Part shown: one piece after another, positions 1 through 64,000 of the stretch
How the letters are laid out: each line of letters begins with the position of its first letter
Position numbering within the stretch: the first letter of the stretch is position 1
NCBI GenBank assembly: GCA_041660005.1
Contig: JBAZXG010000004.1
Coordinates: 5,720 to 69,719 of the forward strand
Direction: 5' to 3'
Length of the DNA stretch: 64,000 nt
Source of the DNA: Patescibacteria group bacterium
GTDB taxonomy: Bacteria > Patescibacteriota > Patescibacteriia > GWA2-46-9
The notes under the pieces: model-generated
What the model was told of the DNA's origin: nothing
The model's database searches: none
Seen by the model: only the letters and a program-made list of their open reading frames with translations
Made by a program: the position numbers and the translations under genes

Positions 1-255
1 CAATATCCGTTAGAGCTAAAATGCGATGGTACTCGTTTGGCTGAATAGTTATTTTAGCAGGCGCCTTAACAATCTTTGTTTCACTACCAACGGTCAATTC
101 GATTTCACCCTTAAATAAGTAATGAACTTCTAGCCCATCATGAACATGATCGGCGCTAATCGATCCTTTTTTTCGCGCAATAAATTTGACCTTATCGCAA
201 TCGTAAATAATGCCCCGTTCGTCTGATTTAAAAATTTTTATTTCCTGAACATCCA
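1..255 (-). CDS. Cupin-fold protein, WxcM/FdtA-like sugar 3,4-ketoisomerase family. N-terminal 85 codons only; the 3' end is cut by the window edge.
   Basis: Minus-strand ATG at 253-255. Translation MDVQEIKIFKSDERGIIYD...GSISADHVHDGLEVHYLFKGEIEL...PNEYHRI shows the two cupin motifs (G-x5-HxH-x3-E, P-x-G-x2-H) and the DeRG motif of FdtA/WxcM-like isomerases. Confidence 0.5.
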
Positions 256-279
256 TAGTCTATCCTGTGATAAAAATTG

Positions 280-672
280 TTATTTCAATAACTCGGCCAA
301 CAGAGCAGGCGTGGCTACTACTTTATCAATCAACGAGTCACGACACGGATCTCCTGTTTTATCGCTTAAGGCAAATATTGGCTTACCGAGTGCGGAAGCA
401 TAACCAATTTCCAGAGTGACGCTGACACCAACATAATTGTCCTTGTTATATACAAAACATACATCTGCTTTACGAATCCAATCAAAATGTTCAAGCGTTA
501 ACCCTTTAAAAAGCATTCTCGTAAAATGCTTCGAGTGAAAAAATGAGTCCTCGGGAATGGGTTCGTTGATGTTAGGCTGAAAAACAGCAACGCCCAAATT
601 CCCCAAGTCCATACAAAATTGAGCTACCTCATCTTTGAATTTTTTTGACGCGCAAACGACAACAGTTTCCAT
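280..672 (-). CDS. Small Rossmann-like hypothetical protein, possibly nucleoside 2-deoxyribosyltransferase-like.
   Basis: Track ORF 280..723; the likely start is the internal METVVVCASKKF Met, which removes the overlap with the upstream gene. No diagnostic motif, so the assignment is weak. Confidence 0.3.
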   Translation of the reverse strand: METVVVCASKKFKDEVAQFCMDLGNLGVAVFQPNINEPIPEDSFFHSKHFTRMLFKGLTLEHFDWIRKADVCFVYNKDNYVGVSVTLEIGYASALGKPIFALSDKTGDPCRDSLIDKVVATPALLAELLK

Positions 673-682
673 AAGAACCGAG

Positions 683-1369
683 TTAGGGATGCAAAACCGT
701 ACCCGTAAACGATTTACCTTCAATGATTCTTTTTACGTTACCAATTTGCCGGCCATTTAAAATATAAACCGAAATGCCTAATTTTTTTGCAAGCGCCGCA
801 GCTGTCGGGTCAAACGGGGTACTCAAGCGCGGCGACCATTTTGTTCCAATTATTTTTAAATAGTTTGACCAATTCATTTCGTGAATCGGTTTTGCCTTTT
901 TGTCTATCTTCGGATCAGCGGTGTATACCTGTTTAATATTGGAGAGGTTAATAATTTCCTTTGACCCAACTTTTTTAGCCCAGAGTACTGAATCCCAGTC
1001 CGAAGAATGACCTTCCTCAAAGGCTGCACCCATAATTATTTTTTCTCGTGGTATGACCTTTAATTTTTCAGGGTTTAAAATAATTTTTTTATGCGCTAAA
1101 GGCCCAAACATTGTACGCACAAGTTCTGCGTTCAAGGTCAGCGAACGAATGCCAATCCAATCCAAGTCATACGCTGTTGGTACACCGAGAATTTTTGCCG
1201 CTTCATTATATTGTCGATTCGTTCCTCCCCCACCACAACTAATGGCAAAACGCCGAGATTTAAAAGAGATAATGAGCTCCTTAAATTTTTTTAGAAATGC
1301 AATGTCGATCTCATCAGGAACAATAATTGAGCCCCCAAGCGAAAGTATGGTCCATGATGTTTTTGGCAT
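683..1369 (-). CDS. pyrH: UMP kinase, archaeal-type (amino-acid kinase family).
   Basis: ILSLGGSIIVPDEIDIAFLK, VYTADPKIDKKAKPI and a C-terminal GTVLHP closely follow the archaeal UMPK pattern (GGS rather than the bacterial LSGE). Length 228 aa. Confidence 0.7.
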   Translation of the reverse strand: MPKTSWTILSLGGSIIVPDEIDIAFLKKFKELIISFKSRRFAISCGGGGTNRQYNEAAKILGVPTAYDLDWIGIRSLTLNAELVRTMFGPLAHKKIILNPEKLKVIPREKIIMGAAFEEGHSSDWDSVLWAKKVGSKEIINLSNIKQVYTADPKIDKKAKPIHEMNWSNYLKIIGTKWSPRLSTPFDPTAAALAKKLGISVYILNGRQIGNVKRIIEGKSFTGTVLHP

Positions 1370-1371
1370 AG

Positions 1372-2448
1372 CTACTTGGTTAGGTAAAGACGCTTACTCT
1401 GCAAATGCGTTTCGTAATCCTTGGCAAAATGCGTATGCCCGTCTTTATCGGTCAAGAAGTACCAGTAGTCGTTGGTGTCCGGAAAAATCGCTGCTTTGAT
1501 AGCGTTAAGCCCTGGGTTACTAATCGGACCCGGTGGCAAACCTGGGTGTACATAGGTGTTATACAGGGATTGGTTTTTTAAATCTTCAGATGTCAATTGT
1601 GGTTTTTTGTCCCCGACCGCAAGTACATAGTTCAATGTGGCGTCGGATTGCAGTAATTCCCCGCTATTGAGACGCTTATAAATGACGTCGGCCGCTATTG
1701 GTAGGTCAGCGGCGTCACGAATTTCCTTTTCAAGAATGCTCGCTATGGTCAATGTTGTAAAAATACTTTGCCCACGTTTTGTAATAGCTTCGCGCAAGTC
1801 CGGTGTTAATTTTCTGTCGAGCGTTATCAGCATCTTTTGCGCTATTTCGTCCGCTGAAGCGCCCTTAAAAATGCGATAACTATCAGGGAATAAATAACCC
1901 TCGAGCGAAGCACTGTCGGGCTTATCAGCCAAAACAGAAACTGCCTGGTGGTCTGCCAGACGCGCTAAGGCCTGCTTGAAGTCAGCTCGAGAGACGATGC
2001 CATGCTGTTCAAGATAACTGGCAATGTCGTCAATCGTCCAACCTTCAATAACGGTAATAGTGCGCTCATTAGCTGCGTCCATACCGCTCGCTAAAATTTG
2101 CGCGAGCTCCCGAATGTTCAAATCGAATCCTAACGTATATTCTCCCGCTTGCAGACTGCGCGACCATCCTCGAAGCCACACGTAAACCTCAAATGTACGC
2201 GGACTCACGATGAGCCCCTTTGATTGAAGGTCTCTACTAATATCTCCCAGACTTTCATTTTTTAGAACGCTAAAAGTAACGGGCGCAGCGTCGCCACCCG
2301 GAGAGCGAACAATGCCGCCAGCAAAGCTCCCCAAGTAAAGTAGCAACGAAAACACTAAACCACCAACCACAAGAAAAAAAACGGAAAAAGCACGAGATGA
2401 CATTGTATTTTTAAACGCTAGTCGTTTCCAAGGTAACGTTCGACACAA
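1372..2448 (-). CDS. mltG: Endolytic murein transglycosylase MltG/YceG. The true start may be the internal MSSRAF Met at about 2403.
   Basis: N-terminal TM anchor and YceG-like motifs (ASILEKE, LQSDATLNYVL). Confidence 0.8.
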   Translation of the reverse strand: MCRTLPWKRLAFKNTMSSRAFSVFFLVVGGLVFSLLLYLGSFAGGIVRSPGGDAAPVTFSVLKNESLGDISRDLQSKGLIVSPRTFEVYVWLRGWSRSLQAGEYTLGFDLNIRELAQILASGMDAANERTITVIEGWTIDDIASYLEQHGIVSRADFKQALARLADHQAVSVLADKPDSASLEGYLFPDSYRIFKGASADEIAQKMLITLDRKLTPDLREAITKRGQSIFTTLTIASILEKEIRDAADLPIAADVIYKRLNSGELLQSDATLNYVLAVGDKKPQLTSEDLKNQSLYNTYVHPGLPPGPISNPGLNAIKAAIFPDTNDYWYFLTDKDGHTHFAKDYETHLQSKRLYLTK

Positions 2449-2972
2449 TGCAGCACGGCAATCTGATTCAGTGCCTGAATGGTTCCACTTTTAACGAGCT
2501 CAACTAATTCTTCTTTGGAAACCAGCACTGTCTCCGTTTGCTCGCGCGATCTAAATTCGGGGGCAGTTACCCGCTCGGCGTTGATGGCAGCATAGACATG
2601 CAGCTTGGCAGATGATGCGCTTACATCCACGTCAAGAACCGCAACTTCTTCCATTTTCTCTGAAGAGTAACCGGTCTCTTCAAGCAATTCGCGGCGTGCC
2701 GCTTCTGCGGTATTAATATCATGCCGGTCTACGAAACCGCCGGGAAACTCTGTGGTAACTCGACCAACGGCATGTCGATACTGGTGCACCAACAGAACCT
2801 GGTTTTCTTTGGTCAAGCAAAAAATGATAACGCCATCGGGTTGTTCACGAACAAAATAATCCTGAATAATCGTGCCGTCAGGAAGCTGGCAGACATCTTT
2901 ACGAACTTTGTAGCGTTCGGTATCCAAAATGGTTTCCGATTGCAGTGTTTTCCACGGTTTAATATCTGGCAT
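2418..2972 (-). CDS. NUDIX hydrolase (ADP-ribose pyrophosphatase-like).
   Basis: Nudix box GGFVDRHDINTAEAARRELLEETGY (G-x5-E-x7-REuxEExGu). Confidence 0.8.
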   Translation of the reverse strand: MPDIKPWKTLQSETILDTERYKVRKDVCQLPDGTIIQDYFVREQPDGVIIFCLTKENQVLLVHQYRHAVGRVTTEFPGGFVDRHDINTAEAARRELLEETGYSSEKMEEVAVLDVDVSASSAKLHVYAAINAERVTAPEFRSREQTETVLVSKEELVELVKSGTIQALNQIAVLHCVERYLGND

Positions 2973-3024
2973 AGAATCAATAGCAACGTAGCGGACTCAA
3001 CACATACTGTCAACGTATCCCGTT

Positions 3025-3948
3025 TTAAACCGGTATATCGTAAATAACATTTTTTCGCTCAACCACAACGCGCCACTTTCTCTTTTTTGCTTCGGCGTAG
3101 AGGCCTGCCGTAGGATTAAAAGCAATTGCGTGGTCAACCAACTCGAGAAAACTGACGTCTGTTTCTGTGTCGCCTACTCCCCATGAGTCGTTGAACGATA
3201 AACCTTTCTCGGCAACAAAACTTTGCACAATTTCCGCCTTACTATCAACCGAACGGCGATCCAATATGCGCCCCGTGTAAACCCCCTTATTATCTACCTC
3301 GTATTCTGTCCCCCAGATGTAATCAAAGCCAAAATAAGCACCAAAGGGTCTTACCATTTCTGAGGGAGACCCGGAAACAGCCAAAAGTATATATTCACTG
3401 GCTAGTGTTTTTAAAAGATCACGGGTAAAGCGATAGACGCGGTCGCGACGCTGCAACAGAACAAGATTCACCGCAGCATCTACATACTTGCGCTCCTTGC
3501 CTTGCATGGCTTTCAAGTGCATTTCAACAACGCTACGAATGTAGTCATCGTAACTACCCCTCCGCTCAACCCAGGCAAAGTAAGCATCGAGTATCTGACC
3601 AAGAACGGACTCTGGAATAATGCCCGAACGCATCAGTCCCTTGTTAAATTCAACCAGTAAACTCGATCGAAAAACCGTTCCGTCAATATCGAAAATCGCT
3701 ATTTTATTTTTGCCAACACTTCGTCGGCTTGCCGCGAGGTTACCATATACTGAGGCAAAAATATCCCGCGTAGCTCCTTGACCGTCCGTAGCCCTAGGCG
3801 AAGGAGGTCCTTGACCCGCCGCATGCTTACTATGTCCCGCCGTAGTTTTATACGTAGGGGGAGCGAAGGAGGTTAGCGAAGTGGGATTACCCATGCATAC
3901 CCCGTCCACCCTGGGACGGGTTAGTTGACTTCTTTTATCTTCATGCAT
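3025..3948 (-). CDS. HAD-superfamily hydrolase (HAD-IB, phosphoserine-phosphatase-like). The start is uncertain because the N-terminus is low complexity.
   Basis: Motif I IAIFDIDGTV and a C-terminal GDTETDVSFLELVDHAIAFNP (HAD motif IV). Confidence 0.6.
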   Translation of the reverse strand: MHEDKRSQLTRPRVDGVCMGNPTSLTSFAPPTYKTTAGHSKHAAGQGPPSPRATDGQGATRDIFASVYGNLAASRRSVGKNKIAIFDIDGTVFRSSLLVEFNKGLMRSGIIPESVLGQILDAYFAWVERRGSYDDYIRSVVEMHLKAMQGKERKYVDAAVNLVLLQRRDRVYRFTRDLLKTLASEYILLAVSGSPSEMVRPFGAYFGFDYIWGTEYEVDNKGVYTGRILDRRSVDSKAEIVQSFVAEKGLSFNDSWGVGDTETDVSFLELVDHAIAFNPTAGLYAEAKKRKWRVVVERKNVIYDIPV

Positions 3949-3957
3949 ACTTGCACT

Positions 3958-4809
3958 CTACGCCTGGCAAAAAGAACAGTAAACCGTTCCGCGCCCGTTC
4001 TCCCGACTGCGCGTGAGGGACTTACCACATCGACGACACGGTTTGCCACCTCTGCCGTAGACGTTAAGGTAAGGCACAAATGAACTGTCTTTAGCATCCG
4101 TTTTTTGGTAGGTACTGCGAGTCGTTCCGCGATGCTTCACCGCCTGGATGAGCACACTACGAATTGCTTGATAGAGTCGTCGTCGTTCTAGGTTGGAGAA
4201 CGTGGGCAGTTTACGACCAGGACGAACGCCCGCACGAAAGCACGATTCGTCAACATAAATATTGCCAAGACCCGCCACGAATGTTTGGTTCAACAAAAAA
4301 CTTTTAACCGTCCCCGATCGTCGCTGAGTCATCCGTTCAAAAACCTGAAACGTAAACGAGCGAGACAACGGCTCAATACCTATTTTTTCAGTCAACTTTT
4401 TTGATGCGTCTTCGGTATACAGTCGAGCATACCCAAATTGCCGTACGTCGTTTACATAAAGCTCGTCCCCGCCGGCAAATCGCAGCGTAAGATGCGTGTA
4501 CTTGTTGGGTAATGCGGTTAATCCAGGCACTGCATGTCCGCCAAAAATAATTAACTTCTTATGGCGAAGAACAACCTGTCCGGTCATCTTAAGATGCACA
4601 TGCAAAGCACTTTTATTATCAAAAACAAAAACGAGTAACTTACCATACCGCTTTATACTGACGATCCGACGGCTTACAATTTTTTTAGCAAATCCCTTTT
4701 TGGGAGAAACAAACTTCGGTAAACCTATAACCACTTTTTTAACGCGCGCATCAATTAAATAGCGAGACAAATCTTTTCGCAAAGTCTCAACCTCGGGTAA
4801 TTCTGGCAT
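3958..4809 (-). CDS. mutM: Formamidopyrimidine-DNA glycosylase.
   Basis: Canonical MPELPEVE N-terminus (catalytic Pro2 and Glu3) and a C-terminal CxxC...CxxC zinc finger (CRRCG...CSFCQ). Confidence 0.9.
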   Translation of the reverse strand: MPELPEVETLRKDLSRYLIDARVKKVVIGLPKFVSPKKGFAKKIVSRRIVSIKRYGKLLVFVFDNKSALHVHLKMTGQVVLRHKKLIIFGGHAVPGLTALPNKYTHLTLRFAGGDELYVNDVRQFGYARLYTEDASKKLTEKIGIEPLSRSFTFQVFERMTQRRSGTVKSFLLNQTFVAGLGNIYVDESCFRAGVRPGRKLPTFSNLERRRLYQAIRSVLIQAVKHRGTTRSTYQKTDAKDSSFVPYLNVYGRGGKPCRRCGKSLTRSRENGRGTVYCSFCQA

Positions 4810-4850
4810 GGCAAAGTCTGTTCTAAATCTCGTGGTACCCGTTCTGAATA

Positions 4851-6407
4851 TTACAATTCTTGAAGTAGTGAGTGTCCGATCATGGCCGCTGGCTGCCTAA
4901 TATCAAGTAACGCCAATAGCGTAGGGGCAACATCACCCAGAACGCCGCCCTCAGCCAGCTTCTTTCCCTGCATGGACTTTCCGTAACAGCGAATAATAAG
5001 TGGCACCGGTGAAGCGGTATGTTTTGTAAGAATTGCCCCGTCAGTGGTGAGCATGCACTCAGCATTGCCATGATCCGCCGTAATCACTAGTGTTCCCTGA
5101 CGTGCTTCGAGCGCCTCATTGATGCGACCAAGGCAGCGATCAACCTCTTCAATGCCAACAATTGCCGCCGCAATATCCCCAGTGTGACCGAGCATGTCGG
5201 GATTCGCAAAGTTAACGACGATAACATCAAACTGCTGCTTTTGAAGCGCAGCTACGACAACATCGGTCACCGCAGACGCCGCCATCAGCGGGCGCTTTGC
5301 ATAACGAACGACATCGGGCGACAAAACTCGCTCCTGTGTTTCTCCGGCAACTTGGCCGGGATGACCACCGTTAAAAAAATATGTTACGTGCGCGAATTTT
5401 TCGCTCTCGCCAACATACAACTGACGAAGACCAGAAAGAAGCATAGGAAAAGTCTCTGTCACTTGAATCTCAGAGTATGCAGGAATAGCGCCTGGAAGCG
5501 ATGGACCATAATCAACAAGTGTTACGAAGCAGAGATCATGAAATGTACGCACAGCAAAAGCATCTTGATTGCCCTGTTCAAAATCAGTCTCTAAAAAGGC
5601 CTTACAAAGCTCGCGCGCTCGGTCAGGACGAAAATTGAAAAAAATAATCGCATCCCCGTCCTGAATACGCCCTTCCTCACCATTACCGTCGCTGTCAATA
5701 ATGGTCGGTGTTATAAACTCATCAGTTTCACCGCGCTTATAAGCCGCACGAAGACCCTGCAGAGCTTGAGACGCCCGCTCTCCTTCACCCAGAACAAGCG
5801 CATTGTATGCATGTTTAATTTGTTTCCAATCTTTTTTTCGATCCATGGCGTAAGCCCGACCAATAATGGTCACCACTTTTTCATGCGGTTGAAGCGAATC
5901 CACCAATACTTTAAGAAGACGCTCGCCATCGGTCGGCGAAGAATCACGCCCATCGGTAAACAAATGCAGGTATACATTTTGAATGCTTTGCTCTTTGCAA
6001 AAACGACGGAGTGCTGCCAAATGTTCAGGATTACTATGCGGACTGTCCGCTGTCGAAAGCAAACCCATAAGGTGCACTCGCCCGTTCCCCTTTTTGGCAT
6101 GCTCGGCTGCTTTTAAAAAAGCTGCATTGTTGAAAAAATTACCCTCTTGAATATCACGACTGATACGGCGTACCTGCTGCTCGACAATTCTGCCAGCACC
6201 AAGGTTCATGTGTCCGGCTTCAGAGTTTCCTGCTTCGCCGTCAAGGAGGCCCACCGCGGCACCTGAAGCCGCAAGTGCGGTCGTGACACCGTTTAGACTT
6301 ATGGCGTCAATGTTCGGCTTTTTGGCGCGTGCCACCGCATTGCCTTCGTTGTCCGAAGCAATACCATACCCATCTAAAATTGCGAGCACGAGTGGTGAGG
6401 TGTTCAT
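4851..6407 (-). CDS. gpmI: 2,3-bisphosphoglycerate-independent phosphoglycerate mutase.
   Basis: 518 aa. N-terminus LVLAILDGYG; iPGM metalloenzyme domain pattern throughout. Confidence 0.85.
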   Translation of the reverse strand: MNTSPLVLAILDGYGIASDNEGNAVARAKKPNIDAISLNGVTTALAASGAAVGLLDGEAGNSEAGHMNLGAGRIVEQQVRRISRDIQEGNFFNNAAFLKAAEHAKKGNGRVHLMGLLSTADSPHSNPEHLAALRRFCKEQSIQNVYLHLFTDGRDSSPTDGERLLKVLVDSLQPHEKVVTIIGRAYAMDRKKDWKQIKHAYNALVLGEGERASQALQGLRAAYKRGETDEFITPTIIDSDGNGEEGRIQDGDAIIFFNFRPDRARELCKAFLETDFEQGNQDAFAVRTFHDLCFVTLVDYGPSLPGAIPAYSEIQVTETFPMLLSGLRQLYVGESEKFAHVTYFFNGGHPGQVAGETQERVLSPDVVRYAKRPLMAASAVTDVVVAALQKQQFDVIVVNFANPDMLGHTGDIAAAIVGIEEVDRCLGRINEALEARQGTLVITADHGNAECMLTTDGAILTKHTASPVPLIIRCYGKSMQGKKLAEGGVLGDVAPTLLALLDIRQPAAMIGHSLLQEL

Positions 6408-7600
6408 AATGTCTGCTGGTGAGCAAGATCAAGTAATCGATTATACCTTACAATATGCTCGCCTCTTAGGAAACTTCCTAATTTCAAATACTCAGCGGAC
6501 ACAGCAAAACCAAAATCAACAAGAAAATCATCAATCGCTTCCGCATTAGGAGTAAGGAGCACGCGCGCCAAATTCATCCCTCGCGCCTGAACAGCATAGT
6601 CAAGCGCGTCACTCACTGTATCAAAGCACGCCAAATCAATAGCCGCCGCGCCGACCTCGTCACGAATGACGGCTTTCTCAAGAATAGCTGCATCTTTTGC
6701 CGCAAGATCATGACGCAAAAAAGTCACGCGGTTGGCAAAGTGGCGCTGAGCGTGACCATAAGCGTTATCAGTTTGAAAAGCGTTCTCAATCATGCCAATG
6801 GGGTAGCGACGAATGAGAGAGTGACAAAGTTGCAACATGGCAGTATCTTCTTTTTCCGGAAAAAATTCTGATGAAATCGCACGCTCGTCTTCCAGCACAC
6901 TCGCTTGACCAAAATCAACCGCAATACGAACATCACTATTACGCAGTCCAATTTTTTTTGCGCTGGCTACAATTGCCGTCAAAACTTCTTCAAGCGTTAT
7001 GTTTCTCCCTGATCCTCTCACTAAAGACGAATGCAAAACGACAGGCAATAAACGATGAAACGACGCCAACGTTTTCCTGGCAAGAGCCATGAGTGTAACG
7101 AGTGAACGTCTTGGCCCTTTTGAGGCGCGCGGGTTAATAGATAAACTGACTGTTTTAAAACCTTCTTCGGTGTTGTTTGAAAAAAACTCAAAAACAGGCA
7201 CGGGCAGCGCCCAGCCCGGCCCAGAGAATGGCGCGAATTCACGCAAATGCTGATGCAATTCTCGACCAGCAGCACGAGCGCCAACACGAGCGACTGCCTG
7301 AGAGACCGCCCGCGCGAGTAACCGCCCTGCCGCTGGATTCGCAAAAGACCGCACGAGTGAAACAATACGCCGATCAACTTCGTTTTGTTCAACAGTATCA
7401 ATGCCACGCAGTGCTTTGCGCAATTTCGTGTTGCCGAAATCAATAGCCGCATTGACCTTCGCATCACTTACTCCAACGCACGATACCGTAGCAGTTGCTG
7501 TTTGGCCAGTTAGTGTTTTAACCGTTGCCTTAATTGCTGCGTCGCCCTTACTATCAAACACCTCACGAAACAAAATGTCGTTAATGCCGGTAACCCGCAT
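6404..7600 (-). CDS. Enolase-superfamily paralog with degenerate catalytic residues (pseudo-enolase).
   Basis: Enolase-like N-terminus (FREVFDSKGDAAIKATV vs the enolase EIIDSRGNPTVE), PVPVFEF, YPIGMIENAF and a C-terminal RYNRLL. Metal ligands appear conserved, but the E211 (DEGG to RGSG), K345 (IKFNQ to LACFD) and H373 (SHRSGET to LLTPNAE) equivalents are lost. Confidence 0.6.
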   Translation of the reverse strand: MRVTGINDILFREVFDSKGDAAIKATVKTLTGQTATATVSCVGVSDAKVNAAIDFGNTKLRKALRGIDTVEQNEVDRRIVSLVRSFANPAAGRLLARAVSQAVARVGARAAGRELHQHLREFAPFSGPGWALPVPVFEFFSNNTEEGFKTVSLSINPRASKGPRRSLVTLMALARKTLASFHRLLPVVLHSSLVRGSGRNITLEEVLTAIVASAKKIGLRNSDVRIAVDFGQASVLEDERAISSEFFPEKEDTAMLQLCHSLIRRYPIGMIENAFQTDNAYGHAQRHFANRVTFLRHDLAAKDAAILEKAVIRDEVGAAAIDLACFDTVSDALDYAVQARGMNLARVLLTPNAEAIDDFLVDFGFAVSAEYLKLGSFLRGEHIVRYNRLLDLAHQQTL

Positions 7601-7611
7601 ACAACAGCAAA

Positions 7612-8856
7612 CTATTTAATTCTAAGGGGTGCCAATCCTGCTAGCTCTTTTCCTGAAAGAAACTGAAGCATGGCACCTCCACCAGTTGATCGACAGTCAA
7701 CATACTCTTCCATGCCCGTTGAACGAAGAACCTTCAATGTTTCGCCGCCACCCACAACACCAAAAGCTGGTCCTTCAGAACGAGCAGCAATCAACCAACC
7801 AAGCGCTCTGCTACCTTGAGCAAACACCGGTACTTCGAACATTCCTAAGGGGCCAGCCCAAACAATGGTTTGTGCTTTTTTGATAATACTCGCGTAACTG
7901 AGAACCGTTTTTGGACCAACATCGTAAATGGTCTCTGTAGGCCGAACCTTGTCTTTAGTACTAAAATCAACTAGCCGCGGAGCCGATTCCGGGCTTTTTG
8001 CCACAACCACATCTTCGGGTAAATGCATGAGTGGTATCAAACCAAGACCTGGGAAGCGGCGCTTTTCTTTTAAAAGTGCTTTTAATTTCCGGTATGACAC
8101 CGGAGTCGCTGCGGACGATTTTCCGATTGGTGTTTTGAGTATTTGCAAAAAAGTATTTGCCGGTCCCCCGCCTACCAAAATAGCGCTGGCGTGCTCGGCC
8201 AAATGCATCAACATCGGAATCTTATCTTCAACCTTGATGCCACCAACCATGAGGACAAAAGGCTTTTTAGGTCGCGAGCGAACGCCATCGAGCACATTGA
8301 TCTCACGCAGTAACTGCCAACCAGCATACGCTGGCAAGCGCTTCGCCACACCCAGCATAGAGGCATGCGCGCGATGAGTGTTAGAAAAACATTCGTTCAT
8401 ATAAACGTCCCCCAAGGTGGCCAAGGCATCACAAAACGCCGGATCATTTTTTTCTTCCCCTTGGTAAAACCGCATGTTCTCCAAAGCAAGCAGATGCCCG
8501 GGGACTATCCGCTTCGTTATGGCGGCTACTTTACGAAAATCGCGAACCTCAGTAAAAGCAACGTTACCAACGTCAGGAGGGAGGAGTGTTTGCAAGTGAC
8601 TGATAACGGGCTTCAGCGACATGCGCGCTACTTTGTGCCCCTTGGGTCGCCCCAGATGTCCGATGAGTACAATGCGCGCTCGGGCTCGAGAGAGACGAAC
8701 AATGGTTGGTACCAACTGCTGCAGGCGAAAGTCATCTGCTACCTCTAAAACACCGCGAGCATTTTTTGCAAGCGGAACATCGAATGCACCGCGTAGGAGC
8801 ACCCTTTTGCCGGCAAGTTTAGCATCATCAGTAATCGTCCGAAGCGCGCGTTGCAT
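7612..8856 (-). CDS. pgk: Phosphoglycerate kinase.
   Basis: 414 aa. N-terminal LAGKRVLLRGAFDVPL; PGK hinge and C-domain motifs. Confidence 0.9.
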   Translation of the reverse strand: MQRALRTITDDAKLAGKRVLLRGAFDVPLAKNARGVLEVADDFRLQQLVPTIVRLSRARARIVLIGHLGRPKGHKVARMSLKPVISHLQTLLPPDVGNVAFTEVRDFRKVAAITKRIVPGHLLALENMRFYQGEEKNDPAFCDALATLGDVYMNECFSNTHRAHASMLGVAKRLPAYAGWQLLREINVLDGVRSRPKKPFVLMVGGIKVEDKIPMLMHLAEHASAILVGGGPANTFLQILKTPIGKSSAATPVSYRKLKALLKEKRRFPGLGLIPLMHLPEDVVVAKSPESAPRLVDFSTKDKVRPTETIYDVGPKTVLSYASIIKKAQTIVWAGPLGMFEVPVFAQGSRALGWLIAARSEGPAFGVVGGGETLKVLRSTGMEEYVDCRSTGGGAMLQFLSGKELAGLAPLRIK

Positions 8857-8925
8857 AGTGAAAATAGTGTAGCACTTTTAATTCTTACCCGTCAGTATGA
8901 AAAAACTATCCTACGAAATACAGAA

Positions 8926-8958
8926 AACCTGCTCTCGAGCAGGTTTCACTGTTTTTTA
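8926..8958. terminator. Palindromic hairpin terminator between pgk and gapA. It implies separate transcription units for gapA and pgk-enoL-gpmI.
   Basis: 20-nt perfect palindrome aacctgctctcgagcaggtt with T-rich tracts on both strands. Confidence 0.6.
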
Positions 8959-9975
8959 GCGAATTGTTTTACCCACTAGCTCCGCCATTTCAACTAAACG
9001 ATTTACGTAGCCCCACTCATTGTCATACCAAGCAATGACTTTGAGTAGGTCGCCGTCAACTACCATGGTAAGTCCAAGATCAACAATAGCCGAATGACTA
9101 TTGCCCACAATATTTGAAGAGACTAACGCCTCATCAGTTACCGCCAGAATACCTTTCCAGCGTTCTTGCTCTGCTGCTTTACGAAAGGCTTCATTCACTT
9201 CTTCTTTAGTTGTAGGTCTATTCAATAAAAACGTAAAATCAGTGAGTGAACCGACAGGAAGCGGCACACGCAATGCTAGGCCGTCAAATTTTCCCTTGAG
9301 TTCTGGAATAACTTCGGTAGTCGAAACAGCAGCGCCAGTAGTTGTCGGTATGATATTAATAGCCGCCGCACGAGCTCTGCGAAGATCTTTGTGGAGGGGT
9401 GGAGTGGAACCGTCAACCAAGTTTTGTTCTGCGGTATAGGAATGCACCGTCGTTATAACCGCCTTTTTGATACCAAAAACATCCTCAATAACAGTGGTCA
9501 CTGGCGCAACGCAATTTGTGGTACATGACGCATTGGAAACAATGGCGTCACCGCTGTACGTTTCATCATTGACTCCCAAAAGATAGGTTTTGGTATCGCC
9601 CCCCTTGGTTGGCGCAGAAACGACAACACGCTTTGCCCCGGCTGCTAAGTGCGCTTTGGCTGCATCGTCACGCGTGAAACGACCAGTACACTCAAGAACT
9701 ATATCAATCCCTAATTCTTTCCAGGGCAATTTCGCAGGATCTTTCTCGGTAAAAACTTTGCACGGAACACCATCGACAACAATTTCATTTTCATTAAAAC
9801 TTACCGAAAATGGTGCCTTACCGTAAACAGAGTCATATTTCAATAAATGCGCATGCGTTTCCGTGTCCGTTGTATCGTTAATCGCAACAATATTCAGACC
9901 TTTATTACCATGTGCAACGCGAAACGCAGCACGACCTACTCGACCAAACCCGTTAATGGCAACCTTTAGAGCCAT
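8956..9975 (-). CDS. gap: Glyceraldehyde-3-phosphate dehydrogenase.
   Basis: INGFGRVGR Rossmann motif; ASCTTNCVAPV active-site Cys motif. Confidence 0.95.
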   Translation of the reverse strand: MALKVAINGFGRVGRAAFRVAHGNKGLNIVAINDTTDTETHAHLLKYDSVYGKAPFSVSFNENEIVVDGVPCKVFTEKDPAKLPWKELGIDIVLECTGRFTRDDAAKAHLAAGAKRVVVSAPTKGGDTKTYLLGVNDETYSGDAIVSNASCTTNCVAPVTTVIEDVFGIKKAVITTVHSYTAEQNLVDGSTPPLHKDLRRARAAAINIIPTTTGAAVSTTEVIPELKGKFDGLALRVPLPVGSLTDFTFLLNRPTTKEEVNEAFRKAAEQERWKGILAVTDEALVSSNIVGNSHSAIVDLGLTMVVDGDLLKVIAWYDNEWGYVNRLVEMAELVGKTIR

Positions 9976-9993
9976 AGAGTAAGAATAATTTTG

Positions 9994-10593
9994 TTATTGA
10001 CCAATAGCGTAGCGTACGAAACGCTTTATTTTTACATTCTCCCCCACTTTTGCCGTTATGGCAACCAGGAGGTCTTTCACTTTCTGTGTGTCGTCCTTAA
10101 TTGACGGCTGTTCAAGCAATACGTCTGCTTCAATAAATTTAGCAAAGCTACCCTCTAAAATCTTTGCAACGATTGCTTCATCTTTCCCGGCGAGCTTACC
10201 TTCGGTCGCAAGTCTTTCGCGAGCGAGCGCTAACTCGTTCGTTTTTACTTCCTCTGGTACGTCTTCTGCAGAAAGATAACGCGGGTCAGTGGCTGCAACT
10301 TGAAGTGCAACGTCATGAACAAATTGCTGAAAATCTTCATTTCTTGCTACAAAATCTGTTTCACACGCTACCTCAACCATCACACCAACTCGCCCATTGC
10401 CATGAACATAGGTGTGTATAAGACCCTCGGTAGTGGCACGGTCCTGTTTCTTCAATGCTTTGGCCTGACCGCGCTTGCGCAATAGTTCCAGTGCCTTATC
10501 TTGGTCACCATTTGCTTCTTGAAGTGCTTTGTGAATATCATTCATGCCCGCTCCGGTTTCACGACGAAGCGCTACGATCATGTCTTTTGTCAT
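9994..10593 (-). CDS. tsf: Elongation factor Ts (short form).
   Basis: N-terminal UBA-like LRRETGAGMNDIHKAL; a core of about 200 aa. Confidence 0.85.
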   Translation of the reverse strand: MTKDMIVALRRETGAGMNDIHKALQEANGDQDKALELLRKRGQAKALKKQDRATTEGLIHTYVHGNGRVGVMVEVACETDFVARNEDFQQFVHDVALQVAATDPRYLSAEDVPEEVKTNELALARERLATEGKLAGKDEAIVAKILEGSFAKFIEADVLLEQPSIKDDTQKVKDLLVAITAKVGENVKIKRFVRYAIGQ

Positions 10594-10646
10594 AGTACTA
10601 ACATTTAAAAATTAACATTTCCCCTCCCACAAAACCCAACCGAACG

Positions 10647-11408
10647 CTAAGCAACAGGTTTGATCGGTGCTGGCGCCACAATGCTAACTCGACGAGCCTG
10701 ACCCCGTAAGACCGCAGCTGCCACTTGGTCGATCATGAGTTTCAGCGCACCAACGGCGTCATCATTCGATGCTATAGGATACTGCACTTGATCCGGGTTC
10801 GCATTGGTGTCACAAAGTGCGGCAATCGGCACACCAATTTTGTTGGCCTCACTAATCGCGGTTCGCTCACGGCGGACATCAATCAAAAATATGGCCTCAG
10901 GAATTTTATCCAGTTTTGCAATGCCGCCAATAACGCCTTCCAACCGATTATATTCTCGCTCACGCTCCAAGCGCTCTTTCTTGGTCATGTTCTCAAATGA
11001 GTTCTGTTCAATCATGCGCCCCAGTTCTTTGTGACGGGCAATCATTTTGCCAATAACGCTAAAGTTCGTCAGCATGCCGCCGATCCAACGATCGTGAACG
11101 TAAGGCATACCTACTCCTTCCGCAGCCGACTTTACATAACTTTGTATTTGCTTCTTTGTGCCGACAAAGAGCACATTGCCGCCGTTGGCGACCACATCCT
11201 CAATAAAATTTACCGCCCGCTCCAATTGCTGTCGTGTAGCTTCAAGATTAATGATGTGTACACCCTGGCGCGAAGTAAAAATAAACGGACGCATCTTTGG
11301 GTACCATTTTGAGGTCAAATGACCAAAATGAACGCCGGCTTTCAGCATCTCTAAAATGCTGGGTAGCGCGCCGTGTTGTTTTCTTTCGGTAACCTGTATT
11401 TCTGCCAT
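10647..11408 (-). CDS. rpsB: 30S ribosomal protein S2. The likely ATG start is MAEIQV at 11408; the track ORF runs to 11414 through a TTG.
   Basis: GVHFGHLTSKWYPKM S2 signature; rpsB-tsf synteny. Confidence 0.9.
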   Translation of the reverse strand: MAEIQVTERKQHGALPSILEMLKAGVHFGHLTSKWYPKMRPFIFTSRQGVHIINLEATRQQLERAVNFIEDVVANGGNVLFVGTKKQIQSYVKSAAEGVGMPYVHDRWIGGMLTNFSVIGKMIARHKELGRMIEQNSFENMTKKERLEREREYNRLEGVIGGIAKLDKIPEAIFLIDVRRERTAISEANKIGVPIAALCDTNANPDQVQYPIASNDDAVGALKLMIDQVAAAVLRGQARRVSIVAPAPIKPVA

Positions 11409-11430
11409 AAACAATTAAAGAAAATTAAGT

Positions 11431-11450
11431 CCCACGCCCGGTTGCGTGGG
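11431..11450 (-). promoter_or_regulatory. Stable hairpin in the rpsB 5' leader, followed by a U-rich tract and lying about 23 nt upstream of the start codon. Possible autoregulatory or attenuator element.
   Basis: Perfect 7-bp stem cccacgc/gcgtggg with a 6-nt loop. It sits within a roughly 100-nt leader downstream of the predicted promoter. Confidence 0.4.
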
Positions 11451-11514
11451 TCATGCGCTCGCCTTGATACTTTAAGCAGTAACGCCAAATTATCAAAGGT
11501 AAAGAGCGAAAAAA

Positions 11515-11543
11515 AGTATAACAGGTTAGATAAAAACTGGCAA
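11515..11543 (-). promoter_or_regulatory. Sigma70-type promoter for rpsB-tsf (TTGCCA-17-TATACT on the minus strand).
   Basis: Reverse complement of 11515-11543 reads TTGCCA, a 17-nt spacer, then TATACT. Confidence 0.5.
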
Positions 11544-11578
11544 GACTTTGCTGAAATGAGGCACTTCACCAGGAAACC

Positions 11579-11607
11579 TTGCCAAAGAATTACGCCTCTG
11601 CTACTAT
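11579..11607 (+). promoter_or_regulatory. Sigma70-type promoter for rpmE-prfA-prmC (TTGCCA-17-TACTAT), giving an essentially leaderless mRNA.
   Basis: ttgcca at 11579-84, a 17-nt spacer, tactat at 11602-07, ATG at 11617. Confidence 0.5.
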
Positions 11608-11616
11608 CCTCACACT

Positions 11617-11940
11617 ATGAAATCAGCGATTCACCCAACGTATCACCCAAAAGCAACCGTTGTCTGCGTTTGCGGCAACACTTTTACGGTCGGCGCAACA
11701 GCGCCAGAACTGCATGTTGAACTGTGCAGCAATTGCCACCCCTTCTATACTGGAAAGCAAAAGCTGGTAGACACCGCACGACGGGTCGATAAATTTCAAA
11801 AACGAATTGATGCGCAGGGTTCTGCGGCCGAAGGCAAGCGCGGGAAGAAAGCCAAGCGTGCTGTACGAGCCACCAAACGAACACGAAAAGTTGACGAGTC
11901 AGCAAAGCCCCTTAGCAAAAAGAAAGCGTCCGCCGCGTAG
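11617..11940 (+). CDS. rpmE: 50S ribosomal protein L31 with a Lys-rich C-terminal extension.
   Basis: [11 protein letters not shown]...CVCGNTF...[13 protein letters not shown], the classic L31 zinc-ribbon pattern. Confidence 0.9.
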
Positions 11941-11979
11941 CTACGGACGGGCAGTATTGCCTGCCGGCAGAGAACAACT

Positions 11980-13041
11980 GTGCTATCTGAAATTGACCAA
12001 CAAAAACTGAGAGAGCAAGTACATGCCCTCGAGGAGAAACTTGCCTCTCTAAGCGCGCCACAAGATCAGGCGGCTTTTCGTCGCGTCCAAATGGAATACC
12101 AGGAGCGAAAAAAAATTCTCGACCTTATTGATGACGAAGAAAAAATTACTAAGCAAAGGGATGGCGTTAAATCAATGGCGCAGCACGAAAGCGACCCAGC
12201 GATTCGTGCCATGGCAGAGCAAGAATTTACCGATTTAGAAAAAAAATTAGAAACCACCAAGCGGGAACTGGACGAACTTTTACACCCCGCTGACCCGCTC
12301 GATAAGAAAAACATTATCGTTGAAATTCGTGCTGCCGCAGGCGGCGACGAAGCGGCGCTCTTTGCAGCGCAGCTCTTTCGCATGTACACACGCTATGCTG
12401 AAGACCGTCGCTGGAAAACACGCCTCATTAGCCAAAACCGAACCGGCATTGGTGGCTACAAAGAAATAATTTTTTCAATTGAAGGAGAGCGCGTCTACAG
12501 CCGACTGCGCTATGAAAGCGGCGTGCATCGCGTACAGCGTGTTCCTGAGACTGAAAAAAGCGGTCGCGTTCATACTTCGACCGCAACGGTCGCGGTGTTA
12601 CCAGAAGCTGATGAAGTGGACATTGTGATCGACCCTAAAGATCTTGAAATGAAGGCCTCAACTGCCGGCGGCCACGGCGGACAGTCGGTCAACACCACCT
12701 ACTCTGCCATTCGCATTGTGCACCTGCCAACCGGCATTGTTGTGCAGTGCCAAGACGAGCGCAATTTCCAGCAAAACAAACTAAAAGCCATGGAAGTTCT
12801 GCGAGCGCGGCTTTTAGACATGGAAACTCGCAAAAGGACAGCCGCAGAAGCCAGCAGTCGCAAATCACAAGTCGGCACGGGTGAGCGATCTGAAAAAATT
12901 CGAACCTATAACTTTCCACAAGATCGAGTGACGGACCATCGACTCAGTGATAATTTTCACGACGTACCCCACATTTTGGACGGTAACCTGGATCCCATTA
13001 TTGAAGAGTTAAAAACAGCTGAACGCAGTCATGCGAACTGA
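11980..13041 (+). CDS. prfA: Peptide chain release factor 1.
   Basis: GGQ motif ([11 protein letters not shown]). The RF1-type tripeptide region reads [17 protein letters not shown], so PET stands where RF1 usually has PAT/PVT. Confidence 0.85.
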
Positions 13042-13882
13042 TCGGCTTCTTAAAAAAAGTGGACTGCCTCAAGACGAGGCGGAATACCTGCTCGCCCATG
13101 TACTCCACACCGACACCGCTCACCTGCTCGCGCACCCAGAACATCTTGTATCGTTCATCAGTACTCTGCGTTTTCTTCGACTATGCTCATTGAGGCGGCA
13201 ACATAAACCCCTTGCCTATTTAACGCAGGAACAATTTTTTTACGGTCAGAAGTTCATGGTTAATCCGCGCGTGCTCATACCCCGCCACACCACTGAGATT
13301 CTTGTCGACTCTGCAGTCCAAATAATCGAACAAAACGAGCATATCAACACCGTCATTGATATCGGAACTGGGTCAGGCGCCATTGTTATTGCAACTGCGC
13401 TGGCGGTCAACCAAAACCGTAAAAATACCATACGCTGGCATGCCTCTGACGTGTCGTCTTCTTCGCTCAGAGTTGCTCAAAAAAATGCCGCGAAACTAAA
13501 TGCCCCAGCGATTACTTGGCACAAAGGTAGTCTCATTGAACCCGTGGCTCACCTACTGCAAAACAACGCTAGCAAAACTTTACTTTTAGCAAATCTGCCG
13601 TACCTCAGCTATGAAGACTATGCTAAAACAGAAATGCAAATCAGCTTTGAGCCAGAACATGCACTCTTAAGTGGCATTGATGGCCTTAACCATTACCGAC
13701 GACTCGTGCAGGAACTTGCGTTGCTCCCTTTGGGCGGACTCCATGCGATTTTTGAGACAGACCCCTGCAACATTGAAATGCTCGCTCGCTATATGAGCGA
13801 GCAGTTACCAGGAGCCACTTTAGAAATGACGCAGGACGAACTTTCTTTGCCTCGTTTTATATTTGCCCACTGGTTCGCATAA
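13031..13882 (+). CDS. prmC: Release-factor glutamine N5-methyltransferase (HemK/PrmC).
   Basis: SAM-binding [10 protein letters not shown]; catalytic motif reads LLANLPYL, i.e. NLPY instead of the canonical NPPY. prfA-prmC synteny with a coupling overlap. Confidence 0.75.
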
Positions 13883-13889
13883 ACAAAAA

Positions 13890-13914
13890 CCCCGCGTTAT
13901 CACGCGGGGTTTTT
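13890..13914. terminator. Bidirectional rho-independent terminator between prmC (plus) and rplY (minus).
   Basis: aaaaa-CCCCGCG-ttatca-CGCGGGG-ttttt, with an A-run on one side and a T-run on the other. Confidence 0.8.
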
Positions 13915-13931
13915 GTTCAGAAAAGAATCAA

Positions 13932-14612
13932 CTATTTTTTCTCGCCGCTTCCAACTTTGGCCTCTTCGCTTGCAGCTTCTTCAGTCTTTCCTTTCTTTTC
14001 AACTTCAACAGTTGAAACATCCGCCACAACAACTGGTGTCTCCTCTTCTTCCTTACGGGGTGGGTGAACAGCAACAACAACCGTTTCAGGGTCATTCATA
14101 ACGGTAACACCTTCCGGCATAGGAATATCCTTGACGTGTAGCGCATCGTTAATATTCGCGAGCACCGCAATATCAACACGAAGTTCGTGCACCAGAGCAG
14201 AAGGTAAACATTCGATCGTAGCGTGGTCCAAAGCTTTAACAAGCACGCCGCCCTGTTCTTTTACCGCTGGCGACTCACCATCAAATACAAACGGCACCGT
14301 CACGGTTAAGGTTTTCTTCATATTCACGCGATAAAAATCGACGTGCTCGAAGTCTCCGGTGACCGGCTGACGCTGAATATCGTGAATAAGCACGACAAAC
14401 GGCGTCCCTGTGCCAACGGTTAAGTCGACGAGACTGCTTTCACCTGCCGCACTAAAAAGCTTTTGAAAACTCCCGAGCGGTATGCTGACATTAATGTTTG
14501 GCTCACCTTGTCCGTAAACAACACCAGGAATCAGAGCCTCATCTCGGAGTGCTCTGTTCTTCTTACCAAAAACCGTCCGCTCTTGGACGGCAATATTAAA
14601 CTTTTGTGCCAT
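13932..14612 (-). CDS. rplY: 50S ribosomal protein L25 / general stress protein Ctc, with an acidic Lys/Glu-rich C-terminal tail.
   Basis: N-terminal AVQERTVFGKKNRALRDEALIPGVVYG is an L25 signature; 226 aa with a tail. Confidence 0.8.
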   Translation of the reverse strand: MAQKFNIAVQERTVFGKKNRALRDEALIPGVVYGQGEPNINVSIPLGSFQKLFSAAGESSLVDLTVGTGTPFVVLIHDIQRQPVTGDFEHVDFYRVNMKKTLTVTVPFVFDGESPAVKEQGGVLVKALDHATIECLPSALVHELRVDIAVLANINDALHVKDIPMPEGVTVMNDPETVVVAVHPPRKEEEETPVVVADVSTVEVEKKGKTEEAASEEAKVGSGEKK

Positions 14613-14616
14613 CGAA

Positions 14617-14955
14617 TTATTGGGTTACGAGTGCTTGGAGTGAACCATTGGTGATTGCCTCATGAAGATCGAGGACATCGTCTGCTGTTACAGGACGCCG
14701 CTCTTTGGCGAGCACCTCGTCACTAGCAAGATCGGTTAAGATACCAACCGAATTCACACCAAACATATTTGCAAAGATAAGCGCCACAACAGCGCTTTTG
14801 CACTTAACGCACGGCACATGCAATAGATACGCGTCTTCCCTTTCGGCTATAACCTTGGCTGAGCTCGGCTGATACCGCGTTTGACAGAGCGGACAACGAG
14901 CCATAAGGCGAAAGCCTTCTTGGAAAAACGAGCGATCCAGATCATGCATTGCCAT
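14617..14955 (-). CDS. Hypothetical small protein with a CxxC...CxxC zinc-ribbon.
   Basis: CPLCQ...CVKCKS; no further recognisable motif. Confidence 0.45.
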   Translation of the reverse strand: MAMHDLDRSFFQEGFRLMARCPLCQTRYQPSSAKVIAEREDAYLLHVPCVKCKSAVVALIFANMFGVNSVGILTDLASDEVLAKERRPVTADDVLDLHEAITNGSLQALVTQ

Positions 14956-15012
14956 AATAAAGTACGCCAGAAACGTATCATCTTACACCTACGATGTCAA
15001 CAATAACGAGAA

Positions 15013-15053
15013 AGGGCCGGTAGCAGCGTGGGTTTAATCCTGCTGCTCCGGCC
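15013..15053 (-). terminator. Stem-loop terminator downstream of the leuA-like gene.
   Basis: A stem of about 13 bp, gggccgg(t)agcagc / gctgctccggccc, followed on the minus strand by a moderately U-rich tract. Confidence 0.5.
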
Positions 15054-15109
15054 CGTTCTCTCTCCTTCTTGTTATTACCTCCTTCCCTCCTCGGGAAAAC
15101 TGTTCGATG

Positions 15110-16672
15110 TCACGGCCGCTCGACGTCGGTCGCACGAGCGCGGCGGACCTCAAAACGGTTGAGCGCGTCCGTGAAAGCGTACGCGCTTGCCGTCGGTACG
15201 TCGGTGTCCATGCCGTGCCCACGAATGAGCTGGCCGTCGATACTGAGCAAGCAGACCACGCGAGCGTTCGCGTCCGCCCCGACAGTTACTGACTCGCACT
15301 TGTACTCCGACAGAAGAATGATTTTTGCCGTGGGATTGATCTCCTGATAGAACTCAAGAACCCCACGGAAAATCACATTGACGATGCCATCGCCCATCGG
15401 CTCCACCACGCGCAGCGCCCCATCAACTTTTCCGACGACGACAGCCATCACGGATCGTGAGGGCAGACGGCTCATGAGCTGCGCATGGACGAAACGAACG
15501 CGCTCGGGAACATCGTCGCAACCGTCGATAATCGCGAACAGGTCTTCGTTGTAGATCTCCTTCTTTCTGTCTGCCAGTATCTTGAGCCGGTCGAAGCACC
15601 TACGAACGTCGATATCTGCAGGATTGATACCGAGCTCTTTCAGTGCCTCAATAAAGCCGGTCATCCCGGAATGTTTCCCGAGTACCAACTTTGTCCGCAC
15701 TCTGCCGACGTCTTCTGGGCGCATGATCTCGTAGGTGAGAACGTCTTTTGTAACGCCGTCCTGGTGGATTCCGGCTTCGTGCGAGAATGCGTTCGCTCCT
15801 ACGATTGGCTTCGTCGGTGCAATCGGCACACCGACAATATTCGAGAGAGTTTTGCCTGCCGGGTAGAAGTGCTTGGTTCGTACGCGAGTACTAACACCGA
15901 AGTAGTCTTCGCGCGTCCTGAGCGCCATGACCACTTCGTCCATCGCCGTGTTGCCAGCCCGCTCGCCGATCCCGTTGATGGTGCACTCGATCTGTCGGGC
16001 GCCTCCCTCCACAGCTGCCAAGGAATTGGCGACCGCCAAACCGAGGTCGTTGTGGCAATGAGTACTCCAGATGACACGATCGCCTCCCGGAGTACGCGCG
16101 CGCAGCGTACGGAAAAGTTCACGGATCTGAACCGGCACCGCGTAGCCGGTGGTGTCAGGCACGTTGCAGACGACAGCGCCGGCAGCGATGACTGCCCCGA
16201 ACACCTGGATCAGGTATTCGATGTCGCTCCGCGAGGCGTCCTCGGCCGAGAACTCGATGTAGTCAACGTCGCGCCTGCAACGCTGCACTGCCCACACTGC
16301 CGCATCCAGCGCTTCTTGCCGACTCATCCCGAGCTTCTTCTCGAGATGCAAGTCCGAGGTCGCGATGAACACGTGAATCCCCGGCTTATCGGCGCCATCG
16401 ACCGCAGAGAGCGCCCTCTCGATGTCGGCTTCCTTGGTGCGTGCCAAGCTCAGCACCACCGGCCCTTTGACCGCGCGCGCAACCCTTTTCACGGCTTCGA
16501 AATCGCCAGGCGACGCTGCTGCAAAACCCGCTTCAATCACGTCCACCCCGAGCGCCTCGAGTTGGCGGGCAACGACGAGCTTCTCCTCAACATTCATCGT
16601 GCATCCGGGCGATTGCTCGCCGTCTCGGAGGGTCGTGTCGAAAATCCGTACCCAGTCCTTGTCTTCACTCAT
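15110..16672 (-). CDS. leuA: 2-isopropylmalate synthase / citramalate synthase family enzyme (LeuA-like, with a C-terminal regulatory domain). Sits in a GC-rich island.
   Basis: N-terminal [16 protein letters not shown], HxH metal site ([10 protein letters not shown]), and the C-terminal LeuA dimerisation/regulatory domain. The ATG at 16672 has an AAGGAG/AGAGGA Shine-Dalgarno upstream; the track ORF starts at a GTG at 16693. The region is visibly GC-rich compared with its flanks. Confidence 0.8.
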
Positions 16673-16756
16673 CTCCTTAGTCCTCTTCTCCACTAGCCGC
16701 CGCCCAAACAGGACGGGTTACGAACAAACTCACAAACATCGAATTGTTACAGAACA

Positions 16757-16792
16757 ATCAAAAAAGCTCTCCACCCGAGGGTGAAGAGCTTT
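16757..16792 (-). terminator. Rho-independent terminator for the 16958..17722 gene.
   Basis: 14-bp stem aaagctctccaccc / gggtgaagagcttt with one mismatch, followed by UUUUUU on the minus strand. Confidence 0.6.
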
Positions 16793-16957
16793 CGTGCAAG
16801 TATCTAATAAAAAGCTACGCGCAAGACAACTCTTCACCCTTTCGAGGGGTGAGCAAGCTAAGCGGAAGAAGAGTTAGACTTTGCAAGCGGTACATATTGA
16901 TTAATGAAAAGTTATCACCTCACCTACCAGTTGTCAAGATTACGTACAATGGTTGGC

Positions 16958-17722
16958 CTACTCAGTTTTAATCTTTAGTCTTTCAACAATCTCCTCAATA
17001 GCAGCAGTATATTCAGCATGAGCCCTTGGTAACGCAGCTGTATAGGTTTCAATGCCTGTTAACTCTCGTCCTACTTTTGCTTCTGCCTCATCGATTTCTG
17101 GTGTTGTCGCAAAATCAACTATGCCATCCGGCTCTCCAGTTTCTATTTTAACAATAGCACCATCTCCACCAGCTTTAGGATAGTCAAAGAAGGTTACCTC
17201 GCCGCCATCACTATATGCTCTCTTGGCACGTTCCTCACCTGGCTTGCGTACCCAGAGTTGGGTCATTTCTAACGCTCCAAGCCTACCATCTTTTTGAGCC
17301 CACTGGTTTTCAAGTGTATAAACGACACCATTAGCTCCGGGAACTACGATACGACGAATCGAAAGATCATATTTCTTATCCAACTCTAATTCTGTACCTT
17401 TATTATACAAATGCTCATTAATGGCGTTTTGAACTTCCGCGGGTAGTGGAGTAACTTTTTCCTGCGCTGCGTTGAATTCTTTTTCTCGCTCTGTTTGAAT
17501 TGAATCATCTTTCATGCACATCTTCTCTGGGAATTCCATTCTGTTCATGCACATGCGTCGTGCACTTTCCTCGCTAAGCCCGTCTGCTACTAATTGTTCA
17601 ATCTGTGATTGTCCGTTTTCAGTAACGTACTTTTGTACTGCCTCAGCGCTTACTGTACCGGGCGTGAATGCTTCCATTCCTGCAAACGCCGCGCCTATAA
17701 TTTCTTTTTTTCCAAATCTCAT
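16958..17722 (-). CDS. Hypothetical secreted protein with a predicted N-terminal signal peptide.
   Basis: MRFGKKEIIGAAFAGMEAFTPGTVSAEA looks like a signal peptide; no recognisable domain. Confidence 0.5.
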   Translation of the reverse strand: MRFGKKEIIGAAFAGMEAFTPGTVSAEAVQKYVTENGQSQIEQLVADGLSEESARRMCMNRMEFPEKMCMKDDSIQTEREKEFNAAQEKVTPLPAEVQNAINEHLYNKGTELELDKKYDLSIRRIVVPGANGVVYTLENQWAQKDGRLGALEMTQLWVRKPGEERAKRAYSDGGEVTFFDYPKAGGDGAIVKIETGEPDGIVDFATTPEIDEAEAKVGRELTGIETYTAALPRAHAEYTAAIEEIVERLKIKTE

Positions 17723-17787
17723 AGATACGTGAATTTATGGATTAAGTCCCTATATTTTACTATGAAATCCGAAAATTGCAAGGTATG

Positions 17788-18921
17788 CTAAACCGTTGCC
17801 ACTCGAGACATCTGATACCCGCGCGACCCTTCCCGGCGCGCAACATTTTGCACGATGCCGAGCAAAGCTAGATGAACCAGTAGCGAACTCCCACCTGCAG
17901 AAACAAGTGGGAAAGGAATGCCAACAACGGGCACGAGCCCCATGGACATACCGGCATTGATAAAAATTTCTACAGTAAAAAGAATGATAGTACCCAGCAC
18001 AAAAAAAGCGGCAAACCAATCGTGGCAGCGATTGATAAGTAAAAACATCCGAACATACATCATGGCGATAATACCAACAAGAACCGCGACTCCAGCAAAA
18101 CCAAGCTGCTCAGCAATGACCGCAAAAATGAAATCAGTTTCCGCTTCAGGGAGAAACCGTAACTGACTTTGTGACCCTTCGCCAAGACCTCGGCCAAATA
18201 ACTGCCCGGAACCGACCGCAATAGTTGCCTGGCGCACATTGTAGCTAGCTGAGGTAACCGCTTCAGGAGAAAAAAAGGTAGCAATGCGTTCTTTTTGGTA
18301 CGGCTTAAACAAGAACATCCAACCAATAACTAAAATCACGCTCGCTGTCACAGCAAAAGCAACTAAATACTTTCGTTTCACGCCAATAACGAGCACAAGT
18401 CCTGCCCATAACGAGAGCAGTAGTGCTGCAGAACCAAAGTCTGGTTGCAAAAATACCAGCACCGCCAAAAAAGCGGCAACTAAAAAACTCTGCACTAAGT
18501 TGCTAAAGAGATCGAGTTCACGCGATCGCCTAGCAAAATAACTTGCAAGTACAATCACTCCAACAAACTTCGCCAGCTCCACTGGTTGAAAGTGCAGCGC
18601 GCCAACAGCTAGCCAACCGCGCGTACCATTGACCACTTGCCCAAACGCCAGCGTTGCTCCGAGCAGAACTAACATGCCGACGTACAACCAACGACTAATG
18701 GACTGCCAGGTGTGAAAATGCACAAAGCTAAACAGACCATACAAAAAAAGTCCGCCAAGTGCAACGGCAACTTGTTTTTTAAATGTATAGAGATCTCCCC
18801 CGCCGCGACCAATGGCGATACTGTAAAGAGTGACCAAACCAATTCCGACAACGAGTACCATGCCAGCAAACAAAAGCCAATCAAACCGCCCTACAAATTC
18901 TCGAATCCGACTAGCAACCAT
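17788..18921 (-). CDS. SEDS-family peptidoglycan polymerase (RodA/FtsW).
   Basis: 377 aa polytopic membrane protein with a FtsW/RodA-like sequence pattern (GRFDWLLF..., conserved loop regions). Confidence 0.8.
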   Translation of the reverse strand: MVASRIREFVGRFDWLLFAGMVLVVGIGLVTLYSIAIGRGGGDLYTFKKQVAVALGGLFLYGLFSFVHFHTWQSISRWLYVGMLVLLGATLAFGQVVNGTRGWLAVGALHFQPVELAKFVGVIVLASYFARRSRELDLFSNLVQSFLVAAFLAVLVFLQPDFGSAALLLSLWAGLVLVIGVKRKYLVAFAVTASVILVIGWMFLFKPYQKERIATFFSPEAVTSASYNVRQATIAVGSGQLFGRGLGEGSQSQLRFLPEAETDFIFAVIAEQLGFAGVAVLVGIIAMMYVRMFLLINRCHDWFAAFFVLGTIILFTVEIFINAGMSMGLVPVVGIPFPLVSAGGSSLLVHLALLGIVQNVARREGSRGYQMSRVATV

Positions 18922-18934
18922 GTGATAATCGAAA

Positions 18935-19882
18935 CTAAAACCGAATGGGCTCGGCTTGGCCGCGCATAAAGTTACCCTGGTCTACAATATCAACATTTGG
19001 CACCACCAAAACATCACTGACGCCAACGATGGTGGTGTATAAATTGATAGCAACTTTGCGCTGTTCGCCCGCTTTCAATTGATCAAGCATCAATGCTTCA
19101 GCTGCAACCGCACGATCCCCCTGGAGTAAAACAACAGTAAAACCAGCAGACCAAAACCCGTTGATACTTTCGTTGGTTACCGTAAACATAACTCTACCCG
19201 GCACTCCTGTCCCTGTGCGGTCAGCGCCCTGTCCTGATTCAAAGGAAACATCGCTTACAACAAAATGTGGTTTTAACTGATTTGTCGCTTCAGGATTACG
19301 TAGACGCATCCACTTCGTACCCAAAATAGTTATGGGAGGTGCTGACGCAGGTGAAGGAGCTGCTCCGACAGCAATAGCAAATCGCTCCTCATTGTTCAGT
19401 ACGAGTACTGTCTCTTGCTTACTTTGGTCCTCCGCTTGGAACGTTATCCATGCAACCCAGTTCGGATTCGAATTAAAAAACTTAACCAGAGCATCATAGC
19501 GCCCATCCTTGCTGCTACCCGGTAAAACAACTGCCGCTGATATGCTGATGGGTTTTGGGGCCATGATGCGGTGCGCATCCGTACTATCAACCCCTTGGGA
19601 AAGCGCCTGCTCAACTTGACGATTTGCAGCGCTTGAAAAAACGTAGAGATTCAAAAGTGAGTAACCGCTAAAAATGAGCAATGCTGCCTCCGCGCCAATC
19701 GTAATAACAATGGCAATAGAACGAATACGTTCTCGATTATTTATCCAAAAAGTAGCCCAGCGAAACCAGGACTCATTAAGTACTGGGTTATCATTGTGCA
19801 CCTCAGCCATATAGCGAACAGTGTACCATAAACGCATGAAAATCCTATCCCTATGAATCAAAAAACCGTTTACCAATGACAC
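18935..19882 (-). CDS. Hypothetical membrane-anchored protein with an extracytoplasmic domain, immediately upstream of rodA/ftsW.
   Basis: One TM helix near the N-terminus (IAIVITIGAEAALLIFSGYSLL); no recognised domain. Confidence 0.45.
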   Translation of the reverse strand: MSLVNGFLIHRDRIFMRLWYTVRYMAEVHNDNPVLNESWFRWATFWINNRERIRSIAIVITIGAEAALLIFSGYSLLNLYVFSSAANRQVEQALSQGVDSTDAHRIMAPKPISISAAVVLPGSSKDGRYDALVKFFNSNPNWVAWITFQAEDQSKQETVLVLNNEERFAIAVGAAPSPASAPPITILGTKWMRLRNPEATNQLKPHFVVSDVSFESGQGADRTGTGVPGRVMFTVTNESINGFWSAGFTVVLLQGDRAVAAEALMLDQLKAGEQRKVAINLYTTIVGVSDVLVVPNVDIVDQGNFMRGQAEPIRF

Positions 19883-19897
19883 ACTTCATGCTACAAT
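19870..19897 (+). promoter_or_regulatory. Sigma70-type promoter for gyrB (TTACCA-16-TACAAT).
   Basis: ttacca at 19870-75, tacaat at 19892-97, gyrB ATG at 19933. Confidence 0.45.
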
Positions 19898-19920
19898 ACC
19901 TACTAATTCACCTTACCTAA

Positions 19921-22874
<2,954 letters not shown>

Positions 22875-23040
22875 ATTCGTATTATAGCAGATGCCATAAA
22901 TTTTTAAGCGTAATCAATTACCACGCCCCTGAAGGGACGGGATATGTAATGGTGATCCCGCTTCGCCGAGTCAAACTCGGCTACGAGGGATATTTTTGTC
23001 TTCTGTATTGTAACCTCGCGCCAAGACGACGAGGTATTGT

Positions 23041-23093
23041 AAACAAAAATAAAAAGGGAAAGGAGCTCCAAGCGGTGCGACGCCTGGAGCTCC
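23041..23093 (-). terminator. Rho-independent terminator of the GC-rich two-gene cassette.
   Basis: 9-bp stem ggagctcca / tggagctcc, followed on the minus strand by uuucccuuuuuauuuuuguuu. Confidence 0.65.
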
Positions 23094-23165
23094 TTGTTAG
23101 CATTAAGGCCGTATCCTCAATGCGGTTAATCATGCGCGAAACGGCGCGCAGGCGAAACGACGCGG

Positions 23166-23495
23166 TCAATACTGTTCCGTCAACTCCACTACCCCGTCCC
23201 TCTGGACGTTGAGGTGGCGTCCGGCCTGAATCCGGGCGGCAGCGTACCCAAGTTGGGTAGGCCCTCCGTTGACGACGACCATGTCATCGATCGTCGGGGG
23301 TATGAAATCGAGGCACGCACCGTCCTCACGGACGAAAACGCGGTCGTCGACCTGGTCGTCGGTCGGCCCGTCCTCTCCTTCGCAGACGAGCGCAATGACC
23401 TCAACGTACTCAACCCCTTGCAATGCGAGATACGCCAGCGTATCTCGCACGATGCCCTCGAAAGACCGAGGGCTGAAAGGAATAAAAACTTTCAT
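23166..23495 (-). CDS. Small protein with a P-II/GlnB-like (CutA/DUF190-like) pattern. GC-rich cassette gene 2.
   Basis: MKVFIPFSPRSFEGIVRDTLAYLALQGVEYVEVIAL resembles the GlnB-superfamily N-terminal beta-alpha-beta pattern. ATG at 23495 is preceded by AAGGAG. GC-rich. Confidence 0.4.
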   Translation of the reverse strand: MKVFIPFSPRSFEGIVRDTLAYLALQGVEYVEVIALVCEGEDGPTDDQVDDRVFVREDGACLDFIPPTIDDMVVVNGGPTQLGYAAARIQAGRHLNVQRDGVVELTEQY

Positions 23496-23506
23496 TCGAC
23501 TTCTCC

Positions 23507-23899
23507 TTAGTAGCCACACTCGCAGCTACTGTCACTCGCGTAGGGTTGGCCACACCCAACGCACGTCTCCCAGTGCCATTCCCCCTTATCTTCCTCGTGG
23601 TAGCACTTGGCTTCGTAACCGCCATGTGCCGCCACCATGTGGCGGATCTCCTGTGGTTCGCCACCATCACAGGAAATGGTCACCCGTACCTTGGTTCCGT
23701 TTTCGGAACCCACAGAGCGCAGGGTGGCGTTCACCTCCTGCTTGCTCGAGCAAGGGGTCGTGTACACGGTCCCGTTGGGCCGTGTTTCAGTCACCATGTA
23801 GGTGACCGCCGACCCTACCGGTATTTCTACTGGCGAGTCGATCACCTGCCACCTCGGAACCCACACCGCAGGGGTTCCGCATTTCTTACAAGCTTCCAT
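23507..23899 (-). CDS. Small Cys-rich protein (9 Cys, including an N-terminal CxxC and a C-terminal CxC), probably metal-binding. GC-rich cassette gene 1.
   Basis: MEACKKCGTPAVW...CVGCGQPYASDSSCECGY. ATG at 23899 is preceded by GGAGGAGAGAGAG. The track ORF extends upstream with no support. Confidence 0.45.
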   Translation of the reverse strand: MEACKKCGTPAVWVPRWQVIDSPVEIPVGSAVTYMVTETRPNGTVYTTPCSSKQEVNATLRSVGSENGTKVRVTISCDGGEPQEIRHMVAAHGGYEAKCYHEEDKGEWHWETCVGCGQPYASDSSCECGY

Positions 23900-24223
23900 C
23901 TCTCTCTCCTCGCCGCCGTAGAACCTAGCGGCTTTTGTTTGTAGCGCAACGACCGTAGCCACCGCGCGATGTTGGTGTTTATACCCAACGGCATGAGCCC
24001 GTCGGTCTCTAACTTCCTTGTCTCTCTTCCTTTTGAGATAGAGGGACGAACTTAATTTGAAATATTTTTCAAAGCAAATTCGTCCCGCCGTCACTTTTTT
24101 TAAAGAACCAGGTATAATGACACGTTTGAAGCTTTTTGTCAATAGTTTTTGAGAGAATGTACTAGCACCTTATTTTTGGCTCTTGCCAAAACTGAAACAC
24201 TTTGGTAAGGTATTTCTGTAAAT

Positions 24224-24248
24224 CCCCCGTCTCGGGGGCTTTTAAAAT
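24224..24248 (+). terminator. Terminator/attenuator-like hairpin with a T-tract immediately upstream of secE.
   Basis: CCCCCG-tct-CGGGGG then cttttaaaat, about 10 nt before the secE ATG. Confidence 0.35.
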
Positions 24249-24256
24249 CCGCAAAT

Positions 24257-24451
24257 ATGACCCTCGCCGACAACCCAATCATCAACTACTTCAAAACCTC
24301 CTACCAGGAACTCACCAAAGTAACCTGGCCAACACGGAAAGAAGCTACCAAGCACTCGCTTCTGGTCATTGCGATCAGTCTTGCGGTAGCGGCCTTCTTT
24401 GGCATTGTTGACTTTCTGTTGTCACGGGGTCTTGAATTGTTACTGCGCTAA
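24257..24451 (+). CDS. secE: Preprotein translocase subunit SecE.
   Basis: 64 aa. KVTWPTRKEATKHSLLVIAISLAVAAFFGIVD is the SecE TM signature; secE-nusG synteny. Confidence 0.85.
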   Translation: MTLADNPIINYFKTSYQELTKVTWPTRKEATKHSLLVIAISLAVAAFFGIVDFLLSRGLELLLR

Positions 24452-24453
24452 CT

Positions 24454-24999
24454 ATGCCAAAGCAAATCGCCGACCAGGGACGCAGATGGTACGTTCTGCA
24501 CACCTACTCGGGCTATGAAGAAAACGTCGAGCGTAACCTTCGCCAGCGCATTGAAACCCTCGGCATGGAAGACAAAATTTTTAATGTACTTATCCCGACC
24601 GAAAGAAAGATAAAAATCAGAAACGGCCGACGACGCGTCGTGACAGAAAAAATTTTCCCTGGGTACGTCATGATTGAAATGTTTGTTACCGATGACTCCT
24701 GGTATGTTGTTCGCAACACGCCCAACGTTACCGGCTTCATCGGCACCGGCACAACACCTACTGCTCTCTCTGACGAAGAAGTGAAGCAAATTCAGAAACG
24801 CATGGGTATTGAAGAACCAAAATACACCATTGATGTTACGCCAGACTCACCGGTTAAAATTGTCGACGGGCCGTTCAAAGACTTCGAGGGCAAAGTCGCT
24901 AGTGTCGACGATGTCCGCGGAAAGGTGAAGGTGCTCGTTTCTATGTTTGGCAGAGAAACACCCGTCGAACTCGACTTCTTGCAAATTCAAAAAACTTAA
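24454..24999 (+). CDS. nusG: Transcription termination/antitermination factor NusG.
   Basis: [17 protein letters not shown] domain and a C-terminal KOW ([15 protein letters not shown]). Confidence 0.9.
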
Positions 25000-25016
25000 C
25001 TGCAACATTAAATTCT

Positions 25017-25439
25017 ATGGCAAAGAAAGTAAAAGCAATTATTAAGCTTCAGATTCCAGCGGGCAAAGCAACCCCGGCGCAGCCGGTTGGTCCGGCACTT
25101 GGTCAGCACGGTCTCAACATTCAAGATTTTTGTTCCAAGTTTAACGCAGCAACAAGAGATCGTGGTGACGAAATTACGCCAGTAGAAATTACGGCCTTTG
25201 AAGACCGTACCTATACTTTCATCTTGAAAACTCCGCCAGCCGCCGAGCTTATCAAAAAAGCCGCCGGTATTGCCAAGGGTTCTGGTAAGCCGCTCCAGGA
25301 AAAAGTTGGCAAAATTTCTCGTGCTCAGGTTAAAGAAATTGCAGAGCGAAAAATGCCGGACTTGAACGCCAACGATATTGAAGCGGCCATGCGCATCATC
25401 GAAGGTACGGCAAAAAACATGGGTGTAACGGTTGAATAA
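25017..25439 (+). CDS. rplK: 50S ribosomal protein L11.
   Basis: [35 protein letters not shown]. Confidence 0.95.
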
Positions 25440-25505
25440 CTTTTCTTTTGTTTATTCGGGTGGGACCTTGTTTAAACAGGGGCTCGTACCACTTAATGAA
25501 ACACT

Positions 25506-26189
25506 ATGCCAAAACAAGGCAAACGACATGCGGCCAACACGGCCAAAGTAGAAAAACGGCTTTACACGCCGACAGAAGCTATTGCTCTATTGAAAGAGCT
25601 CAGGCACGCAAAATTCTCTGAATCAGTTGAGCTTCATCTGCGGCTCGGCATTGACCCTAAACAGGGCGAACAGCAAGTCCGCGGAACGCTGACGCTCCCC
25701 CACGGCACCGGCAAGACAAAGAAAGTCGCCGTATTTGCTGAGGGTGAAGCCGAAATGGAGGCAAAAAAAGCTGGCGCTGACATTGTTGGCGGCAAAGAAC
25801 TTATTGATAAAATTCGTACCTCGGGAAAGTGTGAGTTCGATGTTGCGGTTGCGACCCCGGACATGATGGTGAACCTCGCCGGTATTGCAAAAATTCTTGG
25901 ACCCCGCGGTCTCATGCCGTCACCAAAAAACGAAACCGTAACAAAAAATGTGGCAAAAGCTGTAGCGGAACTTAGGAAAGGAAAAATTACTTTCAAAAAT
26001 GACGACACTTCTAATTTGCACCAAGCAATTGGAAAAATAGACCAGCCAGCAAACGAAATACTGGAAAACTTACAGACCTTGCTCGATGCTGTTCGTCGCG
26101 CAAAACCAGCTTCTTCAAAAGGTGTCTACATCAAAGGAGCAACACTGACGACTACCATGGGACCTGGTCTGCAGCTCTCGCTGAGCTAA
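25506..26189 (+). CDS. rplA: 50S ribosomal protein L1.
   Basis: 227 aa; L1 pattern (DPKQGEQQVRGTLTLPHGTGK). Confidence 0.9.
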   Translation: MPKQGKRHAANTAKVEKRLYTPTEAIALLKELRHAKFSESVELHLRLGIDPKQGEQQVRGTLTLPHGTGKTKKVAVFAEGEAEMEAKKAGADIVGGKELIDKIRTSGKCEFDVAVATPDMMVNLAGIAKILGPRGLMPSPKNETVTKNVAKAVAELRKGKITFKNDDTSNLHQAIGKIDQPANEILENLQTLLDAVRRAKPASSKGVYIKGATLTTTMGPGLQLSLS

Positions 26190-26223
26190 TACCCGGCGAC
26201 CCCAAACACTCAAAGAGTCAACT

Positions 26224-26251
26224 TTGTCTCGCTCCGGCTATTTGCTACAAT
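26224..26251 (+). promoter_or_regulatory. Sigma70-type promoter (TTGTCT-16-TACAAT) giving a leaderless transcript of the nucleotide-metabolism operon.
   Basis: tacaat at 26246-51 lies 8 nt before the ATG at 26260. Confidence 0.45.
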
Positions 26252-26259
26252 AGCATCCT

Positions 26260-26853
26260 ATGGCGAGCAAAAAACTGCAAAAAAAAGTTATCGGCCTAAC
26301 TGGCCCCAAAGGGAGCGGTAAAGGCACCGTGGCCCGCTATTTTGCGCAGCACTACGGTGCGAGCACTATTAGTGGCTCAGATCTTCTGAATGAAATGTTG
26401 GCTGTTGTTGGCATAGAACGTACGCGAGTAAACCAAATAAACCTCGTACAAGCCCTTCGTAAAACATTTGGTTCTGACGTGCTCGGGCGAGCCGCACAAG
26501 CAGCGCTTCGTCGGCTGCCTCCTAACAAACAGCGGCTTGTTGTCATCGACAATATTCGACCACGCGAAGATTGGGATCCGTGGCGCAGCAAAACTAACAC
26601 CGTACTCATTGCCATCACGGCGAAACCTAAAATACGGTTCGAACGCTTACGAAAACGCGGAAAAACTAAAGAGGAAAAAACACTAACCTATGCCCGTTTC
26701 CTTAACGAAGAAGCCCTGCCGACAGAAACAAAAACTATTCAAAAGACAAGTCGGCTAGCAAACTTCACTATTGATGCAAATGGTTCGCGAAAAAACGTCT
26801 ACCAGCAGATTGATCGCATTGCTGCAAAACTCAAACTAAAAAGAACTCAATAA
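26260..26853 (+). CDS. P-loop nucleoside/nucleotide kinase. dephospho-CoA-kinase-like Walker A; possibly a dNMP kinase.
   Basis: GLTGPKGSGKGT Walker A. First gene of the kinase-dcd-thyX-tmk operon. Confidence 0.5.
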   Translation: MASKKLQKKVIGLTGPKGSGKGTVARYFAQHYGASTISGSDLLNEMLAVVGIERTRVNQINLVQALRKTFGSDVLGRAAQAALRRLPPNKQRLVVIDNIRPREDWDPWRSKTNTVLIAITAKPKIRFERLRKRGKTKEEKTLTYARFLNEEALPTETKTIQKTSRLANFTIDANGSRKNVYQQIDRIAAKLKLKRTQ

Positions 26854-26855
26854 CC

Positions 26856-27959
26856 ATGGCTCTCCCCTATCAACGCATTAAAGCACTCGCTCGCGACGGA
26901 GCAATTTTGAGCTCAGCCGAGAGCATTAATGAGCAGCAGTTTCAACCTGCATCGCTCGACTGCACGCTCGGGGAAAAGGTGTATCGCATCTCATCCGGCT
27001 TTCTTCCCAAAGAAAATGAAACTGTTGCTGAACTCCTAAAAGAGCGCACGCTCTATGACTTTGCGCTGAAACCCGGAACGATCCTTGAGACGAATACCCC
27101 CTACATCATTCCTTTGCAAGAGTCGCTGGCTCTACCGGAAGCACTGACTGCCATTGCCAGCCCCAAAAGCTCAATTGGTCGGGTGGACGTCTTTGTTCGC
27201 GTCATTAGCGACAACAACCCGCAGTACGATTCTGTGCCAGCGGGTTACCATGGGCCACTTTACCTTGAAATTATTCCACTGACCTTTGCTATTCGCGTCT
27301 CTCCGGGTCTCGCTATGACGCAACTGCGTTTTCGAGATAATAACGAACATTTTCCAACCACAACTGAAATGCGGGCAATCCATAAAGAGCAATCGTTAAT
27401 TTTGAGCGAAAACGGAGAGCCATTACCCGCTGACGGCCTCCGGCTGAGAGACAATGTCCTATCTTTTACGGTTGACCTCACTGGTTCAGAAATTGTCGGC
27501 TACCGTGCAAAGCATTATGTAAACAAACTGCTCGATCTCACTAAAATCAATGAACACGAGACCGAGCTCTTTTGGCATCAGATTGATCGACAACCGGACG
27601 GCGAACTTATTCTAGAACCAAACTCCTTTTACATTATCGCCACAAAAGAACGAGTACGTGTTCCGGCAAACATGGCAGCAGAAATTATGCCCTACGACCC
27701 TTCAACAGGAGAGCTGCGCTCCCACTACGCCGGCTTTTTCGACCCGGGTTTTGGCTGTGGCAGTGACGGAACCATGCATGGGAACATTGTGGTACTCGAA
27801 GTTCGAGCGCACAGCGCCCCCTTCCGGCTGACAGACGGTCAAGTAATCTGTAAGATGATGTTTGAGCACCTTACCGAACTGCCAGAAAAAACCTACGGAT
27901 CTCTTATCGGTTCCACCTACACCGATACAAAAATTCGCTTGAGTAAATACTTTGTCTAA
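26856..27959 (+). CDS. dcd: dCTP deaminase family protein, long (about 360 aa) two-domain form.
   Basis: QPASLDCTLG matches the dCTP-deaminase/dUTPase-fold motif (QPASVDLRLG). 367 aa fits the long 2'-deoxycytidine-5'-triphosphate-deaminase family. Confidence 0.6.
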   Translation: MALPYQRIKALARDGAILSSAESINEQQFQPASLDCTLGEKVYRISSGFLPKENETVAELLKERTLYDFALKPGTILETNTPYIIPLQESLALPEALTAIASPKSSIGRVDVFVRVISDNNPQYDSVPAGYHGPLYLEIIPLTFAIRVSPGLAMTQLRFRDNNEHFPTTTEMRAIHKEQSLILSENGEPLPADGLRLRDNVLSFTVDLTGSEIVGYRAKHYVNKLLDLTKINEHETELFWHQIDRQPDGELILEPNSFYIIATKERVRVPANMAAEIMPYDPSTGELRSHYAGFFDPGFGCGSDGTMHGNIVVLEVRAHSAPFRLTDGQVICKMMFEHLTELPEKTYGSLIGSTYTDTKIRLSKYFV

Positions 27960-27960
27960 T

Positions 27961-29490
27961 ATGGAAAGCCAAGCCAAACGAGATGTGTTTGCCATTACCG
28001 GCCTGACGCCAGAAGTTCTGGCGGTCGCGATGGCAAAGTATAGCCGGTCAAAAAATTCGATCCGCGATACAATCGACGAGCTAACCGAGGAAAAGTCTGC
28101 GCAATTTCACGAAAAATGGGTGCTGGGGTATGGCGACGCTTCAGTGGCAGACATGGCAATTATTGCCATTGCTTGCGAAAACGTCTCTATTATTGCCTCA
28201 AAAGCCATAGAGGACACGCGCCTCGCCTCGTTTCAGGAAAAATCAACCCGCTACGTTGACTTTGATTCCTCGAAATATCATCGCCCCAAAGCGGCCATGA
28301 TGCGCCATGCTGAACTTTACGAAAAAACCGTAAATCATCTTTTTACCATGTATAACACGCTACTTGAAAAGATGATTCCCTATCTTCGCAAACGCATCCC
28401 TCGGCCAGCGGACACAACTGACAAACTCTACGAAGCAAAGCTGAAAGCCCGCTCACTCGATGCCGTGCGCTACCTCTTGCCAGTTGCCACGCTTACAAAC
28501 TTCGGGATGATTATGAGCGCTCGCTCGCTCCGTCATTTGATTTCAAAACTCAAGGGAAACGCTTACGAAGAAGTGCGCGAACTAGCCGAAGAGATTCAAG
28601 CAGCGGCACTAGAGCCAGCGTATAACCCACAAATAAAAAAACTACAGGAACCACTTGAGGCCCTGAAGAGTATGGGCACTGTTACCGCAAACATAGCTGA
28701 ACAAATTACCAGCATCGCTTCACTGCAAGTCAAGGGTGCGCCAACACTCATTAAACATACAGAAGCTTCACAGTACCATGCTGAGACACAAGTATATCTG
28801 AACAGCATCGCTACTGAACTGCTTGGTAGTGCTGCAATTGAAGACGCACCGCGAGTTGACTATCTTGAAGAACATTCTTACGAAGACGAACTTATCACGA
28901 CACTCGTTTACAGTGCCTGCAGCTATCCGTACCGTCAAATTCTTGCTCGTGTACAACCACTTACCCAAGAAAAAAAGCAGGAAATTTTAGACGCTCTCGC
29001 TAAACTACGCGGAACTTTTGACTACCCACGAAGGGAGTACGAAATTGGTGGGCAGTTCGTATTTGATATACTCATGGACTACGGCGCATTTCGTGACCTG
29101 CAACGACACCGCATCTGTACACAAATAAACCAGCCCCTAACAACGCAGCATGGCTATGAAGTTCCGTTTGAATTTCGCGATGCCGGTTTGGAACACGAAT
29201 TTACTGCCGCCATTGACGAAGCCCTCAAAGTTCACGCCATGATTTCTAAAAATATTGGCACTGAAGCAGACTATCTTATTCCTCTGGCTTGCAAGAAAAG
29301 AACATTATTCAAAATGAACTTGCGAGAACTTCACCACATGGTGGAACTGCGCTCAAAGCCGGGTGGGCACATGTCGTACCGAACGGTTGTTGTTGACATG
29401 CTCGACGCCGTACAAAAACGCCATCCGCTACTCGGAAAACACGTACGCGTATCAAAGCTGAACTATGATGAAGACTTCTTCAAACGCTAA
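27961..29490 (+). CDS. thyX: Flavin-dependent thymidylate synthase ThyX, tandem-duplicated (two ThyX domains, about 510 aa).
   Basis: Second domain carries the ThyX signature AFRDLQRHR...; first domain has a degenerate version (TRLASFQEKSTRY). The ATG at 27961 directly abuts the dcd stop; the track start 27952 is also possible. Confidence 0.65.
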   Translation: MESQAKRDVFAITGLTPEVLAVAMAKYSRSKNSIRDTIDELTEEKSAQFHEKWVLGYGDASVADMAIIAIACENVSIIASKAIEDTRLASFQEKSTRYVDFDSSKYHRPKAAMMRHAELYEKTVNHLFTMYNTLLEKMIPYLRKRIPRPADTTDKLYEAKLKARSLDAVRYLLPVATLTNFGMIMSARSLRHLISKLKGNAYEEVRELAEEIQAAALEPAYNPQIKKLQEPLEALKSMGTVTANIAEQITSIASLQVKGAPTLIKHTEASQYHAETQVYLNSIATELLGSAAIEDAPRVDYLEEHSYEDELITTLVYSACSYPYRQILARVQPLTQEKKQEILDALAKLRGTFDYPRREYEIGGQFVFDILMDYGAFRDLQRHRICTQINQPLTTQHGYEVPFEFRDAGLEHEFTAAIDEALKVHAMISKNIGTEADYLIPLACKKRTLFKMNLRELHHMVELRSKPGGHMSYRTVVVDMLDAVQKRHPLLGKHVRVSKLNYDEDFFKR

Positions 29491-30178
29491 GCTACGGAAA
29501 AAAAATAGAGGACGGCTTATCGTCATTGACGGAACAGACGGTACAGGAAAAGCCACGCAAACTGCACTCCTTGTAAAAAAATTGCGCGCACAGGGTCAGC
29601 GCGTCGCTGTCGCAGACTTTCCACGCTACGGTCTGCCTTCCGCCTACTTTGTCGAGCAGTATCTCAACGGCAAGTATGGGTCGTCAAAAGAGATTCACCC
29701 GCAAACCGCTTCTCTTTTTTATGCACTAGATAGGTATGACGCGAAAGAGCGCATGATAAAGCAGTTGAACGAAGGTAACATTGTGGTATCAAATCGTTTT
29801 GTGACTGCCAATATGGGACACCAGGGCGGGAAAATTCAATCTCAGAAAGAACGCAATAAATTTTACGCTTGGCTAGACTGGCTTGAGCATGACCTTCTTG
29901 GCCTTCCCCGACCTGACCTCACTATCATTCTGCACGTCCCCGCAGCAGTGGCACAGCGTCTTATAGACCGCAAGGGACGACGTGACTATATTCGCGGCAA
30001 ACGCGATATTCACGAAGACGACCTCGGGCATCTTAAAGCAGCTGAGCGAACCTACCTCGAGATCGTACGGCGCTTTCCAAAGTTCCTCTTGATTGAATGC
30101 ATGCGCAAGGGCTCAATGTTAACCCCCGAAGAAGTACATGAAAAAATTTGGAGTAACCTCAGAAACGTACTAAGCTAA
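29465..30178 (+). CDS. tmk: Thymidylate kinase.
   Basis: LIVIDGTDGTGKATQ P-loop and DRY-like motif (LDRYDAKE). Overlaps the thyX end. Confidence 0.85.
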   Translation: MMKTSSNAKLRKKNRGRLIVIDGTDGTGKATQTALLVKKLRAQGQRVAVADFPRYGLPSAYFVEQYLNGKYGSSKEIHPQTASLFYALDRYDAKERMIKQLNEGNIVVSNRFVTANMGHQGGKIQSQKERNKFYAWLDWLEHDLLGLPRPDLTIILHVPAAVAQRLIDRKGRRDYIRGKRDIHEDDLGHLKAAERTYLEIVRRFPKFLLIECMRKGSMLTPEEVHEKIWSNLRNVLS

Positions 30179-30183
30179 CCACC

Positions 30184-31728
30184 ATGAGCAGCACAAAATA
30201 CATACCTGTTATTGGCATGGAGGTACACGCCGAACTAAAGACAAACTCTAAAATGTTTTGCCGCTGCCTTAATGATTTTGGGCTTGAAGAGAAACCAAAT
30301 GTTAATGTTTGTCCGGTCTGCCTTGGCCACCCGGGTGCACTTCCGGTCGCAAATATTGAAGCGGTTAAAATGGTTATTAAAGTTGGCCTAGCACTCGGCG
30401 CTGACATTGCCAGGGTTTCAAAATTTGACCGTAAAAACTACTTTTATCCTGACCTCCCAAAGGGCTACCAAATAAGCCAGTACGACCAGCCACTAACCCA
30501 GCACGGTACGCTGGAGGCCAACGGCAAGGCCATAGCCATTACGCGGGTGCACCTTGAGGAAGATACCGGTAAACTGCAGCATCCGGACGGTGCAGAGTAC
30601 TCTCTAGTTGATTTTAACCGATCCGGCGTTCCTTTAATGGAGCTCGTTACTGAGCCTGATATTACCGGAGCCGCAGAGGCAAAAAAATTCTGCCAGGAGC
30701 TACAAATTTTGTTGCGTGCACTTGATGTGTCTGGTGCTGACATGGAAAAGGGGCAGATGCGCTGCGAAGCAAATATTTCGCTCATGCCCGCAAATAAGGA
30801 GCGCAAACCGGAAAATTTTGGCACCAAGGTTGAGGTCAAAAACCTGAACTCGTTTCGAGCAGTCGAGCGCGCCATCGAATATGAAATTACTCGCCAGGAA
30901 GCGGCGCTCGAGGCCGGTGAACTAGTACTCCAAGAAACGCGCGGGTGGAACGATAGCAAACAAGAAACATATTCGCAGCGCAGTAAAGAATCAGCGCATG
31001 ACTACCGCTACTTCCCTGAGCCAGATTTGCCACCAATGGTCTTGGGTCAAATTGACAAGCCGCAACCAGGCGCAATAGTCATTTCAATTGAAGACATTAA
31101 AGCAACGCTACCCGAACTACCGCAGCAACGTCGTGCAAGATTTATGGAAGAATACGCATTTTCAAAAGAAGATGCACATCTCCTCTCTTCGGATTTTGCA
31201 CTCGCCCATTTTACAGAAAATATCTTTGCAGAAATCAAAGGATGGCTAACGACACTTGAAGGAGTCGAAGGCGATGCTGAAGAAATTTGGGAGAAAGAAA
31301 AAAAGAAAGTCGGCAAGCTTGTGTCTGGATGGCTGACGAGCGAACTCTTTAAGCTGATGAATGAAAAAAAATTGACCATCACGGATATAAAGATTACGCC
31401 GACTGCGTTTGCTGGTTTTTTGAAACTTGTCTTTGAACGCAAGGTTAACAGCTCTGCAGCACAAATAGTTCTGCGCGAAATGTTTGAGACCGGTAAAGAC
31501 CCTGAAACGGTGTTAGAAGAAAAGGACTTGCACCAGGTGCACGACAGCGCTTCACTAGATGGAGTTATTGAAAAAATTATCACGGCAAACCCCGGACCTA
31601 TTGCCGACTATAAATCAGGTAAAGAAAACGCCCTGCAGTACCTCATTGGCCAGGGAATGAAAGAGGCCAAAGGTAAGGCAAACCCGGAGAAACTAAAGGA
31701 AATGATTAAGGCAAAGCTCGCCGAGTAG
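30184..31728 (+). CDS. gatB: Asp/Glu-tRNA(Asn/Gln) amidotransferase subunit B.
   Basis: N-terminal IGMEVHAELKTNSKMFCRC...CPVCLGHPGALP and the GatB/YqeY C-terminal domain. Confidence 0.9.
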   Translation: MSSTKYIPVIGMEVHAELKTNSKMFCRCLNDFGLEEKPNVNVCPVCLGHPGALPVANIEAVKMVIKVGLALGADIARVSKFDRKNYFYPDLPKGYQISQYDQPLTQHGTLEANGKAIAITRVHLEEDTGKLQHPDGAEYSLVDFNRSGVPLMELVTEPDITGAAEAKKFCQELQILLRALDVSGADMEKGQMRCEANISLMPANKERKPENFGTKVEVKNLNSFRAVERAIEYEITRQEAALEAGELVLQETRGWNDSKQETYSQRSKESAHDYRYFPEPDLPPMVLGQIDKPQPGAIVISIEDIKATLPELPQQRRARFMEEYAFSKEDAHLLSSDFALAHFTENIFAEIKGWLTTLEGVEGDAEEIWEKEKKKVGKLVSGWLTSELFKLMNEKKLTITDIKITPTAFAGFLKLVFERKVNSSAAQIVLREMFETGKDPETVLEEKDLHQVHDSASLDGVIEKIITANPGPIADYKSGKENALQYLIGQGMKEAKGKANPEKLKEMIKAKLAE

Positions 31729-31854
31729 TGTGTGGATAAGTCATAAACGCCAGTGTTTACTAGGCGTTGACGCAAGACACAAACGCTGATAGCATACGTC
31801 AGGGTATGCATATACCAAAGAAACAATTTCGAAACATAAACAGGGCTTAAATCT

Positions 31855-31879
31855 TCCCCGATCGTGGGGATTTTTTTTT
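31855..31879 (+). terminator. Rho-independent terminator (short hairpin plus T9) after gatB, just before the GC-rich gene.
   Basis: ccccg-atc-gtgggg-a then ttttttttt. Confidence 0.6.
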
Positions 31880-31906
31880 GCCCAAAAAAGGCAACGGAGG
31901 GACACC

Positions 31907-32527
31907 ATGAACGTTCGATCTTTACAGGCGAGGTTCGAAGACCTCTTCAACGAAACAAGGCTTGGCCACCGCTGGCTTCTCGTTGCGGCTATCGCTGACT
32001 GGGCTCTGCGAGCAACCGAGAGAGAGTTCTCCCAAGTGGTCGCGTTCGTCAAAGAACGCGAGGATGTCTGGGCATGGACAGCCGAGACTACTCGAGCACA
32101 CGCGCAGACCAAGGGCGATCCTCATTTCGGCTGGGCGCTCAACGCCGAAACCGCAATACAGGACGTTGGGTCTAATCTCACGCAAAAGCTAGAGGTGAGC
32201 CGAACGACCTGCGAGGCCATCGAGGTTCTTGCCCAACTGGCGATCCAGTGCGCGCTCGACACACGCTCGCCGCTTGCGGCAGAACTGATCTGTGAGTTGA
32301 TCGCCCTCGCTGCGGTAATGCCAAACGACACGACTGGGATCGTTCGGGGAGGAAGGCCTCTCATGTGGACGGTTGCGACAGCATCGTCACACTACGGCCC
32401 AGACGAGGTACGCTACGGCGACGACGCCCTGCTCATCGAAGAACGCCGACATATCCTCGAAGGCGCAGCCACGCTGCGTCACAACCCCGGAGTGGCAACG
32501 CCACTCTACGAAGGCCGATCACCATGA
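31907..32527 (+). CDS. Hypothetical protein in a GC-rich island.
   Basis: 206 aa, no recognisable motif. GGAGGG Shine-Dalgarno 7 nt upstream of the ATG. Composition is clearly GC-richer than gatB and miaA on either side. Confidence 0.5.
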   Translation: MNVRSLQARFEDLFNETRLGHRWLLVAAIADWALRATEREFSQVVAFVKEREDVWAWTAETTRAHAQTKGDPHFGWALNAETAIQDVGSNLTQKLEVSRTTCEAIEVLAQLAIQCALDTRSPLAAELICELIALAAVMPNDTTGIVRGGRPLMWTVATASSHYGPDEVRYGDDALLIEERRHILEGAATLRHNPGVATPLYEGRSP

Positions 32528-32543
32528 TCGGCCTTCACTCCTT

Positions 32544-33446
32544 TCATAACCTTAACCAATCCTTGGTTAGCTTCTTTGCTTCTTCAGCGCTATCTGTCCA
32601 AAAAATACTTTTATCTCTTTTCCACCACGTCATTTGCCGTTTGGCGTACTGGTAGGTATGAGTAACAATTTTTTCTATACATTCTTCCTTTGAAATTTTT
32701 TTGTCCAGATACAAGGCAACTTCTGGATAACCAATACCACTCATAGAAGGCAATGATAAATCGTAGCGCCTTCGAAGCCGCCTCGTTTCTTCAATTAAAC
32801 CGTGAGTCATCATTTGCCTCACACGCTTATCAATGCGCTCACGCAATATCGTACGGTCCATTTGAATGCCAAGTTTTAAAACATCGTAATGCATTCCTTT
32901 TTTCGTTCTGCCGGTAATCGACGAGTTACCAATAGCACTTGCCACTTCTATAGCACGAATAACTCTCCGAGCGTTTTTAGCGTCAACTCGCGCTGAAACT
33001 AAAGGATCAAGACGCTCTAATTTTTCAACCAAATGCGACAAACCATGTTTTTCAAGCTCACGCTCGAGTTTTGTCCTCAATTTTTTATCTGGTGGAATTT
33101 GTGGCACATCCCAATTTTCTACCAGCGCATCAATAAAAAGCGCTGTTCCGCCAACAACTATCGGCAGTTTTTTGCGCTTATGAATTAGAGCAATCGCTTT
33201 TGCAGCATCCTCCTTAAACCTTTGAACAGAATACGGTTTGTCAGGGTCAACAATACTAACAAGCTGCTGCTTTATACCGCGTGGCGGGACAAGTTTAGCG
33301 GTGGCAACGTCCATTCCACGGTAGACTTGCCTCGAATCAGCAGAAATAAGTTCGCCTTGAAATTTTCGAGCAAGCTTAATAGCGAGATCAGATTTTCCCG
33401 ATGCAGTTGGACCAAGAATAACTAAAACTTTTTTCTGATTAATCAC
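32544..33446 (-). CDS. miaA: tRNA dimethylallyltransferase, with a GTG start.
   Basis: VLVILGPTASGKSDLAIKLA P-loop and DSRQVYRGMDVATAK. Confidence 0.9.
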   Translation of the reverse strand: MINQKKVLVILGPTASGKSDLAIKLARKFQGELISADSRQVYRGMDVATAKLVPPRGIKQQLVSIVDPDKPYSVQRFKEDAAKAIALIHKRKKLPIVVGGTALFIDALVENWDVPQIPPDKKLRTKLERELEKHGLSHLVEKLERLDPLVSARVDAKNARRVIRAIEVASAIGNSSITGRTKKGMHYDVLKLGIQMDRTILRERIDKRVRQMMTHGLIEETRRLRRRYDLSLPSMSGIGYPEVALYLDKKISKEECIEKIVTHTYQYAKRQMTWWKRDKSIFWTDSAEEAKKLTKDWLRL

Positions 33447-33484
33447 TACGCAATACTAACTTAATAAGATAAATCGCTCAAGAA

Positions 33485-33782
33485 CAGAAAAAACCCTATT
33501 CGGGTTTATCGATCTTACAAATGGCTATTTGCCACTAGCCATTTGCTAACTTATATATTCGCCCAAAGAACCAAAGAAATAAAAAGTGTAAGTGCACTAC
33601 CGAATACGAAAAAATTATCGTCAATGGTTTCTAGCCACCGCTGAACGCCTGTTGTTTTTAAAATGGGGAAAAATACACCAAAAGTACCAGCCAAGAGCTC
33701 GCGCATACTTTTATTTTTTGTTTTATTTTACGAACTTTACGAACGTATTATATAGTATAGCGTATTTTTTCAAAAAAATCAA
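33485..33782 (-). ncRNA. Candidate small RNA or regulatory transcript. A strong promoter (TTGATT-17-TATACT), about 260 nt of AT-rich non-coding sequence, then a rho-independent terminator.
   Basis: Minus-strand -35 at 33777-82 and -10 at 33754-59. Terminator aaaccc-tattc-gggttt plus U6 at 33487-33507. A direct repeat GUUCGUAAA x2 sits near the 5' end and an internal hairpin atggcta/tagccat is present. No ORF longer than 15 codons. miaA has its own promoter-like TTGAGC-16/17-TAGTAT downstream. Confidence 0.4.
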
Positions 33783-33783
33783 G

Positions 33784-33830
33784 TTAAAAACGATTGAGCC
33801 GGTGCAGTCCTCCTTGATCTGCACCGGCTC
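33784..33830 (-). terminator. Rho-independent terminator of the GC-rich 33850..34416 gene.
   Basis: Perfect 12-bp stem gagccggtgcag / ctgcaccggctc with an 11-nt loop, followed on the minus strand by UUUUUA. Confidence 0.75.
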
Positions 33831-33849
33831 CCTCTCGTAAATTGATTGC

Positions 33850-34416
33850 TCAGCCCCCGCCAAGCGTGAGCAACGCGAATTCGAACGCATCCGAAATCGC
33901 AATCCAACTGCCAGCTGTTACGCTCTTGCTCATAGCCGCAGTTGCCCAGACGAGCTCTCCGAGTTCCCACTCAACATGAACCCGAACGGGTGAATCAGCA
34001 CCCGACGACCCATTTGCTGGCTTGACCGTGTAATCGGTCAGTGTGAGCTGTTCAAGTCCTGGGTAGGTACCCTTGAGGGCACGCCGTGCCGCCATGTCGA
34101 GGGCACACACAGGGCCGTTTCCCGGAGCAGCGACGTGCAACGGCTCGGCGACACCACGAATCCTAATATTGAGGGTTGCCTCTGCCTGACTGTGACCCTC
34201 TGAATCGCCGATCTCGTAGATTCGATACCGATCAGCAACGAAGGGCAATTCGTAACCCGGTGTTGATTGCAAGAGCCGCATGCCAAGAGAGACGACCTCA
34301 CGCACCTCGTAGCCGCCACTTCCGCCAAGAATCTCGGCGACAAATTCAGCGGTCCCACCGGACAGGTCAAGCCCTAACCGTCGGAAATGCCCAAGAGTCA
34401 CGTTTGTCTTCCTCAT
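33850..34416 (-). CDS. Hypothetical protein in a GC-rich island, resembling a standalone LeuA C-terminal regulatory (LeuA_dimer-like) domain.
   Basis: GNGPVCALDMAARRAL and a C-terminal SKSVTAGSWIAISDAFEFAL resemble the two beta-alpha-beta halves of the LeuA allosteric domain (recalled from memory, not searched). The Met at 34416 is preceded by GGAGGA; the track ORF extends to 34491. Confidence 0.35.
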   Translation of the reverse strand: MRKTNVTLGHFRRLGLDLSGGTAEFVAEILGGSGGYEVREVVSLGMRLLQSTPGYELPFVADRYRIYEIGDSEGHSQAEATLNIRIRGVAEPLHVAAPGNGPVCALDMAARRALKGTYPGLEQLTLTDYTVKPANGSSGADSPVRVHVEWELGELVWATAAMSKSVTAGSWIAISDAFEFALLTLGGG

Positions 34417-34502
34417 CTTATCCTCCGCAAATTGCGTTCTTCGGTTGTAACGAACGGGGAAGTGAATCCCCTCCTCACTTCCCGCATCCATTTCTCGATG
34501 GA

Positions 34503-34533
34503 TACAAAACGCCAGCCCGGTGAAGGGCTGGCG
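34503..34533 (-). terminator. Rho-independent terminator of the giant subtilase gene.
   Basis: Perfect 9-bp stem cgccagccc / gggctggcg with loop ggtgaa, and a U-rich tract on the minus strand. Confidence 0.6.
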
Positions 34534-34679
34534 CTGGAATTCAAGTTAATCTTTAACTACAGCGTAAACCTTCCACCCCACAAGGGCTGGCTAATAATAA
34601 TGCTAATAATCTGGGCAAAAATCACTCTCTTCATATCTGTTAGGGCTATGTTACCACGACTAAATGAGGTGTCAATAAC

Positions 34680-37600
34680 TTAGTTCGTTGACCCGCCGGG
34701 TGCAAAGAGGACGGGTTCTAGGCCAGTCACCGGAGCGCCATCGGGGTACGCAAACTGCATTTCACTAATACCCCGCACAAAGTACTCCAACTGAAACTGG
34801 TTCTCTCGCATTCCACGGTCAGTTATCAGTCGGCGTTGTCCGTTCATCATTACATAGCGAAGGTGTGATCCGGCATAATTAAACACAGTGCCGTCCGGAT
34901 GCGGCGAAGACATCGTTAATGGTTCTCCTACGGTGTACTGCACCATAACGTCATCTGGAAGCGTGACAATGCGATCTCTCCAATTGGTGCCATACAACCT
35001 CTCCCCCACATCGTCAGTTTCAATCCAATGCAATACTCCACCGGGCGAAACAGCATAGACGTGTGGATCAGTTTCTATTTTTACCAAACGAGTTCCCGGA
35101 CGAACATGCGTTATGCCACTCAAAGGGTAGTAACTTAACTCCTCATCAGTTATGGCAATGACCTTTGGGTCTCTTTTGTACCAGCTACGGAACGTAACAC
35201 CATCTTCGAGGAAAGCATAGCGTTTACCATCATACCCAACAAAATACAGAGTATCGGGCCACACAGCTTTCACTACATCACCAGGGGCGGCTCGCCAGTG
35301 CGTCGGTTCGGCGCCAAGATAACGACCAGATCTTTCGTTGTCGCGATGAAACGTAGGCCATGGACTAAGAGTATTCCCGTCTGTGGTTCCATCGAGCTCC
35401 CAAACATAAATTGAACTACGATACTTGCTGTTCCTGGTCGACATCTCCGAATCCCAATCAGAACTTGCCACAATCTCAACCTTACCGTCGTTATCGATAT
35501 CAGCAACGGTTGCCGGTGCCTGTGCGTCCTGTTCAGTAATCTTAGGAAAGCCAGGTAAAACAATTCCAGCTGCGTCCCAAGCGTAAACACCGCCACCAAC
35601 CGATATGCCGCCGGCTGTTGTCAGTACATCTACTTTGTCGTCTGCGTCTACATCACTAATAATCGTAGAGTAATAATCATTCCACCCTGTCTGCTTTGGC
35701 CAACCAGGCATAAACGTGCCATCACTCTCAAAAGCTGCCGTTTCAAGGCCAAGACTACTGCCAACAACCTCTAAGTCCCCATCGTTGTCTAGATCGGCGA
35801 GTGAAGGTGATGACCAGAAATTATAACCCTTTCGTGCCGGCCAGCCCGGTAACATGTTTCCGCCTCGGTCAAAAACCGCCAGCCCGCCATAATTATAATC
35901 GGGCCATATCTCAGAGGCGTACTGCAAACCAACAACAATATCTTCGCGTCCGTCTTTGTCTAGGTCTCCAATAGCAGGAGATGAAAAAATTATACCCTGC
36001 GTGATAACGGGCCAACCATCTACCAAAGAACCATCCATATTGAACACTAAAATCTCACCATCGTTATTCCATCCTACAAATTTACCATCCTCAACGATTC
36101 CTCCTGCTTTTTCCGAAGGACGCACAATGACAATTTCAAGATCTTCGTCGTCGTCAAAATTACCTACCGCCGGCGTCGATTCATGATCGGCTCCCCAAGA
36201 ATTCTTTGAAAGTTGCCAGTCCGAGTACACAGTACCGTCGCTTCGCAGCACGGTAACATAATCTTCCCATGAACGAGAATGAATAATTATTTCGTACCGA
36301 CCATCTCGGTCAAGATCGGCCGCGGCAATGGTCGAACTGTAAGACGAAGGAATGACCCGAGGCCATCCCGCCAACATCTTACCCCTCGCATCAAAGCCGT
36401 AAATGTTAGAACCACTACCATCGTCAAACTGGTTGGTAACAAATATTTCTTTTTTCCCGTCGCCGTCGACATCGATTACTAATGGAATGTGCAGGTTGCC
36501 GCCAGTGGCAGCCCCGGTTCCGACATCGCTTACCCATAGTTGTTTCCCGCTGTCTGAAAAAGCGTACAACTTGGGAGGTTTACCGCCAACGTACGCGATA
36601 ATTTCCTTTTTTCCTTTGCCGTTGATATCACTAACGACTGGTGTAGCGTAACCGCCCCAAATTTTGCAGCCCGGTCCTGGTGCTGGGAACCAGTCATCAG
36701 CACAATCTTCAAAAGGTAACCTAACCGGCCAACCCTCCTTGAGAGTTGAGTCTAAGTAGACATGAACAGTAGACTGTTCGATTGTTGATCCGTACGTTAC
36801 GGTAACGTTTAAACTATACCAACCAGTAGAGAGCCCTCTGGTATCCCAGGCCTTAAGCGAACGAATTTTTGTCCAGCTGGTTGGCTGGTACCCTGACCCG
36901 TATTCAATACTCGTAACTTTTGCTCTGAGACCAGCTACCGCACGTATGTCTACCGGAACAACATCTCCCGCTCGTATAACATCTGAATCCAAGGGCGAAA
37001 CAAAAGTGACATTTTTAACAGAGACGTAGCCGTAATCTACGGCGCGCTCTATTACTTCTTGCCCGTCATATTTCTTCGCAACCACCCTAACCACGTAATC
37101 ACCACTAGACATTTTAAATGTGTCCAAAGGCCACACGATGTGCTCAAACCCTCCGCCATAGTTCTGGTGGAAAAGTTCTACCCAAGCATCTTCACTCGCA
37201 CTACTAGCGAGAGGTGCGTAGCTAAGAAATATCTGCCCACCACCAACGCTCTGAACAGTATAATCAATGTTTCGTATCTGACCCTCGCTCAAGATAGGTT
37301 GAATATTAACAATGGTTGGATGGTTTGGAATAGCCGCCGCCTTCAATACATCAATGCGACCACTTCCTTGCTCAATCGCAGTAACACCCAGGTTAGAAGC
37401 CGTATTTTTGAAAGCCGCTTTTATTTCCCGTGCACTCCAATCCGGATGCAATTGTTTTAAAAGTGCCGCCGCCCCAGCGACATGCGGGGTAGCCATTGAG
37501 GTGCCGGAGATCGCAATGTGTTCGCTGTCTAAACAGAGAGACCCATTAGCGTAATTGTCGTGCTGAGCAGCGCAAATACCAACCCCCGGAGCTGTTATAT

Positions 37601-38963
37601 CCGGCTTTACAAATGTTTGCTTATTATAACTGACTGGACCGCGCGAGCTGAAGTAAGCCAACTCTTCTTTCCCGTTAGAATCCAAAACCTTAGTACTAGC
37701 TCCAACTGTTATAACTTCCCTCGCCATACCAGGACTCCCGACCGATCCACTTGACGGCCCGGAATTGCCGGCCGCTACCGCAACCACAGTGCCTGCCAAC
37801 ATAGCGTTGTTTACAGCGGTTGATATGGGATCATCCGGGCTTCCCCAACCGCCGAGACTTAAGTTAATGACGTCAACTGCGTCTGAAGGGTCACCATCGC
37901 CATTTGGATCCATAGCCCGCTCTACCCCCTCAATGACGGCCGTCGTCGATCCTGACCCGGATTCATTTAAAACTTTATAAGCATAAATTGTAGCGTCAGG
38001 TGCCACACCTTTGAGTACACCGTTACCGGCGGCAGTAGCGGCCACATGCGTCCCATGCCCATGGTCGTCCATTGGATCGCTGTCGTTATTGATGACATCA
38101 TACCCACCGGCGACTTTACAGTTCGAACCTACGGCATTGCACCCGCCCAAGTCAGGATGCGTATAGTCAACACCGGTATCGACAATGGCAATTGTTACCC
38201 CCTGACCAGTAACAGCAGCACCACTGCTGTCAGTTTTTTCCCATAATGTATCTGCCTCAATCAAAGGAACTGAATCTGACAAATTAATTTGCGTAATATA
38301 ATTTGGCCAAAGCGTATACCCCGACCGTCTGATGTCGGCTGCCTCCTTGTCAGTGATATTTAGTTCAACACCATTAAAAACATTTGCAAACTGCCTACCG
38401 ACCGCAAGCGAAGGCAGCGAACGCTTGAGGTTCAAGAGTGCGACTTGCTGCTCGTTATTAATAACCGCTTTTCTATTAGCAAACCTTTGTTTGCTTAATT
38501 TACTTTGTTCGACTAACTGTTTTTCTAAATTTTTTATCGCCTTTGTACTTTTAGTTTGGCGAAGCTGCGTTGTAATGCCTCTCCGCTCTTCATCAATTTC
38601 TGTTTTTAACTGAGCGAGAGGTTCAGTATGAAGTTCTAAAATGTACCCGTTATATTTCCCCTGAGAAAACGACTGCATTGCTGATGAGGGTAACCCTGAA
38701 GTGGAGGCACCACCGGCCATGCCTGTGTATATTGAGGGATTTCCTTGTGTGCTATGTAAAATCTGAGGAAACAATACACCACTGTTCTGCGTCTTTTCTG
38801 CACTATTTCTAACACCCAGAGTGGTAGGCGTCGCTGAGTAATCAATTTTTGCACTAGCGCCTACTGGTGCGACGACTGATACGAGCATTGAAGCGACAAC
38901 GACGACATGGAGCGACTTCGACCAGACTTTTATCAGGCGAGAAAACCGACTCAATGGGGTCAT
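34680..38963 (-). CDS. Giant secreted subtilisin-like serine protease (peptidase S8) fused to an 8-blade FG-GAP beta-propeller and a C-terminal domain of unknown function. 1427 aa from the likely ATG.
   Basis: Signal peptide MTPLSRFSRLIKVWSKSLHVVVVASMLVSVVAPVGASA|K. Catalytic triad motifs AIVDTGVDYTHPDL (Asp), HGHGTHVAATAAG (His) and GTSMATPHVAGAAALL (Ser). Eight FG-GAP-like repeats (DINGKGKKEII, DVDGDGKKEIFV, DLDRDGRYEIII, GNFDDDEDLEIVIV, DLDKDGREDIVV, DLDNDGDLEVVG, DVDADDKVDVLT, DIDNDGKVEIVA). The track ORF starts at an upstream TTG at 39017. Confidence 0.85.
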   Translation of the reverse strand: MTPLSRFSRLIKVWSKSLHVVVVASMLVSVVAPVGASAKIDYSATPTTLGVRNSAEKTQNSGVLFPQILHSTQGNPSIYTGMAGGASTSGLPSSAMQSFSQGKYNGYILELHTEPLAQLKTEIDEERRGITTQLRQTKSTKAIKNLEKQLVEQSKLSKQRFANRKAVINNEQQVALLNLKRSLPSLAVGRQFANVFNGVELNITDKEAADIRRSGYTLWPNYITQINLSDSVPLIEADTLWEKTDSSGAAVTGQGVTIAIVDTGVDYTHPDLGGCNAVGSNCKVAGGYDVINNDSDPMDDHGHGTHVAATAAGNGVLKGVAPDATIYAYKVLNESGSGSTTAVIEGVERAMDPNGDGDPSDAVDVINLSLGGWGSPDDPISTAVNNAMLAGTVVAVAAGNSGPSSGSVGSPGMAREVITVGASTKVLDSNGKEELAYFSSRGPVSYNKQTFVKPDITAPGVGICAAQHDNYANGSLCLDSEHIAISGTSMATPHVAGAAALLKQLHPDWSAREIKAAFKNTASNLGVTAIEQGSGRIDVLKAAAIPNHPTIVNIQPILSEGQIRNIDYTVQSVGGGQIFLSYAPLASSASEDAWVELFHQNYGGGFEHIVWPLDTFKMSSGDYVVRVVAKKYDGQEVIERAVDYGYVSVKNVTFVSPLDSDVIRAGDVVPVDIRAVAGLRAKVTSIEYGSGYQPTSWTKIRSLKAWDTRGLSTGWYSLNVTVTYGSTIEQSTVHVYLDSTLKEGWPVRLPFEDCADDWFPAPGPGCKIWGGYATPVVSDINGKGKKEIIAYVGGKPPKLYAFSDSGKQLWVSDVGTGAATGGNLHIPLVIDVDGDGKKEIFVTNQFDDGSGSNIYGFDARGKMLAGWPRVIPSSYSSTIAAADLDRDGRYEIIIHSRSWEDYVTVLRSDGTVYSDWQLSKNSWGADHESTPAVGNFDDDEDLEIVIVRPSEKAGGIVEDGKFVGWNNDGEILVFNMDGSLVDGWPVITQGIIFSSPAIGDLDKDGREDIVVGLQYASEIWPDYNYGGLAVFDRGGNMLPGWPARKGYNFWSSPSLADLDNDGDLEVVGSSLGLETAAFESDGTFMPGWPKQTGWNDYYSTIISDVDADDKVDVLTTAGGISVGGGVYAWDAAGIVLPGFPKITEQDAQAPATVADIDNDGKVEIVASSDWDSEMSTRNSKYRSSIYVWELDGTTDGNTLSPWPTFHRDNERSGRYLGAEPTHWRAAPGDVVKAVWPDTLYFVGYDGKRYAFLEDGVTFRSWYKRDPKVIAITDEELSYYPLSGITHVRPGTRLVKIETDPHVYAVSPGGVLHWIETDDVGERLYGTNWRDRIVTLPDDVMVQYTVGEPLTMSSPHPDGTVFNYAGSHLRYVMMNGQRRLITDRGMRENQFQLEYFVRGISEMQFAYPDGAPVTGLEPVLFAPGGSTN

Positions 38964-39220
38964 AGTGTTCAAAAAAATTAGAGAAAACCCTTTTAGAAGG
39001 GTTGAATATCTTAGCAAAAATTAGCTTTTTGTCAAGGCGACTGCGGGGACCCACTATAAAATGACCAAAAAGCGAAGGTATCATTTTTTTATACCAACGC
39101 AGGCAGCGACGACGCAAAAAGATATAAATGGTATTAACCCCAGGGCTAAGCCCTGGATTTCTCAATTCGCCCGTGGGCGAAGTGAGAAAGGGAGCGCGAC
39201 AGAGCTACGCAAGTATCAAA

Positions 39221-39256
39221 TTACACCATTTTGTGCGTACGCACAAAATGGTGTAA
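39221..39256. repeat. Perfect 36-bp palindrome (inverted repeat) between the thrS 3' end and the subtilase promoter region.
   Basis: ttacaccattttgtgcgtacgcacaaaatggtgtaa is exactly self-complementary. There is no convincing U-tract on either side. Confidence 0.7.
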
Positions 39257-39374
39257 AAATCATAATAAGTGATATTAAACCCTTTGACTCTAACGTCGCT
39301 CGGAAATGCAAATTGCAGTTTGTACTTTGCTCGAATATCCAGCAATAAATGTAGTCCGTCAGTTTTACGGCGCC

Positions 39375-41183
39375 TTAATTATGACGAGTTTTGATTTGTT
39401 CTTTCATCCGGTGAACAAAATCACCAAGCGTAATTACCAGTAATTCCTTTTCGCCTCGTAAACGAACTGCCAGCATAGTATTGTCTGACCATGAACCATT
39501 TTCCGGAATCTCTTTGTCGCCAATGACAAGAGCATAGGGTAACTTTTCCCCCGCAGCTTTGCGAATTTTATTACCAACCGTATCTCCGGTCTCGTCCACG
39601 CTTACGCGTACTCCTTTTGCTTCAAGGTCGCGAGCAAGATTTCGCGCTGCGACAAGATGGCTCTCCCCAACAGGAACAATGCCGACCTGCACTGGTGAGA
39701 GCCAAACGGGAAACGCGCCAGCAAAGTGTTCAATGATGATACCGATGAAGCGTTCCATTGAACCGTAGATGACTCGATGAATGGCGACAGGTATCTGTTT
39801 CTTACCTTCTGCGTCAGTATAGTGAAGATTAAAACGGCGCGGCTGTTGAAAGTCTAATTGAATTGTTCCCATTTGCCACTCTCTTCCAAGAATATCTCGC
39901 ATGAGAATATCAATCTTCGGACCATAGAATGCACCGTCCCCCTCAAGAACAATGAACGACTTACCACTATCAACCAATATCTTCTTAAGAGCTGCCTCAG
40001 CTTGATCCCAGGTTGCGACGTCGCCCATAAACTTTTCAGGACGGGTGCCCAGTCGGTATGAATATTCAAGACCAAATATTGAGTAAAAACGATCAACAAT
40101 GCTCATCACTTCGGCAAATTCTGCAGCAATCATGTCTTCTGATACAAAAATATGCGCGTCATCCTGTCGAAATTCACGCACGCGCAATAAACCATTCAGC
40201 GTGCCAGAAAGTTCATTACGATGCAAAGTGTCCGTGTCAGACAGACGGAGAGGCAAGTCGCGATAGCTATGCCCACGCGAACCAAAGACCACCATAGCAT
40301 TCGGACAATTCATGGCCTTAACACCGTATTCTTCACCTTCATCAGTTTTAGCAACAAACATATCACTCCAGTAGTGCTCGTAGTGCCCAGAGATTTCGTA
40401 AAGCTCTCGCTTGTTCAGCATTGGCGAAACGATTTCTTGATATCCGCGCCGACGATGCTCTTCTCTCCAAAACTGAACCAGCTCATTATAGACAATCACT
40501 CCTTTCGGTAACCAGTACGGCATGCCGGGAGCTGTTTCGTGAAACATGAAGAGATCAAGTTCTTGACCTAATTTTCGATGATCCCGCTTTTTTGCCTCTT
40601 CGACCATCGTCAAATACTGAGATAACTCTCGCGCAGTCAGGAATGCCACACCGTACACACGCTGCAGCATCTTATTCTTCTCGCTCCCCCGCCAATAAGC
40701 GCCGGCTAGTTTCGTCAGGGTAAAAGCGCCAATGTCGTGAGTCGTTTTAACGTGCGGCCCTCTGCAAAGGTCAACGAACTTTCCGGTTTCGTAAACCGAG
40801 GTGATTTCTTTAGCGCTCGGATCAATATCGAACACAGCGTCCGGGTCAACTTTGGTCGTGCCTTTGTCTCGGAGCGCCTCAAGTAATTCAACTTTATATG
40901 GCTGATTCCGTTCACCAAAAAATGCAATGGCCTCGGCAATCGACATTTCTTTGCGAATGTATGCTTCTCCCCTTTTCTGAATTTCCCGCATTGTCGCTTC
41001 TATTTTTGGAAAGTCTTCAAACGAAAGCGAGACCGGCAAATCAACATCATAATAAAATCCATTCTCAACAACGGGGCCAACGCCAAACTTTGCCTCCGGA
41101 TAAAGTTCCTGGAGAGCTGCCGCAAGTAAATGCGCGGTGGAGTGTCGCATAGTGTCTACTGCCGATAATTCTTGTTTAGACAT
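39375..41183 (-). CDS. thrS: Threonyl-tRNA synthetase, lacking the N-terminal TGS domain.
   Basis: Starts in the N2/editing domain (HSTAHLLAAALQELYPE...GPVVENGFYYDVDLP), then the class II core and the anticodon-binding domain. 602 aa. Confidence 0.9.
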   Translation of the reverse strand: MSKQELSAVDTMRHSTAHLLAAALQELYPEAKFGVGPVVENGFYYDVDLPVSLSFEDFPKIEATMREIQKRGEAYIRKEMSIAEAIAFFGERNQPYKVELLEALRDKGTTKVDPDAVFDIDPSAKEITSVYETGKFVDLCRGPHVKTTHDIGAFTLTKLAGAYWRGSEKNKMLQRVYGVAFLTARELSQYLTMVEEAKKRDHRKLGQELDLFMFHETAPGMPYWLPKGVIVYNELVQFWREEHRRRGYQEIVSPMLNKRELYEISGHYEHYWSDMFVAKTDEGEEYGVKAMNCPNAMVVFGSRGHSYRDLPLRLSDTDTLHRNELSGTLNGLLRVREFRQDDAHIFVSEDMIAAEFAEVMSIVDRFYSIFGLEYSYRLGTRPEKFMGDVATWDQAEAALKKILVDSGKSFIVLEGDGAFYGPKIDILMRDILGREWQMGTIQLDFQQPRRFNLHYTDAEGKKQIPVAIHRVIYGSMERFIGIIIEHFAGAFPVWLSPVQVGIVPVGESHLVAARNLARDLEAKGVRVSVDETGDTVGNKIRKAAGEKLPYALVIGDKEIPENGSWSDNTMLAVRLRGEKELLVITLGDFVHRMKEQIKTRHN

Positions 41184-41220
41184 ATATTTGTAATACGCCG
41201 TAAGCTTTACGCTATACGTA

Positions 41221-41256
41221 AAAATAAAAAACCCAAAACCAAATAATGGCCTTGGG
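41221..41256 (-). terminator. Intrinsic terminator inside the thrS leader (the attenuator).
   Basis: 10-bp stem with two G-U pairs, a UUAUU loop, and a U-tract of at least 11 of 12 nt. Confidence 0.65.
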
Positions 41257-41460
41257 GTCCTAACATCGTGTCAGGACGGTTCCACCCAAATTCCCTGCTG
41301 TAGGCACCCTAAGTAAAATCGAAGGGCTACCCCTAGCCAGGCACTCAATAATCTGTCTCTGGGCTTAGTCCTGATAAGGAACACCGAATTCGATGTACGG
41401 TCGTGGTAAGACCGTCAATTACCCAAGGAAACTATACTTCCAAAGGAGAAAAAGCGTCAA
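41221..41460 (-). promoter_or_regulatory. T-box riboswitch-like leader of thrS. A promoter, a stem-I-like region, the antiterminator with the canonical 7-nt UGGAACC bulge, and a competing intrinsic terminator.
   Basis: Read on the minus strand: promoter TTGACG-18-TATAGT at plus 41431-41460. T-box-like sequence AAUUUGGGUGGAACCGUC at plus 41275-41292, against the consensus AAUUAGGGUGGUACCGCG. Antiterminator A1 is UUUGGG pairing with CCCAAG, the bulge is UGGAACC, and A2 is GUCCUGACA/UGUUAGGAC. The terminator is CCCAAGGCCA-UUAUU-UGGUUUUGGG followed by UUUUUUAUUUUU, 39 nt before the thrS ATG. A conserved AGAGA element and a hairpin with loop UUACCAC (Thr codon ACC plus A) occur upstream. Confidence 0.6.
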
Positions 41461-41461
41461 G

Positions 41462-42583
41462 TTATTCAAAACGAACCTGAATTTTGTTAGGTAACCGGGG
41501 TAAGTGCTTTTGCCAGTAGGGCGTCAGCTCGACATTTACGCTGTCAACACCTTCGAAGTTCATTAAAAACTGTTTCACCTCGTTCGGCGTAGCGCCAACA
41601 AAATTAATTGGAGAAAATACGGAACTGGTTGTATCAAGATTTGCTCCGACCTTCGCGCGTCCGCTCACTACAGCCGTTCTCGCCACGGGGTCATAATTAT
41701 CAATTGCATAGTGCCACTCGGTGTCGCTGACCGTCACGCCACTACCTGCTGTCTCTTTAACTCTTTCTTTCAATGCATTCTTACTAAATGCCGCTGCAAT
41801 AACTTTCACTTTCATGGAAACAGTAAGGGCTGCTGCCTTCTCCCCAACTTTACTCGAATCTGTCTCCTGAATGACTTGCGTTATAAAGTCGGCGTCGGTA
41901 AGGTCCCCGCTTGCCACTTGGGCAACATCAGCACTTTTCACGGCGTCAATGGCACGACTGAGTAAGGTTTGCTTTGCGTTCTCTAAATCCTGCTCACTAA
42001 CTGCCCGCACTGCCGCCCCACCTCGAGCCATGGCGCTATTTGACGTCGCATAAATCGAATTCTGTAAACTTGCAGAAAGACCGGGTATAGTAAAGCGGCT
42101 CGGACCAATGAGGAAGCTATCGTCAGTTCCATCTGCTTCTACAACTGCAGTCACTTCACCTTTGGCAGGAACTCGGACCGCCTGCTTTAACCGAAAAAGT
42201 ATGTTATCAGCTGTGAGCAAACGTGTAGTTTCAACAAGCGGCTGCGGCCTGTCGGTAGTGTTGGTAATAGTTACAACGCCACCGGCCTTCGCTGTTGCCT
42301 CAGTACCACCAGGCAGCAGAAAAGTGTCAGAAACGTCTTGTGTGGTTTCTAAAAAGGTAGCAGGTATGTTTTTACTGGGTATGTTTTGTCCAATGGTTTC
42401 TTCGGCTAATATGGCCTTGTAAACCACTTCTCGCTCGACCGCATGACGTCGAACAACCACAACCGCATGGGATAAAGTCGTATAAGCAATAAACAGCAAC
42501 AACAAAACCGTCAGCACGACGAAAGTGATGGCGATGTTTCTCAAAACTTTTGCTTTGTCCGGCATCAAATCAAATTCCCCCAT
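41462..42583 (-). CDS. Hypothetical membrane-anchored protein with a large extracytoplasmic domain, possibly with YbbR-like repeats.
   Basis: Single N-terminal TM (IAITFVVLTVLLLLFIAYTTL); repetitive beta-rich sequence; no diagnostic motif. Confidence 0.4.
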   Translation of the reverse strand: MGEFDLMPDKAKVLRNIAITFVVLTVLLLLFIAYTTLSHAVVVVRRHAVEREVVYKAILAEETIGQNIPSKNIPATFLETTQDVSDTFLLPGGTEATAKAGGVVTITNTTDRPQPLVETTRLLTADNILFRLKQAVRVPAKGEVTAVVEADGTDDSFLIGPSRFTIPGLSASLQNSIYATSNSAMARGGAAVRAVSEQDLENAKQTLLSRAIDAVKSADVAQVASGDLTDADFITQVIQETDSSKVGEKAAALTVSMKVKVIAAAFSKNALKERVKETAGSGVTVSDTEWHYAIDNYDPVARTAVVSGRAKVGANLDTTSSVFSPINFVGATPNEVKQFLMNFEGVDSVNVELTPYWQKHLPRLPNKIQVRFE

Positions 42584-42629
42584 ACAGAAGCATCATAGCA
42601 AATACACCGAAATTTAACTAGAACCCACC

Positions 42630-45600
42630 TCAAGACTCTGCTTCTGGCTCCCGACGCCGAAACTGCAAGCGCTCCCAACGCTTCACAATGTCAGGTAGAC
42701 GCTGTGAATCTAAGGATTCAACAGCATCGGCAATAATCTGTATCTCGCCGTCCCTTTTTGATACCTTACCTGCCAAAAGCACGACATTGTCCGGCTCCCA
42801 AACAACTGGGTTCTTTTGATAAGTACTCGGAAATACAATGATTTCTGCACTGGTTTTTGCGTCAGAAACTTTGACAAAACACATGGGGTCGCCCTTCTTG
42901 GTCGTAATGCGTCGCACGGTCTCTATGACAACCCCGACACCAATAACGTCATCACTGCGATAATACTGTAAATGATCAAGAGGAACCGTGAAAGGTAAAA
43001 TGGCAGCGGAAAACTCCTGCAGGGGATGCTCAGTTACATAAAGCCCCAGTAACTCTTTTTCCCAGGTTAAGCACTGCTTGGCATCAGCCGCAGGTACCTC
43101 TTCCAGCGTCAAAGCAGAAGGCGCATTCACACTTGCTCCAAACAAAGTCGCCTGCCGACTAGCAGCTTCCGAAATGGCAGCACGGTTATAACGTAACAAG
43201 TTTTCTGAACTGGCGAGCAAGCTTTGACGTTCGCCCCACTCGTCAAGGCAACCCGATTTAATAAGACTTTCTAAAAAGCGTTTATTGAAATTCTTCGTTT
43301 TCATTCTGAGCAAAAAATCTGCCAAAGAAACAAACGGCCCGTTTTTTTTACGCTCCTCAATCAAAGCATGGGCAACATCTTCGCCCACATTTTTAATGGC
43401 CAAAAGTCCAAAACGAATATGATTTTCATCTAACCAAGTAAAATGTTCATGACTCTCGTTGACATTCGGTGGTAACACATCAATACCCATACGACGGCAC
43501 TCCTCAACAATTTCAGAAACCTTATCAAGATTGTTACTCTCTGCCCTGAGGACAGCCGTCATGTAAGCGCAGGGATAATTTGCTTTCAAATACGCCGTTT
43601 GGTAGGCAACAATGCCGTAGCTCGCCGCGTGTGCTTTGTTAAAACCGTAAGCGGCAAATGGTTCAATGAGCTTCCACAGCTCCTCTGCTTTGGGGCCGGC
43701 GAGGTTACTGGTGCGCATACAACCGCTAATAAAGCGCTCTTTCTCGGCAGCCATTGCTTTAGGAATTTTCTTACCCATAGCTTTTCGCAGTGCATCAACC
43801 TCTTCCCAACTGTAACCCGCAATCTCGATGGCAATCAAAAGCACATCGTCTTGGTAGGTTACGATGCCGTACGATCGATCAAGAATCGACTTCAGTCGCG
43901 GGTCAAGATACTGTACGCGGCGAGGATTATTTTTTCGTTCAATATACTCAGGAATATTACTCATGGGGCCAGGCCGGAAAAGTGCCACCATGGCCATGAT
44001 GTGGTGAATAGTGGTGGGACGAAGATCCTTTAGGTAACGGGTCATGCCGGATCCGGAAAGCTGAAAGAGGCCTACGGTTTCGCCTCGTGCCAATAGTTCA
44101 TACGTTTTTTTGTCGTCCAAGGGCAGGTTATCTAAAAATATATCTACACTATATATTTTTTTAATGAGCTTTACGGCACTACCTAAAATAGACAGGTTGC
44201 GGATGCCCAAAAAATCCATCTTCAGCACGCCAATATCCTCGACAGCGTGCATTTCATATTGGGTAATGATTTTTTCCCCACCAGCTTCACGCTGCAGTGG
44301 CATGTAGTCAACGAGCGGCCCTGGGGTAATCACGACACCTGCAGCATGAACTGAAGCGTGGCGCACACATCCTTCTACCTTGCGAGCGAGGTCGAGAAGC
44401 CGATTAACTTCCGGGTCAGTATCGTACATTTTCTTTAACTCCGGTTCTATGTCGAGGGCGTGGTCAATAGACATAGGAAAGCCCTGCGAACCGAAAGGAA
44501 TTGTTTTTGCCACCTTATCGCACAAAGAGTAAGCGTAACCCAGCACGCGTCCGATATCGCGCACTGCCGCCCGGGCTTGCAACGTTCCAAAGGTAACGAT
44601 TTGCGCAACCCTATCTTCACCGTATTTTTCTTTAACATAAGCGATAACCTCATCTCTTCGATCATCGGCAAAGTCCATATCGATGTCTGGTGGGGTCGGC
44701 CGCCATTCATTTAAAAACCGTTCAAATGGAAGCCGATAGGTCAACGGGTCAACCGTAGTAATACCTAAACTAAAAGCAACGAGAGACCCTGCGGCAGATC
44801 CGCGGGTTGTTGCCACAATCCCCTGCGCCCGCGACCAGTTAGCAAAATCAGCCACAACCAGAAAATACGTGGCGTATCCTTTTTTCTTAATAATATGCAA
44901 CTCATACTGAAGCCGCTCTTCAGCTTCAGAAGAAATTTCTCCAAATCGCTCCCGCAATCCCTGATAAGCGCTCTCCTCAAGGTACTCATCAGCGGTTTTT
45001 CCGGCAGGAATCTCAAACTGCGGGAATATCCAAGTACCTAACGTGAGTTCAACATTACAACGGTCGGCTATTTCAGCAGTGCGCAAAACTGCATCATGAT
45101 CATCGGGAAACGCCTTCATCATTTCTTCTTCACTTGCAAAATGCAGGTCGGTGCCGGTCATGTTCAGTCGCTTGGTATCACTAATGAGCTTGCCGGTCTG
45201 TACGCAAACGAGAGCGTCCTGCGCTTCGGCGTCGTCCGTGTCGAGATAATGACTGTCTTTTGTTGCGACTAACTGCACACCGGTCTCCTTTGCTAAACGC
45301 CGCAAACCCGTGTTTGCTTTTGCTTGTTCGGCTAATAAGGGGTGGCTCTGTATCTCCAGGTAAAAATTATGTTCACCGAAAATTGATCGATAAACCTCCA
45401 CGGTATTTTTAGCTGCCTCGTAATCGTCGCGCAGCAACGCCTGAGAAACCTCTCCTCCCAAACAACCAGAGAGCGCGATAATTCCCTTTGCATACGTACG
45501 CAGCACCTCGCGGTCAACACGGGGCTTATAGTAAAAACCCTCCAAATGAGCAATGGTAACGAGCTTTAAAATATTATGATAACCCTCCAAATTCTCTGCC

Positions 45601-45875
45601 AGCAACGTTAAATGAAATGCACTGTCGTCAATGCGTGGCCGTTTATCGGAAAGACGATTCGGCGCCACATATGCTTCAACGCCAATAATGGGCTTGATAC
45701 CCGCCTTTTTGGCGGTCTTATAAAATTCAACAACGCCATACAAAACCCCATGATCAGTTATGGCTAAGGCGTCCATACCAAGTTTTTTTGCACGCGCAAC
45801 TAATTCTGGAATTTTCGGCAATCCATCAAGCAAGCTGTAATGACTGTGCGTGTGGAGATGAATAAACCGCGGCAT
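42630..45875 (-). CDS. dnaE: DNA polymerase III alpha subunit.
   Basis: PHP domain N-terminus (HLHTHSHYSLLDG...ITDHG), polymerase core and OB-fold. 1081 aa. Confidence 0.95.
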   Translation of the reverse strand: MPRFIHLHTHSHYSLLDGLPKIPELVARAKKLGMDALAITDHGVLYGVVEFYKTAKKAGIKPIIGVEAYVAPNRLSDKRPRIDDSAFHLTLLAENLEGYHNILKLVTIAHLEGFYYKPRVDREVLRTYAKGIIALSGCLGGEVSQALLRDDYEAAKNTVEVYRSIFGEHNFYLEIQSHPLLAEQAKANTGLRRLAKETGVQLVATKDSHYLDTDDAEAQDALVCVQTGKLISDTKRLNMTGTDLHFASEEEMMKAFPDDHDAVLRTAEIADRCNVELTLGTWIFPQFEIPAGKTADEYLEESAYQGLRERFGEISSEAEERLQYELHIIKKKGYATYFLVVADFANWSRAQGIVATTRGSAAGSLVAFSLGITTVDPLTYRLPFERFLNEWRPTPPDIDMDFADDRRDEVIAYVKEKYGEDRVAQIVTFGTLQARAAVRDIGRVLGYAYSLCDKVAKTIPFGSQGFPMSIDHALDIEPELKKMYDTDPEVNRLLDLARKVEGCVRHASVHAAGVVITPGPLVDYMPLQREAGGEKIITQYEMHAVEDIGVLKMDFLGIRNLSILGSAVKLIKKIYSVDIFLDNLPLDDKKTYELLARGETVGLFQLSGSGMTRYLKDLRPTTIHHIMAMVALFRPGPMSNIPEYIERKNNPRRVQYLDPRLKSILDRSYGIVTYQDDVLLIAIEIAGYSWEEVDALRKAMGKKIPKAMAAEKERFISGCMRTSNLAGPKAEELWKLIEPFAAYGFNKAHAASYGIVAYQTAYLKANYPCAYMTAVLRAESNNLDKVSEIVEECRRMGIDVLPPNVNESHEHFTWLDENHIRFGLLAIKNVGEDVAHALIEERKKNGPFVSLADFLLRMKTKNFNKRFLESLIKSGCLDEWGERQSLLASSENLLRYNRAAISEAASRQATLFGASVNAPSALTLEEVPAADAKQCLTWEKELLGLYVTEHPLQEFSAAILPFTVPLDHLQYYRSDDVIGVGVVIETVRRITTKKGDPMCFVKVSDAKTSAEIIVFPSTYQKNPVVWEPDNVVLLAGKVSKRDGEIQIIADAVESLDSQRLPDIVKRWERLQFRRREPEAES

Positions 45876-46052
45876 AGCTATAAGAGCCTGCTCACAATCT
45901 CGCGGTACCCGTCCTGAAAATGCAGGTTTTTGAGTGAAAAACGAGACGGAGCGCGAAGCGTAATGGTGTTACGGTAAGTGCGAGACGAAGTTTTGTAGCC
46001 AAAAACATAGCATTTTAAGGGTGGGGGAAGATGTTGAACGGGCTCTAGGAGA

Positions 46053-46073
46053 CGAAAACCCCGCTTTACGGGG
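46053..46073 (-). terminator. Weak terminator-like hairpin after the small membrane gene 46108..46425.
   Basis: ccccg-cttta-cgggg with a UUUUC tract on the minus strand. Confidence 0.3.
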
Positions 46074-46107
46074 CAAATGGCTTCCGTCAAATGACACGCC
46101 AAATGGT

Positions 46108-46425
46108 TCATGCTGACGTATTTTTCTTACCCTTTTTTGTGGTAGTGCGTCGTGAGAACGGTTCGCTCCGCGCCATCAAAAAAGTAGCCACCCTGCCGAC
46201 GCCGTCAACCAATAACTGTAGTGAAGAGCTGGCGTGCTCTGCCTTATCACCAATCAATTTTACAAAACGATCGATAGCGGCGACGCGATCACGAAAATCC
46301 TCAAAGGTTCGGTAAACACCTCTCAGCAGCATGGCAACATAGTAGAGAGACCAGGAAATAAAAATGGTCAGCCAAAGAACGCAAAATGCAATTACGATGT
46401 AAAGAATGTCACTGCTCGTATACAT
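46108..46425 (-). CDS. Small membrane protein, hypothetical.
   Basis: 105 aa, one or two TM helices near the N-terminus. Downstream of pheT. Confidence 0.4.
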   Translation of the reverse strand: MYTSSDILYIVIAFCVLWLTIFISWSLYYVAMLLRGVYRTFEDFRDRVAAIDRFVKLIGDKAEHASSSLQLLVDGVGRVATFLMARSEPFSRRTTTKKGKKNTSA

Positions 46426-46429
46426 AAAT

Positions 46430-48799
46430 TTATTGACGAATAATTATATTGCTCTTACTGAGTGCTTTGCCAATGCTCTCCTCAACCTCTTGAACTTCGG
46501 TAGCGTTTAACGTACGGTCAGCGGCTCGCAATGTCAGATGCAAACTGTAACTTTGCTTACCCTCCCCGAGTTGCGATCCTCGGTAAATATCAAAAAGCTC
46601 AACCCTTTCAAGGAGCGGCGAGGAGTGGCGCAGAAGATCTACAATGTCACTATAGCGAATGTCATCGGGCACCACAAGACTGATATCTCGTTTCACTTCG
46701 GGAAATTTTGGCAAAGCAATAAACGGCACCTGGCCGACTCTCGTTACGATTGGACCGACTAGTAGTTCAAACGCCGCAATCTGCGCCGTTACCCCCAATG
46801 GTTTCAGAAATGCAGGAGCAAGAATACCGAGAGAACCTACTTCCCGACCGTCGATCTCGACGACCACAGAAGCACCCTCGGCAAACGGATACGGCGCTCG
46901 TTCGCGAAACGTTACCGCAATGCCGTGTTCTTGTATAAGAGACTCGATAACTCCTCGAACAGCACGATATCTGTCTTCGGGTTTACCTGGTAAAATTACG
47001 ACACCGGAAAGACGAACTTCTTCGTGACGGTAGGAATCAATAATTTCTTTACTTTTTTTACCCGGTATATAGACCGTGGCCATTTCAAAAATTTTGAAAG
47101 CTTCGCGATTCGCAAGATTTTTTTCAACAATTTGAACAAGTGATGCCAAGAGGCTTGGTCGCATGTACACCAACTCATTGTTGAGCGGATTACTGATTTT
47201 AAGTGCCGCAAACTCCTTCACCTGAAGCGCGTCAAGCATTTTTTTACTGATGAGAGAGTAACTATAGGTCTCGGTGAAACCCATAGCGAGCAAATGCTCT
47301 TTGAGGCGCGTTTCGGTATCCAGTTGGTCGCCCCCGAGTCCCCTACTAATCACTGGCGGCGGTAGAAGACCGTCAATGTTGTGATACCCATAAAGACGCG
47401 CAACCTCCTCAACAAGATCCTCAGGGCCTGCAACATCGTGATCCCTCCAGTAAGGCACGCTCACCACAAACATCGTTCCACTCTTCTTCACACCAAAGCC
47501 AAGGCGACGAAGCAATTGATTCACAGTAGCCGCCGGAATAGTAATACCGAGAACACGGCTAATTTCAGAAAGAGGAAATTTAATCGTTAACGCGCGCTTA
47601 GCAGGACCCTTGAGGTCAAACATACTTCCTCGCTGTTTTCCGCCAGAGATGCTAAAGCAAAGATCAACAGCACGAGCAAGAGCAATTGGCGGCGCTTCGG
47701 TCGAAAGACCTTTTTCAAACAGTCGCGAAGCGTCGGAAGAAAGCTGAAGCAAACGGCTCGTTTTTCTGACCGTGATCGGATCCCAAGTTGCGGCCTCAAA
47801 TAGTACATTGGTCGTTTTGTTCGTAACCCCGCTCAGTTCTCCACCCATAATCCCGGCAATATCAACGGGTCCGTGATTGTCTGCATTAACGAGCTCTCCA
47901 CCATTCAAGGTATGTGTCCGACCGTCCAAGGTTAAAATACTTTCACCTTTTTTCGCACTACGAATGACCAGATCTCCTCTGAGCGCGTCGGCATCAAAAG
48001 CATGCAGTGGCTGACCAAACTCGAGCATCACATAATTTGTGATGTCTACAATACTATTAATGGGACGAACTCCTGCACGCATCAGCCGTTCTTGCATCCA
48101 GAATGGAGAGCTCCCAACTTTTACGCCGGCAACAAACGCGGCGCTAAAACGTTGACAGCGCTTACGGTCGAGGACGCGGATATGCAGTGGTAAGCTCCCC
48201 TTGCCCGCCGCACGAGAAACTTTGGGCAACTTTAAGGGCTTGCCTGTTATGGCACTCACTTCACGCGCCACACCAACGACAGAAGCAATGTCAGGTCGGT
48301 TGGTTGTTGGTTCGACTTCAAGAATATCATCCTCGGTTACTCCGTCAGCGGTTATCGGTTCTCCAAGACGCGCACCTGGATGCAGTACCAAAATAGTTCG
48401 ATCATGCTCCCGTAATCCTAGCTCGCTCGCGGCACAAAGCATTCCATCTGACTGAACGCCCCGCACACTACGAGACTCTATAACGACACCCCCGGGAAGC
48501 ACGGCGCCCGGTAAAGCCAACGGCACCTTTTGACCAACGGCTATGTTCGTTGCTCCGCACACAATTTGACGCACGCCACCGCGACCTGTTGTTACGGTAG
48601 CGATTTGTAACTTGTCCGCATTGCCATGGGGAACAATCTTAATAATTTCTGCAACAATCACTTTACTGAATTCATGGCGCGAGTGTTCGATGCGATCAAT
48701 TGAAACACCGTGCAAGGACAGCGTCGCCGCCAATGTTCTCGAATTTTTAGGAACGTTAACGTATTCCTTGAGCCAGCTGTAGGGTAACTTAAAAATCAT
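46430..48799 (-). CDS. pheT: Phenylalanyl-tRNA synthetase beta subunit.
   Basis: 789 aa. N-terminal tRNA-binding domain (MIFKLPYSWLKEYV), B3/B4, B5 and FDX-ACB-like C-terminus. Confidence 0.9.
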   Translation of the reverse strand: MIFKLPYSWLKEYVNVPKNSRTLAATLSLHGVSIDRIEHSRHEFSKVIVAEIIKIVPHGNADKLQIATVTTGRGGVRQIVCGATNIAVGQKVPLALPGAVLPGGVVIESRSVRGVQSDGMLCAASELGLREHDRTILVLHPGARLGEPITADGVTEDDILEVEPTTNRPDIASVVGVAREVSAITGKPLKLPKVSRAAGKGSLPLHIRVLDRKRCQRFSAAFVAGVKVGSSPFWMQERLMRAGVRPINSIVDITNYVMLEFGQPLHAFDADALRGDLVIRSAKKGESILTLDGRTHTLNGGELVNADNHGPVDIAGIMGGELSGVTNKTTNVLFEAATWDPITVRKTSRLLQLSSDASRLFEKGLSTEAPPIALARAVDLCFSISGGKQRGSMFDLKGPAKRALTIKFPLSEISRVLGITIPAATVNQLLRRLGFGVKKSGTMFVVSVPYWRDHDVAGPEDLVEEVARLYGYHNIDGLLPPPVISRGLGGDQLDTETRLKEHLLAMGFTETYSYSLISKKMLDALQVKEFAALKISNPLNNELVYMRPSLLASLVQIVEKNLANREAFKIFEMATVYIPGKKSKEIIDSYRHEEVRLSGVVILPGKPEDRYRAVRGVIESLIQEHGIAVTFRERAPYPFAEGASVVVEIDGREVGSLGILAPAFLKPLGVTAQIAAFELLVGPIVTRVGQVPFIALPKFPEVKRDISLVVPDDIRYSDIVDLLRHSSPLLERVELFDIYRGSQLGEGKQSYSLHLTLRAADRTLNATEVQEVEESIGKALSKSNIIIRQ

Positions 48800-48814
48800 A
48801 AAATCATGCAGTCG

Positions 48815-49831
48815 CTAAAACTGCTCAAGGAAACGTAAATCGTTTTCATAAAGAATACGAATGTCCGGAATATTGAGACCCGCGCGCATAAGCATGGTGC
48901 GTTCGACTCCCCATCCAAAAGCCAGACCGGTAACTTTTTTCGGGTTCAGCTTTGCCGCTGCTATGACATTAGGGTGGAGCATGCCTGCTCCGCCAAGTTC
49001 AACCCACCCCTGTTTACATAGTCGACACCCTTTACCATTGCAGACACCGCAACTGATATCGACTTCAAAACTCGGTTCAGTAAAACGGAAATGAAAAGGA
49101 CGAAGACGAACTTCGCGATCTACACCAAAGTATGTTTTCACAAAATATTCTAGTACGCCCTTCAAGTGACGAAAGGTCACCCCTTCAGCCGCGTACACGC
49201 CATCAAACTGATGAAAGACCGGCGTATGTGAGGCGTCCGACTGACGCCGATAACACTTTTGAATATTAATGAAGCGCACCGGTAAAGGTGACAGGGCGAG
49301 CGAGCGAGCAGTACCTGATGTACCGTGCGGCGTCAAAACAAAACGGTAGTTTCCCTCTAGCTTCGCGTCCATAAAGAACGTCTCCCACTCGTCGCGAGCA
49401 GGATGGTCAGCCGGCATATTCAGCGCCTCAAACGGATAGAACTCGGTCTCAATGTCCGGATGACGAACGCGCGTAAAACCAATTTCTCGAAAAATTCTAG
49501 CAATGTCTTCAATGGCTTTCGTCACTAAATGAAGATGACCAGTTTCGATTTCTATGCCGGGCAAGGTTGTATCAAGACGTAGGACCTCACCCACAACATT
49601 TTCTTCCGCTTCTGCTAAAGCTTTGTCAATCTCCACGCGCGCCTTATTGGCGGCACTGCCAATCTGAGGACGTTCTTTCGGCGCCACATTTTTGACTCCA
49701 CGCAATAACTGGGTCAATTTGCCTTGCCGACCAAGGTAACGTAAACGCACCTGCTCAACCGCTTCACTAGAATGCGCCCCGGCAATAGCAGTTTTTGCTT
49801 CGGCGAGTAATGCCTTAATGGCTTCCATCAT
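48815..49831 (-). CDS. pheS: Phenylalanyl-tRNA synthetase alpha subunit.
   Basis: Class II motifs (FRxE-like: PFHFRFTEPSFEVD) and a C-terminal GFAFGWGVERTMLM. Confidence 0.9.
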   Translation of the reverse strand: MMEAIKALLAEAKTAIAGAHSSEAVEQVRLRYLGRQGKLTQLLRGVKNVAPKERPQIGSAANKARVEIDKALAEAEENVVGEVLRLDTTLPGIEIETGHLHLVTKAIEDIARIFREIGFTRVRHPDIETEFYPFEALNMPADHPARDEWETFFMDAKLEGNYRFVLTPHGTSGTARSLALSPLPVRFINIQKCYRRQSDASHTPVFHQFDGVYAAEGVTFRHLKGVLEYFVKTYFGVDREVRLRPFHFRFTEPSFEVDISCGVCNGKGCRLCKQGWVELGGAGMLHPNVIAAAKLNPKKVTGLAFGWGVERTMLMRAGLNIPDIRILYENDLRFLEQF

Positions 49832-50217
49832 AAACGACGACCCCTCTGCTGGTAAGCAAGCACGGCAAATTCAAGAAAGGTGAGAGCGATAATTAAAAAA
49901 ACCATGTTCCACCAGGTTAGCAACTGTTTGCTCTGAAGAAATAACGCAGCCACAACTAAAAACGAAAAAGAAAATGCCTGACGAAAAGAAATAGTTACTT
50001 GCTGGTAAATAAGCTCATTTTTTAAAATGTAGTGGCGCAAAACTAGCCCCAGAAGAGAAAATGAACCAGTGAGCGCCAGATAGAGAGCAAGGTAAAAAAC
50101 GGTAAAGCCCAACCAGCCAGCGGTCGCCGGATCAAGAAAAAAAATAACCAATACCCAAGCACCCCAGGTGAGTAACGTCCCAAGTGCCATTAAAAAAACG
50201 TACTGTCTAAGTGTCAT
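49828..50217 (-). CDS. Small polytopic membrane protein, hypothetical. Translationally coupled to pheS.
   Basis: 129 aa, 3-4 predicted TM helices. Overlaps the pheS start by 4 nt. Confidence 0.45.
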   Translation of the reverse strand: MTLRQYVFLMALGTLLTWGAWVLVIFFLDPATAGWLGFTVFYLALYLALTGSFSLLGLVLRHYILKNELIYQQVTISFRQAFSFSFLVVAALFLQSKQLLTWWNMVFLIIALTFLEFAVLAYQQRGRRL

Positions 50218-50281
50218 AATGTAATTTTCTCTATAGATACAGTACCAGAATACTGAGGCAAACTCAACGTCTTTAGCTTTT

Positions 50282-50608
50282 TTAGTATCGCTTCGACCAG
50301 CTATCTTCTCTCGCCATTGGCCGCACCCGTATTCTTACAATACCCTGATTGGGAAACGTGCTGCGGAGTGCCTCTAGGAGCGCTTCCGAACGCATTTTCA
50401 CTTCCTGTCCAACGGTGGGGTTAGCAGCGCCAATGGTCAACGTTCCCAATTTATACGAAATGACGCGTATATCTGCCGGATGCAAGTCAGAAAGTATTTG
50501 ACGCATCAGTGGTTCAGCATTTTCAACAACAACGGCTGCGCTCACAACACGCTCAGCCCCGGTACGGTTGAGAGCGCTCTGTAAAAAGTCTGCAATGGGT
50601 TTAAGCAT
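50282..50608 (-). CDS. DUF721/DciA-like small protein (possible helicase-loader family).
   Basis: 108 aa. The N-terminal region and a C-terminal VISYKLGTLTIGAANPTVGQEV...LLEAL fit the DUF721 pattern loosely. Confidence 0.35.
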   Translation of the reverse strand: MLKPIADFLQSALNRTGAERVVSAAVVVENAEPLMRQILSDLHPADIRVISYKLGTLTIGAANPTVGQEVKMRSEALLEALRSTFPNQGIVRIRVRPMAREDSWSKRY

Positions 50609-50611
50609 AGT

Positions 50612-53569
50612 TTACGCCTCCGAAAAGGGACAAATATCTTTAAAGTCGCAATGACTACAATTTTGCTTTGACGGTTTCGCTGGAAATTTACCCGTCTGAA
50701 TTGCCGCTACGGTCGTCTTAACTTTCTCTTCAAGCTTTTGCAAATCGTCCGTTGAGCCCTTAAACGACAACGCCTTATTCTCGTTGAGGTAGTAAAAGGT
50801 AAGCTGCATCGGATCATCCCCCCAGATACGCTCTGCTGCCAGCTGGTAAATAAGGAGCTGATCCTTGTCCACTTCAGCAAGACTCCCAGGAACACGACCT
50901 GTTTTGTAGTCGATAATTTCAATGCCGCCCACAACAGCGTCGATACGGTCAATTTTACCACGAAGGGTGTAAGGTCCAATCTTTAAGGTGAATCCCTTTT
51001 CAACCGCTTGCGTCTTCGGCCACTTGCCATCATGCAACGCATAAAATGCTTTCAGAGACTCTTTGCCACGCGCGAAGTACTCATCGTGTATTTTTCGACT
51101 TGGATACCACTCATCAATCCATGCTTCTTCAAAGAGTTTGAGCAAATCCTGAAGTGTCGGAATGGCTATTACTGTCTCTGTCTTTCCATTGGGAAATAAC
51201 TGCACCTGCTCACGCGACTCTGCGTCGATTACGCGCTGAAAAAAACGCTCCAGCGTAAAGTGCATGGACTGCCCAAAACTAAAGGTATGCCGACCCCATA
51301 CCGGCACCTTCAAAACATGTGCATAACGATACTGCAGCGGACACGTTTCATAAGCTTTTAATGCAGTAAAACTAAAATGCTCAGGTATTGGCTGAGGGAA
51401 AACCTCGGGCCAGCGCTCGTCCACCGCAGCTACCGGGAATGCTTGGGCAGTAGCCACGTGCGTGATGGTACTCAAAGGAATATTGAGTTCAACCAGAAAA
51501 CGAGAAATTTTTTTCTTGCGCGCCCCTCCGTAATCTTCAGCTGACGTTAAATACAAACCCTGTTTAGCGCGCGTCATAGCTACATAGAAAAGTCGTCGCT
51601 CTTCTTCCAAGTGCACATCCCCTTCTGGAAGTATTTCTTTTAAGAGCGCCTCAGGCAACACAATGGGCTCACTGCGTTCAGTTGACGGGAAACGACGGTC
51701 AACGAGGCCGACAATGAATACGTGTGCAAATTCCAACCCTTTTGCAGCATGCACGGTCATCACTTTTACAACATCGGGTCCAAGCTCTGGATCAACGTTG
51801 AGGACGCCTGTTTCGCCAGATTCCATTTCGTACGCCATGGTCTCCATAAAATCACGCAACCGTGGATCACTCTGTGTTGCTTCCCAATGTCTGATGCGCT
51901 CATAAAACTGATTGAGATAATTGAAATTGATACGGGCACTCTCTTCTCCGGCAGCTTCGATAGCTTTGGTGTAGCCAATATCGGTTAAAACTTTGACCAA
52001 CAACTCGCTCGGGCGCCGCGTACGCGTCATCTCACTATGGTTCCGAACAAAAAATAAAATACGTTCAACAGCTTTAAGTCCTGCGGCACTCATGAGCGGC
52101 ACCAAACGTGCTTTGTCTAAGGCCTCAAAAAGCGAAATTGATTTCATTTTTGCATAGTGGCTGAGTTGAATGGCATCTTCTCCTGATAATTTCCAAAGTG
52201 AAAAACTGAGAACGCGCCATAAGCTCGGACTTTCGTGGTAATTATCAAGAAGACGTAAATAGCACAAAGTGTCCACGATAACCGGAGTTTTATAAAGACC
52301 CCTATTGGAAAATGAATGGTAGGGTATGCCGGCACGGGCAAGAACATCGCTAAAGGCGCCCGCTTGGTCGTTCGAGCGAGCCAAAATGGCCATGTCCCCC
52401 CAATTAATCTTTTTTTTCTGATGCAGGTCCGTAATTTTTTGCGCTACCAGCGCCTCTTCGTCGGCCAAGGTGGCACCATGCAAATGCACAATCTCCCCTT
52501 TTTCTTTTTGTACGGCCAATAATTTTTTATTGAGAGCCTGGCCGTCAATAATGGTTAATTGATGCTCGAGACGATTAGGATCATTCTGACGAATGAATGC
52601 ATAGGCGGCATCCAGAATGGATTGTCCAGAACGGTAATTTTGTACGAGAACGACGCTGGCAGCCGCGCTAAAATCTTTTCTGAACTGCAAGATGTTACTC
52701 ATAGAAGCACCGCGGAATCGGTAAATAGCTTGGTCGTCGTCACCGACAACCGTTAAGTTTTTCTTGTCGCCCGCGAGCAGTTTAACAAGTTCGTACTGCG
52801 CCCAGTTTGTATCTTGAAATTCGTCAACGAGAATATAGCGAAATTGCTTTTGGTAATCTTCCAAAATATCCGGTCGAGTGCGCAGTAAACGCAGGGTGTA
52901 AACGATGAGATCTCCAAAATCAAGCGCGTTATGCTCCAACAAAAGCTGCTGGTAAACGTGATAAGCGTTCGCTACCTCTTGAAGACGCGCCGCTTCGTCA
53001 TCGTCCGTCGTCTTTTTCTTGCGCTTCGCTTTACCGACGCGTTCGCTGTCTCTATTTAATACAGACTGCTCAGCAAAAGCCAGGTACTTTTCAGGATAAA
53101 TTTCCTCATCTTTCGCCCGCGAAAAATGACGAATAAGCGCATGCACAAACTTAACAGGATTCCCGAGCGGTCGGTAATAGTTTAACGAAAACCGATCTAA
53201 ATTTTTTCTGACCAGAAGCCACTGTTCTGTTTCGGTGAGCACTTTAAAATCATGCGGCACACCAATTGCTAGCGCGTGGCGTTCAAGTATGCGCTGGCAA
53301 AAAGAATGAAATGTTGAAACCCAAAGATCGGTATAGCCATAGGGCAGTAATTTATCAACCCGCTCTTCTATTTCACCTGCGGCCTTGTCGGTAAACGTGA
53401 GCGCTAAAATCTCGTCTGGCTTAACCTTCTTCGTATCAATAAGCCAGGCAAGGCGCCTCGTAATAACCGTGGTCTTGCCGGTACCGGCACCCGCAACAAT
53501 CAAAAGCGGTCCATCTGCGTGTGTTACTGCTATCCGTTGCTCTTCGTTTAAGCCCTGCAAAGTGTCCAT
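50612..53569 (-). CDS. UvrD/PcrA-family SF1 helicase fused to a C-terminal PD-(D/E)xK nuclease with a Cys cluster (AddA/AddB- or Cas4-like, single chain).
   Basis: Walker A LLIVAGAGTGKTT and UvrD motifs through about 650 aa. The C-terminus has IDRIDAV...IEIIDYKTG (PD-(D/E)xK) and a terminal C...CSHCDFKDIC Fe-S-type cysteine motif. The likely start is MDTLQGLNEEQRIAV at 53569; the 86 GC-rich codons upstream in the track ORF are judged non-coding. Confidence 0.8.
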   Translation of the reverse strand: MDTLQGLNEEQRIAVTHADGPLLIVAGAGTGKTTVITRRLAWLIDTKKVKPDEILALTFTDKAAGEIEERVDKLLPYGYTDLWVSTFHSFCQRILERHALAIGVPHDFKVLTETEQWLLVRKNLDRFSLNYYRPLGNPVKFVHALIRHFSRAKDEEIYPEKYLAFAEQSVLNRDSERVGKAKRKKKTTDDDEAARLQEVANAYHVYQQLLLEHNALDFGDLIVYTLRLLRTRPDILEDYQKQFRYILVDEFQDTNWAQYELVKLLAGDKKNLTVVGDDDQAIYRFRGASMSNILQFRKDFSAAASVVLVQNYRSGQSILDAAYAFIRQNDPNRLEHQLTIIDGQALNKKLLAVQKEKGEIVHLHGATLADEEALVAQKITDLHQKKKINWGDMAILARSNDQAGAFSDVLARAGIPYHSFSNRGLYKTPVIVDTLCYLRLLDNYHESPSLWRVLSFSLWKLSGEDAIQLSHYAKMKSISLFEALDKARLVPLMSAAGLKAVERILFFVRNHSEMTRTRRPSELLVKVLTDIGYTKAIEAAGEESARINFNYLNQFYERIRHWEATQSDPRLRDFMETMAYEMESGETGVLNVDPELGPDVVKVMTVHAAKGLEFAHVFIVGLVDRRFPSTERSEPIVLPEALLKEILPEGDVHLEEERRLFYVAMTRAKQGLYLTSAEDYGGARKKKISRFLVELNIPLSTITHVATAQAFPVAAVDERWPEVFPQPIPEHFSFTALKAYETCPLQYRYAHVLKVPVWGRHTFSFGQSMHFTLERFFQRVIDAESREQVQLFPNGKTETVIAIPTLQDLLKLFEEAWIDEWYPSRKIHDEYFARGKESLKAFYALHDGKWPKTQAVEKGFTLKIGPYTLRGKIDRIDAVVGGIEIIDYKTGRVPGSLAEVDKDQLLIYQLAAERIWGDDPMQLTFYYLNENKALSFKGSTDDLQKLEEKVKTTVAAIQTGKFPAKPSKQNCSHCDFKDICPFSEA

Positions 53570-53654
53570 ATTGAAATAGTATAGCATTATTGAAAAATGA
53601 TGCCCGGCGTCGCTCTTGGTGAGCGAGCGCCGGGCGGCGGACGGAAAACGGAGC

Positions 53655-53888
53655 TCATGGCGAGGCTCCAGTGGGATTCTTCTTCCGGCTGAGAACGCCG
53701 GTGAGCAGATCCAACATCTGCCTGGGACCAAACCCGGTAGGAAGCTCGTGCCTCCTGTTTGCGGCTTCCCCCTGAATCCGCTTATCGAGCGCCTTGAGCG
53801 TTCTGAGACTACACGCCTCGAGGTCACTCCTCGCTTCCGCGGGGTTCAGGCTGAGAAATGCAACGATGTCGAGGTCTTGAATCGGCAT
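53655..53888 (-). CDS. Small hypothetical protein (77 aa), GC-rich cassette gene 2.
   Basis: MPIQDLDIVAFLSLNPAEARSDLEACSLRTLKALDKRIQ... A perfect AGGAGG lies 7 nt upstream of the ATG. GC-rich. Confidence 0.45.
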   Translation of the reverse strand: MPIQDLDIVAFLSLNPAEARSDLEACSLRTLKALDKRIQGEAANRRHELPTGFGPRQMLDLLTGVLSRKKNPTGASP

Positions 53889-53901
53889 TATAAGGGGCCT
53901 C

Positions 53902-54024
53902 CTAGTCCCCGAACGACGCAGGCCCAATCAGGGCTTCTTGCTCTGCTTCCGGAAGGTCCGGAAACGTCGTAATGCGGATCACTTCTTCTGCCGCCACTTC
54001 CCCAGCCACGCCTTCGTTCTTCAT
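53902..54024 (-). CDS. Very small acidic protein (40 aa), GC-rich cassette gene 1.
   Basis: MKNEGVAGEVAAEEVIRITTFPDLPEAEQEALIGPASFGD. AGGGAG lies 5 nt upstream of the ATG. Its stop overlaps the Shine-Dalgarno of the next gene. Confidence 0.35.
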   Translation of the reverse strand: MKNEGVAGEVAAEEVIRITTFPDLPEAEQEALIGPASFGD

Positions 54025-54042
54025 GATTTCTCCCTATAACGC

Positions 54043-54071
54043 AAACTGCTCCGAGTTCTTCGGAGCAGTTT
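54043..54071. other. Perfect 11-bp-stem hairpin at the boundary between eno and the GC-rich mini-cassette.
   Basis: aaactgctccg-agttctt-cggagcagttt. A T-rich tract follows on the plus strand only. Confidence 0.4.
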
Positions 54072-54221
54072 GGGTCTTTGTTATTGAACGTTGACCTCAA
54101 ATTGCTCCGTCGTCGACAACGACAATACCAACGACGTTCTTCACGACGATGGAATTAAGAGAGTTTGAGGTGATGTGTTTCATCTTTACTAACATAGCAC
54201 ATCCGACTCGAACGTCAAGCG

Positions 54222-55409
54222 CTAGTCGTAAAGCCGAATGAGTTCGTTAAATTTGTCTAGCCGTTCGTGTATTGGTACGCCGATCTTGAGGCCATACGCC
54301 CCACCGGCCTTAGCCAGGTGAACAATAAAAGCGTCATTAGTTTCTCCGGATCGATGTGAGACTATCGTTTTAATGCCATGCTTTCTCGCGATATTCACGG
54401 AAGCGCATGCTTCACTGACTGAGCCAACTTGATTCGGCTTAATGATAACCCCGCTAATGCTATGAGCCAGTTTTTCTATTCGTTTAGGGTTTGTCACAGT
54501 TAAATCGTCGCCCACAATGAGTTTATTCGGGAATTTTTCCTTAGATTGCCTAAAACCATTTTCGTCGTCTTCTGAAAAATGATCTTCTATAGAAACGAGC
54601 TCAGGCACACGTTTAAAATAATCTTTGTAAACAGCTAAAAGCTCTACCGTAGAAAGTTTCTTCCCTCCAAAATGATAAGCCCCGCTGCGGTAAAATTCAG
54701 AGGCGGCTACATCTAACCCTAAACGAAATGTATAGCCACCCCTTACTTTGGCAACAGCCCGCTGCAATAACGTAAGAGGTGTTAAATTATCTTTGAAGTC
54801 ATACGAGTAACCGCCTTCGTCACCAATCGCTAAGTTCGAAATGTTATATTTCTTTTTAGTCAAATCTCCAAGCAAGCGATAGACAGAGGAAAGCTCTTGC
54901 GTTAACTCAGCGTAGGTTGACTTAACTCTGGCAATAATCATGTACTCCTGAATGTCTAGACTGTTGGTGGCATGCGCTCCCCCGTTAATGGTATTTGAAA
55001 AAATGAGCGGCCTTGTCTCCTGAACACCTTTAAAAAATTCTTTTCGCAACACTTCCCATGGTGCCTTTTTTTGTTCGTCCGCCAAAGCTCGCACAAAAGC
55101 AATCGAGCACCCAAGGATAACGTTGCCGCCTAATTTTTCTTTACGCGACGTTGGGTCAAGCGAGAGTAAGACAGAGTCAAACTGCTGAACGCTACTAAAA
55201 TTTTTACCGAGAACGTATTTTTCTATTTTCAAAACTGATTTTTTCGCGGCAGAAAAGTCGAAGATACTCGCTTCAAGACTGCCGCAACTAGCTCCCGCCG
55301 GCACGCTAGCAAGAAACGACTTACTGTTATGTCCTTGCAGTTCAATTTCAATCGTTGGATTACCGCGAGAATCAAAAATTTTACGTACCTTCAATTCTTT
55401 TACTCTCAT
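54222..55409 (-). CDS. eno: Enolase, canonical with the catalytic residues present.
   Basis: IFDSRGNPTIEIEL, IGDEGGY, IIKPNQVGSVSE, SHRSGETND and a terminal LKIG are all present. Confidence 0.9.
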   Translation of the reverse strand: MRVKELKVRKIFDSRGNPTIEIELQGHNSKSFLASVPAGASCGSLEASIFDFSAAKKSVLKIEKYVLGKNFSSVQQFDSVLLSLDPTSRKEKLGGNVILGCSIAFVRALADEQKKAPWEVLRKEFFKGVQETRPLIFSNTINGGAHATNSLDIQEYMIIARVKSTYAELTQELSSVYRLLGDLTKKKYNISNLAIGDEGGYSYDFKDNLTPLTLLQRAVAKVRGGYTFRLGLDVAASEFYRSGAYHFGGKKLSTVELLAVYKDYFKRVPELVSIEDHFSEDDENGFRQSKEKFPNKLIVGDDLTVTNPKRIEKLAHSISGVIIKPNQVGSVSEACASVNIARKHGIKTIVSHRSGETNDAFIVHLAKAGGAYGLKIGVPIHERLDKFNELIRLYD

Positions 55410-56446
55410 AGGTTTGTAACTATGTTTTTCGACTTCCCGTCATAAAACGCATGAATATTATCATAGGTAATTCCCATGATGCGCTCCATGGCCTCCTGCG
55501 TATTGAAAGCATTGTGCGGACTCACCAGTACATTTGGCATCGACATCAGCACATGATTTTCAAAAGCAATCTTGAACTTATCCGATGAGACACCAGCGTT
55601 TTTCAAAAACGTGAACTCATCGCTGATTTCCCCTTCTTCCTCGAGTACATCAAGTGCTGCACCAGCCAACGTGCCGTCGTTCAATGCGCGTACCAAAGCA
55701 TCAGTCTCCACGAGTCCTCCTCGAGCGGTGTTGATCAAATAGGCACCTTTTTTCATGATGCCAATATTCGTTGCATTAATGAGGTGATGCGTATTTTTAT
55801 TATACGGCGCGTGCAAGGTAACGACGTCGGACGAGCGCAGTAGTTCTTCCATGCTCACGAAACGAAAACCCATGTCTTTAGCAACTAGCTCGTCAGGCGT
55901 CGGATCATGGGCAAGAACGTTCATACCAAACCCGAGTGCAATGTGCACCGCTACCATGCCAATGCGACCAGTACCAACAATACCTATCGTTTTCCCTTTA
56001 AGATCAGTACCCCGCAATCCGTCTGGAGAAAACGGTCCCGATTCTTTAACGCGATGAATCGCTTGGTAAATATTTCGGGTTAAGCTCAGCAGTAATCCAA
56101 AAGCATACTCGGCAACCGTATGGTCTCCATATCCAGGGACATAGGTAACGGCCACACCTCGATTTTTACAAGCTACAAGGTCAATGTGGTCATACCCCGT
56201 TGAACGAGCTGCAATGAGCTTGAGCTTAGGCAGCTTATCTAACTCCGCTGCCGTAACTTCAGAATGAACAAAAATAGAAACAACTTCGAGCTTTACAGCA
56301 ATCTCAGGGCTAACCGACGACAGTGACTCTCTGCTGAAATAAATCTCTGCACCAGGAAATTCTTTTTGAATCTGCGCTTCTTCCCATCCTTCAAGATCAA
56401 AAAAACCTATCACTCCCTTCTGGTCGATTGCATCAGCTGCTTTCAT
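55406..56446 (-). CDS. D-isomer-specific 2-hydroxyacid dehydrogenase (D-lactate / phosphoglycerate dehydrogenase family).
   Basis: NAD-binding GIVGTGRIGMVAVHIALGFGMNV and a catalytic R/E/H region (TARGGLVETDAL...SPHNAF). Confidence 0.8.
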   Translation of the reverse strand: MKAADAIDQKGVIGFFDLEGWEEAQIQKEFPGAEIYFSRESLSSVSPEIAVKLEVVSIFVHSEVTAAELDKLPKLKLIAARSTGYDHIDLVACKNRGVAVTYVPGYGDHTVAEYAFGLLLSLTRNIYQAIHRVKESGPFSPDGLRGTDLKGKTIGIVGTGRIGMVAVHIALGFGMNVLAHDPTPDELVAKDMGFRFVSMEELLRSSDVVTLHAPYNKNTHHLINATNIGIMKKGAYLINTARGGLVETDALVRALNDGTLAGAALDVLEEEGEISDEFTFLKNAGVSSDKFKIAFENHVLMSMPNVLVSPHNAFNTQEAMERIMGITYDNIHAFYDGKSKNIVTNL

Positions 56447-56447
56447 A

Positions 56448-58904
56448 CTAGCGTCGACGCTTGCGTCGCAATAAAGACCTATTCTTTTTTTCGTGCTCGG
56501 CTATCACAATAGTCATATCAAGAACAGCATCAGGATTAAGCGAAATGCTTTCGATACCCTGATCAACTAAAAACTTTCCGAACTCAGGGTAGTCAGAAGG
56601 AGCCTGCCCGCAAATACCAATATATTTTTTACGCCGTAAACATGCCTGAATAGCCCGCACCACCATTTCTTGAAGAGCCGGGCTCTTTTCATTGCCCACA
56701 TGAGCCACGATGCCCGAGTCTCTATCTAAACCGAGTGTTAACTGTGTTAAGTCGTTGGAACCGATGGACATGCCGTCAAAAATATCTAGGAATGCATCTG
56801 CCTGAATAACATTTGACGGAATTTCACACATGACATAAATTCTCAGTTTTCGGTCTGTTGTTTTAGAGAGGCCGTGCTTGGCCATGACCGCTATAACTTT
56901 TTTTCCTTCTTCAGGAGTTCGGCAAAATGGCACCATCGGAAGAACATTAGTGAGCCCCATCTCATTTCTGACCCTGATCAAGGCCTCACATTCCAGACCA
57001 AACGCTTCGGCAAATTTAGGATCGTAGTAACGTGAAGCGCCCCTCCATCCCAGCATTGGATTTTCCTCAATCGGTTCATAGCGCTCTCCGCCAAGTAGGG
57101 TTCGGTATTCGTTCGTCTTAAAATCCGAAAAGCGAATAATTACTTCATGCGGCCAAAAGGTCGCACCAATTTTAGCTATACCCTCTGATAATTTATCAAC
57201 GTAGTACTTAGACTTCTTGGTATAGCCAACCGTCAATGCGTCAATTTCTGAAACTAAACGACGGGCCTTAACGTCTTTTTTTGCTTCTCGCTTCAATTTC
57301 GTATATTCGATTAAGGCATTGGGGTGAACCTTCACATGTGCGGCAATAATAAACTCGAGGCGTCCAAGACCTACCCCCTCAGCCGGCGAGGCGTGGTACT
57401 GGAAAGCGCCGTCGGGCGACGCCAAAATCATCATTACTTTTGTTTTTGTTTTTGGAATTTGTTTGAGGCTCCTCTTTGAAACTGAGAACGGCAACTCCCC
57501 GGCGTACACAATTCCCGATTCTCCGGATGAGCAATCGATCGTTACCGGCATACCATTCTTCAACACTGCGGTAGCATTATTAGTTCCGACGATGCAGGGA
57601 ATACCCAATTCACGCGACACAATAGCCGCATGACTAGTGCGCCCACCCTTGTCGGTAACAATAGCCGAAGCTATTTTCATGATGGGCTCCCAATCAGGAT
57701 CAGTAATGCCCGTCACCAATACCTCTCCTTTTTGGAAAGTACTCATTTGCTTCGCACTTTTAATCGCTCGCACTTTGCCTACGGCTACCTTAGAACCTAC
57801 TGCAATGCCGTTCACCAGCACTTTACCTTTACGCTTTAAGGTGTAAGTAATTTGCACACTGGCGTCCGCCATGGCGTGAACCGTTTCTGGCCGCGCTTGC
57901 ACAATATACAGTTTTCCATTTTTGCCATCTTTTGCCCACTCAATATCCATGGGCTGATAGTGACCGCGTTTTTTGGAAAAATATTTTTCAATCTCGACAC
58001 ACCAACGTCCTAACTGCAAGACCTCTCGGTCCGTTAAACAATACTTCTGACGATCTGCCGGTGCTACGTTCACTTGCTTAATGCCGGTCTTGGCATAAAT
58101 CATCTTGACCTTTTTTGAGCCCAAGGTCCTGGAAATAATCGCCTGCTTCCCAGCGGCGAGCGTTGGTTTAAAAACGGTAAACTCATCTGGAGTCACCTTG
58201 CCTTGCACCACCATTTCGCCTAAACCGTAAGACCCCGTAATCGACACCACTTTATCAAACCCTGTTTCTGTATGAATAGTAAAGGCAACACCGCTTGCAG
58301 CGAGATCAGATCGAACCATTATCTGCACGCCAACAGACAAGGCAATTTTGGTGTGGGAGAAACCCTTATCAGCTCGGTATGAAATAGCGCGATCGGTAAA
58401 AAGTGAAGCAAAGCAGCGTCGCGTAGCATCGAGAACGGCTGCAGTTCCCTGCATATTCAAGAACGTCTCCTGTTGGCCGGCAAAGGAAGCGCCGGGTAAA
58501 TCTTCGGCTGTGGCAGAAGAACGAATCGCCACGTCAATACGTTTACCAAAACGACGTTCAAGCTCTTGGTAACCCGCAATAATTTCTTTCTCTAAATCTT
58601 CTGGGAATGAAGTTTTTAAAAAAAGATCGCGAACCTGCTTGCCGCGATGCTGCAAATCAACAACCCGCCGGGTATCTAACCCCTTAAGAATTTCGGTAAT
58701 ACGCCGGTCAATGCTGTTGTGACGAACAAAATACTGATAGGCATGAGCGGTAATAGCAAAACCATCTGGCACCTTAACACCCTTAGGAACAAGCGCCGCA
58801 TAGAGTTCACCGAGCGCCGCATTTTTTCCTCCAACATAGGGCACATCTTCTATTGCGAGTTCTCGAAACGAAATAGTCAAACGTTCGGCTTTCTTCTGAG
58901 TCAT
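56448..58904 (-). CDS. ppsA: Phosphoenolpyruvate synthase (pyruvate, water dikinase). The likely start is the MTQKK Met.
   Basis: N-terminal ATP-grasp (VPYVGGKNAALGELY), the phospho-His domain GGRTSHAAIVSRELGIPCIVG, and a C-terminal PEP-utilising domain (SIGSNDLTQLTLGLDRDS). Confidence 0.85.
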   Translation of the reverse strand: MTQKKAERLTISFRELAIEDVPYVGGKNAALGELYAALVPKGVKVPDGFAITAHAYQYFVRHNSIDRRITEILKGLDTRRVVDLQHRGKQVRDLFLKTSFPEDLEKEIIAGYQELERRFGKRIDVAIRSSATAEDLPGASFAGQQETFLNMQGTAAVLDATRRCFASLFTDRAISYRADKGFSHTKIALSVGVQIMVRSDLAASGVAFTIHTETGFDKVVSITGSYGLGEMVVQGKVTPDEFTVFKPTLAAGKQAIISRTLGSKKVKMIYAKTGIKQVNVAPADRQKYCLTDREVLQLGRWCVEIEKYFSKKRGHYQPMDIEWAKDGKNGKLYIVQARPETVHAMADASVQITYTLKRKGKVLVNGIAVGSKVAVGKVRAIKSAKQMSTFQKGEVLVTGITDPDWEPIMKIASAIVTDKGGRTSHAAIVSRELGIPCIVGTNNATAVLKNGMPVTIDCSSGESGIVYAGELPFSVSKRSLKQIPKTKTKVMMILASPDGAFQYHASPAEGVGLGRLEFIIAAHVKVHPNALIEYTKLKREAKKDVKARRLVSEIDALTVGYTKKSKYYVDKLSEGIAKIGATFWPHEVIIRFSDFKTNEYRTLLGGERYEPIEENPMLGWRGASRYYDPKFAEAFGLECEALIRVRNEMGLTNVLPMVPFCRTPEEGKKVIAVMAKHGLSKTTDRKLRIYVMCEIPSNVIQADAFLDIFDGMSIGSNDLTQLTLGLDRDSGIVAHVGNEKSPALQEMVVRAIQACLRRKKYIGICGQAPSDYPEFGKFLVDQGIESISLNPDAVLDMTIVIAEHEKKNRSLLRRKRRR

Positions 58905-58964
58905 AATGAAAATACAGTTAATAGGTGCTAATAGTATAGCAGAACAAAGTCGGACGACCAAAAG

Positions 58965-59819
58965 TTACCCTTTGCCAATGCCAAACAAGTGCTTGGCATT
59001 TGCAGTCGTCGTGCGGGCAACCTCATCAAAGGAAAGACCTTTTATTTTTGCGAGGTGCGCTGCAGTGTAGGCAACGTACGCTGGTTCATTACGTTTTCCT
59101 CGATGCGGAACCGGTGTCAAATATGGACAATCTGTTTCTACGAGTAGTTTTTCTAACGGCGTTTTTCTGATAAAGGAATCCCAGCTTTGAGCAAAAGTAA
59201 TAATGCCTGAAAAGGAAATGTAAAAACCCAGGCTCATCAACCGTTCAGCTTCCTCTTCGGCGCCCGTAAAACAATGGATAACACCCCGCACTTTTGCATA
59301 CCTCGCTTGGGCCTCTTTAAGCATACGGTAGACGTCATCATAAGCGTCTCGGCAGTGAATAGAGAGCGGTAAATTAAGGTCTACGGCGAGTAAAATCTGC
59401 TGGCGAAAAACATCCTGCTGCGTACGTTTAACCGCTTCACGCTCGGCCTCAGTTCCTTCCAGCCGATAGTAATCGAGACCGACTTCACCGATTGCTACAA
59501 CTTTTGGCGAAGATCTTGCAAGGCGACGGTACATTTCAGCATCGAATATTTCCGCGCGACGGCGAAACCCCCCGCCGACCGGCGCACCCGTTTCTTCCGC
59601 GGGATCAAAGTACCCCTCGGTGGTATGCACCGGGTGCAGGCCTATGGCGGCCCACGCCCCGTCGTAACGCTTCGCGGTTTCTACTGTTTTTACACTTGTG
59701 TCCGCTTGCGTGCCGACGAGCAGCATCTCCACATTCGCTGCTAGTGAACGCCGAATAACCGCGTCACTATCTTCGCGGAAAGCGTTAAAATGTGGATGGG
59801 CGTGCGAGTCAAACAGCAT
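58965..59819 (-). CDS. tatD: TatD-family metal-dependent hydrolase/DNase.
   Basis: N-terminal LFDSHAHPHF and the downstream His/Asp/Glu pattern of the TatD TIM barrel. Confidence 0.8.
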   Translation of the reverse strand: MLFDSHAHPHFNAFREDSDAVIRRSLAANVEMLLVGTQADTSVKTVETAKRYDGAWAAIGLHPVHTTEGYFDPAEETGAPVGGGFRRRAEIFDAEMYRRLARSSPKVVAIGEVGLDYYRLEGTEAEREAVKRTQQDVFRQQILLAVDLNLPLSIHCRDAYDDVYRMLKEAQARYAKVRGVIHCFTGAEEEAERLMSLGFYISFSGIITFAQSWDSFIRKTPLEKLLVETDCPYLTPVPHRGKRNEPAYVAYTAAHLAKIKGLSFDEVARTTTANAKHLFGIGKG

Positions 59820-60346
59820 TAAAAGTAGGACTGCAGCTGACGTACCGACTCAGGAAAGAGCGGACGCAAAATACTTGATGCCACAAGCAAGTACTGTGCA
59901 AGTTGAGATTGAATAACTGCATCGTTGAAACTGGTCCAAAGCGAATACTTGCCAGCAATATAAAGAAGCGTTCCCAAAACGAGTACCCCCAGGATTAAGC
60001 CAAAGAGCGCCCCCGCTAAGCGATTAATACTCTTAAGAAAAGGGAGAAAAGCCAAAAAATCGAAAGCTCGTTCCACCAAAAGAACGACAAAGCCAAAAAG
60101 CCTGCCGATGAGCAAAAAAAGAAATGCAAACGACGCTATGCGAGCAACTGCTTGAAATGGACCAAAAATTGGCCCCACGATATTGGCAAGCCAAAGATAA
60201 AATTGACCGGCAACGAACGCGGCAATAATAATGCCGATAATGCCTCCGATAGCGCGGATAAAACCATTACTAAAACCCCAGACGGCAAACCCAAAGAGAA
60301 GAATGGAAAGAATGATGTCAAGCGTAAAAAAATGGAAAACTTCCAT
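59819..60346 (-). CDS. CvpA-family membrane protein.
   Basis: 175 aa with 4 TM helices; N-terminal LDIILSILLFGFAVWGFSNGFIRAIGG is the CvpA pattern. Confidence 0.6.
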   Translation of the reverse strand: MEVFHFFTLDIILSILLFGFAVWGFSNGFIRAIGGIIGIIIAAFVAGQFYLWLANIVGPIFGPFQAVARIASFAFLFLLIGRLFGFVVLLVERAFDFLAFLPFLKSINRLAGALFGLILGVLVLGTLLYIAGKYSLWTSFNDAVIQSQLAQYLLVASSILRPLFPESVRQLQSYF

Positions 60347-60349
60347 GTT

Positions 60350-61855
60350 CTATGCTGTTAACCTCGGAAAGAGCGGTTGCGGTGAGGCAATTTTTGGAGC
60401 ACTGACCTCTGAACCCCAAACCGAGGCCTCGGCTAAAGGTCGGTCATGCTCTTGCTCGAGTCCAAGGAGAATAAAAATTTTGTCTGACGTTTGAGGAAGC
60501 AGGGGCTGCAACAACCAAGCCAGCTGCCGCAGACTCTCCACTAGCGTACCGAGTACTATTTCCAATGTTTCTTTTTTTTGTGGATCTTTTTTAAGTACCC
60601 AGGGTGCCTGCTCGTCAATATAACGATCGCCAGCGCGAATTGCTTGCCATATCACCTCAAGCGCGCGACCAGGTTCATTGGCAGCAAACAGTTCATGATA
60701 CTCTCGCCAGGTATTCTCAAAAATTGGACGCAGGGCGTCCCCGACCGATAAATGATCAACGTCTTTAGCAAGTGTCAACACGCGACTGACGTAGTTTCCC
60801 AAGCCGCTCGCGAGATCGCTGTCATAACGGCCAGCCAGACGTTCGATGGAGAAATCACCGTCCCCGCCAAAAGGTATTTCGCGCAGCAAGAAATAGCGCA
60901 GCGCATCAACGCCGTAGGTTTCTACTAAGTCGCGGGGGTCAATGGCGTTACCTAAGGATTTAGAAATTTTTTGTCCGGAGATAGTAAAAAATCCATGTGC
61001 AAACACTCTGAGCGGTAACGGCAGACCTGCCGCCAAAAGCATAGCCGGCCAGAGAGCACAGTGGAATTTTGTAATGTCCTTACCGATAATATGTAGATCA
61101 GCCGGCCACCAACGGTTAAATTTTTCTTCATCAGTCCCGTAACCAACACCCGTAAGATAATTGAGTAAAGCATCGAACCACACATAGATAACCTGCGACT
61201 CGTCCCCGGGAACAGGAATTCCCCAGCCCTTAGACGGACGCGAGATACTGATATCTTCAAGGTGATTGGTAATGTAGTTCAATACTTCGTTTCGCCTTGC
61301 TGCGGGTGCCACCAGGCCTGTATTGCGTTCGTGGTAATCGAGAAGGGCCTGCTTATACTTTGACAAGCGAAAAAAGTAGTTATCTTCTTTTACCAACTCC
61401 GGCTTTCGATTATGGTCAGGACAAAGGCCTTCTGCTGTTAAGTCGGCCTCACGATAAAATGCCTCACAGCCGACGCAGTATAACCCCTCATAGCTGCCCT
61501 TATAGATGTCGCCGGCGGCTTCAACGGCGTGCCAAAATTTTTCTACACCACGACGGTGACGTTCTTCGGTTGTCCTAATAAAATCGTCATTTGATATAGC
61601 AAGCTCATCCCAGGTTACTTGCCAGAGCGCTGACATGCGGTTCACATAGTCCTGCACATTAGACTCCCCTTCGCGCGTTGCGGCTTCGACATTTTTTTCA
61701 GCATTCTCATCAGTCCCCGTAAGAAGCAGGGTTCTCTCGCCCACCAATCGATGGTAGCGGGCAAAAGTATCGGCAGCAAAAGTCGCATAGGCGTGACCAA
61801 TATGCGGCCGATCGTTCACATAGTAAATGGGTGTAGTAATGTAAAATTTTTCCAT
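60350..61855 (-). CDS. metG: Methionyl-tRNA synthetase (short form, no C-terminal tRNA-binding extension).
   Basis: FYITTPIYYVNDRPHIGHAY (HIGH motif), a zinc knuckle (CVGCEAF...CPDH) and KISKSLGN (KMSKS). Confidence 0.9.
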   Translation of the reverse strand: MEKFYITTPIYYVNDRPHIGHAYATFAADTFARYHRLVGERTLLLTGTDENAEKNVEAATREGESNVQDYVNRMSALWQVTWDELAISNDDFIRTTEERHRRGVEKFWHAVEAAGDIYKGSYEGLYCVGCEAFYREADLTAEGLCPDHNRKPELVKEDNYFFRLSKYKQALLDYHERNTGLVAPAARRNEVLNYITNHLEDISISRPSKGWGIPVPGDESQVIYVWFDALLNYLTGVGYGTDEEKFNRWWPADLHIIGKDITKFHCALWPAMLLAAGLPLPLRVFAHGFFTISGQKISKSLGNAIDPRDLVETYGVDALRYFLLREIPFGGDGDFSIERLAGRYDSDLASGLGNYVSRVLTLAKDVDHLSVGDALRPIFENTWREYHELFAANEPGRALEVIWQAIRAGDRYIDEQAPWVLKKDPQKKETLEIVLGTLVESLRQLAWLLQPLLPQTSDKIFILLGLEQEHDRPLAEASVWGSEVSAPKIASPQPLFPRLTA

Positions 61856-61948
61856 ACGACTACCGAAAGCGTAGCGCGCCTAGGGCATTTGGTAAAGACG
61901 ACTCCACGAAAAGTCCCCTAACCGCTTCAGAGGATAAATGTAAAATGA

Positions 61949-62015
61949 CAAAAAAGGACGAGGGGCGGATCAATCAGCAGCACTGTTGCTACCAATCGAA
62001 CCCGCCCCTCTCGTC
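61949..62015 (-). terminator. Rho-independent terminator with a long loop, after the small acidic-protein gene and upstream of metG.
   Basis: 12-14-bp stem gacgag(a)ggggcgg / ccgcccctctcgtc with a loop of about 30 nt, then CUUUUUUGU on the minus strand. Confidence 0.55.
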
Positions 62016-62016
62016 A

Positions 62017-62259
62017 CTAGTGGACGTTCGGCTTCGGAGGCTGACCTCCGTAGATGGTTTCGAACGCCTGATCGAGACTTGCTAGGGCAATGAACTCTTC
62101 GCGCATTGCCTGGCTCGTGCAGCGATCAAGAATGTCCGCCCATTGGGTCGAACCCCTTTTCCCTTCCCGAACTTCGTCAGAGAATTCACCGAGGAGCTCA
62201 GCGAGAAGGTTCTCTTCTTCCTCACCCAACTCCTGGTCGTTGTCGTCAGAATCAGCCAT
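62017..62259 (-). CDS. Small acidic protein (80 aa), GC-rich cassette gene.
   Basis: MADSDDNDQELGEEEENLLAELL... A GAGGAG Shine-Dalgarno lies about 7 nt upstream. GC-rich. Confidence 0.45.
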   Translation of the reverse strand: MADSDDNDQELGEEEENLLAELLGEFSDEVREGKRGSTQWADILDRCTSQAMREEFIALASLDQAFETIYGGQPPKPNVH

Positions 62260-62277
62260 GATGTTGTCTCCTCTTGG

Positions 62278-62730
62278 CTAGCGTAGTACCTCATGACCAG
62301 CGTTGCAGTGATGAGTGCGGTAATCGGCTAACGCACGGAGAACCGCGTCTTTGAACCGCTCCGCCCGGGGCTGGTCTTCGATTGTTCGCTTGATCGTCAC
62401 GATCGTGGTTTTCATGACAATCACTCGGTTGTACCGGTGGGCCAGAGTCCAGAACCCCCAGGCGCCATAGGCAAACCATGGATCATTCCAGTAGAGCGAC
62501 GCAGGCACACAGGCAATCGCGAGGAGCAGGAGAAAAATGCCGACCAAGCTAGGTCGGACATCAATCCTCGTAATACCACTGATCGGATACGTGCCAGCGA
62601 CATCGTAGCGACCCCGCGCGCCAGTGAATAGACGCTCTTCGACGATTCCCTCAGTAAGAGCCAACTCACCCTCTCCGCGGCTCGAAGTGAACCACCCCAG
62701 AAACGGGACATCTGCCAAAATACGGTTCAT
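62278..62730 (-). CDS. Small membrane protein (about 150 aa), GC-rich cassette gene.
   Basis: Central hydrophobic stretch LVGIFLLLLAIACVPASLYW...WGFWTLA. The Met at 62730 has GGAGAGAGG 8 nt upstream; the track ORF extends to 62772. Confidence 0.45.
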   Translation of the reverse strand: MNRILADVPFLGWFTSSRGEGELALTEGIVEERLFTGARGRYDVAGTYPISGITRIDVRPSLVGIFLLLLAIACVPASLYWNDPWFAYGAWGFWTLAHRYNRVIVMKTTIVTIKRTIEDQPRAERFKDAVLRALADYRTHHCNAGHEVLR

Positions 62731-62939
62731 GTTGGATACCTCTCTCCTGGTTGTTTTGGGCTGTATGGACATTGGAAAAGAACAGCCCTCCTTGGGAGCA
62801 CCCTAGTATTTTAGATGGAAATTAGCAAGTAACCCTTACCATTTCGTCGTACGTTCAGTACTCCCTAAGCAAAAGAAAATCTGCCCAACACAGGGACGAT
62901 CCTTTTAGCATGGGCAGTGGTAGAATCTATAGTAAAATG

Positions 62940-62972
62940 AAAACCGCCCCGACGCTAGGTCGGAGCGGTTTT
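62940..62972. terminator. Bidirectional rho-independent terminator downstream of the HU gene.
   Basis: Compound hairpin aaaaccgc-c-ccgac-gctag-gtcgg-a-gcggtttt, with A/T runs on both sides. Confidence 0.7.
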
Positions 62973-62990
62973 CACAAACTGGGAAAAACC

Positions 62991-63272
62991 TTAAAGAACA
63001 GCGTCCTTCGCGGCCTTTGCAACGCGGAATTTAACCACGGTCTTTGCCGGGATCTGAATTTCCGCACCGGTTGCCGGGTTGCGTCCCATACGGGCGTTCC
63101 GGTGAACCTTGACGAGTTTCCCGATGCCAGGCACCAGGAACTCTCCGTTAACCTTTACCTCGCGGTACGCAAGGGTGGTCATGGCGTCAATAAACGCGCT
63201 GACGTCCTTCTTGCTCATGCTGGTTTTCTCGGCGAGCGCCTGGAGAACCTGCGATTTTGTCATCTTCGCCAT
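62991..63272 (-). CDS. hup: Nucleoid-associated DNA-binding protein HU/IHF family.
   Basis: 93 aa; GFGKF-arm equivalent (LVPGIGKLVKVHRNARMGRNPATGAEIQIPAKTVVKFR). Confidence 0.85.
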   Translation of the reverse strand: MAKMTKSQVLQALAEKTSMSKKDVSAFIDAMTTLAYREVKVNGEFLVPGIGKLVKVHRNARMGRNPATGAEIQIPAKTVVKFRVAKAAKDAVL

Positions 63273-63407
63273 AGGCGATAATGGTTAGTAAATGAACTTA
63301 AGTTAGATGTTGAGGATGAATCCGCTTTGAGTAAGCAAGATTAACTGTCCCCAACTTGCAAGCAGTATACAGGAAAGCAAAATTGCCCGCAAATACAACA
63401 AGTCAAC

Positions 63408-64000
63408 CTAACGCTCTGGGGCCACCACAACGGTATACTCCCCACGCGGCTTTTCGTTACCTAACGACACCGCTAACTCCTCAGCACTGCCTCGGTACAC
63501 AGTCTCAAAATGCTTCGTCAATTCACGGCAAACAACCAATAAACGCTGGGGAATACGCAAAGATAGCTCTCGGAGCGCTTTTTGAATGCGATGCGGCGCC
63601 TCATAGAAAATAACTGCGTCATGAGTAGCCGCAACGCGATCAAAAAAAGTTTTCCGTCCTTTTTTGTGCGGCGGATAACCTAAAAAAAGAAATGCGTCCA
63701 TAGGAAATCCGCTGATGGAAGCAGTGGTAGCAAGAGCACTCGGGCCAGGAATAGGAACGATACTAAGCGAAGAACCAAAGCGTCTCAGTGCTTCCTCAAT
63801 AAAAAGTCCACCCGGATCACTAATACCCGGCGTTCCCGCATCGGTCACAAGTGCCACATCACTCGTTTCTAAATAACTAAGCAACTGATCACGTTTTGTC
63901 TTTATCGTATGTTGATGATACGACGCAAGCGTTGGATGAGCACTGAGATGTGCTAACAATACACGCGTCCGTCGAGTATCCTCAGCAAGCACGATCGGGA
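63408..64000 (-). CDS. rsmI: 16S rRNA (cytidine1402-2'-O)-methyltransferase RsmI. The 5' end lies outside the window.
   Basis: Tetrapyrrole-methylase fold. LAEDTRRTRVLLAHL corresponds to the conserved AEDTRxT motif; the C-terminal part carries GEYTVVVAP. Confidence 0.75.
   Translation of the reverse strand, partial: PIVLAEDTRRTRVLLAHLSAHPTLASYHQHTIKTKRDQLLSYLETSDVALVTDAGTPGISDPGGLFIEEALRRFGSSLSIVPIPGPSALATTASISGFPMDAFLFLGYPPHKKGRKTFFDRVAATHDAVIFYEAPHRIQKALRELSLRIPQRLLVVCRELTKHFETVYRGSAEELAVSLGNEKPRGEYTVVVAPER

What the first reader, a model, noticed from the sequence alone, without database searches (positions are those of the whole stretch)
6404..7600. Degenerate enolase paralog embedded in the glycolytic operon where tpiA would be expected
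The gene between pgk and gpmI clearly has an enolase fold (N-terminal FREVFDSKGDAAIKATV, PVPVFEF, YPIGMIENAF, C-terminal RYNRLL). The Mg-ligand equivalents appear retained. The catalytic acid/base positions are replaced: DEGG to RGSG (E211), IKFNQ to LACFD (K345) and SHRSGET to LLTPNAE (H373). A canonical enolase with all these residues exists elsewhere in the window at 54222-55409. The order gapA-pgk-X-gpmI resembles the Firmicute gapA-pgk-tpiA-pgm-eno operon, but X is this pseudo-enolase and no triose-phosphate isomerase is present in the window. It could be a moonlighting, regulatory or structural enolase (compare RNA-degradosome or surface enolases), or a neofunctionalised member of the enolase superfamily.
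Basis: partly seen in the sequence, partly recalled or inferred. Interest (0 to 1): 0.7.

Follow-up and report, generated by a model that had tools for sequence, protein, structure and literature searches.

The report
Dead enolase kept in glycolytic operon
The gene between pgk and gpmI is a full-length enolase relative that has lost the enolase catalytic machinery; it sits where related bacteria keep their working enolase, and at least eight related uncultivated lineages have kept it, so it probably has a non-catalytic job.

Summary
ORF 6404-7600 (-) encodes a 398-aa protein with a confidently predicted enolase fold. It lacks both active-site loops and residues E168, E211, K345, H373, R374 and S375. 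A fully equipped enolase lies at 54222-55409, and no TPI gene is in the window.

The "tpiA slot" reading does not hold. In related Patescibacteria (CPR) the gene after pgk and before pgm is a canonical enolase, and tpiA lies elsewhere. X is therefore the in-place descendant of the operon enolase.

X belongs to a small family found here in eight lineages, always after pgk, and before pgm and/or fpg wherever the contig reaches that far. The family groups together in a distance tree, apart from the roughly 400-aa "short" CPR enolases that supply the active copy in this genome and its closest relative. No catalytic residue or metal ligand is invariant across the family, but new motifs are conserved (HLREFAPFSGPGW, INPRASxGxRRS).

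Best reading: a pseudoenzyme left after a second enolase took over catalysis, kept for an unidentified non-catalytic role. An analogous case has been described for archaeal enolase paralogs.

It is a new variant of a known kind, of moderate interest.

The parts
6404..7600 (-). X: 398-aa enolase-derived protein lacking the enolase catalytic machinery (NCBI: hypothetical protein WC817_03415, Patescibacteria group bacterium)
   Evidence: ORF. Pfam Enolase_N/C. TIGR01060 96 bits vs cut-off 300. AF2 and Foldseek enolase fold. Residue mapping.
7211..7249 (-). Family-specific motif 1, residues 118-130 (HLREFAPFSGPGW), in the linker between the N-terminal domain and the barrel
   Evidence: H118, F122, A123, P124, G127, P128, G129 and W130 are invariant in four core lineages that share about 31% overall identity, and are rare or absent in canonical enolases.
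7103..7138 (-). Family-specific motif 2, residues 155-166 (INPRASKGPRRS): a basic insertion after the strand that carries E168 in true enolases
   Evidence: Conserved as INPRASRGPRRS, VNRREARGQSRN and INPRPARGARRS in the other core lineages; R165 is invariant.
6635..6637 (-). Codon of D322, at the position of the catalytic base K345
   Evidence: Alignments; sequence.
6551..6553 (-). Codon of T350, at the position of H373 (SHRSGET becomes LTPNAEA)
   Evidence: Alignments.
7612..8856 (-). pgk, immediately upstream of X (11-nt spacer)
   Evidence: Pfam PGK 334 bits. pgk precedes X in all eight lineages.
4851..6407 (-). gpmI (full-length cofactor-independent phosphoglycerate mutase); its start overlaps the X stop (ATGA)
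   Evidence: Pfam Metalloenzyme and iPGM_N; overlap seen.
8956..9975 (-). gapA
   Evidence: Pfam Gp_dh_N/C.
9994..11414 (-). tsf and rpsB, the upstream part of the conserved block rpsB-tsf-gap-pgk-X
   Evidence: The best promoter-like site, 11543-11515 (-), lies upstream of rpsB.
3958..4809 (-). fpg, the conserved downstream neighbour (pgk-X-[pgm]-fpg)
   Evidence: fpg is seen in six of the eight lineages. The contigs of the other two (L057/L063, L079) end inside the pgm-like gene. Also found after the canonical eno-gpmI of L021.
54222..55409 (-). Active-type 'short' CPR enolase (395 aa) with all 12 catalytic and ligand residues
   Evidence: The ortholog P0058 lies in the same synteny in Uhrbacteria CG10_48_11.
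55406..58961 (-). D-2-hydroxyacid dehydrogenase and PEP synthase/PPDK-type dikinase, clustered with the active enolase
   Evidence: Pfam; conserved cluster.

Best explanation
X is the in-place descendant of the enolase that CPR bacteria normally encode between pgk and pgm.

In the ancestor of a Uhrbacteria-like clade, enolase catalysis passed to a second gene. That gene is a 'short' CPR-type enolase, about 400 aa long, clustered with a PEP dikinase and a lactate-type dehydrogenase. The operon copy then lost its two active-site loops, its acid/base residues and eventually its metal ligands.

It was not deleted. It has been inherited vertically as an intact, tightly coupled ORF with new conserved motifs. 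The most likely reading is a pseudoenzyme that keeps a non-catalytic (ancillary or moonlighting) function of the ancestral enolase. This would probably be a protein-protein or anion-binding role, co-expressed with pgk.

- **Shown:** enolase ancestry and fold, loss of the catalytic set, positional equivalence with canonical operon enolases, grouping of the family in a distance tree and its retention across lineages, and coexistence with a complete enolase in two genomes.
- **Inferred:** the order of events (displacement, then decay), purifying selection, and the non-catalytic function itself.
For: **1. Fold and ancestry.** Only enolase matches are found. The family member P0337 still scores 284 bits on TIGR01060 while lacking 9 of 12 key residues.

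**2. The slot is the enolase slot.** Sixteen loci recovered with the window's PGK have pgk-eno-pgm with canonical residues. L021 has eno-gpmI-gpmI-fpg.

**3. X is closer to operon enolases than to other enolases.**
- X scores 74-89 bits against most of these operon enolases, 51 against a Bacillus-type enolase, and shares only 18% identity with its own genome's enolase.
- It keeps segments and indel states that the short type lacks.

**4. Family in eight lineages, always after pgk.**
- Window, CG10_48_11 and L067: rpsB-tsf-gap-pgk-X-gpmI-fpg-HAD-NUDIX-yceG-AAK.
- L056: the same block without gpmI.
- P0151 and P0156: pgk-X-mini-iPGM-fpg with 1-7-nt spacers.
- P0221 and P0238: pgk-X-mini-iPGM, on contigs that end before any fpg.
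- Sources.

**5. Tree and vertical inheritance.**
- In a neighbour-joining tree the seven X-like proteins included (L067 was found later) are monophyletic in 200/200 bootstraps. The short enolases form a separate clade, also 200/200.
- PGK identity to the window is 71% for CG10 and 44-52% for the other X-bearing loci, against 37-39% for three relatives with a canonical operon enolase. This pattern is congruent with vertical inheritance.

**6. Loss of catalysis.** No catalytic residue or metal ligand is invariant in the family: D246 becomes R in L067, and E295 becomes Q or I.

**7. Signs of constraint.**
- The ORF is intact in all lineages.
- 57 positions are invariant in four core lineages at about 31% identity, and 15 of these are family-specific.
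- The one pair that could be measured gives dN/dS 0.25.

**8. Both enolase loci are syntenic in CG10_48_11.** They therefore coexisted in the common ancestor of that genome and the window's.

**9. Precedent.** In Methanococci and Thermococci, the in-situ enolase paralog evolves fast while a relocated copy is proposed to keep glycolysis. The authors interpret this as subfunctionalisation (PMC4390880).
Against: - X is the fastest-evolving gene of its neighbourhood: 50% identity against 57-85% for neighbours, and 30% against 52-74% in a deeper comparison. That is also what slow decay would look like.
- The dN/dS estimate rests on only 17 substitutions.
- A second, active enolase is documented in only two of the eight lineages. 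The other contigs are too short to tell.
- No partner, ligand or expression data exist.
- No clear Shine-Dalgarno sequence precedes X.
- Monophyly of fast-evolving sequences in a distance tree could be inflated by long-branch attraction.
Confidence: 0.6

Rival explanations
1. X is a relic in slow decay. It became redundant once the short enolase took over, has no function, and persists only because deletion has not yet happened or because its translation is needed for coupled expression of the downstream gene.
For: It has the highest divergence in the neighbourhood. No catalytic or metal residue is conserved. The partner genes vary: gpmI is absent in L056 and is a truncated mini-iPGM in subgroup 2.
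Against: Full-length ORFs of 385-430 aa, with no frameshifts or stops, persist in eight lineages whose PGKs have diverged to 44% identity. CPR genomes are small and streamlined. Family-specific motifs are invariant at about 31% overall identity. The single dN/dS estimate is 0.25. The AF2 model is confident.
Confidence: 0.17
2. X is a neofunctionalised enzyme or ligand-binding protein. It would use a rebuilt pocket, for example the conserved basic motifs, to act on or sense a phosphorylated glycolytic intermediate. The extreme version is a non-homologous replacement for triose-phosphate isomerase.
For: It sits in a glycolytic operon. It carries new conserved Arg-rich motifs. Six of eight members are basic, pI 8.7-9.2. 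The window protein keeps D246, E295, an Asp next to D320, and K396. No tpiA is present in the window or within 10 kb of the CG10 ortholog.
Against: Every metal ligand and acid/base position varies within the family, so the defining chemistry of the enolase superfamily has no conserved basis. Both mobile active-site loops are deleted in most members. TIM is reported as essentially universal in CPR and lies elsewhere in relatives. The slot belongs to enolase, not TPI.
Confidence: 0.12
3. X is a regulatory 'prozyme': a dead paralog that forms a hetero-oligomer with the active short enolase and modulates it.
For: Enolases are obligate dimers (established knowledge). Dead paralogs that activate their catalytic partners are known in trypanosomatids (abstracts of PMC5201418 and PMC3663545, listed). 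Both genes coexist in two genomes.
Against: X and the short enolase share only 18% identity and lie about 47 kb apart in different gene clusters. The top 120 of about 8,000 matches to the window's short enolase include members named Paceibacterota, Minisyncoccia and Parcubacteria, whereas X-like proteins were found in only eight lineages. The short enolase therefore does not appear to need X. X is coupled to pgk, not to eno.
Confidence: 0.08
4. X is still an active enolase with an unorthodox active site.
For: The fold is retained. Two metal ligands and K396 are present in the window protein.
Against: K345, E211, E168, H373, R374, S375, the S39 loop and the H159 loop are all lost. The surviving residues are not conserved in orthologs. 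TIGR01060 scores 96 bits against a cut-off of 300.
Confidence: 0.03

Closest known systems
Canonical enolase / phosphopyruvate hydratase (TIGR01060; Pfam PF03952 and PF00113; e.g. PDB 3qn3, 1e9i/2fym), in particular the enolase of CPR pgk-eno-pgm operons
   Same: Same two-domain fold (TM about 0.8). Same genomic slot after pgk. Shared C-terminal signature (DDF.VD...AEY.K.G...YNRLL) with CPR operon enolases. The family member P0337 scores 284 bits on TIGR01060.
   Different: Both active-site loops are deleted or replaced. The general base K345, acid E211, and E168, H373, R374 and S375 are lost. The metal triad is not conserved in the family. The window protein scores 96 bits against a cut-off of 300. 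It carries new motifs HLREFAPFSGPGW and INPRASxGxRRS.
Archaeal in-situ enolase paralogs of Methanococci and Thermococci (arCOG01170 branch; probably NCBIfam NF006223/PRK08350), described in PMC4390880
   Same: Same evolutionary pattern. The copy that keeps the ancestral gene context evolves fast and is proposed to have given up glycolysis, while a second copy elsewhere keeps it. The authors invoke subfunctionalisation with retention of an ancillary function. In both cases the ancestral context includes the ribosomal protein S2 gene.
   Different: Independent origin, bacterial CPR rather than archaeal. X gives no NF006223 match at E<=1, and family members reach at most 38 bits against a cut-off of 624. 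The context here is a glycolytic operon (gap-pgk-X-pgm), not Rpo6-S2. The equivalence of NF006223 to arCOG01170 is my assumption and was not tested.
Catalytically dead paralogs acting as partners ('prozymes': trypanosomatid AdoMetDC prozyme and DHS paralog; PMC5201418, PMC3663545)
   Same: An enzyme homolog without catalytic residues, retained alongside an active paralog.
   Different: No evidence here for hetero-oligomerisation. X is not clustered with its active paralog. The enzyme family and domain of life differ.
Firmicute central glycolytic operon cggR-gapA-pgk-tpiA-pgm-eno (from general knowledge)
   Same: gapA-pgk followed by further lower-glycolysis genes, including pgm.
   Different: In this lineage the gene after pgk is enolase (or X), not tpiA. 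tpiA lies several kb away or elsewhere. The resemblance that suggested a 'tpiA slot' is superficial.
Tau-crystallin / alpha-enolase recruited as a lens structural protein (from general knowledge)
   Same: An enolase-fold protein used for a non-catalytic, structural purpose.
   Different: Tau-crystallin is the same gene product as active enolase (gene sharing), not a degenerate paralog, and it is eukaryotic.

Membership tests
Enolase (phosphopyruvate hydratase, EC 4.2.1.11) | Two-domain enolase fold (N-terminal cap plus modified TIM barrel), with homology to PF03952 and PF00113 | tested here: met
   Pfam 41 and 47 bits, both above gathering thresholds. AF2 pLDDT 83. Foldseek top 50 hits are all enolases, TM 0.77-0.83.
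Enolase (phosphopyruvate hydratase, EC 4.2.1.11) | Equivalog-level score on TIGR01060 (cut-off 300 bits) | tested here: not met
   96 bits. Family members score 71-284 bits. The window's active-type short enolase also scores just below the cut-off (278), so this criterion alone is weak.
Enolase (phosphopyruvate hydratase, EC 4.2.1.11) | Catalytic base K345 and acid E211, plus E168 and H373 | tested here: not met
   K345 becomes D, E211 becomes S or V, E168 becomes T or S, and H373 becomes T in X. All differ again in orthologs.
Enolase (phosphopyruvate hydratase, EC 4.2.1.11) | Substrate-phosphate and second-Mg site: the S39 loop (SGASTG), the H159 loop (GGxHA), R374 and S375 | tested here: not met
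   Both loops are deleted or replaced. R374 becomes P and S375 becomes N.
Enolase (phosphopyruvate hydratase, EC 4.2.1.11) | Metal triad D246 / E295 / D320 | tested here: inconclusive
   In X, D229 and E272 are kept, and D320 aligns to H297 with D298 adjacent. Across the family, D246 becomes R (L067), E295 becomes Q or I, and D320 is variable.
Enolase (phosphopyruvate hydratase, EC 4.2.1.11) | Conversion of 2-phosphoglycerate to phosphoenolpyruvate | not testable with these tools
   Requires an enzyme assay.
Enolase superfamily (MR/MLE-type acid-sugar dehydratases, racemases) | Conserved metal ligands at the ends of barrel strands 3-5 plus a family-specific acid/base pair; Pfam MR_MLE domains | tested here: not met
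   X has no MR_MLE, PF13378 or PF07476 hit. The ligand positions are not conserved in the family.
Archaeal in-situ enolase paralog (NF006223 / PRK08350; arCOG01170) | Sequence membership (NF006223 cut-off 624 bits) | tested here: not met
   X has no hit at E<=1. P0337 scores 38 bits, and P0151 and P0156 score 16-18 bits.
Archaeal in-situ enolase paralog (NF006223 / PRK08350; arCOG01170) | Evolutionary pattern: the copy in the ancestral context is accelerated, and a second copy elsewhere is conserved | tested here: met
   compared with the description in PMC4390880. This is a 'works like' resemblance, not membership.
Triose-phosphate isomerase | Homology to TPI (PF00121-type barrel, about 250 aa) | tested here: not met
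   X matches only enolase families. The TPI profile and E. coli TpiA find nothing in the window.
Pseudoenzyme (general definition) | Clear homolog of an enzyme that lacks the residues required for catalysis | tested here: met
Pseudoenzyme (general definition) | Expressed, and retained by selection for a non-catalytic function | tested here: inconclusive
   Intact ORFs in eight lineages, conserved new motifs, and dN/dS 0.25 from one pair. No expression or interaction data exist.

The most novel reading that the evidence does not exclude
X represents an old, vertically inherited bacterial pseudo-enolase family in which the ancestral enolase's non-glycolytic (moonlighting) function has been separated from catalysis. 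That function is carried by a new conserved basic surface (HLREFAPFSGPGW plus INPRASxGxRRS). The surface would bind a partner protein such as PGK or a ribonuclease, or an anionic ligand such as RNA or a phospho-metabolite. If so, this would be a natural separation-of-function allele for studying why enolase is so often recruited to non-glycolytic complexes. It would also be a bacterial parallel to the archaeal in-situ enolase paralogs.
Probability: 0.4. Interest if true: 0.6.

Novelty: new variant of a known kind. Interest (0 to 1): 0.45.

Why it matters
- **Annotation.** IMG and UniRef label these proteins 'enolase', while NCBI calls them hypothetical. In CPR metabolic reconstructions, such a hit would wrongly be counted as a working enolase, or as a second one. 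Enolase presence is already reported as patchy in CPR.
- **Evolution.** It is a clear bacterial case of a second enolase taking over catalysis while the original gene stays in place. It parallels what was proposed for Methanococci and Thermococci.
- **Biology.** Streamlined CPR genomes have kept a 1.2-kb dead enzyme gene while PGK diverged to 44% identity. That argues for an unrecognised non-catalytic role of the enolase scaffold, coupled to pgk. The role can be tested with simple biochemistry.

Tried and rejected
1. **TPI replacement.**
   - No TPI is in the window or near the CG10 ortholog.
   - The idea was rejected as an explanation because the slot is the enolase slot in relatives and TIM is near-universal in CPR.
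   - Whole-genome absence could not be tested.
2. **Extending the 141.8-kb contig beyond the window.** Only short Logan contigs (3.3 and 11.8 kb) were returned.
3. **Third word-indexed homolog search, using the family profile.** It was swamped by canonical enolases and recovered only three of the seven input members. The profile search of representatives and the metagenome scan were what found new members.
4. **Population-level dN/dS.** Five of six contig sets were identical at the DNA level. Only L057/L063 was informative, with 17 substitutions.
5. **Recent duplicate of the window's own enolase.** Rejected: 18% identity, different indel states, and separate clades.
6. **Membership of other enolase-superfamily branches or of NF006223.** No supporting hits.
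7. **Literature.** No paper on CPR or bacterial pseudo-enolases was found. The archaeal precedent was found.
8. **Rfam.** No RNA family is present in the window.
9. **Net charge.** Six of eight members are basic, but CPR operon enolases span pI 4.6-9.5, so this is weak evidence.
Full report
**1. What is at the coordinates**

The minus strand carries a compact gene series: rpsB (10647-11414), tsf (9994-10593), gapA (8956-9975), pgk (7612-8856), X (6404-7600), gpmI (4851-6407) and fpg (3958-4809). A HAD hydrolase, a NUDIX hydrolase, yceG and an amino-acid-kinase-fold gene follow.

X starts 11 nt after the pgk stop. Its stop overlaps the gpmI start in ATGA. The best promoter-like site lies upstream of rpsB, and a 10-bp hairpin sits between gapA and pgk. 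No Rfam family is present anywhere in the window.

The exact protein is in NCBI as 'MAG: hypothetical protein WC817_03415 [Patescibacteria group bacterium]', on a 141.8-kb contig.

**2.

X matches only enolase models:
- Pfam Enolase_N at 41 bits and Enolase_C at 47 bits.
- TIGR01060 at 96 bits against a cut-off of 300.
- 68 PDB sequence matches, all enolases, best 3qn3 at E=1.6e-17.
- An AlphaFold2 model built on a seven-sequence family alignment has pLDDT 83 and pTM 0.84. Its 50 best Foldseek PDB hits are all enolases, with TM 0.77-0.83 and 17-22% identity.

Three independent alignments (HMMER pairwise, MAFFT, and hmmalign to a canonical profile) agree on the losses:
- The SGASTG loop (S39) and the GGxHA loop (H159) are gone.
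- E168, E211, K345 (now D322), H373 (now T350), R374 and S375 are replaced.

D246 (D229) and E295 (E272) remain. D320 aligns to H297, with D298 beside it. K396 is kept as K373.

The substance is correct.

The enolase at 54222-55409 has all 12 checked residues. No TPI is detectable in the window, either with E. coli TpiA or with a profile that includes CPR TPIs.

**3. The slot is the enolase slot, not the tpiA slot**

I used the window's PGK to fetch 49 loci from species-representative genomes. Those with informative record titles are mostly CPR (Falkowbacteria, Uhrbacteria, unclassified Patescibacteria); several carry uninformative or non-CPR titles.

Sixteen of these loci have this order: pgk, sometimes a roughly 255-aa membrane protein, a canonical 420-430-aa enolase, then a phosphoglycerate mutase-type gene. 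In eleven of them tpiA lies about 5 kb further downstream. Most of these operon enolases have all 12 key residues. L021 continues eno-gpmI-gpmI-fpg, the same downstream neighbour as in the window.

By contrast, pgk-tpiA adjacency appears in the Bacillaceae, Geobacteraceae and Clostridia loci of the same set.

X scores 74-89 bits against most of these operon enolases, 51 against a Bacillus-type enolase, and is only 18% identical to the window's own enolase. It also shares with them the AEY(L/I)K and RGE(R/H) signatures and their indel states, which the window's own enolase lacks.

**4. The active enolase belongs to a different clade**

The 395-aa enolase at 54222-55409 belongs to a very large clade of roughly 400-aa enolases. 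The named members are Patescibacteria, Paceibacterota, Minisyncoccia and Parcubacteria. 117 of the 120 best hits keep all 12 residues.

It sits in a cluster of PEP dikinase, D-2-hydroxyacid dehydrogenase and enolase. That cluster is syntenic in Candidatus Uhrbacteria CG10_48_11, where P0058/COV04_03625 lies on the same contig as the X ortholog COV04_03440. Both enolase genes were therefore present in the common ancestor of these two genomes.

Enolase in CPR has been reported as patchy and phylogenetically incongruent, with lateral transfer, whereas TIM, GAPDH and PGK are essentially universal (PMC7304191).

**5. X is one member of a small, old family**

The word-indexed search of 5.8 billion clusters found only one close relative, P0002 (50% identity, Uhrbacteria CG10_48_11), in identical synteny. 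A profile search of 1.84 billion representatives, plus a metagenome scan, added more.

| Member | Identity to X | Length | Gene context |
|---|---|---|---|
| P0149/P0337 | 30% | 430 aa | rpsB-tsf-gap-pgk-X-fpg-HAD-NUDIX-yceG-AAK, no gpmI |
| L067 | 31% | 399 aa | full synteny including gpmI, on a 180-kb contig |
| Subgroup 2: P0151, P0156 | 20-25% | 394-395 aa | pgk-X-(272-aa iPGM core)-fpg, spacers of 1-7 nt |
| Subgroup 2: P0221, P0238 | 20-25% | 385-395 aa | pgk-X-(iPGM core), on contigs that end before any fpg |

In a neighbour-joining tree the seven X-like proteins included (L067 was found later) are monophyletic in 200/200 bootstraps. They are placed beside a subset of CPR operon enolases. 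The short enolases form a separate 200/200 clade. Long-branch attraction is a caveat for a distance tree of fast-evolving sequences.

Independent support comes from shared loop deletions, the shared EH..KYNRLL ending, the shared insertion after the E168 strand, and shared synteny.

PGK identity to the window falls in step: 71% for CG10, 52% for L056 and L067, 44-47% for subgroup 2, and 37-39% for three relatives with a canonical operon enolase. This fits a single origin followed by vertical inheritance.

**6. Catalytically dead, yet constrained**

Across the eight lineages no catalytic residue or metal ligand is invariant. For example, D246 becomes R in L067, E295 becomes Q or I, K396 becomes E, S, R or D, and K345 becomes D, Q, N, T or R (it remains K in two subgroup-2 members). 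This argues against any conserved enolase-superfamily chemistry.

P0337 is instructive. It still scores 284 bits on TIGR01060 and keeps the loops, but has lost 9 of 12 key residues.

X is the fastest-evolving gene of its neighbourhood:

| Comparison | X identity | Neighbouring genes |
|---|---|---|
| Window vs CG10 | 50% | 57-85% |
| Window vs L056 | 30% | 52-74% |

Signs of constraint remain:
- Every lineage has an intact 385-430-aa ORF with a conserved start (MRVT.I in three of the four core lineages).
- 57 positions are invariant among the four core lineages, which share about 31% identity.
- 15 of those are family-specific. They are concentrated in HLREFAPF(S/A)GPGW (residues 118-130), plus R165 in the basic insertion INPRASKGPRRS, R264, R346 and E370.
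- The one population pair with differences gives 9 synonymous and 8 non-synonymous changes, dN/dS 0.25. This is weak evidence.
- Six of eight members are basic, pI 8.7-9.2. This is also weak.

**7. Most likely explanation**

The operon enolase became redundant for catalysis once the short enolase was present. It lost its active site, but was retained for a non-catalytic property of the enolase scaffold.

Shown here are ancestry, position, loss of the catalytic set, retention, and coexistence with a complete enolase in two genomes. The order of events, the selection, and the nature of the retained function are inferred.

The same logic was proposed for archaeal enolase paralogs. There the in-situ copy, next to the S2 and Rpo6 genes, evolves fast and is thought to keep only an ancillary function, while a relocated copy keeps glycolysis (PMC4390880). 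X is not a member of that archaeal family: it gives no NF006223 hit and family members reach at most 38 bits against a cut-off of 624. This is a parallel, not a shared origin.

The constant, tightly coupled upstream neighbour is pgk. The downstream pgm varies: full iPGM, iPGM core only, or absent. If a partner exists, PGK is therefore the first candidate. This is speculation.

**8. Rivals**

- **Slow decay without function (about 0.17).** It fits the high rate, but not the intact ORFs and conserved new motifs over this depth of divergence in streamlined genomes.
- **A new enzyme or ligand binder, including a TPI substitute (about 0.12, TPI itself about 0.02).** No conserved catalytic or metal residues support it.
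- **A prozyme-type regulator of the short enolase (about 0.08).** It is not supported by gene linkage, or by the far wider occurrence of short enolases than of X-like proteins in these searches.
- **Residual enolase activity (about 0.03).** Very unlikely.

**9. Novelty and score**

I found no description of this family. Public labels are 'hypothetical protein' (NCBI) or 'enolase' (IMG, UniRef).

Degenerate enolases as such are not rare. 55 of the 149 other proteins matching the X profile lack at least 3 of 12 key residues. That list is biased towards divergent sequences and includes a few fragments.

This is a new variant of a known kind: a pseudoenzyme arising through paralog displacement, with an archaeal enolase precedent.

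It matters for CPR metabolic annotation and as a possible natural separation of enolase's catalytic and non-catalytic roles. Interest is moderate, 0.45.

Noticed in passing
window 54222-58961 (-); L078 3540-8200: The active 'short' enolase (395 aa) overlaps a D-2-hydroxyacid dehydrogenase gene by 4 nt, and a PEP synthase/PPDK-type dikinase gene sits immediately upstream of that. This forms a PEP-to-pyruvate-to-lactate module. The wider block (metG, cvpA, tatD, the dikinase, the dehydrogenase, eno, a uvrD-like helicase, then pheS and pheT) is syntenic in Uhrbacteria CG10_48_11. The short enolase clade is very large and scores just under the TIGR01060 cut-off (278 vs 300).
   Followed up: partly
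L058 3233-4051; L059 1844-2662; L060 2437-3255; L007 10586-11476 and similar in L012, L014, L016-L018, L020, L025, L026, L042, L045, L049-L051: Many CPR pgk-eno/X operons are followed by a 272-300-aa 'mini-iPGM'. In L058 it matches only the N- and C-terminal parts of cofactor-independent phosphoglycerate mutase and lacks the iPGM_N transferase domain. Whether such a protein can act as a mutase is unclear.
   Followed up: partly
L016 8118-9449; L018 8086-9495; L020 2622-3929; L045 8135-9448; L049 5984-7297; L051 5382-6716: A subgroup of operon enolases keeps the acid/base and metal residues but has a rewritten first active-site loop (SGASTG becomes VGL(K/Q)xS, so S39 becomes K, T or Q) and S375 becomes G. 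In the NJ tree this subgroup, with L012, is the nearest neighbour of the dead family.
   Followed up: no
P0150 (888 aa): A tandem double enolase in one polypeptide. The C-terminal copy looks canonical. The N-terminal copy lacks the SGASTG loop and has VMPDR in place of IKxNQ.
   Followed up: no
representative proteins P0149-P0297: 55 of the 149 other proteins matching the X profile lack three or more of 12 key enolase residues. A few of these are fragments. Degenerate enolase-like proteins appear to be a recurrent, largely unannotated phenomenon in metagenomes, and several distinct residue patterns recur.
   Followed up: partly
L056 8001-10137 (also L061, L062, L066): In the P0149/P0337 lineage the X ortholog is followed directly by fpg. 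The gpmI gene seen at this position in the window, CG10 and L067 is absent.
   Followed up: no
L021 9389-12519: Two iPGM-like reading frames lie in tandem after the canonical operon enolase. Both are full-length by score: 424 and 382 bits against the window's GpmI.
   Followed up: no
L009 8194-8958; L019 8311-9072; L021 6441-7220: A conserved membrane-anchored protein of about 255 aa sits between pgk and the canonical enolase in several relatives. By eye it resembles the SIMPL/DUF541 type, but this was not checked against Pfam. It is absent from the X-bearing loci.
   Followed up: no
L072 2-624: An otherwise canonical enolase next to gpmI is split over two reading frames on a 2.2-kb metagenome contig. 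This is either a frameshift or an assembly error.
   Followed up: no
window 8924-8947 (both strands): A 9-10-bp palindromic hairpin lies in the 99-nt gap between gapA and pgk. It is called terminator-like on both strands, and could be an attenuator or processing site that separates rpsB-tsf-gapA from pgk-X-gpmI.
   Followed up: no
window 3025-3948 (-): The HAD-family ORF is 307 aa, against 229-238 aa in the orthologs. Only about 227 residues align, so the first roughly 80 residues (Pro/Gly/Ala-rich) may reflect an upstream start call rather than real protein.
   Followed up: no

Follow-up and report, generated by a model that had tools for sequence, protein, structure and literature searches.

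Six GC-rich gene islands with their own Shine-Dalgarno sites in a Patescibacterium, three of them preceded by probable leader-peptide transcription attenuators

The closest described systems are the attenuators of the enterobacterial leu, ilvGMEDA and ilvBN operons (leuL, ilvL and ivbL), in which an upstream ORF clusters codons of the end product, a GC-rich terminator with a U-run competes with an antiterminator, and the Leu leader is found with leuA and the Ile/Val leaders with isoleucine/valine genes. In Actinobacteria, the LEU element comprises a Leu-codon leader ORF upstream of a monocistronic leuA and forms a pseudoknot in which the Leu codons pair with the Shine-Dalgarno (SD) site of leuA, with no clear terminator, and candidate leader peptides with terminators have been described upstream of ilvB (Seliverstov et al. 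2005, PMC1262725). Phage morons, for their part, are independent promoter-to-terminator units of deviant GC content amid conserved genes. For horizontally transferred genes of atypical composition an amelioration model has reportedly been put forward by Lawrence and Ochman. Horizontal transfer of metabolic genes into Patescibacteria is documented, most of the detected transfers are not recent, and ancient transfers are expected to escape composition-based detection (PMC12455944).

Here, a 64 kb stretch of DNA (the window) from a contig of 141,810 bp of a Patescibacteria MAG was analysed, in which three of six GC-rich islands (I1, I4 and I5) are preceded by leader-peptide transcription attenuators. 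These resemble the enterobacterial attenuators in the clustering of end-product codons, in the terminator opposed by an antiterminator and in the pairing of leader and gene, but differ in the host, a Patescibacterium, in leader ORFs that lack an SD and lie 7-13 nt from a -10 box, in serving one gene each and no operon, in the Ile leader preceding citramalate synthase or just its regulatory domain and in the Val leader preceding micro-ORFs without family match. With the LEU element they have the Leu-codon leader, the monocistronic leuA and a lineage rich in leaderless genes in common, but here a plain terminator/antiterminator pair is present and the SD is located ~70 nt further downstream. The islands are similar to transferred atypical genes with respect to deviant composition, foreign-type ribosome-binding sites and LeuA relatives outside the phylum; they differ in being single-gene units without mobility genes, and unlike the expectation for ancient transfers they are position-conserved over deeply diverged relatives and still GC-rich. 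In form they are moron-like, but they have neither prophage context nor phage homologues and are stably inherited.

All six loci, which had been pointed out in an earlier note, were recovered by log-odds GC segmentation of the window:

15014-16717, I1, GC 0.593, score 51.9
23062-24005, I2, GC 0.590, score 27.1
31959-32533, I3, GC 0.612, score 23.2
33798-34384, I4, GC 0.584, score 15.1
53602-54012, I5, GC 0.613, score 16.8
61956-62716, I6, GC 0.566, score 12.4

The GC content of the islands is 0.57-0.61 at a window median of 0.475, the background thus being ~47.5% and not the ~45% estimated earlier. In shuffled windows the maximum score averaged 8.7 and reached at most 14.8, and I6 is the sole marginal island because its score lies below the latter value. 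No further GC-rich segment of similar size was detected in the window. The excess resides chiefly in the third codon position (GC3 of 0.58-0.71 for island ORFs vs 0.33-0.54 for native ORFs) and is seen across all amino-acid families, while the attenuator leaders are host-like in GC and the coding regions behind them GC-rich.

Translation signals separate the same genes. All nine island genes showed anti-SD pairing energies of -7.0 to -11.7 kcal/mol, compared to a median of -0.95 kcal/mol for 48 native genes, four of which reached -6 kcal/mol or lower (Mann-Whitney p = 4e-6), one of these four being an ORF over-extended into I5. Native genes rarely carry an SD, have T at position -1 and in some cases are apparently leaderless. 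Moreover, every island closes at its 3' end with a GC-rich hairpin and, behind it, a U-rich tail (-21 to -53 kcal/mol, z = -3.9 to -7.1), and two of these terminators are the top matches of the terminator scan. The earlier statements that island genes are SD-led and native genes mostly not, that each of the six islands ends in its own strong terminator, and that the islands depart from the genome in composition and translation signals were thereby confirmed. No similarity was found between the islands.

I1, I3, I4 and I5 are located at the same loci in one to three relatives (Rel, Rel4 and Uhr), the housekeeping proteins of which are ~50-90% identical to those of the window, and are GC-rich and SD-led there too. 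The window, Rel (L082) and Uhr (L167; GCA_002793855.1) all carry the leuA gene of I1 between FtsW and hyp/L25, and the flanking proteins of window and Rel are 56-88% identical; I3 between gatB and miaA and I4 after miaA are also found in Rel (L085) and Rel4 (L171), and I5 lies between eno and a helicase gene in Uhr too. At four-fold sites the identity was 0.28-0.41, near saturation, with 0.27-0.29 expected of independent sequences. Orthologues of the island genes kept high GC3 and SD in every genome, the native genes being SD-poor with T at -1, and the GC offset of the islands is alike among genomes with backgrounds 10 points apart. The interiors of I3 and I5 diverge far faster than their flanks. 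Judged from these comparisons, I1, I3, I4 and I5 appear to be old residents of the clade.

The elements of I1 are:

16909..16938, minus strand, promoter-like site CTTGACA-N17-TAACTT of the leuA leader, read from the sequence, same arrangement in Rel and Uhr
16815..16895, minus strand, Leu-rich leader ORF MYRLQSLTLLPLSLLTPRKGEELSCA, 8/26 Leu, without SD
16759..16792, minus strand, attenuator terminator, 14-bp stem and U-run
15110..16672, minus strand, leuA (2-isopropylmalate synthase, 520 aa), SD AGAGGA/AAGGAG, GC3 0.71
15005..15054, minus strand, 3' terminator, -39.1 kcal/mol, z = -4.2, kept in Rel

The leader has homologues in Rel (MHKLSNNLLLLNLLLLTKDGELTCA) and Uhr (MKFYQSTISLLLPLLTPTRGGELSRA), and four compensatory pairs over the three genomes were found in the attenuator. 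The competing antiterminator pairing is GGGTGAAGAG : CTCTTCACCC, and it replaces the terminator when the 5' part is masked during folding. LeuA was assigned by NF002086 (633 bits, cut-off 532) and by the Pfam domains HMGL-like, HCS_D2 and LeuA_dimer, and is intact in three genomes. Its homologues are 65-73% identical, those named being Binatia, Limnocylindrales, Deltaproteobacteria and one Hyphomicrobiaceae; the best named matches (65-69%) are Candidatus Binatia, Limnocylindrales and Deltaproteobacteria, and none of the named top matches is from Actinobacteria, the donor suggested in the earlier note. A donor-like contig (L084, GC 0.63) encodes a 72%-identical LeuA homologue next to ilvN and ilvC, with its own Leu-rich leader MVSYVYKALAGLLLLRCPSGVSPVV and terminator. 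LeuA thus shows an affinity to high-GC lineages, and sequence comparison supports a probable high-GC origin of leuA outside Patescibacteria. In the NJ tree, window and Rel LeuA group together and Uhr elsewhere; every patescibacterial LeuA is roughly equidistant from the donor-like protein and from the other patescibacterial ones, and therefore independent acquisitions may have occurred. Neither leuBCD nor ilv genes were seen in the window or at the relatives' loci.

The elements of I4 are:

34648..34675, minus strand, promoter-like site TTGACA-N16-TAACAT, equivalent site in Rel
34557..34634, minus strand, Ile-rich leader ORF MKRVIFAQIISIIISQPLWGGRFTL
34502..34533, minus strand, attenuator terminator CGCCAGCCC-ttcacc-GGGCTGGCG and U-run, nearly invariant in three genomes
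33850..34416, minus strand, stand-alone LeuA_dimer protein (citramalate-synthase regulatory domain, 188 aa), SD GCGGAGGA
33786..33830, minus strand, 3' terminator, z = -5.0

The Ile leader is represented by MILRISAQIISIIISQPLSGRFTL in Rel and MQYQSSSYIISIIISQPEEGGRFAL in Rel4. Alternative 1:4 and 2:3 pairings are present; with the 5' part masked, the minimum-energy fold keeps the terminator. The protein matches PF08502 (E = 3e-12) and TIGR00977 (E = 7e-22), which corrects the earlier note on this ORF. Its Rel4 orthologue has 185 aa and shares an N-terminal extension with it, and the motifs G-(N/D)-G-P..ALD and EASW are kept in both. The corresponding position in Rel is occupied by a complete citramalate synthase (TIGR00977 690 bits, cut-off 450), of which the window retains only the last ~190 residues. 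Isoleucine synthesis by the pyruvate route employs citramalate synthase.

The elements of I5 are:

54191..54219, minus strand, promoter CTTGACG-N16-TATGTT, 7 nt upstream of the leader ATG (leaderless)
54097..54183, minus strand, Val-rich leader ORF MKHITSNSLNSIVVKNVVGIVVVDDGAI
54038..54072, minus strand, attenuator hairpin, 13-14 bp stem, weak U-tail
53902-54024, minus strand, I5a, 40 aa, with SD (NCBI MFA5954595.1, singleton cluster)
53655-53888, minus strand, I5b, 77 aa, with SD (singleton cluster in the protein database)
53593..53635, minus strand, 3' terminator, kept in Uhr at 77% identity

In Uhr the promoter reads CTTGACG...TATGAT and the leader MQCITSNYFNFTGIKLVGGIVVVDDGVV, with DNA 74% identical over the leader, while the interior of I5 does not align to Uhr and has no Pfam match in any frame. 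The 2:3 alternative GGAGCAAUUUG : CAAACUGCUCC was seen by eye only and is not the minimum-energy fold, which with the 5' part masked still forms the terminator.

A blind scan of both strands of the window, for which shuffling predicts 0.1 matches per window, retrieved only the Leu, Ile and Val leaders and one intracoding match. Each of the three is conserved in relatives, and few non-coding segments here are as well conserved as the leaders and terminators; no Rfam leader family matched the leaders. A common function of the islands, considered possible earlier, is thus suggested for the three with Leu-, Ile- and Val-rich leaders upstream.

I3 is organised differently, with a 206-aa protein behind a leader with a mini-ORF:

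31767..31879, plus strand, leader overall, promoter TTGACG-N17-TAGCAT
31792-31809, plus strand, leader 5' hairpin
31806-31850, plus strand, leader mini-ORF MHIPKKQFRNINRA
31855-31879, plus strand, leader terminator
31907..32527, plus strand, helical protein, 206 aa, SD GGAGGGA
32510..32536, plus strand, 3' hairpin overlapping the stop codon, z = -6.9, same design in Rel and Rel4

The leader architecture is kept in Rel and Rel4 with four compensatory pairs and has no Rfam match. Among 1.84 billion representatives the protein has a single homologue, P0243 (45% identity), which belongs to the clade.

I2, missing from three relatives, and I6, missing from one, are lineage-specific additions:

24114..24142, minus strand, I2 promoter-like site TTGACA-N17-CATTAT, the best promoter match, followed by a leader of ~210 nt
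23507..23899, minus strand, I2a, Cys-rich ORF, 130 aa, MEACKKCG...CECGY, SD GAGGAGAG
23166..23495, minus strand, I2b, 109 aa, SD AAGGAGAA (NCBI MFA5954570.1, singleton cluster)
23045..23095, minus strand, I2 3' terminator, 15-bp stem; folding energy of the 124-nt 3' flank -53 kcal/mol
62278..62772, minus strand, I6b, ORF with hydrophobic segment, 164 aa (150 aa with a start at 62730), SD AAGGAGGG
62017..62259, minus strand, I6a, acidic ORF, 80 aa, SD AAGAGGAGA
61950..62010, minus strand, I6 3' terminator, -43 kcal/mol, z = -7.1

The I2 leader contains no Rfam match and no leader ORF, and neither I2a nor I2b matches a Pfam or NCBIfam family. The assignment of I2b as P-II-like in the earlier note is supported neither by these searches nor by the structure model, which has a pLDDT of 43. 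Short direct repeats bracket I6 and also the block formed by a 297-aa ORF and I2.

With regard to the origin of the islands, an artefact, be it a chimera of the assembly or high-GC contamination of the bin, for which the composition contrast alone speaks, is refuted and retains practically no weight: six inserts are each exactly intergenic and joined to native promoters and leaders, an independent Logan assembly (run SRR18595301) matches 30447-39154 at 100%, and the same architecture occurs in three to four assemblies from other samples. Mobile cassettes (integron cassettes, small transposons or prophage-style 'morons') would account for autonomous units of deviant GC between conserved genes and for the direct repeats at I6 and I2, but are very improbable, as no integrase, transposase, attC-like site, terminal inverted repeats or phage, plasmid or viral relatives were found, the islands are mutually dissimilar and their positions are stable across the clade. 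The earlier note had proposed six separate, fairly recent gains from a high-GC, SD-using donor such as Actinobacteria, with too little time to drift to host composition. The GC3 values, the foreign-type SD sites, the absences of I2 and I6 from relatives and the direct repeats agree with such gains; identical positions with homologous leaders and near-saturated four-fold sites rule them out for I1, I3, I4 and I5, LeuA has no actinobacterial affinity among its named top matches, and the proposal as a whole is improbable. The same note had set against acquisition the occurrence of matching homologues at the same loci; the shared loci were found, and the composition is GC-rich there too, which leaves half of that argument standing.

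It seems unlikely, too, that only leuA and cimA were transferred and that I2, I3, I5 and I6 are native, fast-evolving orphans with high GC and SD due to selection or a local mutational bias tied to their mode of expression. No donor or homologue was found for I2, I5 and I6 and only a clade-internal one for I3, the I3 and I5 interiors outpace their flanks, and the similar GC offset at different backgrounds and the host-like leader GC also fit; but leuA, which bears the same signature, is related to high-GC lineages from outside the group, every codon family shows the rise in GC3 that foreign composition predicts, and we know of no mechanism that raises GC3 locally by 0.2. Quite unlikely is a reading as decaying leftovers of a larger acquired branched-chain pathway, with I4 and I5 as remnants and the attenuators as relics. 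The truncation of citramalate synthase relative to Rel, the unalignable interior of I5 and the missing leuBCD/ilv genes are in line with it, but the LeuA_dimer ORF is intact, SD-led, orthologous in two genomes and keeps its motifs, leuA is intact in three genomes, and leaders and terminators are highly conserved, whereas streamlined genomes usually delete dead DNA.

The probable explanation is that the islands are foreign cassettes, with I1, I3, I4 and I5 as old residents, I2 and I6 as lineage-specific additions and three attenuated as a regulon. The high-GC foreign donor of the earlier note stands for leuA by homology; because no donor was found for I2, I3, I5 and I6, their horizontal origin is suggested from composition only. 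As a counterpoint to old transfer, the GC excess should have gone, and leaders are host-like with coding regions still GC-rich. The six islands would represent self-contained expression cassettes consisting of promoter/leader, SD, one or two ORFs and intrinsic terminator, placed between housekeeping genes of an Uhrbacteria-like Patescibacterium that starts translation of its own genes without SD. I1, I4 and I5 would together be a dispersed, foreign-derived regulon for branched-chain amino acids, controlled by ribosome-mediated attenuation that may respond to Leu, Ile and Val. Behind the SD-less leader ORF, terminator and antiterminator would compete: a shortage of cognate charged tRNA would stall the ribosome within the leader, the antiterminator would form and RNA polymerase would read into the GC-rich gene. 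This gene would be translated via its SD because structured RNA and a long distance separate it from the 5' end, and the SD sites may have been retained for a reason of this kind.

The window lies on a contig of 141,810 bp of a Patescibacteria (CPR) MAG (NCBI locus tags WC817_03xxx) and has an overall GC content of 0.48. GC-rich islands were called by log-odds segmentation (GC 0.60 against 0.47), which returned the six loci described in the earlier note and no other segments of similar size in the window.

GC-rich islands of the window (segment, content, GC, segmentation score)
15014-16717: I1, leuA; GC 0.593; score 51.9
23062-24005: I2, genes I2a (130 aa) and I2b (109 aa); GC 0.590; score 27.1
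31959-32533: I3, gene of a 206-aa protein; GC 0.612; score 23.2
33798-34384: I4, LeuA_dimer ORF (33850-34416, minus strand); GC 0.584; score 15.1
53602-54012: I5, genes I5a (40 aa) and I5b (77 aa) (53655-54024, minus strand); GC 0.613; score 16.8
61956-62716: I6, genes I6a (80 aa) and I6b (164 aa); GC 0.566; score 12.4

I6 alone is marginal, because the top score in shuffled sequence was 14.8. The GC excess resides in third codon positions, with a GC3 of 0.58-0.71 in the island ORFs versus 0.33-0.54 in native ORFs, i.e. those outside the islands. Since GC3 was raised in every codon family of the island ORFs, the shift is compositional and no amino-acid effect; a rise confined to Leu, Ile and Val codons, as a means of robustness to starvation, was rejected for the same reason. 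All nine island genes showed pairing with the anti-Shine-Dalgarno (anti-SD) sequence at -7 to -11.7 kcal/mol, compared to a median of -0.95 for 48 native genes (Mann-Whitney p = 4e-6), and a stable GC-rich hairpin followed by a U-rich tail was present at the 3' end of each island (z = -3.9 to -7.1). Moreover, the region 30447-39154 was identical in an independent assembly. The description of six GC-rich, SD-led and terminator-ended islands was confirmed by these data, and their composition deviates from that of the host genome, as is expected of horizontally acquired DNA.

A T at position -1 was found in 27 of the 37 native genes starting with ATG (binomial p = 8e-9; for example at 25017, 25506, 26260 and 30184) and a C at -2 in 51%, versus a T at -1 in none of the nine island genes (Fisher p = 8e-5). 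The same T(-1) bias was observed in four related genomes (56-77%); a possible cause is base pairing between U(-1) and A37 of the initiator tRNA. Four native genes (7612-8856, 21981-22874, 26260-26853 and 41462-42583) have an extended -10 box (TGCTAYRMT) 6-9 nt ahead of their ATG, which suggests leaderless or near-leaderless mRNAs.

No tRNA or tmRNA genes were found in the window and no further islands in the 8 kb past its end. Within a TatD-family ORF, a 126-bp patch with 71% GC (59552-59677) codes for a stretch rich in Gly, Ala and Arg. In a survey covering 114 other Patescibacteria loci, GC-rich segments numbered 2.8 per 64 kb and were small for the most part. The two that were inspected are strong GC-rich islands (3387-4610 and 11834-12790) on the more distant Patescibacteria contig L052, one of them immediately after gatB; their products are Cys-rich or secreted proteins without relation to the island proteins of the window.

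I1 encodes a complete 2-isopropylmalate synthase (LeuA) with 632.9 bits to NF002086 (equivalog cut-off 532) and with the full HMGL-like catalytic domain, HCS_D2 and LeuA_dimer as Pfam domains. The I4 ORF (33850-34416) matched TIGR00977 (citramalate synthase) at model positions 398-518 only. Its assignment as a citramalate synthase (CimA) enzyme was rejected due to the absence of the catalytic HMGL-like domain, and it is a free, stand-alone LeuA_dimer regulatory domain; a PDB sequence search with it gave no match. No Pfam or NCBIfam family was matched by I2a, I2b, I3, I5a, I5b, I6a and I6b. Pfam searches at E <= 10 gave nothing meaningful for I2a, I2b, I3, I6b and the ORF at the I3 position of the related genome Rel, or for I5 in three forward frames of the window and in one frame of its counterpart in Uhr, another relative. 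The suggestion that the 109-aa I2b is P-II-like found no support in these searches, and its AlphaFold model was unusable (pLDDT 43); the model of I3, aligned with its homolog P0243, had a pLDDT of 45.

All island proteins were singletons at 90% identity in a collection of 15 billion proteins, and HMMER, run exhaustively against 1.84 billion representatives, yielded a single, clade-internal homolog of I3 (P0243, 45% identity). The islands show no similarity among each other and are not paralogs. No plasmid or phage relatives of the seven orphan proteins were detected by tblastn with a concatenated query, and scans of viral contigs with I2a, I2b and I6b gave no match. A recombinase gene, attC, terminal repeats and multiple copies, the marks of mobile cassettes (integron, IS, transposon), were not found at the islands.

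The best LeuA matches had identities of 65-73%, and the named ones belong to Candidatus Binatia, Limnocylindrales, Deltaproteobacteria and one Hyphomicrobiaceae, which does not support the actinobacterial donor proposed as an example in the earlier note. According to homology matches and an NJ tree only, the nearest homologs of LeuA thus lie in other lineages. A homolog with 72% identity, adjoining ilvN, ilvC, psd and pssA, is located on the donor-like contig L084, which has 63% GC. Because of the best named matches and this contig, a high-GC donor of leuA outside Patescibacteria is supported. Foreign origin, claimed for all the islands, accordingly has support from homologs in the case of leuA and can be inferred for the rest.

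The top LeuA match, P0004 (73% identity), sits on a contig of Rel. This genome (contigs L082 and L085, 100% identical in their overlap) has a background GC of about 0.39 and is syntenic with the window from 9 to 46 kb, with housekeeping proteins that are mostly 57-88% identical (GyrB 77%, GatB 72%). In Rel, leuA occupies the same locus (FtsW / leuA / 111-aa ORF / L25) with a GC3 of 0.60 versus 0.27-0.37 in native genes, and the same holds for Uhr (Candidatus Uhrbacteria CG10_big_fil_rev_8_21_14_0_10_48, GCA_002793855.1) with a GC3 of 0.66 versus 0.40-0.48. The gap between gatB and miaA contains a 45% identical I3 ortholog in Rel4 (contig L171), a further relative, and in Rel a GC-rich ORF that resembles I3 in length and shares its promoter, its leader and the hairpin overlapping the stop codon; as BLASTP gave no alignment of this ORF with I3, the two are called positional counterparts only. 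After miaA, Rel has a full-length citramalate synthase (TIGR00977, 690 bits) and Rel4, as the window, solely a free LeuA_dimer protein (185 aa); the free proteins of the window and Rel4 have an N-terminal extension and the conserved motifs of the domain in common. The I5 unit is found in Uhr between eno and a helicase gene, an arrangement absent from more distant enolase relatives, and none of the islands turned up at some 160 gatB loci of more distant Patescibacteria.

At conserved four-fold sites, identity among the leuA copies is 28-41% versus 27-29% expected for unrelated sequences, a divergence as large as that of gyrB or gatB. In all four relatives, SD sites are rare among native genes, and the genes that stand out by a high GC3 are the SD-led orthologs of the islands. 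Because of the same loci in relatives and the divergence of four-fold sites as in gyrB and gatB, four of the six islands (I1, I3, I4 and I5) are judged to be older than the divergence of these genomes, and they appear to have been kept vertically. The earlier note had proposed repeated acquisition; a recent repeated arrival does not hold for these four, and the remaining two are absent from relatives: I2 from Rel, Uhr and Rel4, where GyrB adjoins SecE, and I6 from Uhr, where the distance between HU and metG is 119 bp.

A 1445-aa S8-peptidase/FG-GAP protein (34680-39017) and a 297-aa ORF without family match (21981-22874) have native composition and are missing from the syntenic loci of the relatives; therefore, insertions in the lineage of the window were not always GC-rich. 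Direct repeats bracket I6 (12 nt, 11/12 identical, 61940-61951 and 62932-62943, 992 bp apart) and the 297-aa ORF together with I2 (14 nt, 13/14 identical, 22036-22049 and 24096-24109, 2060 bp apart), which may be scars of insertion or T-rich matches that arose by chance. Between miaA and I4, a 51-aa hydrophobic ORF (33551-33706, minus strand) with a promoter close upstream is kept in Rel and Rel4; it is a small native membrane protein.

Reading of the 5' flanks revealed that the terminators upstream of I1, I4 and I5 are putative attenuators, each preceded by a short leader ORF.

Leaders of I1, I4 and I5
Leu leader of I1: promoter 16909-16938; SD-less ORF MYRLQSLTLLPLSLLTPRKGEELSCA, 16815-16895; terminator 16759-16792
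Ile leader of I4: Ile-rich ORF MKRVIFAQIISIIISQPLWGGRFTL; terminator CGCCAGCCC/GGGCTGGCG
Val leader of I5: Val-rich ORF MKHITSNSLNSIVVKNVVGIVVVDDGAI, counterpart in Uhr MQCITSNYFNFTGIKLVGGIVVVDDGVV; 13-14-bp hairpin

The codons are clustered (Leu 8/26, Ile 7/25, Val 8/28), and in all three leaders an intrinsic terminator separates the leader ORF from the regulated gene. In the Leu leader the segment GGGTGAAGAG has the upstream CTCACCC or the terminator arm CTCTTCACCC as alternative partners, and an antiterminator excluding the terminator is clear in folds. Homologous Leu leaders are present in Rel (MHKLSNNLLLLNLLLLTKDGELTCA) and Uhr (MKFYQSTISLLLPLLTPTRGGELSRA), and the RNA is conserved with four compensatory pairs. 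ORF and terminator of the Ile leader are almost invariant in Rel4 and in Rel, there ahead of the intact citramalate synthase; an alternative 2:3 helix is seen in the consensus fold, and the masked minimum-energy fold keeps the terminator. For the Val leader a 10/11 bp alternative pairing was seen by eye only, the terminator is still the minimum-energy fold with the 5' part masked, and the U-tail of the hairpin is weak.

Both strands were scanned blindly for short ORFs that contain five or more identical residues per 9-residue window and are followed by a terminator. The Leu, Ile and Val leaders were the only intergenic matches, and one further, out-of-frame match lay within a coding region; shuffled sequence gave 0.1 matches per window. 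Amino acid and pathway agree for Leu with 2-isopropylmalate synthase in the window and for Ile with citramalate synthase, an isoleucine-branch enzyme, in Rel. A shared function, left open in the earlier note, is thus indicated for three islands, which are predicted to form a dispersed Leu/Ile/Val attenuation regulon. On L084, a Leu leader (..AGLLLLR..) and a terminator precede leuA as well; therefore, leader and gene could have arrived together. No sequence similarity was detectable between this donor-like leader and the leuA leader of the window.

I3 has a different, conserved leader consisting of a promoter, a 5' hairpin sequestering the ATG of a mini-ORF, and a terminator. I2 showed no leader ORF, and I6 had only an unconvincing candidate. 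Rfam gave no match at the gathering threshold in the whole window and no credible family for the I2 and I3 leaders at the E-value threshold. Flanked by I3 and I4, miaA (32544-33446; tRNA-i6A37 transferase) lies between two attenuator-type leaders. MiaA-dependent modification affects attenuation in model bacteria; the position of the gene may be a coincidence. In the leuA 3' UTR (15055-15109), a purine-rich, SD-like run (GGAGGGAAGGAGG...AGAAGGAGAGAGAA) is kept in Rel (L082, 7579-7640) and could be the relic RBS of a lost downstream gene or part of the terminator.

The cassettes are most likely autonomous transcription units, and -10 boxes are located 7-13 nt upstream of the ATG of the leader ORFs. 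Beyond these sequence features, the following course can be inferred. The leader ORFs would be read by the SD-independent mode of the host, and stalling of a ribosome at the Leu, Ile or Val codons would shift the fold towards the antiterminator, so that RNA polymerase would enter the GC-rich gene. This gene, about 70-100 nt behind structured RNA, would have no access to 5'-end-dependent initiation and would be translated via its own SD site. The need to rely on the SD site at this position would therefore provide a functional reason for its retention.

The leaders have a host-like GC content (0.45 in the window, 0.35-0.38 in Rel, 0.47 in Uhr) versus 0.63 in the donor-like leader. The adjoining coding regions have a GC4 of 0.72, 0.60 and 0.70 versus 0.39-0.55 in native genes, and the offset is similar across genomes whose backgrounds differ by 10 points. 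Under neutral amelioration, most of this offset should have disappeared over a near-saturating divergence. Its persistence can possibly be explained by selection on codon or mRNA composition, by slow mutation or by repeated in-situ replacement. Genes for leuBCD and ilv were found neither in the 64 kb, nor in the 8 kb past its end, nor at the loci of the relatives. A further reading is regarded as improbable: in this Uhrbacteria-like clade, selection would actively maintain a second, SD-dependent and GC-rich encoding for a small set of attenuator-gated conditional genes, composition and RBS would be functional and not relics of transfer, and the set would constitute a branched-chain starvation regulon including the free LeuA/CimA domain as Ile/Leu sensor and the fast-evolving micro-proteins behind the Val leader.

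The islands belong to known classes, namely HGT cassettes and leader-peptide attenuators, and the unexplained feature is the persistence of GC-rich, SD-led coding regions. The attenuators would work like the enterobacterial leuL, ilvL and ivbL leaders and resemble the leader ORFs upstream of actinobacterial leuA and ilvB (PMC1262725). They differ in the lineage of the host, in leaders that lack an SD site, in targets of one gene each and in their unusual cargo. A full-text search of one literature library found no paper combining leader-peptide attenuation and Patescibacteria. HGT into Patescibacteria is documented, mostly as not recent, and old transfers are expected to turn compositionally invisible (PMC12455944); the four old islands, however, are compositionally still visible. 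The foreign genes kept SD sites and GC-rich codons across near-saturated synonymous divergence while their leaders turned host-like, which challenges the dating of transfers with composition as a clock.

Patescibacteria (CPR) are considered to be auxotrophic for amino acids, which they are thought unable to make, and to have minimal regulation. The three attenuators, a free regulatory domain and several micro-ORFs are offered as testable parts, and the islands represent a natural experiment on the expression of foreign genes in a genome that has largely abandoned SD-led initiation. If the Leu, Ile and Val attenuators are real, these cells would sense the supply of charged tRNAs through the coupling of transcription to translation and would have kept, as a minimum, the enzymes at the entry to the leucine and isoleucine branches.

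Follow-up and report, generated by a model that had tools for sequence, protein, structure and literature searches.

A predicted envelope-retained subtilase with an eight-bladed FG-GAP propeller and a three-repeat C-terminal module in a Patescibacteria bacterium

The subtilase gene and its domains

The window, which is the whole 64-kb stretch of DNA analysed herein, lies on a contig of a Patescibacteria MAG, consistent with the reduced-genome source that had been suggested from the sequence. Housekeeping genes on its flanks match exactly proteins recorded at NCBI under the name "Patescibacteria group bacterium". The largest protein of the window, as originally claimed, is a subtilase of 1427 aa (the next ORFs encode 1081 and 1071 aa), and the following features were assigned to its gene.

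34680-38963, minus strand: subtilase ORF, 1427 aa from the ATG at 38963, with the stop codon at 34680-34682
38853..38963, minus strand: predicted Sec-type signal peptide, aa 1-37 (inspection and hydropathy)
38259..38852, minus strand: low-complexity linker and I9-like propeptide with a ~70-aa helical insertion, aa 38-235
37329..38207, minus strand: S8A catalytic domain, aa 253-545 (Pfam, BPN' alignment, Foldseek)
36639..37328, minus strand: two beta-sandwich domains, aa 546-775, with the Cys pair 754/766 (AF2 secondary structure)
35319..36638, minus strand: eight-bladed FG-GAP beta-propeller, aa 776-1195, and the closing motif WPTFHRDNERSGRY (aa ~1202-1215) (Pfam, AF2)
34710..35285, minus strand: three-repeat module, aa ~1227-1418 (R1, 1227-1288; R2, 1289-1355; R3, 1356-1418), with a putative role in envelope retention

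The reading frame is longest from a TTG at 39017 (1445 aa), and the public gene call (P0001) starts from the ATG at 38888, giving a protein of 1402 aa in which the charged n-region of the signal peptide is lost; we prefer the ATG at 38963 to both. The Sec signal peptide of the original prediction was recovered by rule-based inspection and hydropathy, with n-, h- and c-regions and an AxA site all present: an n-region MTPLSRFSRLIKVWSKS (4 R/K), a hydrophobic core LHVVVVASMLVSVVAPVG and an ASA/K cleavage motif (ASA, then K). This core is the sole hydrophobic 15-mer stretch of the whole protein by hydropathy. All six Cys residues of the protein fall in three short-loop pairs (275/282, 464/477 and 754/766), and in the family alignment several of these Cys vary little or not at all, which fits an extracytoplasmic protein. 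In the propeptide, the pattern GYILEL...FNGVELNITDKEAADIRRSGYTLWPNYITQINL agrees with the family consensus in the alignment. Inhibitor_I9 (PF05922) is carried by many homologues and was not matched by Pfam in the subtilase itself; the flanking motifs of its propeptide align with those of the PF05922-bearing homologues, and the alignment with Vpr (8jmw) begins at aa 144.

The catalytic domain was matched by Pfam Peptidase_S8 (PF00082) over aa 253-532 (E=2e-60; 204.8 bits against a cut-off of 21.8). The predicted complete S8 triad was confirmed by alignment with subtilisin BPN', in which D262, H303 and S489, together with the oxyanion N400, correspond to D32, H64, S221 and N155, and these four residues are invariant across a 67-sequence alignment. 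The Asp-His-Ser order, the DTG, HGTH and GTSMA motifs and the oxyanion Asn are all present, placing the domain in S8A, and the model resembles BPN' and Carlsberg in Foldseek with a target-normalised TM of 0.88-0.90 and an rmsd of 2.5-2.8 A. These conserved residues suggest that the subtilase may be proteolytically active. Assignment to mycosin, the T7SS-associated S8 protease (TIGR03921), was rejected, with a score of 125.7 bits below the equivalog cut-off of 278.75. Foldseek alignments to 3afg, 1wmd and 8jmw extend 100-240 columns past the S8 domain, and the first beta-sandwich is the counterpart of the C-terminal beta-jelly-roll in Tk-SP, KP-43 and Vpr; the beta-sandwich region also gave a weak Pfam match to Big_7.

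The propeller scored well above the Pfam cut-offs for FG-GAP_3 (PF13517; 83.3 bits vs 26.9) and FG-GAP (PF01839; 69.6 vs 22.1), in 5-7 stretches, and the AF2 model of aa 230-1215 (pLDDT 93.5, pTM 0.86) contains eight strand-loop-strand blade units. Eight FG-GAP repeats with a calcium-type motif had been predicted. Strict D-x-D-x-D-G-x-x-E/D loops were observed at five positions (aa 831, 883, 1000, 1057 and 1155), the loop at aa 1104 is near-canonical, and those at aa 780 and 937 are degenerate; with five strict loops but eight modelled blades, the number eight is thus correct for the blades and not for the strict motifs. Five or six of these Ca-type loops may bind Ca, judging from their conserved residues. 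The propeller is followed by a closing motif, WPxFxxD..G, common to nearly all homologues. Weak Pfam matches were obtained to the polysaccharide-lyase propellers RGL11_C (E=0.0036) and Beta-prop_CGLA, and eight-bladed propeller relatives occur in PL11 rhamnogalacturonan lyases. The integrin-alpha propeller and the bacterial FG-GAP/VCBS propellers share with the subtilase the FG-GAP repeats with DxDxDG Ca-type hairpin loops. The integrin propeller, however, has seven blades (PMC3192720), against eight in the AF2 model, and an integrin-alpha-type seven-bladed propeller was rejected on this criterion.

Homologues and known surface proteases

As to its protease core, the subtilase is unremarkable and belongs to a large, annotated yet uncharacterised family. 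Both S8 and FG-GAP domains were found in all of the best 120 homologues (120/120), at ~80% coverage, and the core homologues with a named source belong to CPR bacteria or DPANN archaea. This result bears out the link to episymbiotic reduced-genome lineages that had been drawn initially, and the eight-bladed propeller-subtilase core, common to CPR and DPANN, is a candidate shared tool of these two episymbiotic radiations. The description of the protein as a giant surface protease is to be taken in a relative sense; databases label the large family to which it belongs simply "S8 family serine peptidase". The tails of the homologues vary and include CARDB, LamG-like, PA14 and dockerin domains and, in one case (P0061), PG_binding_1. 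Among the best 120 core homologues and the best 150 carriers of the three-repeat module, the module is fused to the S8-propeller core in this organism only, and therefore the fusion is not a conserved design in the sets searched.

Several known systems resemble the subtilase in part. First, Tk-SP (3AFG), B. subtilis Vpr (8JMW) and KP-43 (1WMD) are its best sequence and fold matches, sharing the S8A domain at 30-36% identity, an N-terminal propeptide and a beta-sandwich packed behind the catalytic domain; these enzymes, however, are much shorter and lack both the FG-GAP propeller and the three-repeat tail. Second, lactococcal PrtP and streptococcal ScpA/ScpB and SpyCEP (7YZX, 8BTY, 7EDD and 5XYR), matched by Foldseek at E~1e-21 to 1e-23, are large surface S8 proteases that combine a catalytic domain with beta-sandwich spacers and a wall anchor. 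Their anchoring depends on LPXTG and sortase, and they contain PA and Fn3 domains, whereas the subtilase lacks LPXTG and has a propeller instead, with a repeat module of a non-covalent type. The mode of action proposed below is that of these Gram-positive cell-envelope proteinases. Third, the SPEARE proteins of Nanohaloarchaeota combine a serine-protease region with adhesion-type domains on a reduced-genome obligate episymbiont, and have been proposed to degrade the host S-layer (PMC6642349). The SPEARE proteins differ in their length of 3,300-8,500 aa, TM-helix anchor, intracellular restriction-endonuclease part, laminin-G and toxin domains (PMC6642349), none of which the subtilase has.

The C-terminal module and retention at the envelope

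A C-terminal domain of about 250 aa with no known motif had been noted originally. The lack of a database match was reproduced, with no sequence match in Pfam, NCBIfam or PDB and no description in the literature searched. However, the module comprises ~190 aa rather than 250, because the first ~20 aa past aa 1195 are the propeller-closing motif, and it is not an orphan: 3917 cluster representatives carry it (E<=1e-3). By its sequence, the module is a new part, present in thousands of predicted exported Patescibacteria proteins and unmodelled by Pfam or NCBIfam, and in exposing such a domain the tail is more useful than the core. In the best 150 carriers, the module lies within the first ~120 residues in 108 and at the extreme C-terminus in 38, and in the 15 carrier N-termini inspected an AxA-type signal-peptide end leads directly into the module. 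The partners include M23 peptidases (peptidoglycan hydrolases), cupredoxins, PA14 and fn3-like domains and, in 27 of the 150, acidic, Thr/Ser/Gly-rich proteins of ~1200-1450 aa with an S-layer-like composition. Two module genes inside 21 kb were observed at each of two other loci.

The AF2 model of the module (pLDDT 91.9, pTM 0.86) is beta-rich, and R1, R2 and R3, of ~65 aa each, are mutually homologous by hhalign. Conserved aromatic and basic residues include W48, W115, Y130, R35, R75 and K82 (module numbering). The closest solved fold is the repeat domain of EccB1/3/5 (Foldseek, E=1e-4, probability 0.99), although the global TM of 0.24 is low and the likeness is confined to the repeat level. 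Like the module, the EccB repeats (4KK7, 3X3M and 7NPS) are tandem units of ~55-65 aa built of a beta-sheet plus helix, and the EccB repeats are envelope-located. In EccB, however, the repeats number four and surround a central sheet, a TM helix is present, and the protein forms part of the type VII secretion machine. No sequence similarity between the module and EccB was detectable (among 30 module sequences, a single PF05108 match was obtained, with E=0.058), and identity with EccB (PF05108) was ruled out, with no profile match in the subtilase. The EccB1 repeats have been reported to resemble PlyCB, a phage cell-wall-binding subunit, and peptidoglycan binding by EccB is itself a hypothesis only (PMC4769845). 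The nearest viral models are uncharacterised giant-virus and actinophage proteins, with weak matches to phage lysozyme/CHAP; phage collections, in which an occurrence might have linked the module to the envelope of Patescibacteria, did not yield it. A functional analogy is offered by SLH domains, which also occur as three tandem ~60-aa repeats, after the signal peptide or at the C-terminus, in many unrelated exoproteins, with proteases and S-layer-like giants among the carriers of both. SLH domains, by contrast, are all-helical and share no sequence or Pfam similarity with the beta-rich module.

Motif, Pfam and hydropathy searches of the subtilase did not find LPXTG/sortase, SLH, LysM, CW_binding or PG_binding_1 anchors or a C-terminal TM; with LPXTG, a C-terminal TM helix, SLH and LysM lacking, no other anchor is thus present. 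An anchoring role of the module is most likely, as its position, its partners and its repeat-level fold likeness suggest. Herein, we propose with moderate confidence that the protein is a cell-envelope-retained proteinase of a Patescibacteria (CPR) bacterium, a reading that includes the upstream palindrome as a hairpin of thrS. First, the subtilase, which is probably an exported and active S8 protease with an eight-bladed propeller, would be exported by Sec and its signal peptide cleaved after Ala37. The propeptide would act as a folding chaperone and inhibitor and be removed autocatalytically, as in other subtilases. Second, the propeller may form a Ca-stabilised platform for the binding of substrate or ligand. 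Third, the module would bind a polymer in the envelope of the producing cell itself (peptidoglycan, wall polysaccharide or S-layer), and so play the part that a tandem SLH triplet, or the wall anchor of PrtP and ScpA, plays elsewhere. The retained enzyme might then cut extracellular or host-surface proteins into peptides for a presumably auxotrophic cell, and the host attachment or nutrient scavenging suggested for it initially is plausible.

We further put forward, as a tentative reading to which we give slightly less than even chances, that the module is a general Patescibacteria envelope anchor, a beta-rich counterpart of the SLH triplet and distant fold kin of the EccB/PlyCB repeats. If so, it would tether S-layer-like giants, wall hydrolases, cupredoxins and, in the present case, a propeller-bearing subtilase. 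Almost wholly uncultivated, the Patescibacteria live attached to other cells and account for a large share of bacterial diversity, and the construction and decoration of their surface are poorly known. If the module is a wall or S-layer anchor, one profile would suffice to catalogue the surface-displayed proteins of any CPR genome, from proteases and wall hydrolases to electron carriers and S-layer candidates, and the module would also offer a way into pull-downs, labelling and work on host range.

It is unlikely, but conceivable, that the module targets the host cell wall instead and delivers hydrolases (S8, M23) there, so that the subtilase would be an effector of attack or attachment. The M23 peptidoglycan hydrolases among its partners are consistent with such targeting, as are fold relatives in actinobacterial envelopes and phages (EccB; Rhodococcus and Streptomyces phage proteins), Actinobacteria being known to host some Patescibacteria. 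The SPEARE proteins of DPANN also set a precedent for host interaction by a protease with adhesion domains (PMC6642349). However, cupredoxins and S-layer-like proteins of ~1200 aa with the module behind the signal peptide fit housekeeping surface display better. Free release of the subtilase, with the module as a CBM-like accessory for binding substrate or carbohydrate, the propeller as another and no anchor, appears quite improbable. The accessory binding domains in the homologue tails, the lyase-type propeller matches and the conserved aromatic and basic residues of the module would all suit this alternative, but a CBM is unexpected right behind the signal peptides of hundreds of unrelated large proteins, or on cupredoxins.

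The region upstream of the gene

Three features were located between thrS and the subtilase gene.

39221..39256, no strand assigned: perfect 36-bp palindrome (18+18 nt) in the thrS 3' region, forming a 16-18 bp hairpin in minus-strand RNA
39008..39035, minus strand: best sigma-70-like promoter match, TTGACA-16-TAAGAT, 10/12, with an extended TG (consensus match only)
38971..39003, minus strand: 7-bp hairpin AACCCUU/AAGGGUU and a U-rich tract, directly 5' of the ATG

A palindrome about 260 bp upstream had been proposed as the operator of the protease gene. The palindrome is indeed perfect and lies 258 nt upstream of the ATG, but its position, its RNA hairpin and its single copy speak against the operator role. 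It is the longest hairpin of the window, where a perfect palindrome with 18-nt arms is expected ~1e-6 times per 64 kb. An intrinsic terminator was taken to require a G+C-rich stem with a run of five or more U behind it; the stem of the palindrome is strong at 16-18 bp with 39% G+C, the tail UUUGAUACUU is a poor U-tract, and no call was made by a terminator consensus scan. Most likely, the palindrome is a thrS 3' hairpin, acting as a terminator or stabiliser, rather than an operator. Action as the operator of a dimeric regulator of the protease gene is very unlikely: a perfect 18+18 palindrome cannot arise by chance, and distal activator sites are known in bacteria, but this one precedes the -35 of the best promoter-like site by ~185 nt and follows the stop codon of thrS, on the same strand, by 119 nt, its RNA is the first of three strong tandem hairpins (intergenic fold z=-6.2), no second copy occurs in the 64-kb window, its 26-nt core is absent from JGI metagenome contigs, and no regulator gene adjoins. 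The 7-bp hairpin next to the ATG, with a single weak Rfam match (SpF51, E=0.23), could be a terminator for thrS read-through or a leader structure.

Architecture of the predicted secreted protease

The departure of this protein from described systems lies in its C-terminal tail, not in its protease core, and the earlier annotation of the protease was largely right. The 1427-aa ORF was confirmed on the minus strand, with its ATG at 38963 and its end at 34680, and ORF comparison showed that it encodes the largest protein in the window, as the original prediction stated. The longest in-frame start is a TTG at 39017 (1445 aa), and a public record of identical sequence (P0001, Logan SRR18595301) uses an ATG at 38888 (1402 aa), which would drop the positively charged n-region of the signal peptide. 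With the start at 38963, a rule-based call gave a Sec signal composed of MTPLSRFSRLIKVWSKS, then LHVVVVASMLVSVVAPVG, then ASA/K, and hydropathy showed that its core is the sole hydrophobic stretch in the protease. The absence of a Shine-Dalgarno motif at 38963 does not count against this start, since such a motif precedes just 4 of 35 genes in the window. Judged from the 25-nt stretches before these 35 ORF starts, the genome is nearly free of such motifs, and many starts are preceded by ...ACT/ATG. A -10-like box (TATAAT, TACAAT or TATGAT) ends only 7-10 nt before several ATGs, e.g. those of the ORFs at 22874, 26260 and 42583, and this proximity suggests leaderless or very short-leader mRNAs at several genes of the window.

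The catalytic domain occupies aa 253-532 (Pfam Peptidase_S8, E=2e-60). The predicted triad is complete: D262, H303 and S489, together with the oxyanion residue N400, align to D32, H64, S221 and N155 of subtilisin BPN', and all four residues are invariant in 67 aligned family members. An AlphaFold2 (AF2) model of aa 230-1215 built on this family alignment reached pLDDT 93.5 and pTM 0.86, and its catalytic domain matched subtilisin at a target-normalised TM of 0.88-0.90. Vpr (8JMW) and Tk-SP (3AFG), along with the classical subtilisins, are the nearest solved relatives. Two beta-sandwich domains follow (aa 546-775), and when Tk-SP, KP-43 and Vpr were aligned by Foldseek, the match extended into the first of them. 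Subtilisin matches dominated Foldseek with this model, and the search was uninformative on the propeller. Before the catalytic domain, I9-propeptide flanking motifs and a helical insertion of ~70 aa were observed. Pfam I9 was detected in many homologues, not in this protease, and we infer from the motifs that the region is an I9-like propeptide. A weak AIP3 match was ascribed to the helical, coiled-coil-like composition of the insertion, and membership of the S8 domain in the mycosins or the type VII secretion system (T7SS) was rejected with a score below cut-off. Each of the six cysteines belongs to one of three pairs separated by a short loop (275/282, 464/477 and 754/766), a pattern consistent with an extracytoplasmic location.

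In the propeller, FG-GAP and FG-GAP_3 profiles exceeded their Pfam thresholds, and the AF2 model contains eight blade units, each consisting of strand A, a loop and strand B. The eight predicted FG-GAP repeats were thus recovered as blades, but only five of the loops are strictly canonical:

Propeller loops, located by motif positions and the AF2 model
aa 780, degenerate (DINGKGKKE)
aa 831, strict D-x-D-x-D-G-x-x-E/D
aa 883, strict D-x-D-x-D-G-x-x-E/D
aa 937, degenerate (DDDEDLE)
aa 1000, strict D-x-D-x-D-G-x-x-E/D
aa 1057, strict D-x-D-x-D-G-x-x-E/D
aa 1104, near-canonical (DVDADDKVD)
aa 1155, strict D-x-D-x-D-G-x-x-E/D

This eight-bladed, Ca-type propeller differs from that of integrin, for which PMC3192720 gives seven blades. 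A hint of eight-bladed relatives comes from weak Pfam matches to the PL11 lyase and lambda-carrageenase propellers. The protease's own propeller ends in a WPxFxxD...G motif common to nearly all homologues. The overall architecture can be regarded as nearly certain.

With this core, the protease adds a new member to a large family that is known by annotation and typical of Patescibacteria (CPR) and DPANN archaea. A search with the whole protein gave >7,500 matches, and the best 120 of these all combine S8 and FG-GAP at 30-50% identity over ~80% of the query, under the mere database label 'S8 family serine peptidase'. The named CPR sources among these 120 are Parcubacteria, Buchananbacteria, Sungbacteria, Vogelbacteria and Patescibacteria, and the named archaeal sources, DPANN or other, are Micrarchaeota, Pacearchaeota and Woesearchaeota. 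Their C-terminal tails vary (CARDB, LamG-like, PA14, dockerin and others, with PG_binding_1 in one homologue), and a hydrophobic C-terminal segment was found in only 5 of the 120. Between CPR bacteria and these archaea the core of S8, beta-sandwich and FG-GAP propeller is 32-40% identical (homologues P0035, P0082, P0092 and P0105 and locus L001), and archaeal and bacterial matches are intermixed in the ranking, which suggests that the core has been transferred between domains among episymbionts. A core-alignment scan of genome contigs relied on S8 peptide patterns that were generic, so most of its matches were ordinary subtilases from Actinobacteria and Firmicutes, uninformative for taxonomy and synteny.

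The three-repeat C-terminal module

The tail (aa 1214-1427) has neither a Pfam or NCBIfam match nor a credible PDB sequence match, a word-indexed search for homologues of just the tail returned nothing, and the tail is absent from all 119 other best core homologues. The earlier description of a C-terminal domain without recognisable motif thus holds for Pfam and NCBIfam, but not for an exhaustive HMMER scan of 1.84 billion cluster representatives, in which 3917 module proteins were detected at E<=1e-3. Of these, 2641 also passed E<=1e-10, and identity was 33-46% across ~190 aa. Short 'Scone'/PQQ matches of the tail (E~1e-3) were rejected for lack of support from the structural model. Because a combined alignment of core homologues and module proteins misaligned the latter, separate alignments were used. 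The structure prediction proposed for this region, run on an alignment of 65 carriers (exported proteins bearing the module), gave pLDDT 91.9 and pTM 0.86 with AF2. In the model, a unit of three strands, one helix and one further strand recurs three times (R1 to R3, aa 1227-1418), and profile-profile comparison showed the repeats to be homologous and in register, with probabilities of 88% for R1 with R3, 56% for R2 with R3 and 40% for R1 with R2.

The only significant PDB matches of the model were the periplasmic repeat domains of the T7SS protein EccB (EccB1, EccB3 and EccB5; E=1e-4 to 1e-3, probability 0.92-0.99), with a global TM of only 0.24, so that the likeness is one of the repeats and not of their arrangement. 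The ~55-aa repeats of EccB1 have been reported to be similar to PlyCB, the subunit by which a streptococcal phage lysin binds the cell wall, and a peptidoglycan-binding role was suggested by the authors without experimental proof (PMC4769845). Among viral models, the best E-value was that of an uncharacterised protein of the giant Chrysochromulina ericina virus (E=5.6e-6), and the best superposition was with a small protein from Rhodococcus phage Weasels2 that has two repeats (target-normalised TM 0.76, E=2.5e-5), followed by a Streptomyces phage protein; phage lysozyme and CHAP proteins matched much more weakly. Since occurrence in phages would have tied the module to the Patescibacteria envelope, it was sought there, and none was found by an IMG/VR pattern scan or by tblastn against INPHARED. 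Judged from the profile searches and the model, the module is widespread in Patescibacteria, absent from domain databases and predicted to have an EccB-repeat-like fold.

Carriers from the profile search are named 'hypothetical protein [Patescibacteria group bacterium]', and their module region has no Pfam domain. Of the 150 best carriers, 108 have the start of the module among their first ~120 residues and 38 have the module at the extreme C-terminus; in 15 inspected N-termini, an AxA-type signal-peptide end leads directly into it (...ASA/GDLIKASGPAVYYY...). Given this N-terminal majority, a sorting signal of the C-terminal T9SS CTD type was rejected. The partner domains are M23 peptidases (many; these enzymes have a two-repeat version of the module), cupredoxin/plastocyanin, PA14 and fn3-like domains. 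One family (27/150; P0123, P0231, P0270, P0147 and 23 others), mostly of ~1200-1450 aa, consists of a signal peptide, the module and an acidic Thr/Ser/Gly/Asp-rich remainder without Pfam domain, the S-layer-like composition of which makes these proteins candidate S-layer proteins. Two module genes occur within 21 kb in each of two unrelated loci. The S8 or propeller core was found in none of the 150 best carriers, which indicates that its fusion to the module is rare.

Proposed retention on the cell envelope

Herein, we propose that the module is an envelope anchor of Patescibacteria. First, the protease would be exported by Sec and cleaved after A37. Second, the propeptide would aid folding, and activation would be autocatalytic. 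Third, the propeller might serve as a binding platform for substrate or ligand. Finally, the enzyme would be kept on the cell envelope by the module, a step to which we give somewhat better than an even chance. Several results argue for anchoring: the module lies directly after the signal peptide or at the C-terminal end, as SLH-type anchors do; it is partnered with wall hydrolases, with redox proteins of extracytoplasmic type and with S-layer-like giants; a genome region can contain several carriers; and its fold relatives are envelope-associated. The search for sorting or anchoring signals suggested originally found no LPXTG, TM helix, SLH or LysM in the protease, and this absence of other anchors also favours the module.

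By analogy, the protease would likely work as a cell-envelope proteinase of the PrtP/ScpA kind. Its specific physiological role, put forward only tentatively, could be to supply peptides to an auxotrophic cell and/or to break down host surface proteins, the latter having a published precedent in the SPEARE proteins of Nanohaloarchaeota (PMC6642349). The value of these results lies mostly in the module and less in this gene itself.

The thrS-protease intergenic region and other loci

The protease is flanked by housekeeping genes (miaA, thrS, dnaE, pheST, gatB, thyX and tmk), and five of these exactly match NCBI proteins MFA59545xx, from a MAG named 'Patescibacteria group bacterium' (141,810-bp contig). 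The guess of a reduced-genome episymbiont lineage was right as to lineage. Between thrS and the protease, the following features were observed:

39221-39256, perfect 36-bp palindrome, TTACACCATTTTGTGCGT followed by ACGCACAAAATGGTGTAA
39035-39008, minus strand, best promoter-like site, TTGACA-16-TAAGAT with extended TG

The palindrome is real, present in a single copy and the longest hairpin in the window, but its position speaks against an operator: it is 119 nt 3' of the thrS stop (39375, same strand), and the -35 of the promoter-like site lies ~185 nt further downstream. Most simply, it would be a thrS 3' hairpin acting as terminator or stabiliser, a reading that is tentative given the poor U-tract. 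The 411-nt intergenic RNA (38964-39374, minus) is far more strongly folded than its shuffled controls (z=-6.2), with three tandem strong hairpins (the palindrome first, a 7+6-bp hairpin at 39158-39189, and CCAGGGCUUAGCCCUGG) and a fourth with a U-rich tail that abuts the protease ATG; the region may represent a small RNA or an element of the 3'UTR. It matches no Rfam family at threshold (weak sRNA match, E=0.23). The palindrome core is absent from JGI metagenome contigs, and neither these nor the homologue search yielded relatives close enough for a conservation test. A perfect 12-bp-stem hairpin at 32510-32536, between the convergent genes 31907-32527 (plus) and miaA 32544-33446 (minus), is likely a bidirectional terminator and illustrates how gene-end hairpins look in this genome.

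No tRNA gene and no Rfam family at gathering thresholds were found in the whole window. Directly 3' of the protease lies a 213-aa ORF (33850-34491, minus) with its own promoter-like site (34675-34648); Pfam recognises in it just LeuA_dimer, which in isopropylmalate synthase is the allosteric domain, and no catalytic domain, and the same pair of genes occurs in Logan contig L081. The thyX-like ORF at 27952-29490 (plus, 512 aa) has two Thy1 stretches and about twice the usual ThyX length, and may be a tandem-duplicated or fused ThyX. In the region of highest G+C (0.50-0.53), two long ORFs on opposite strands, 15110-16693 (minus, 527 aa) and 15485-16696 (plus, 403 aa), overlap almost entirely.
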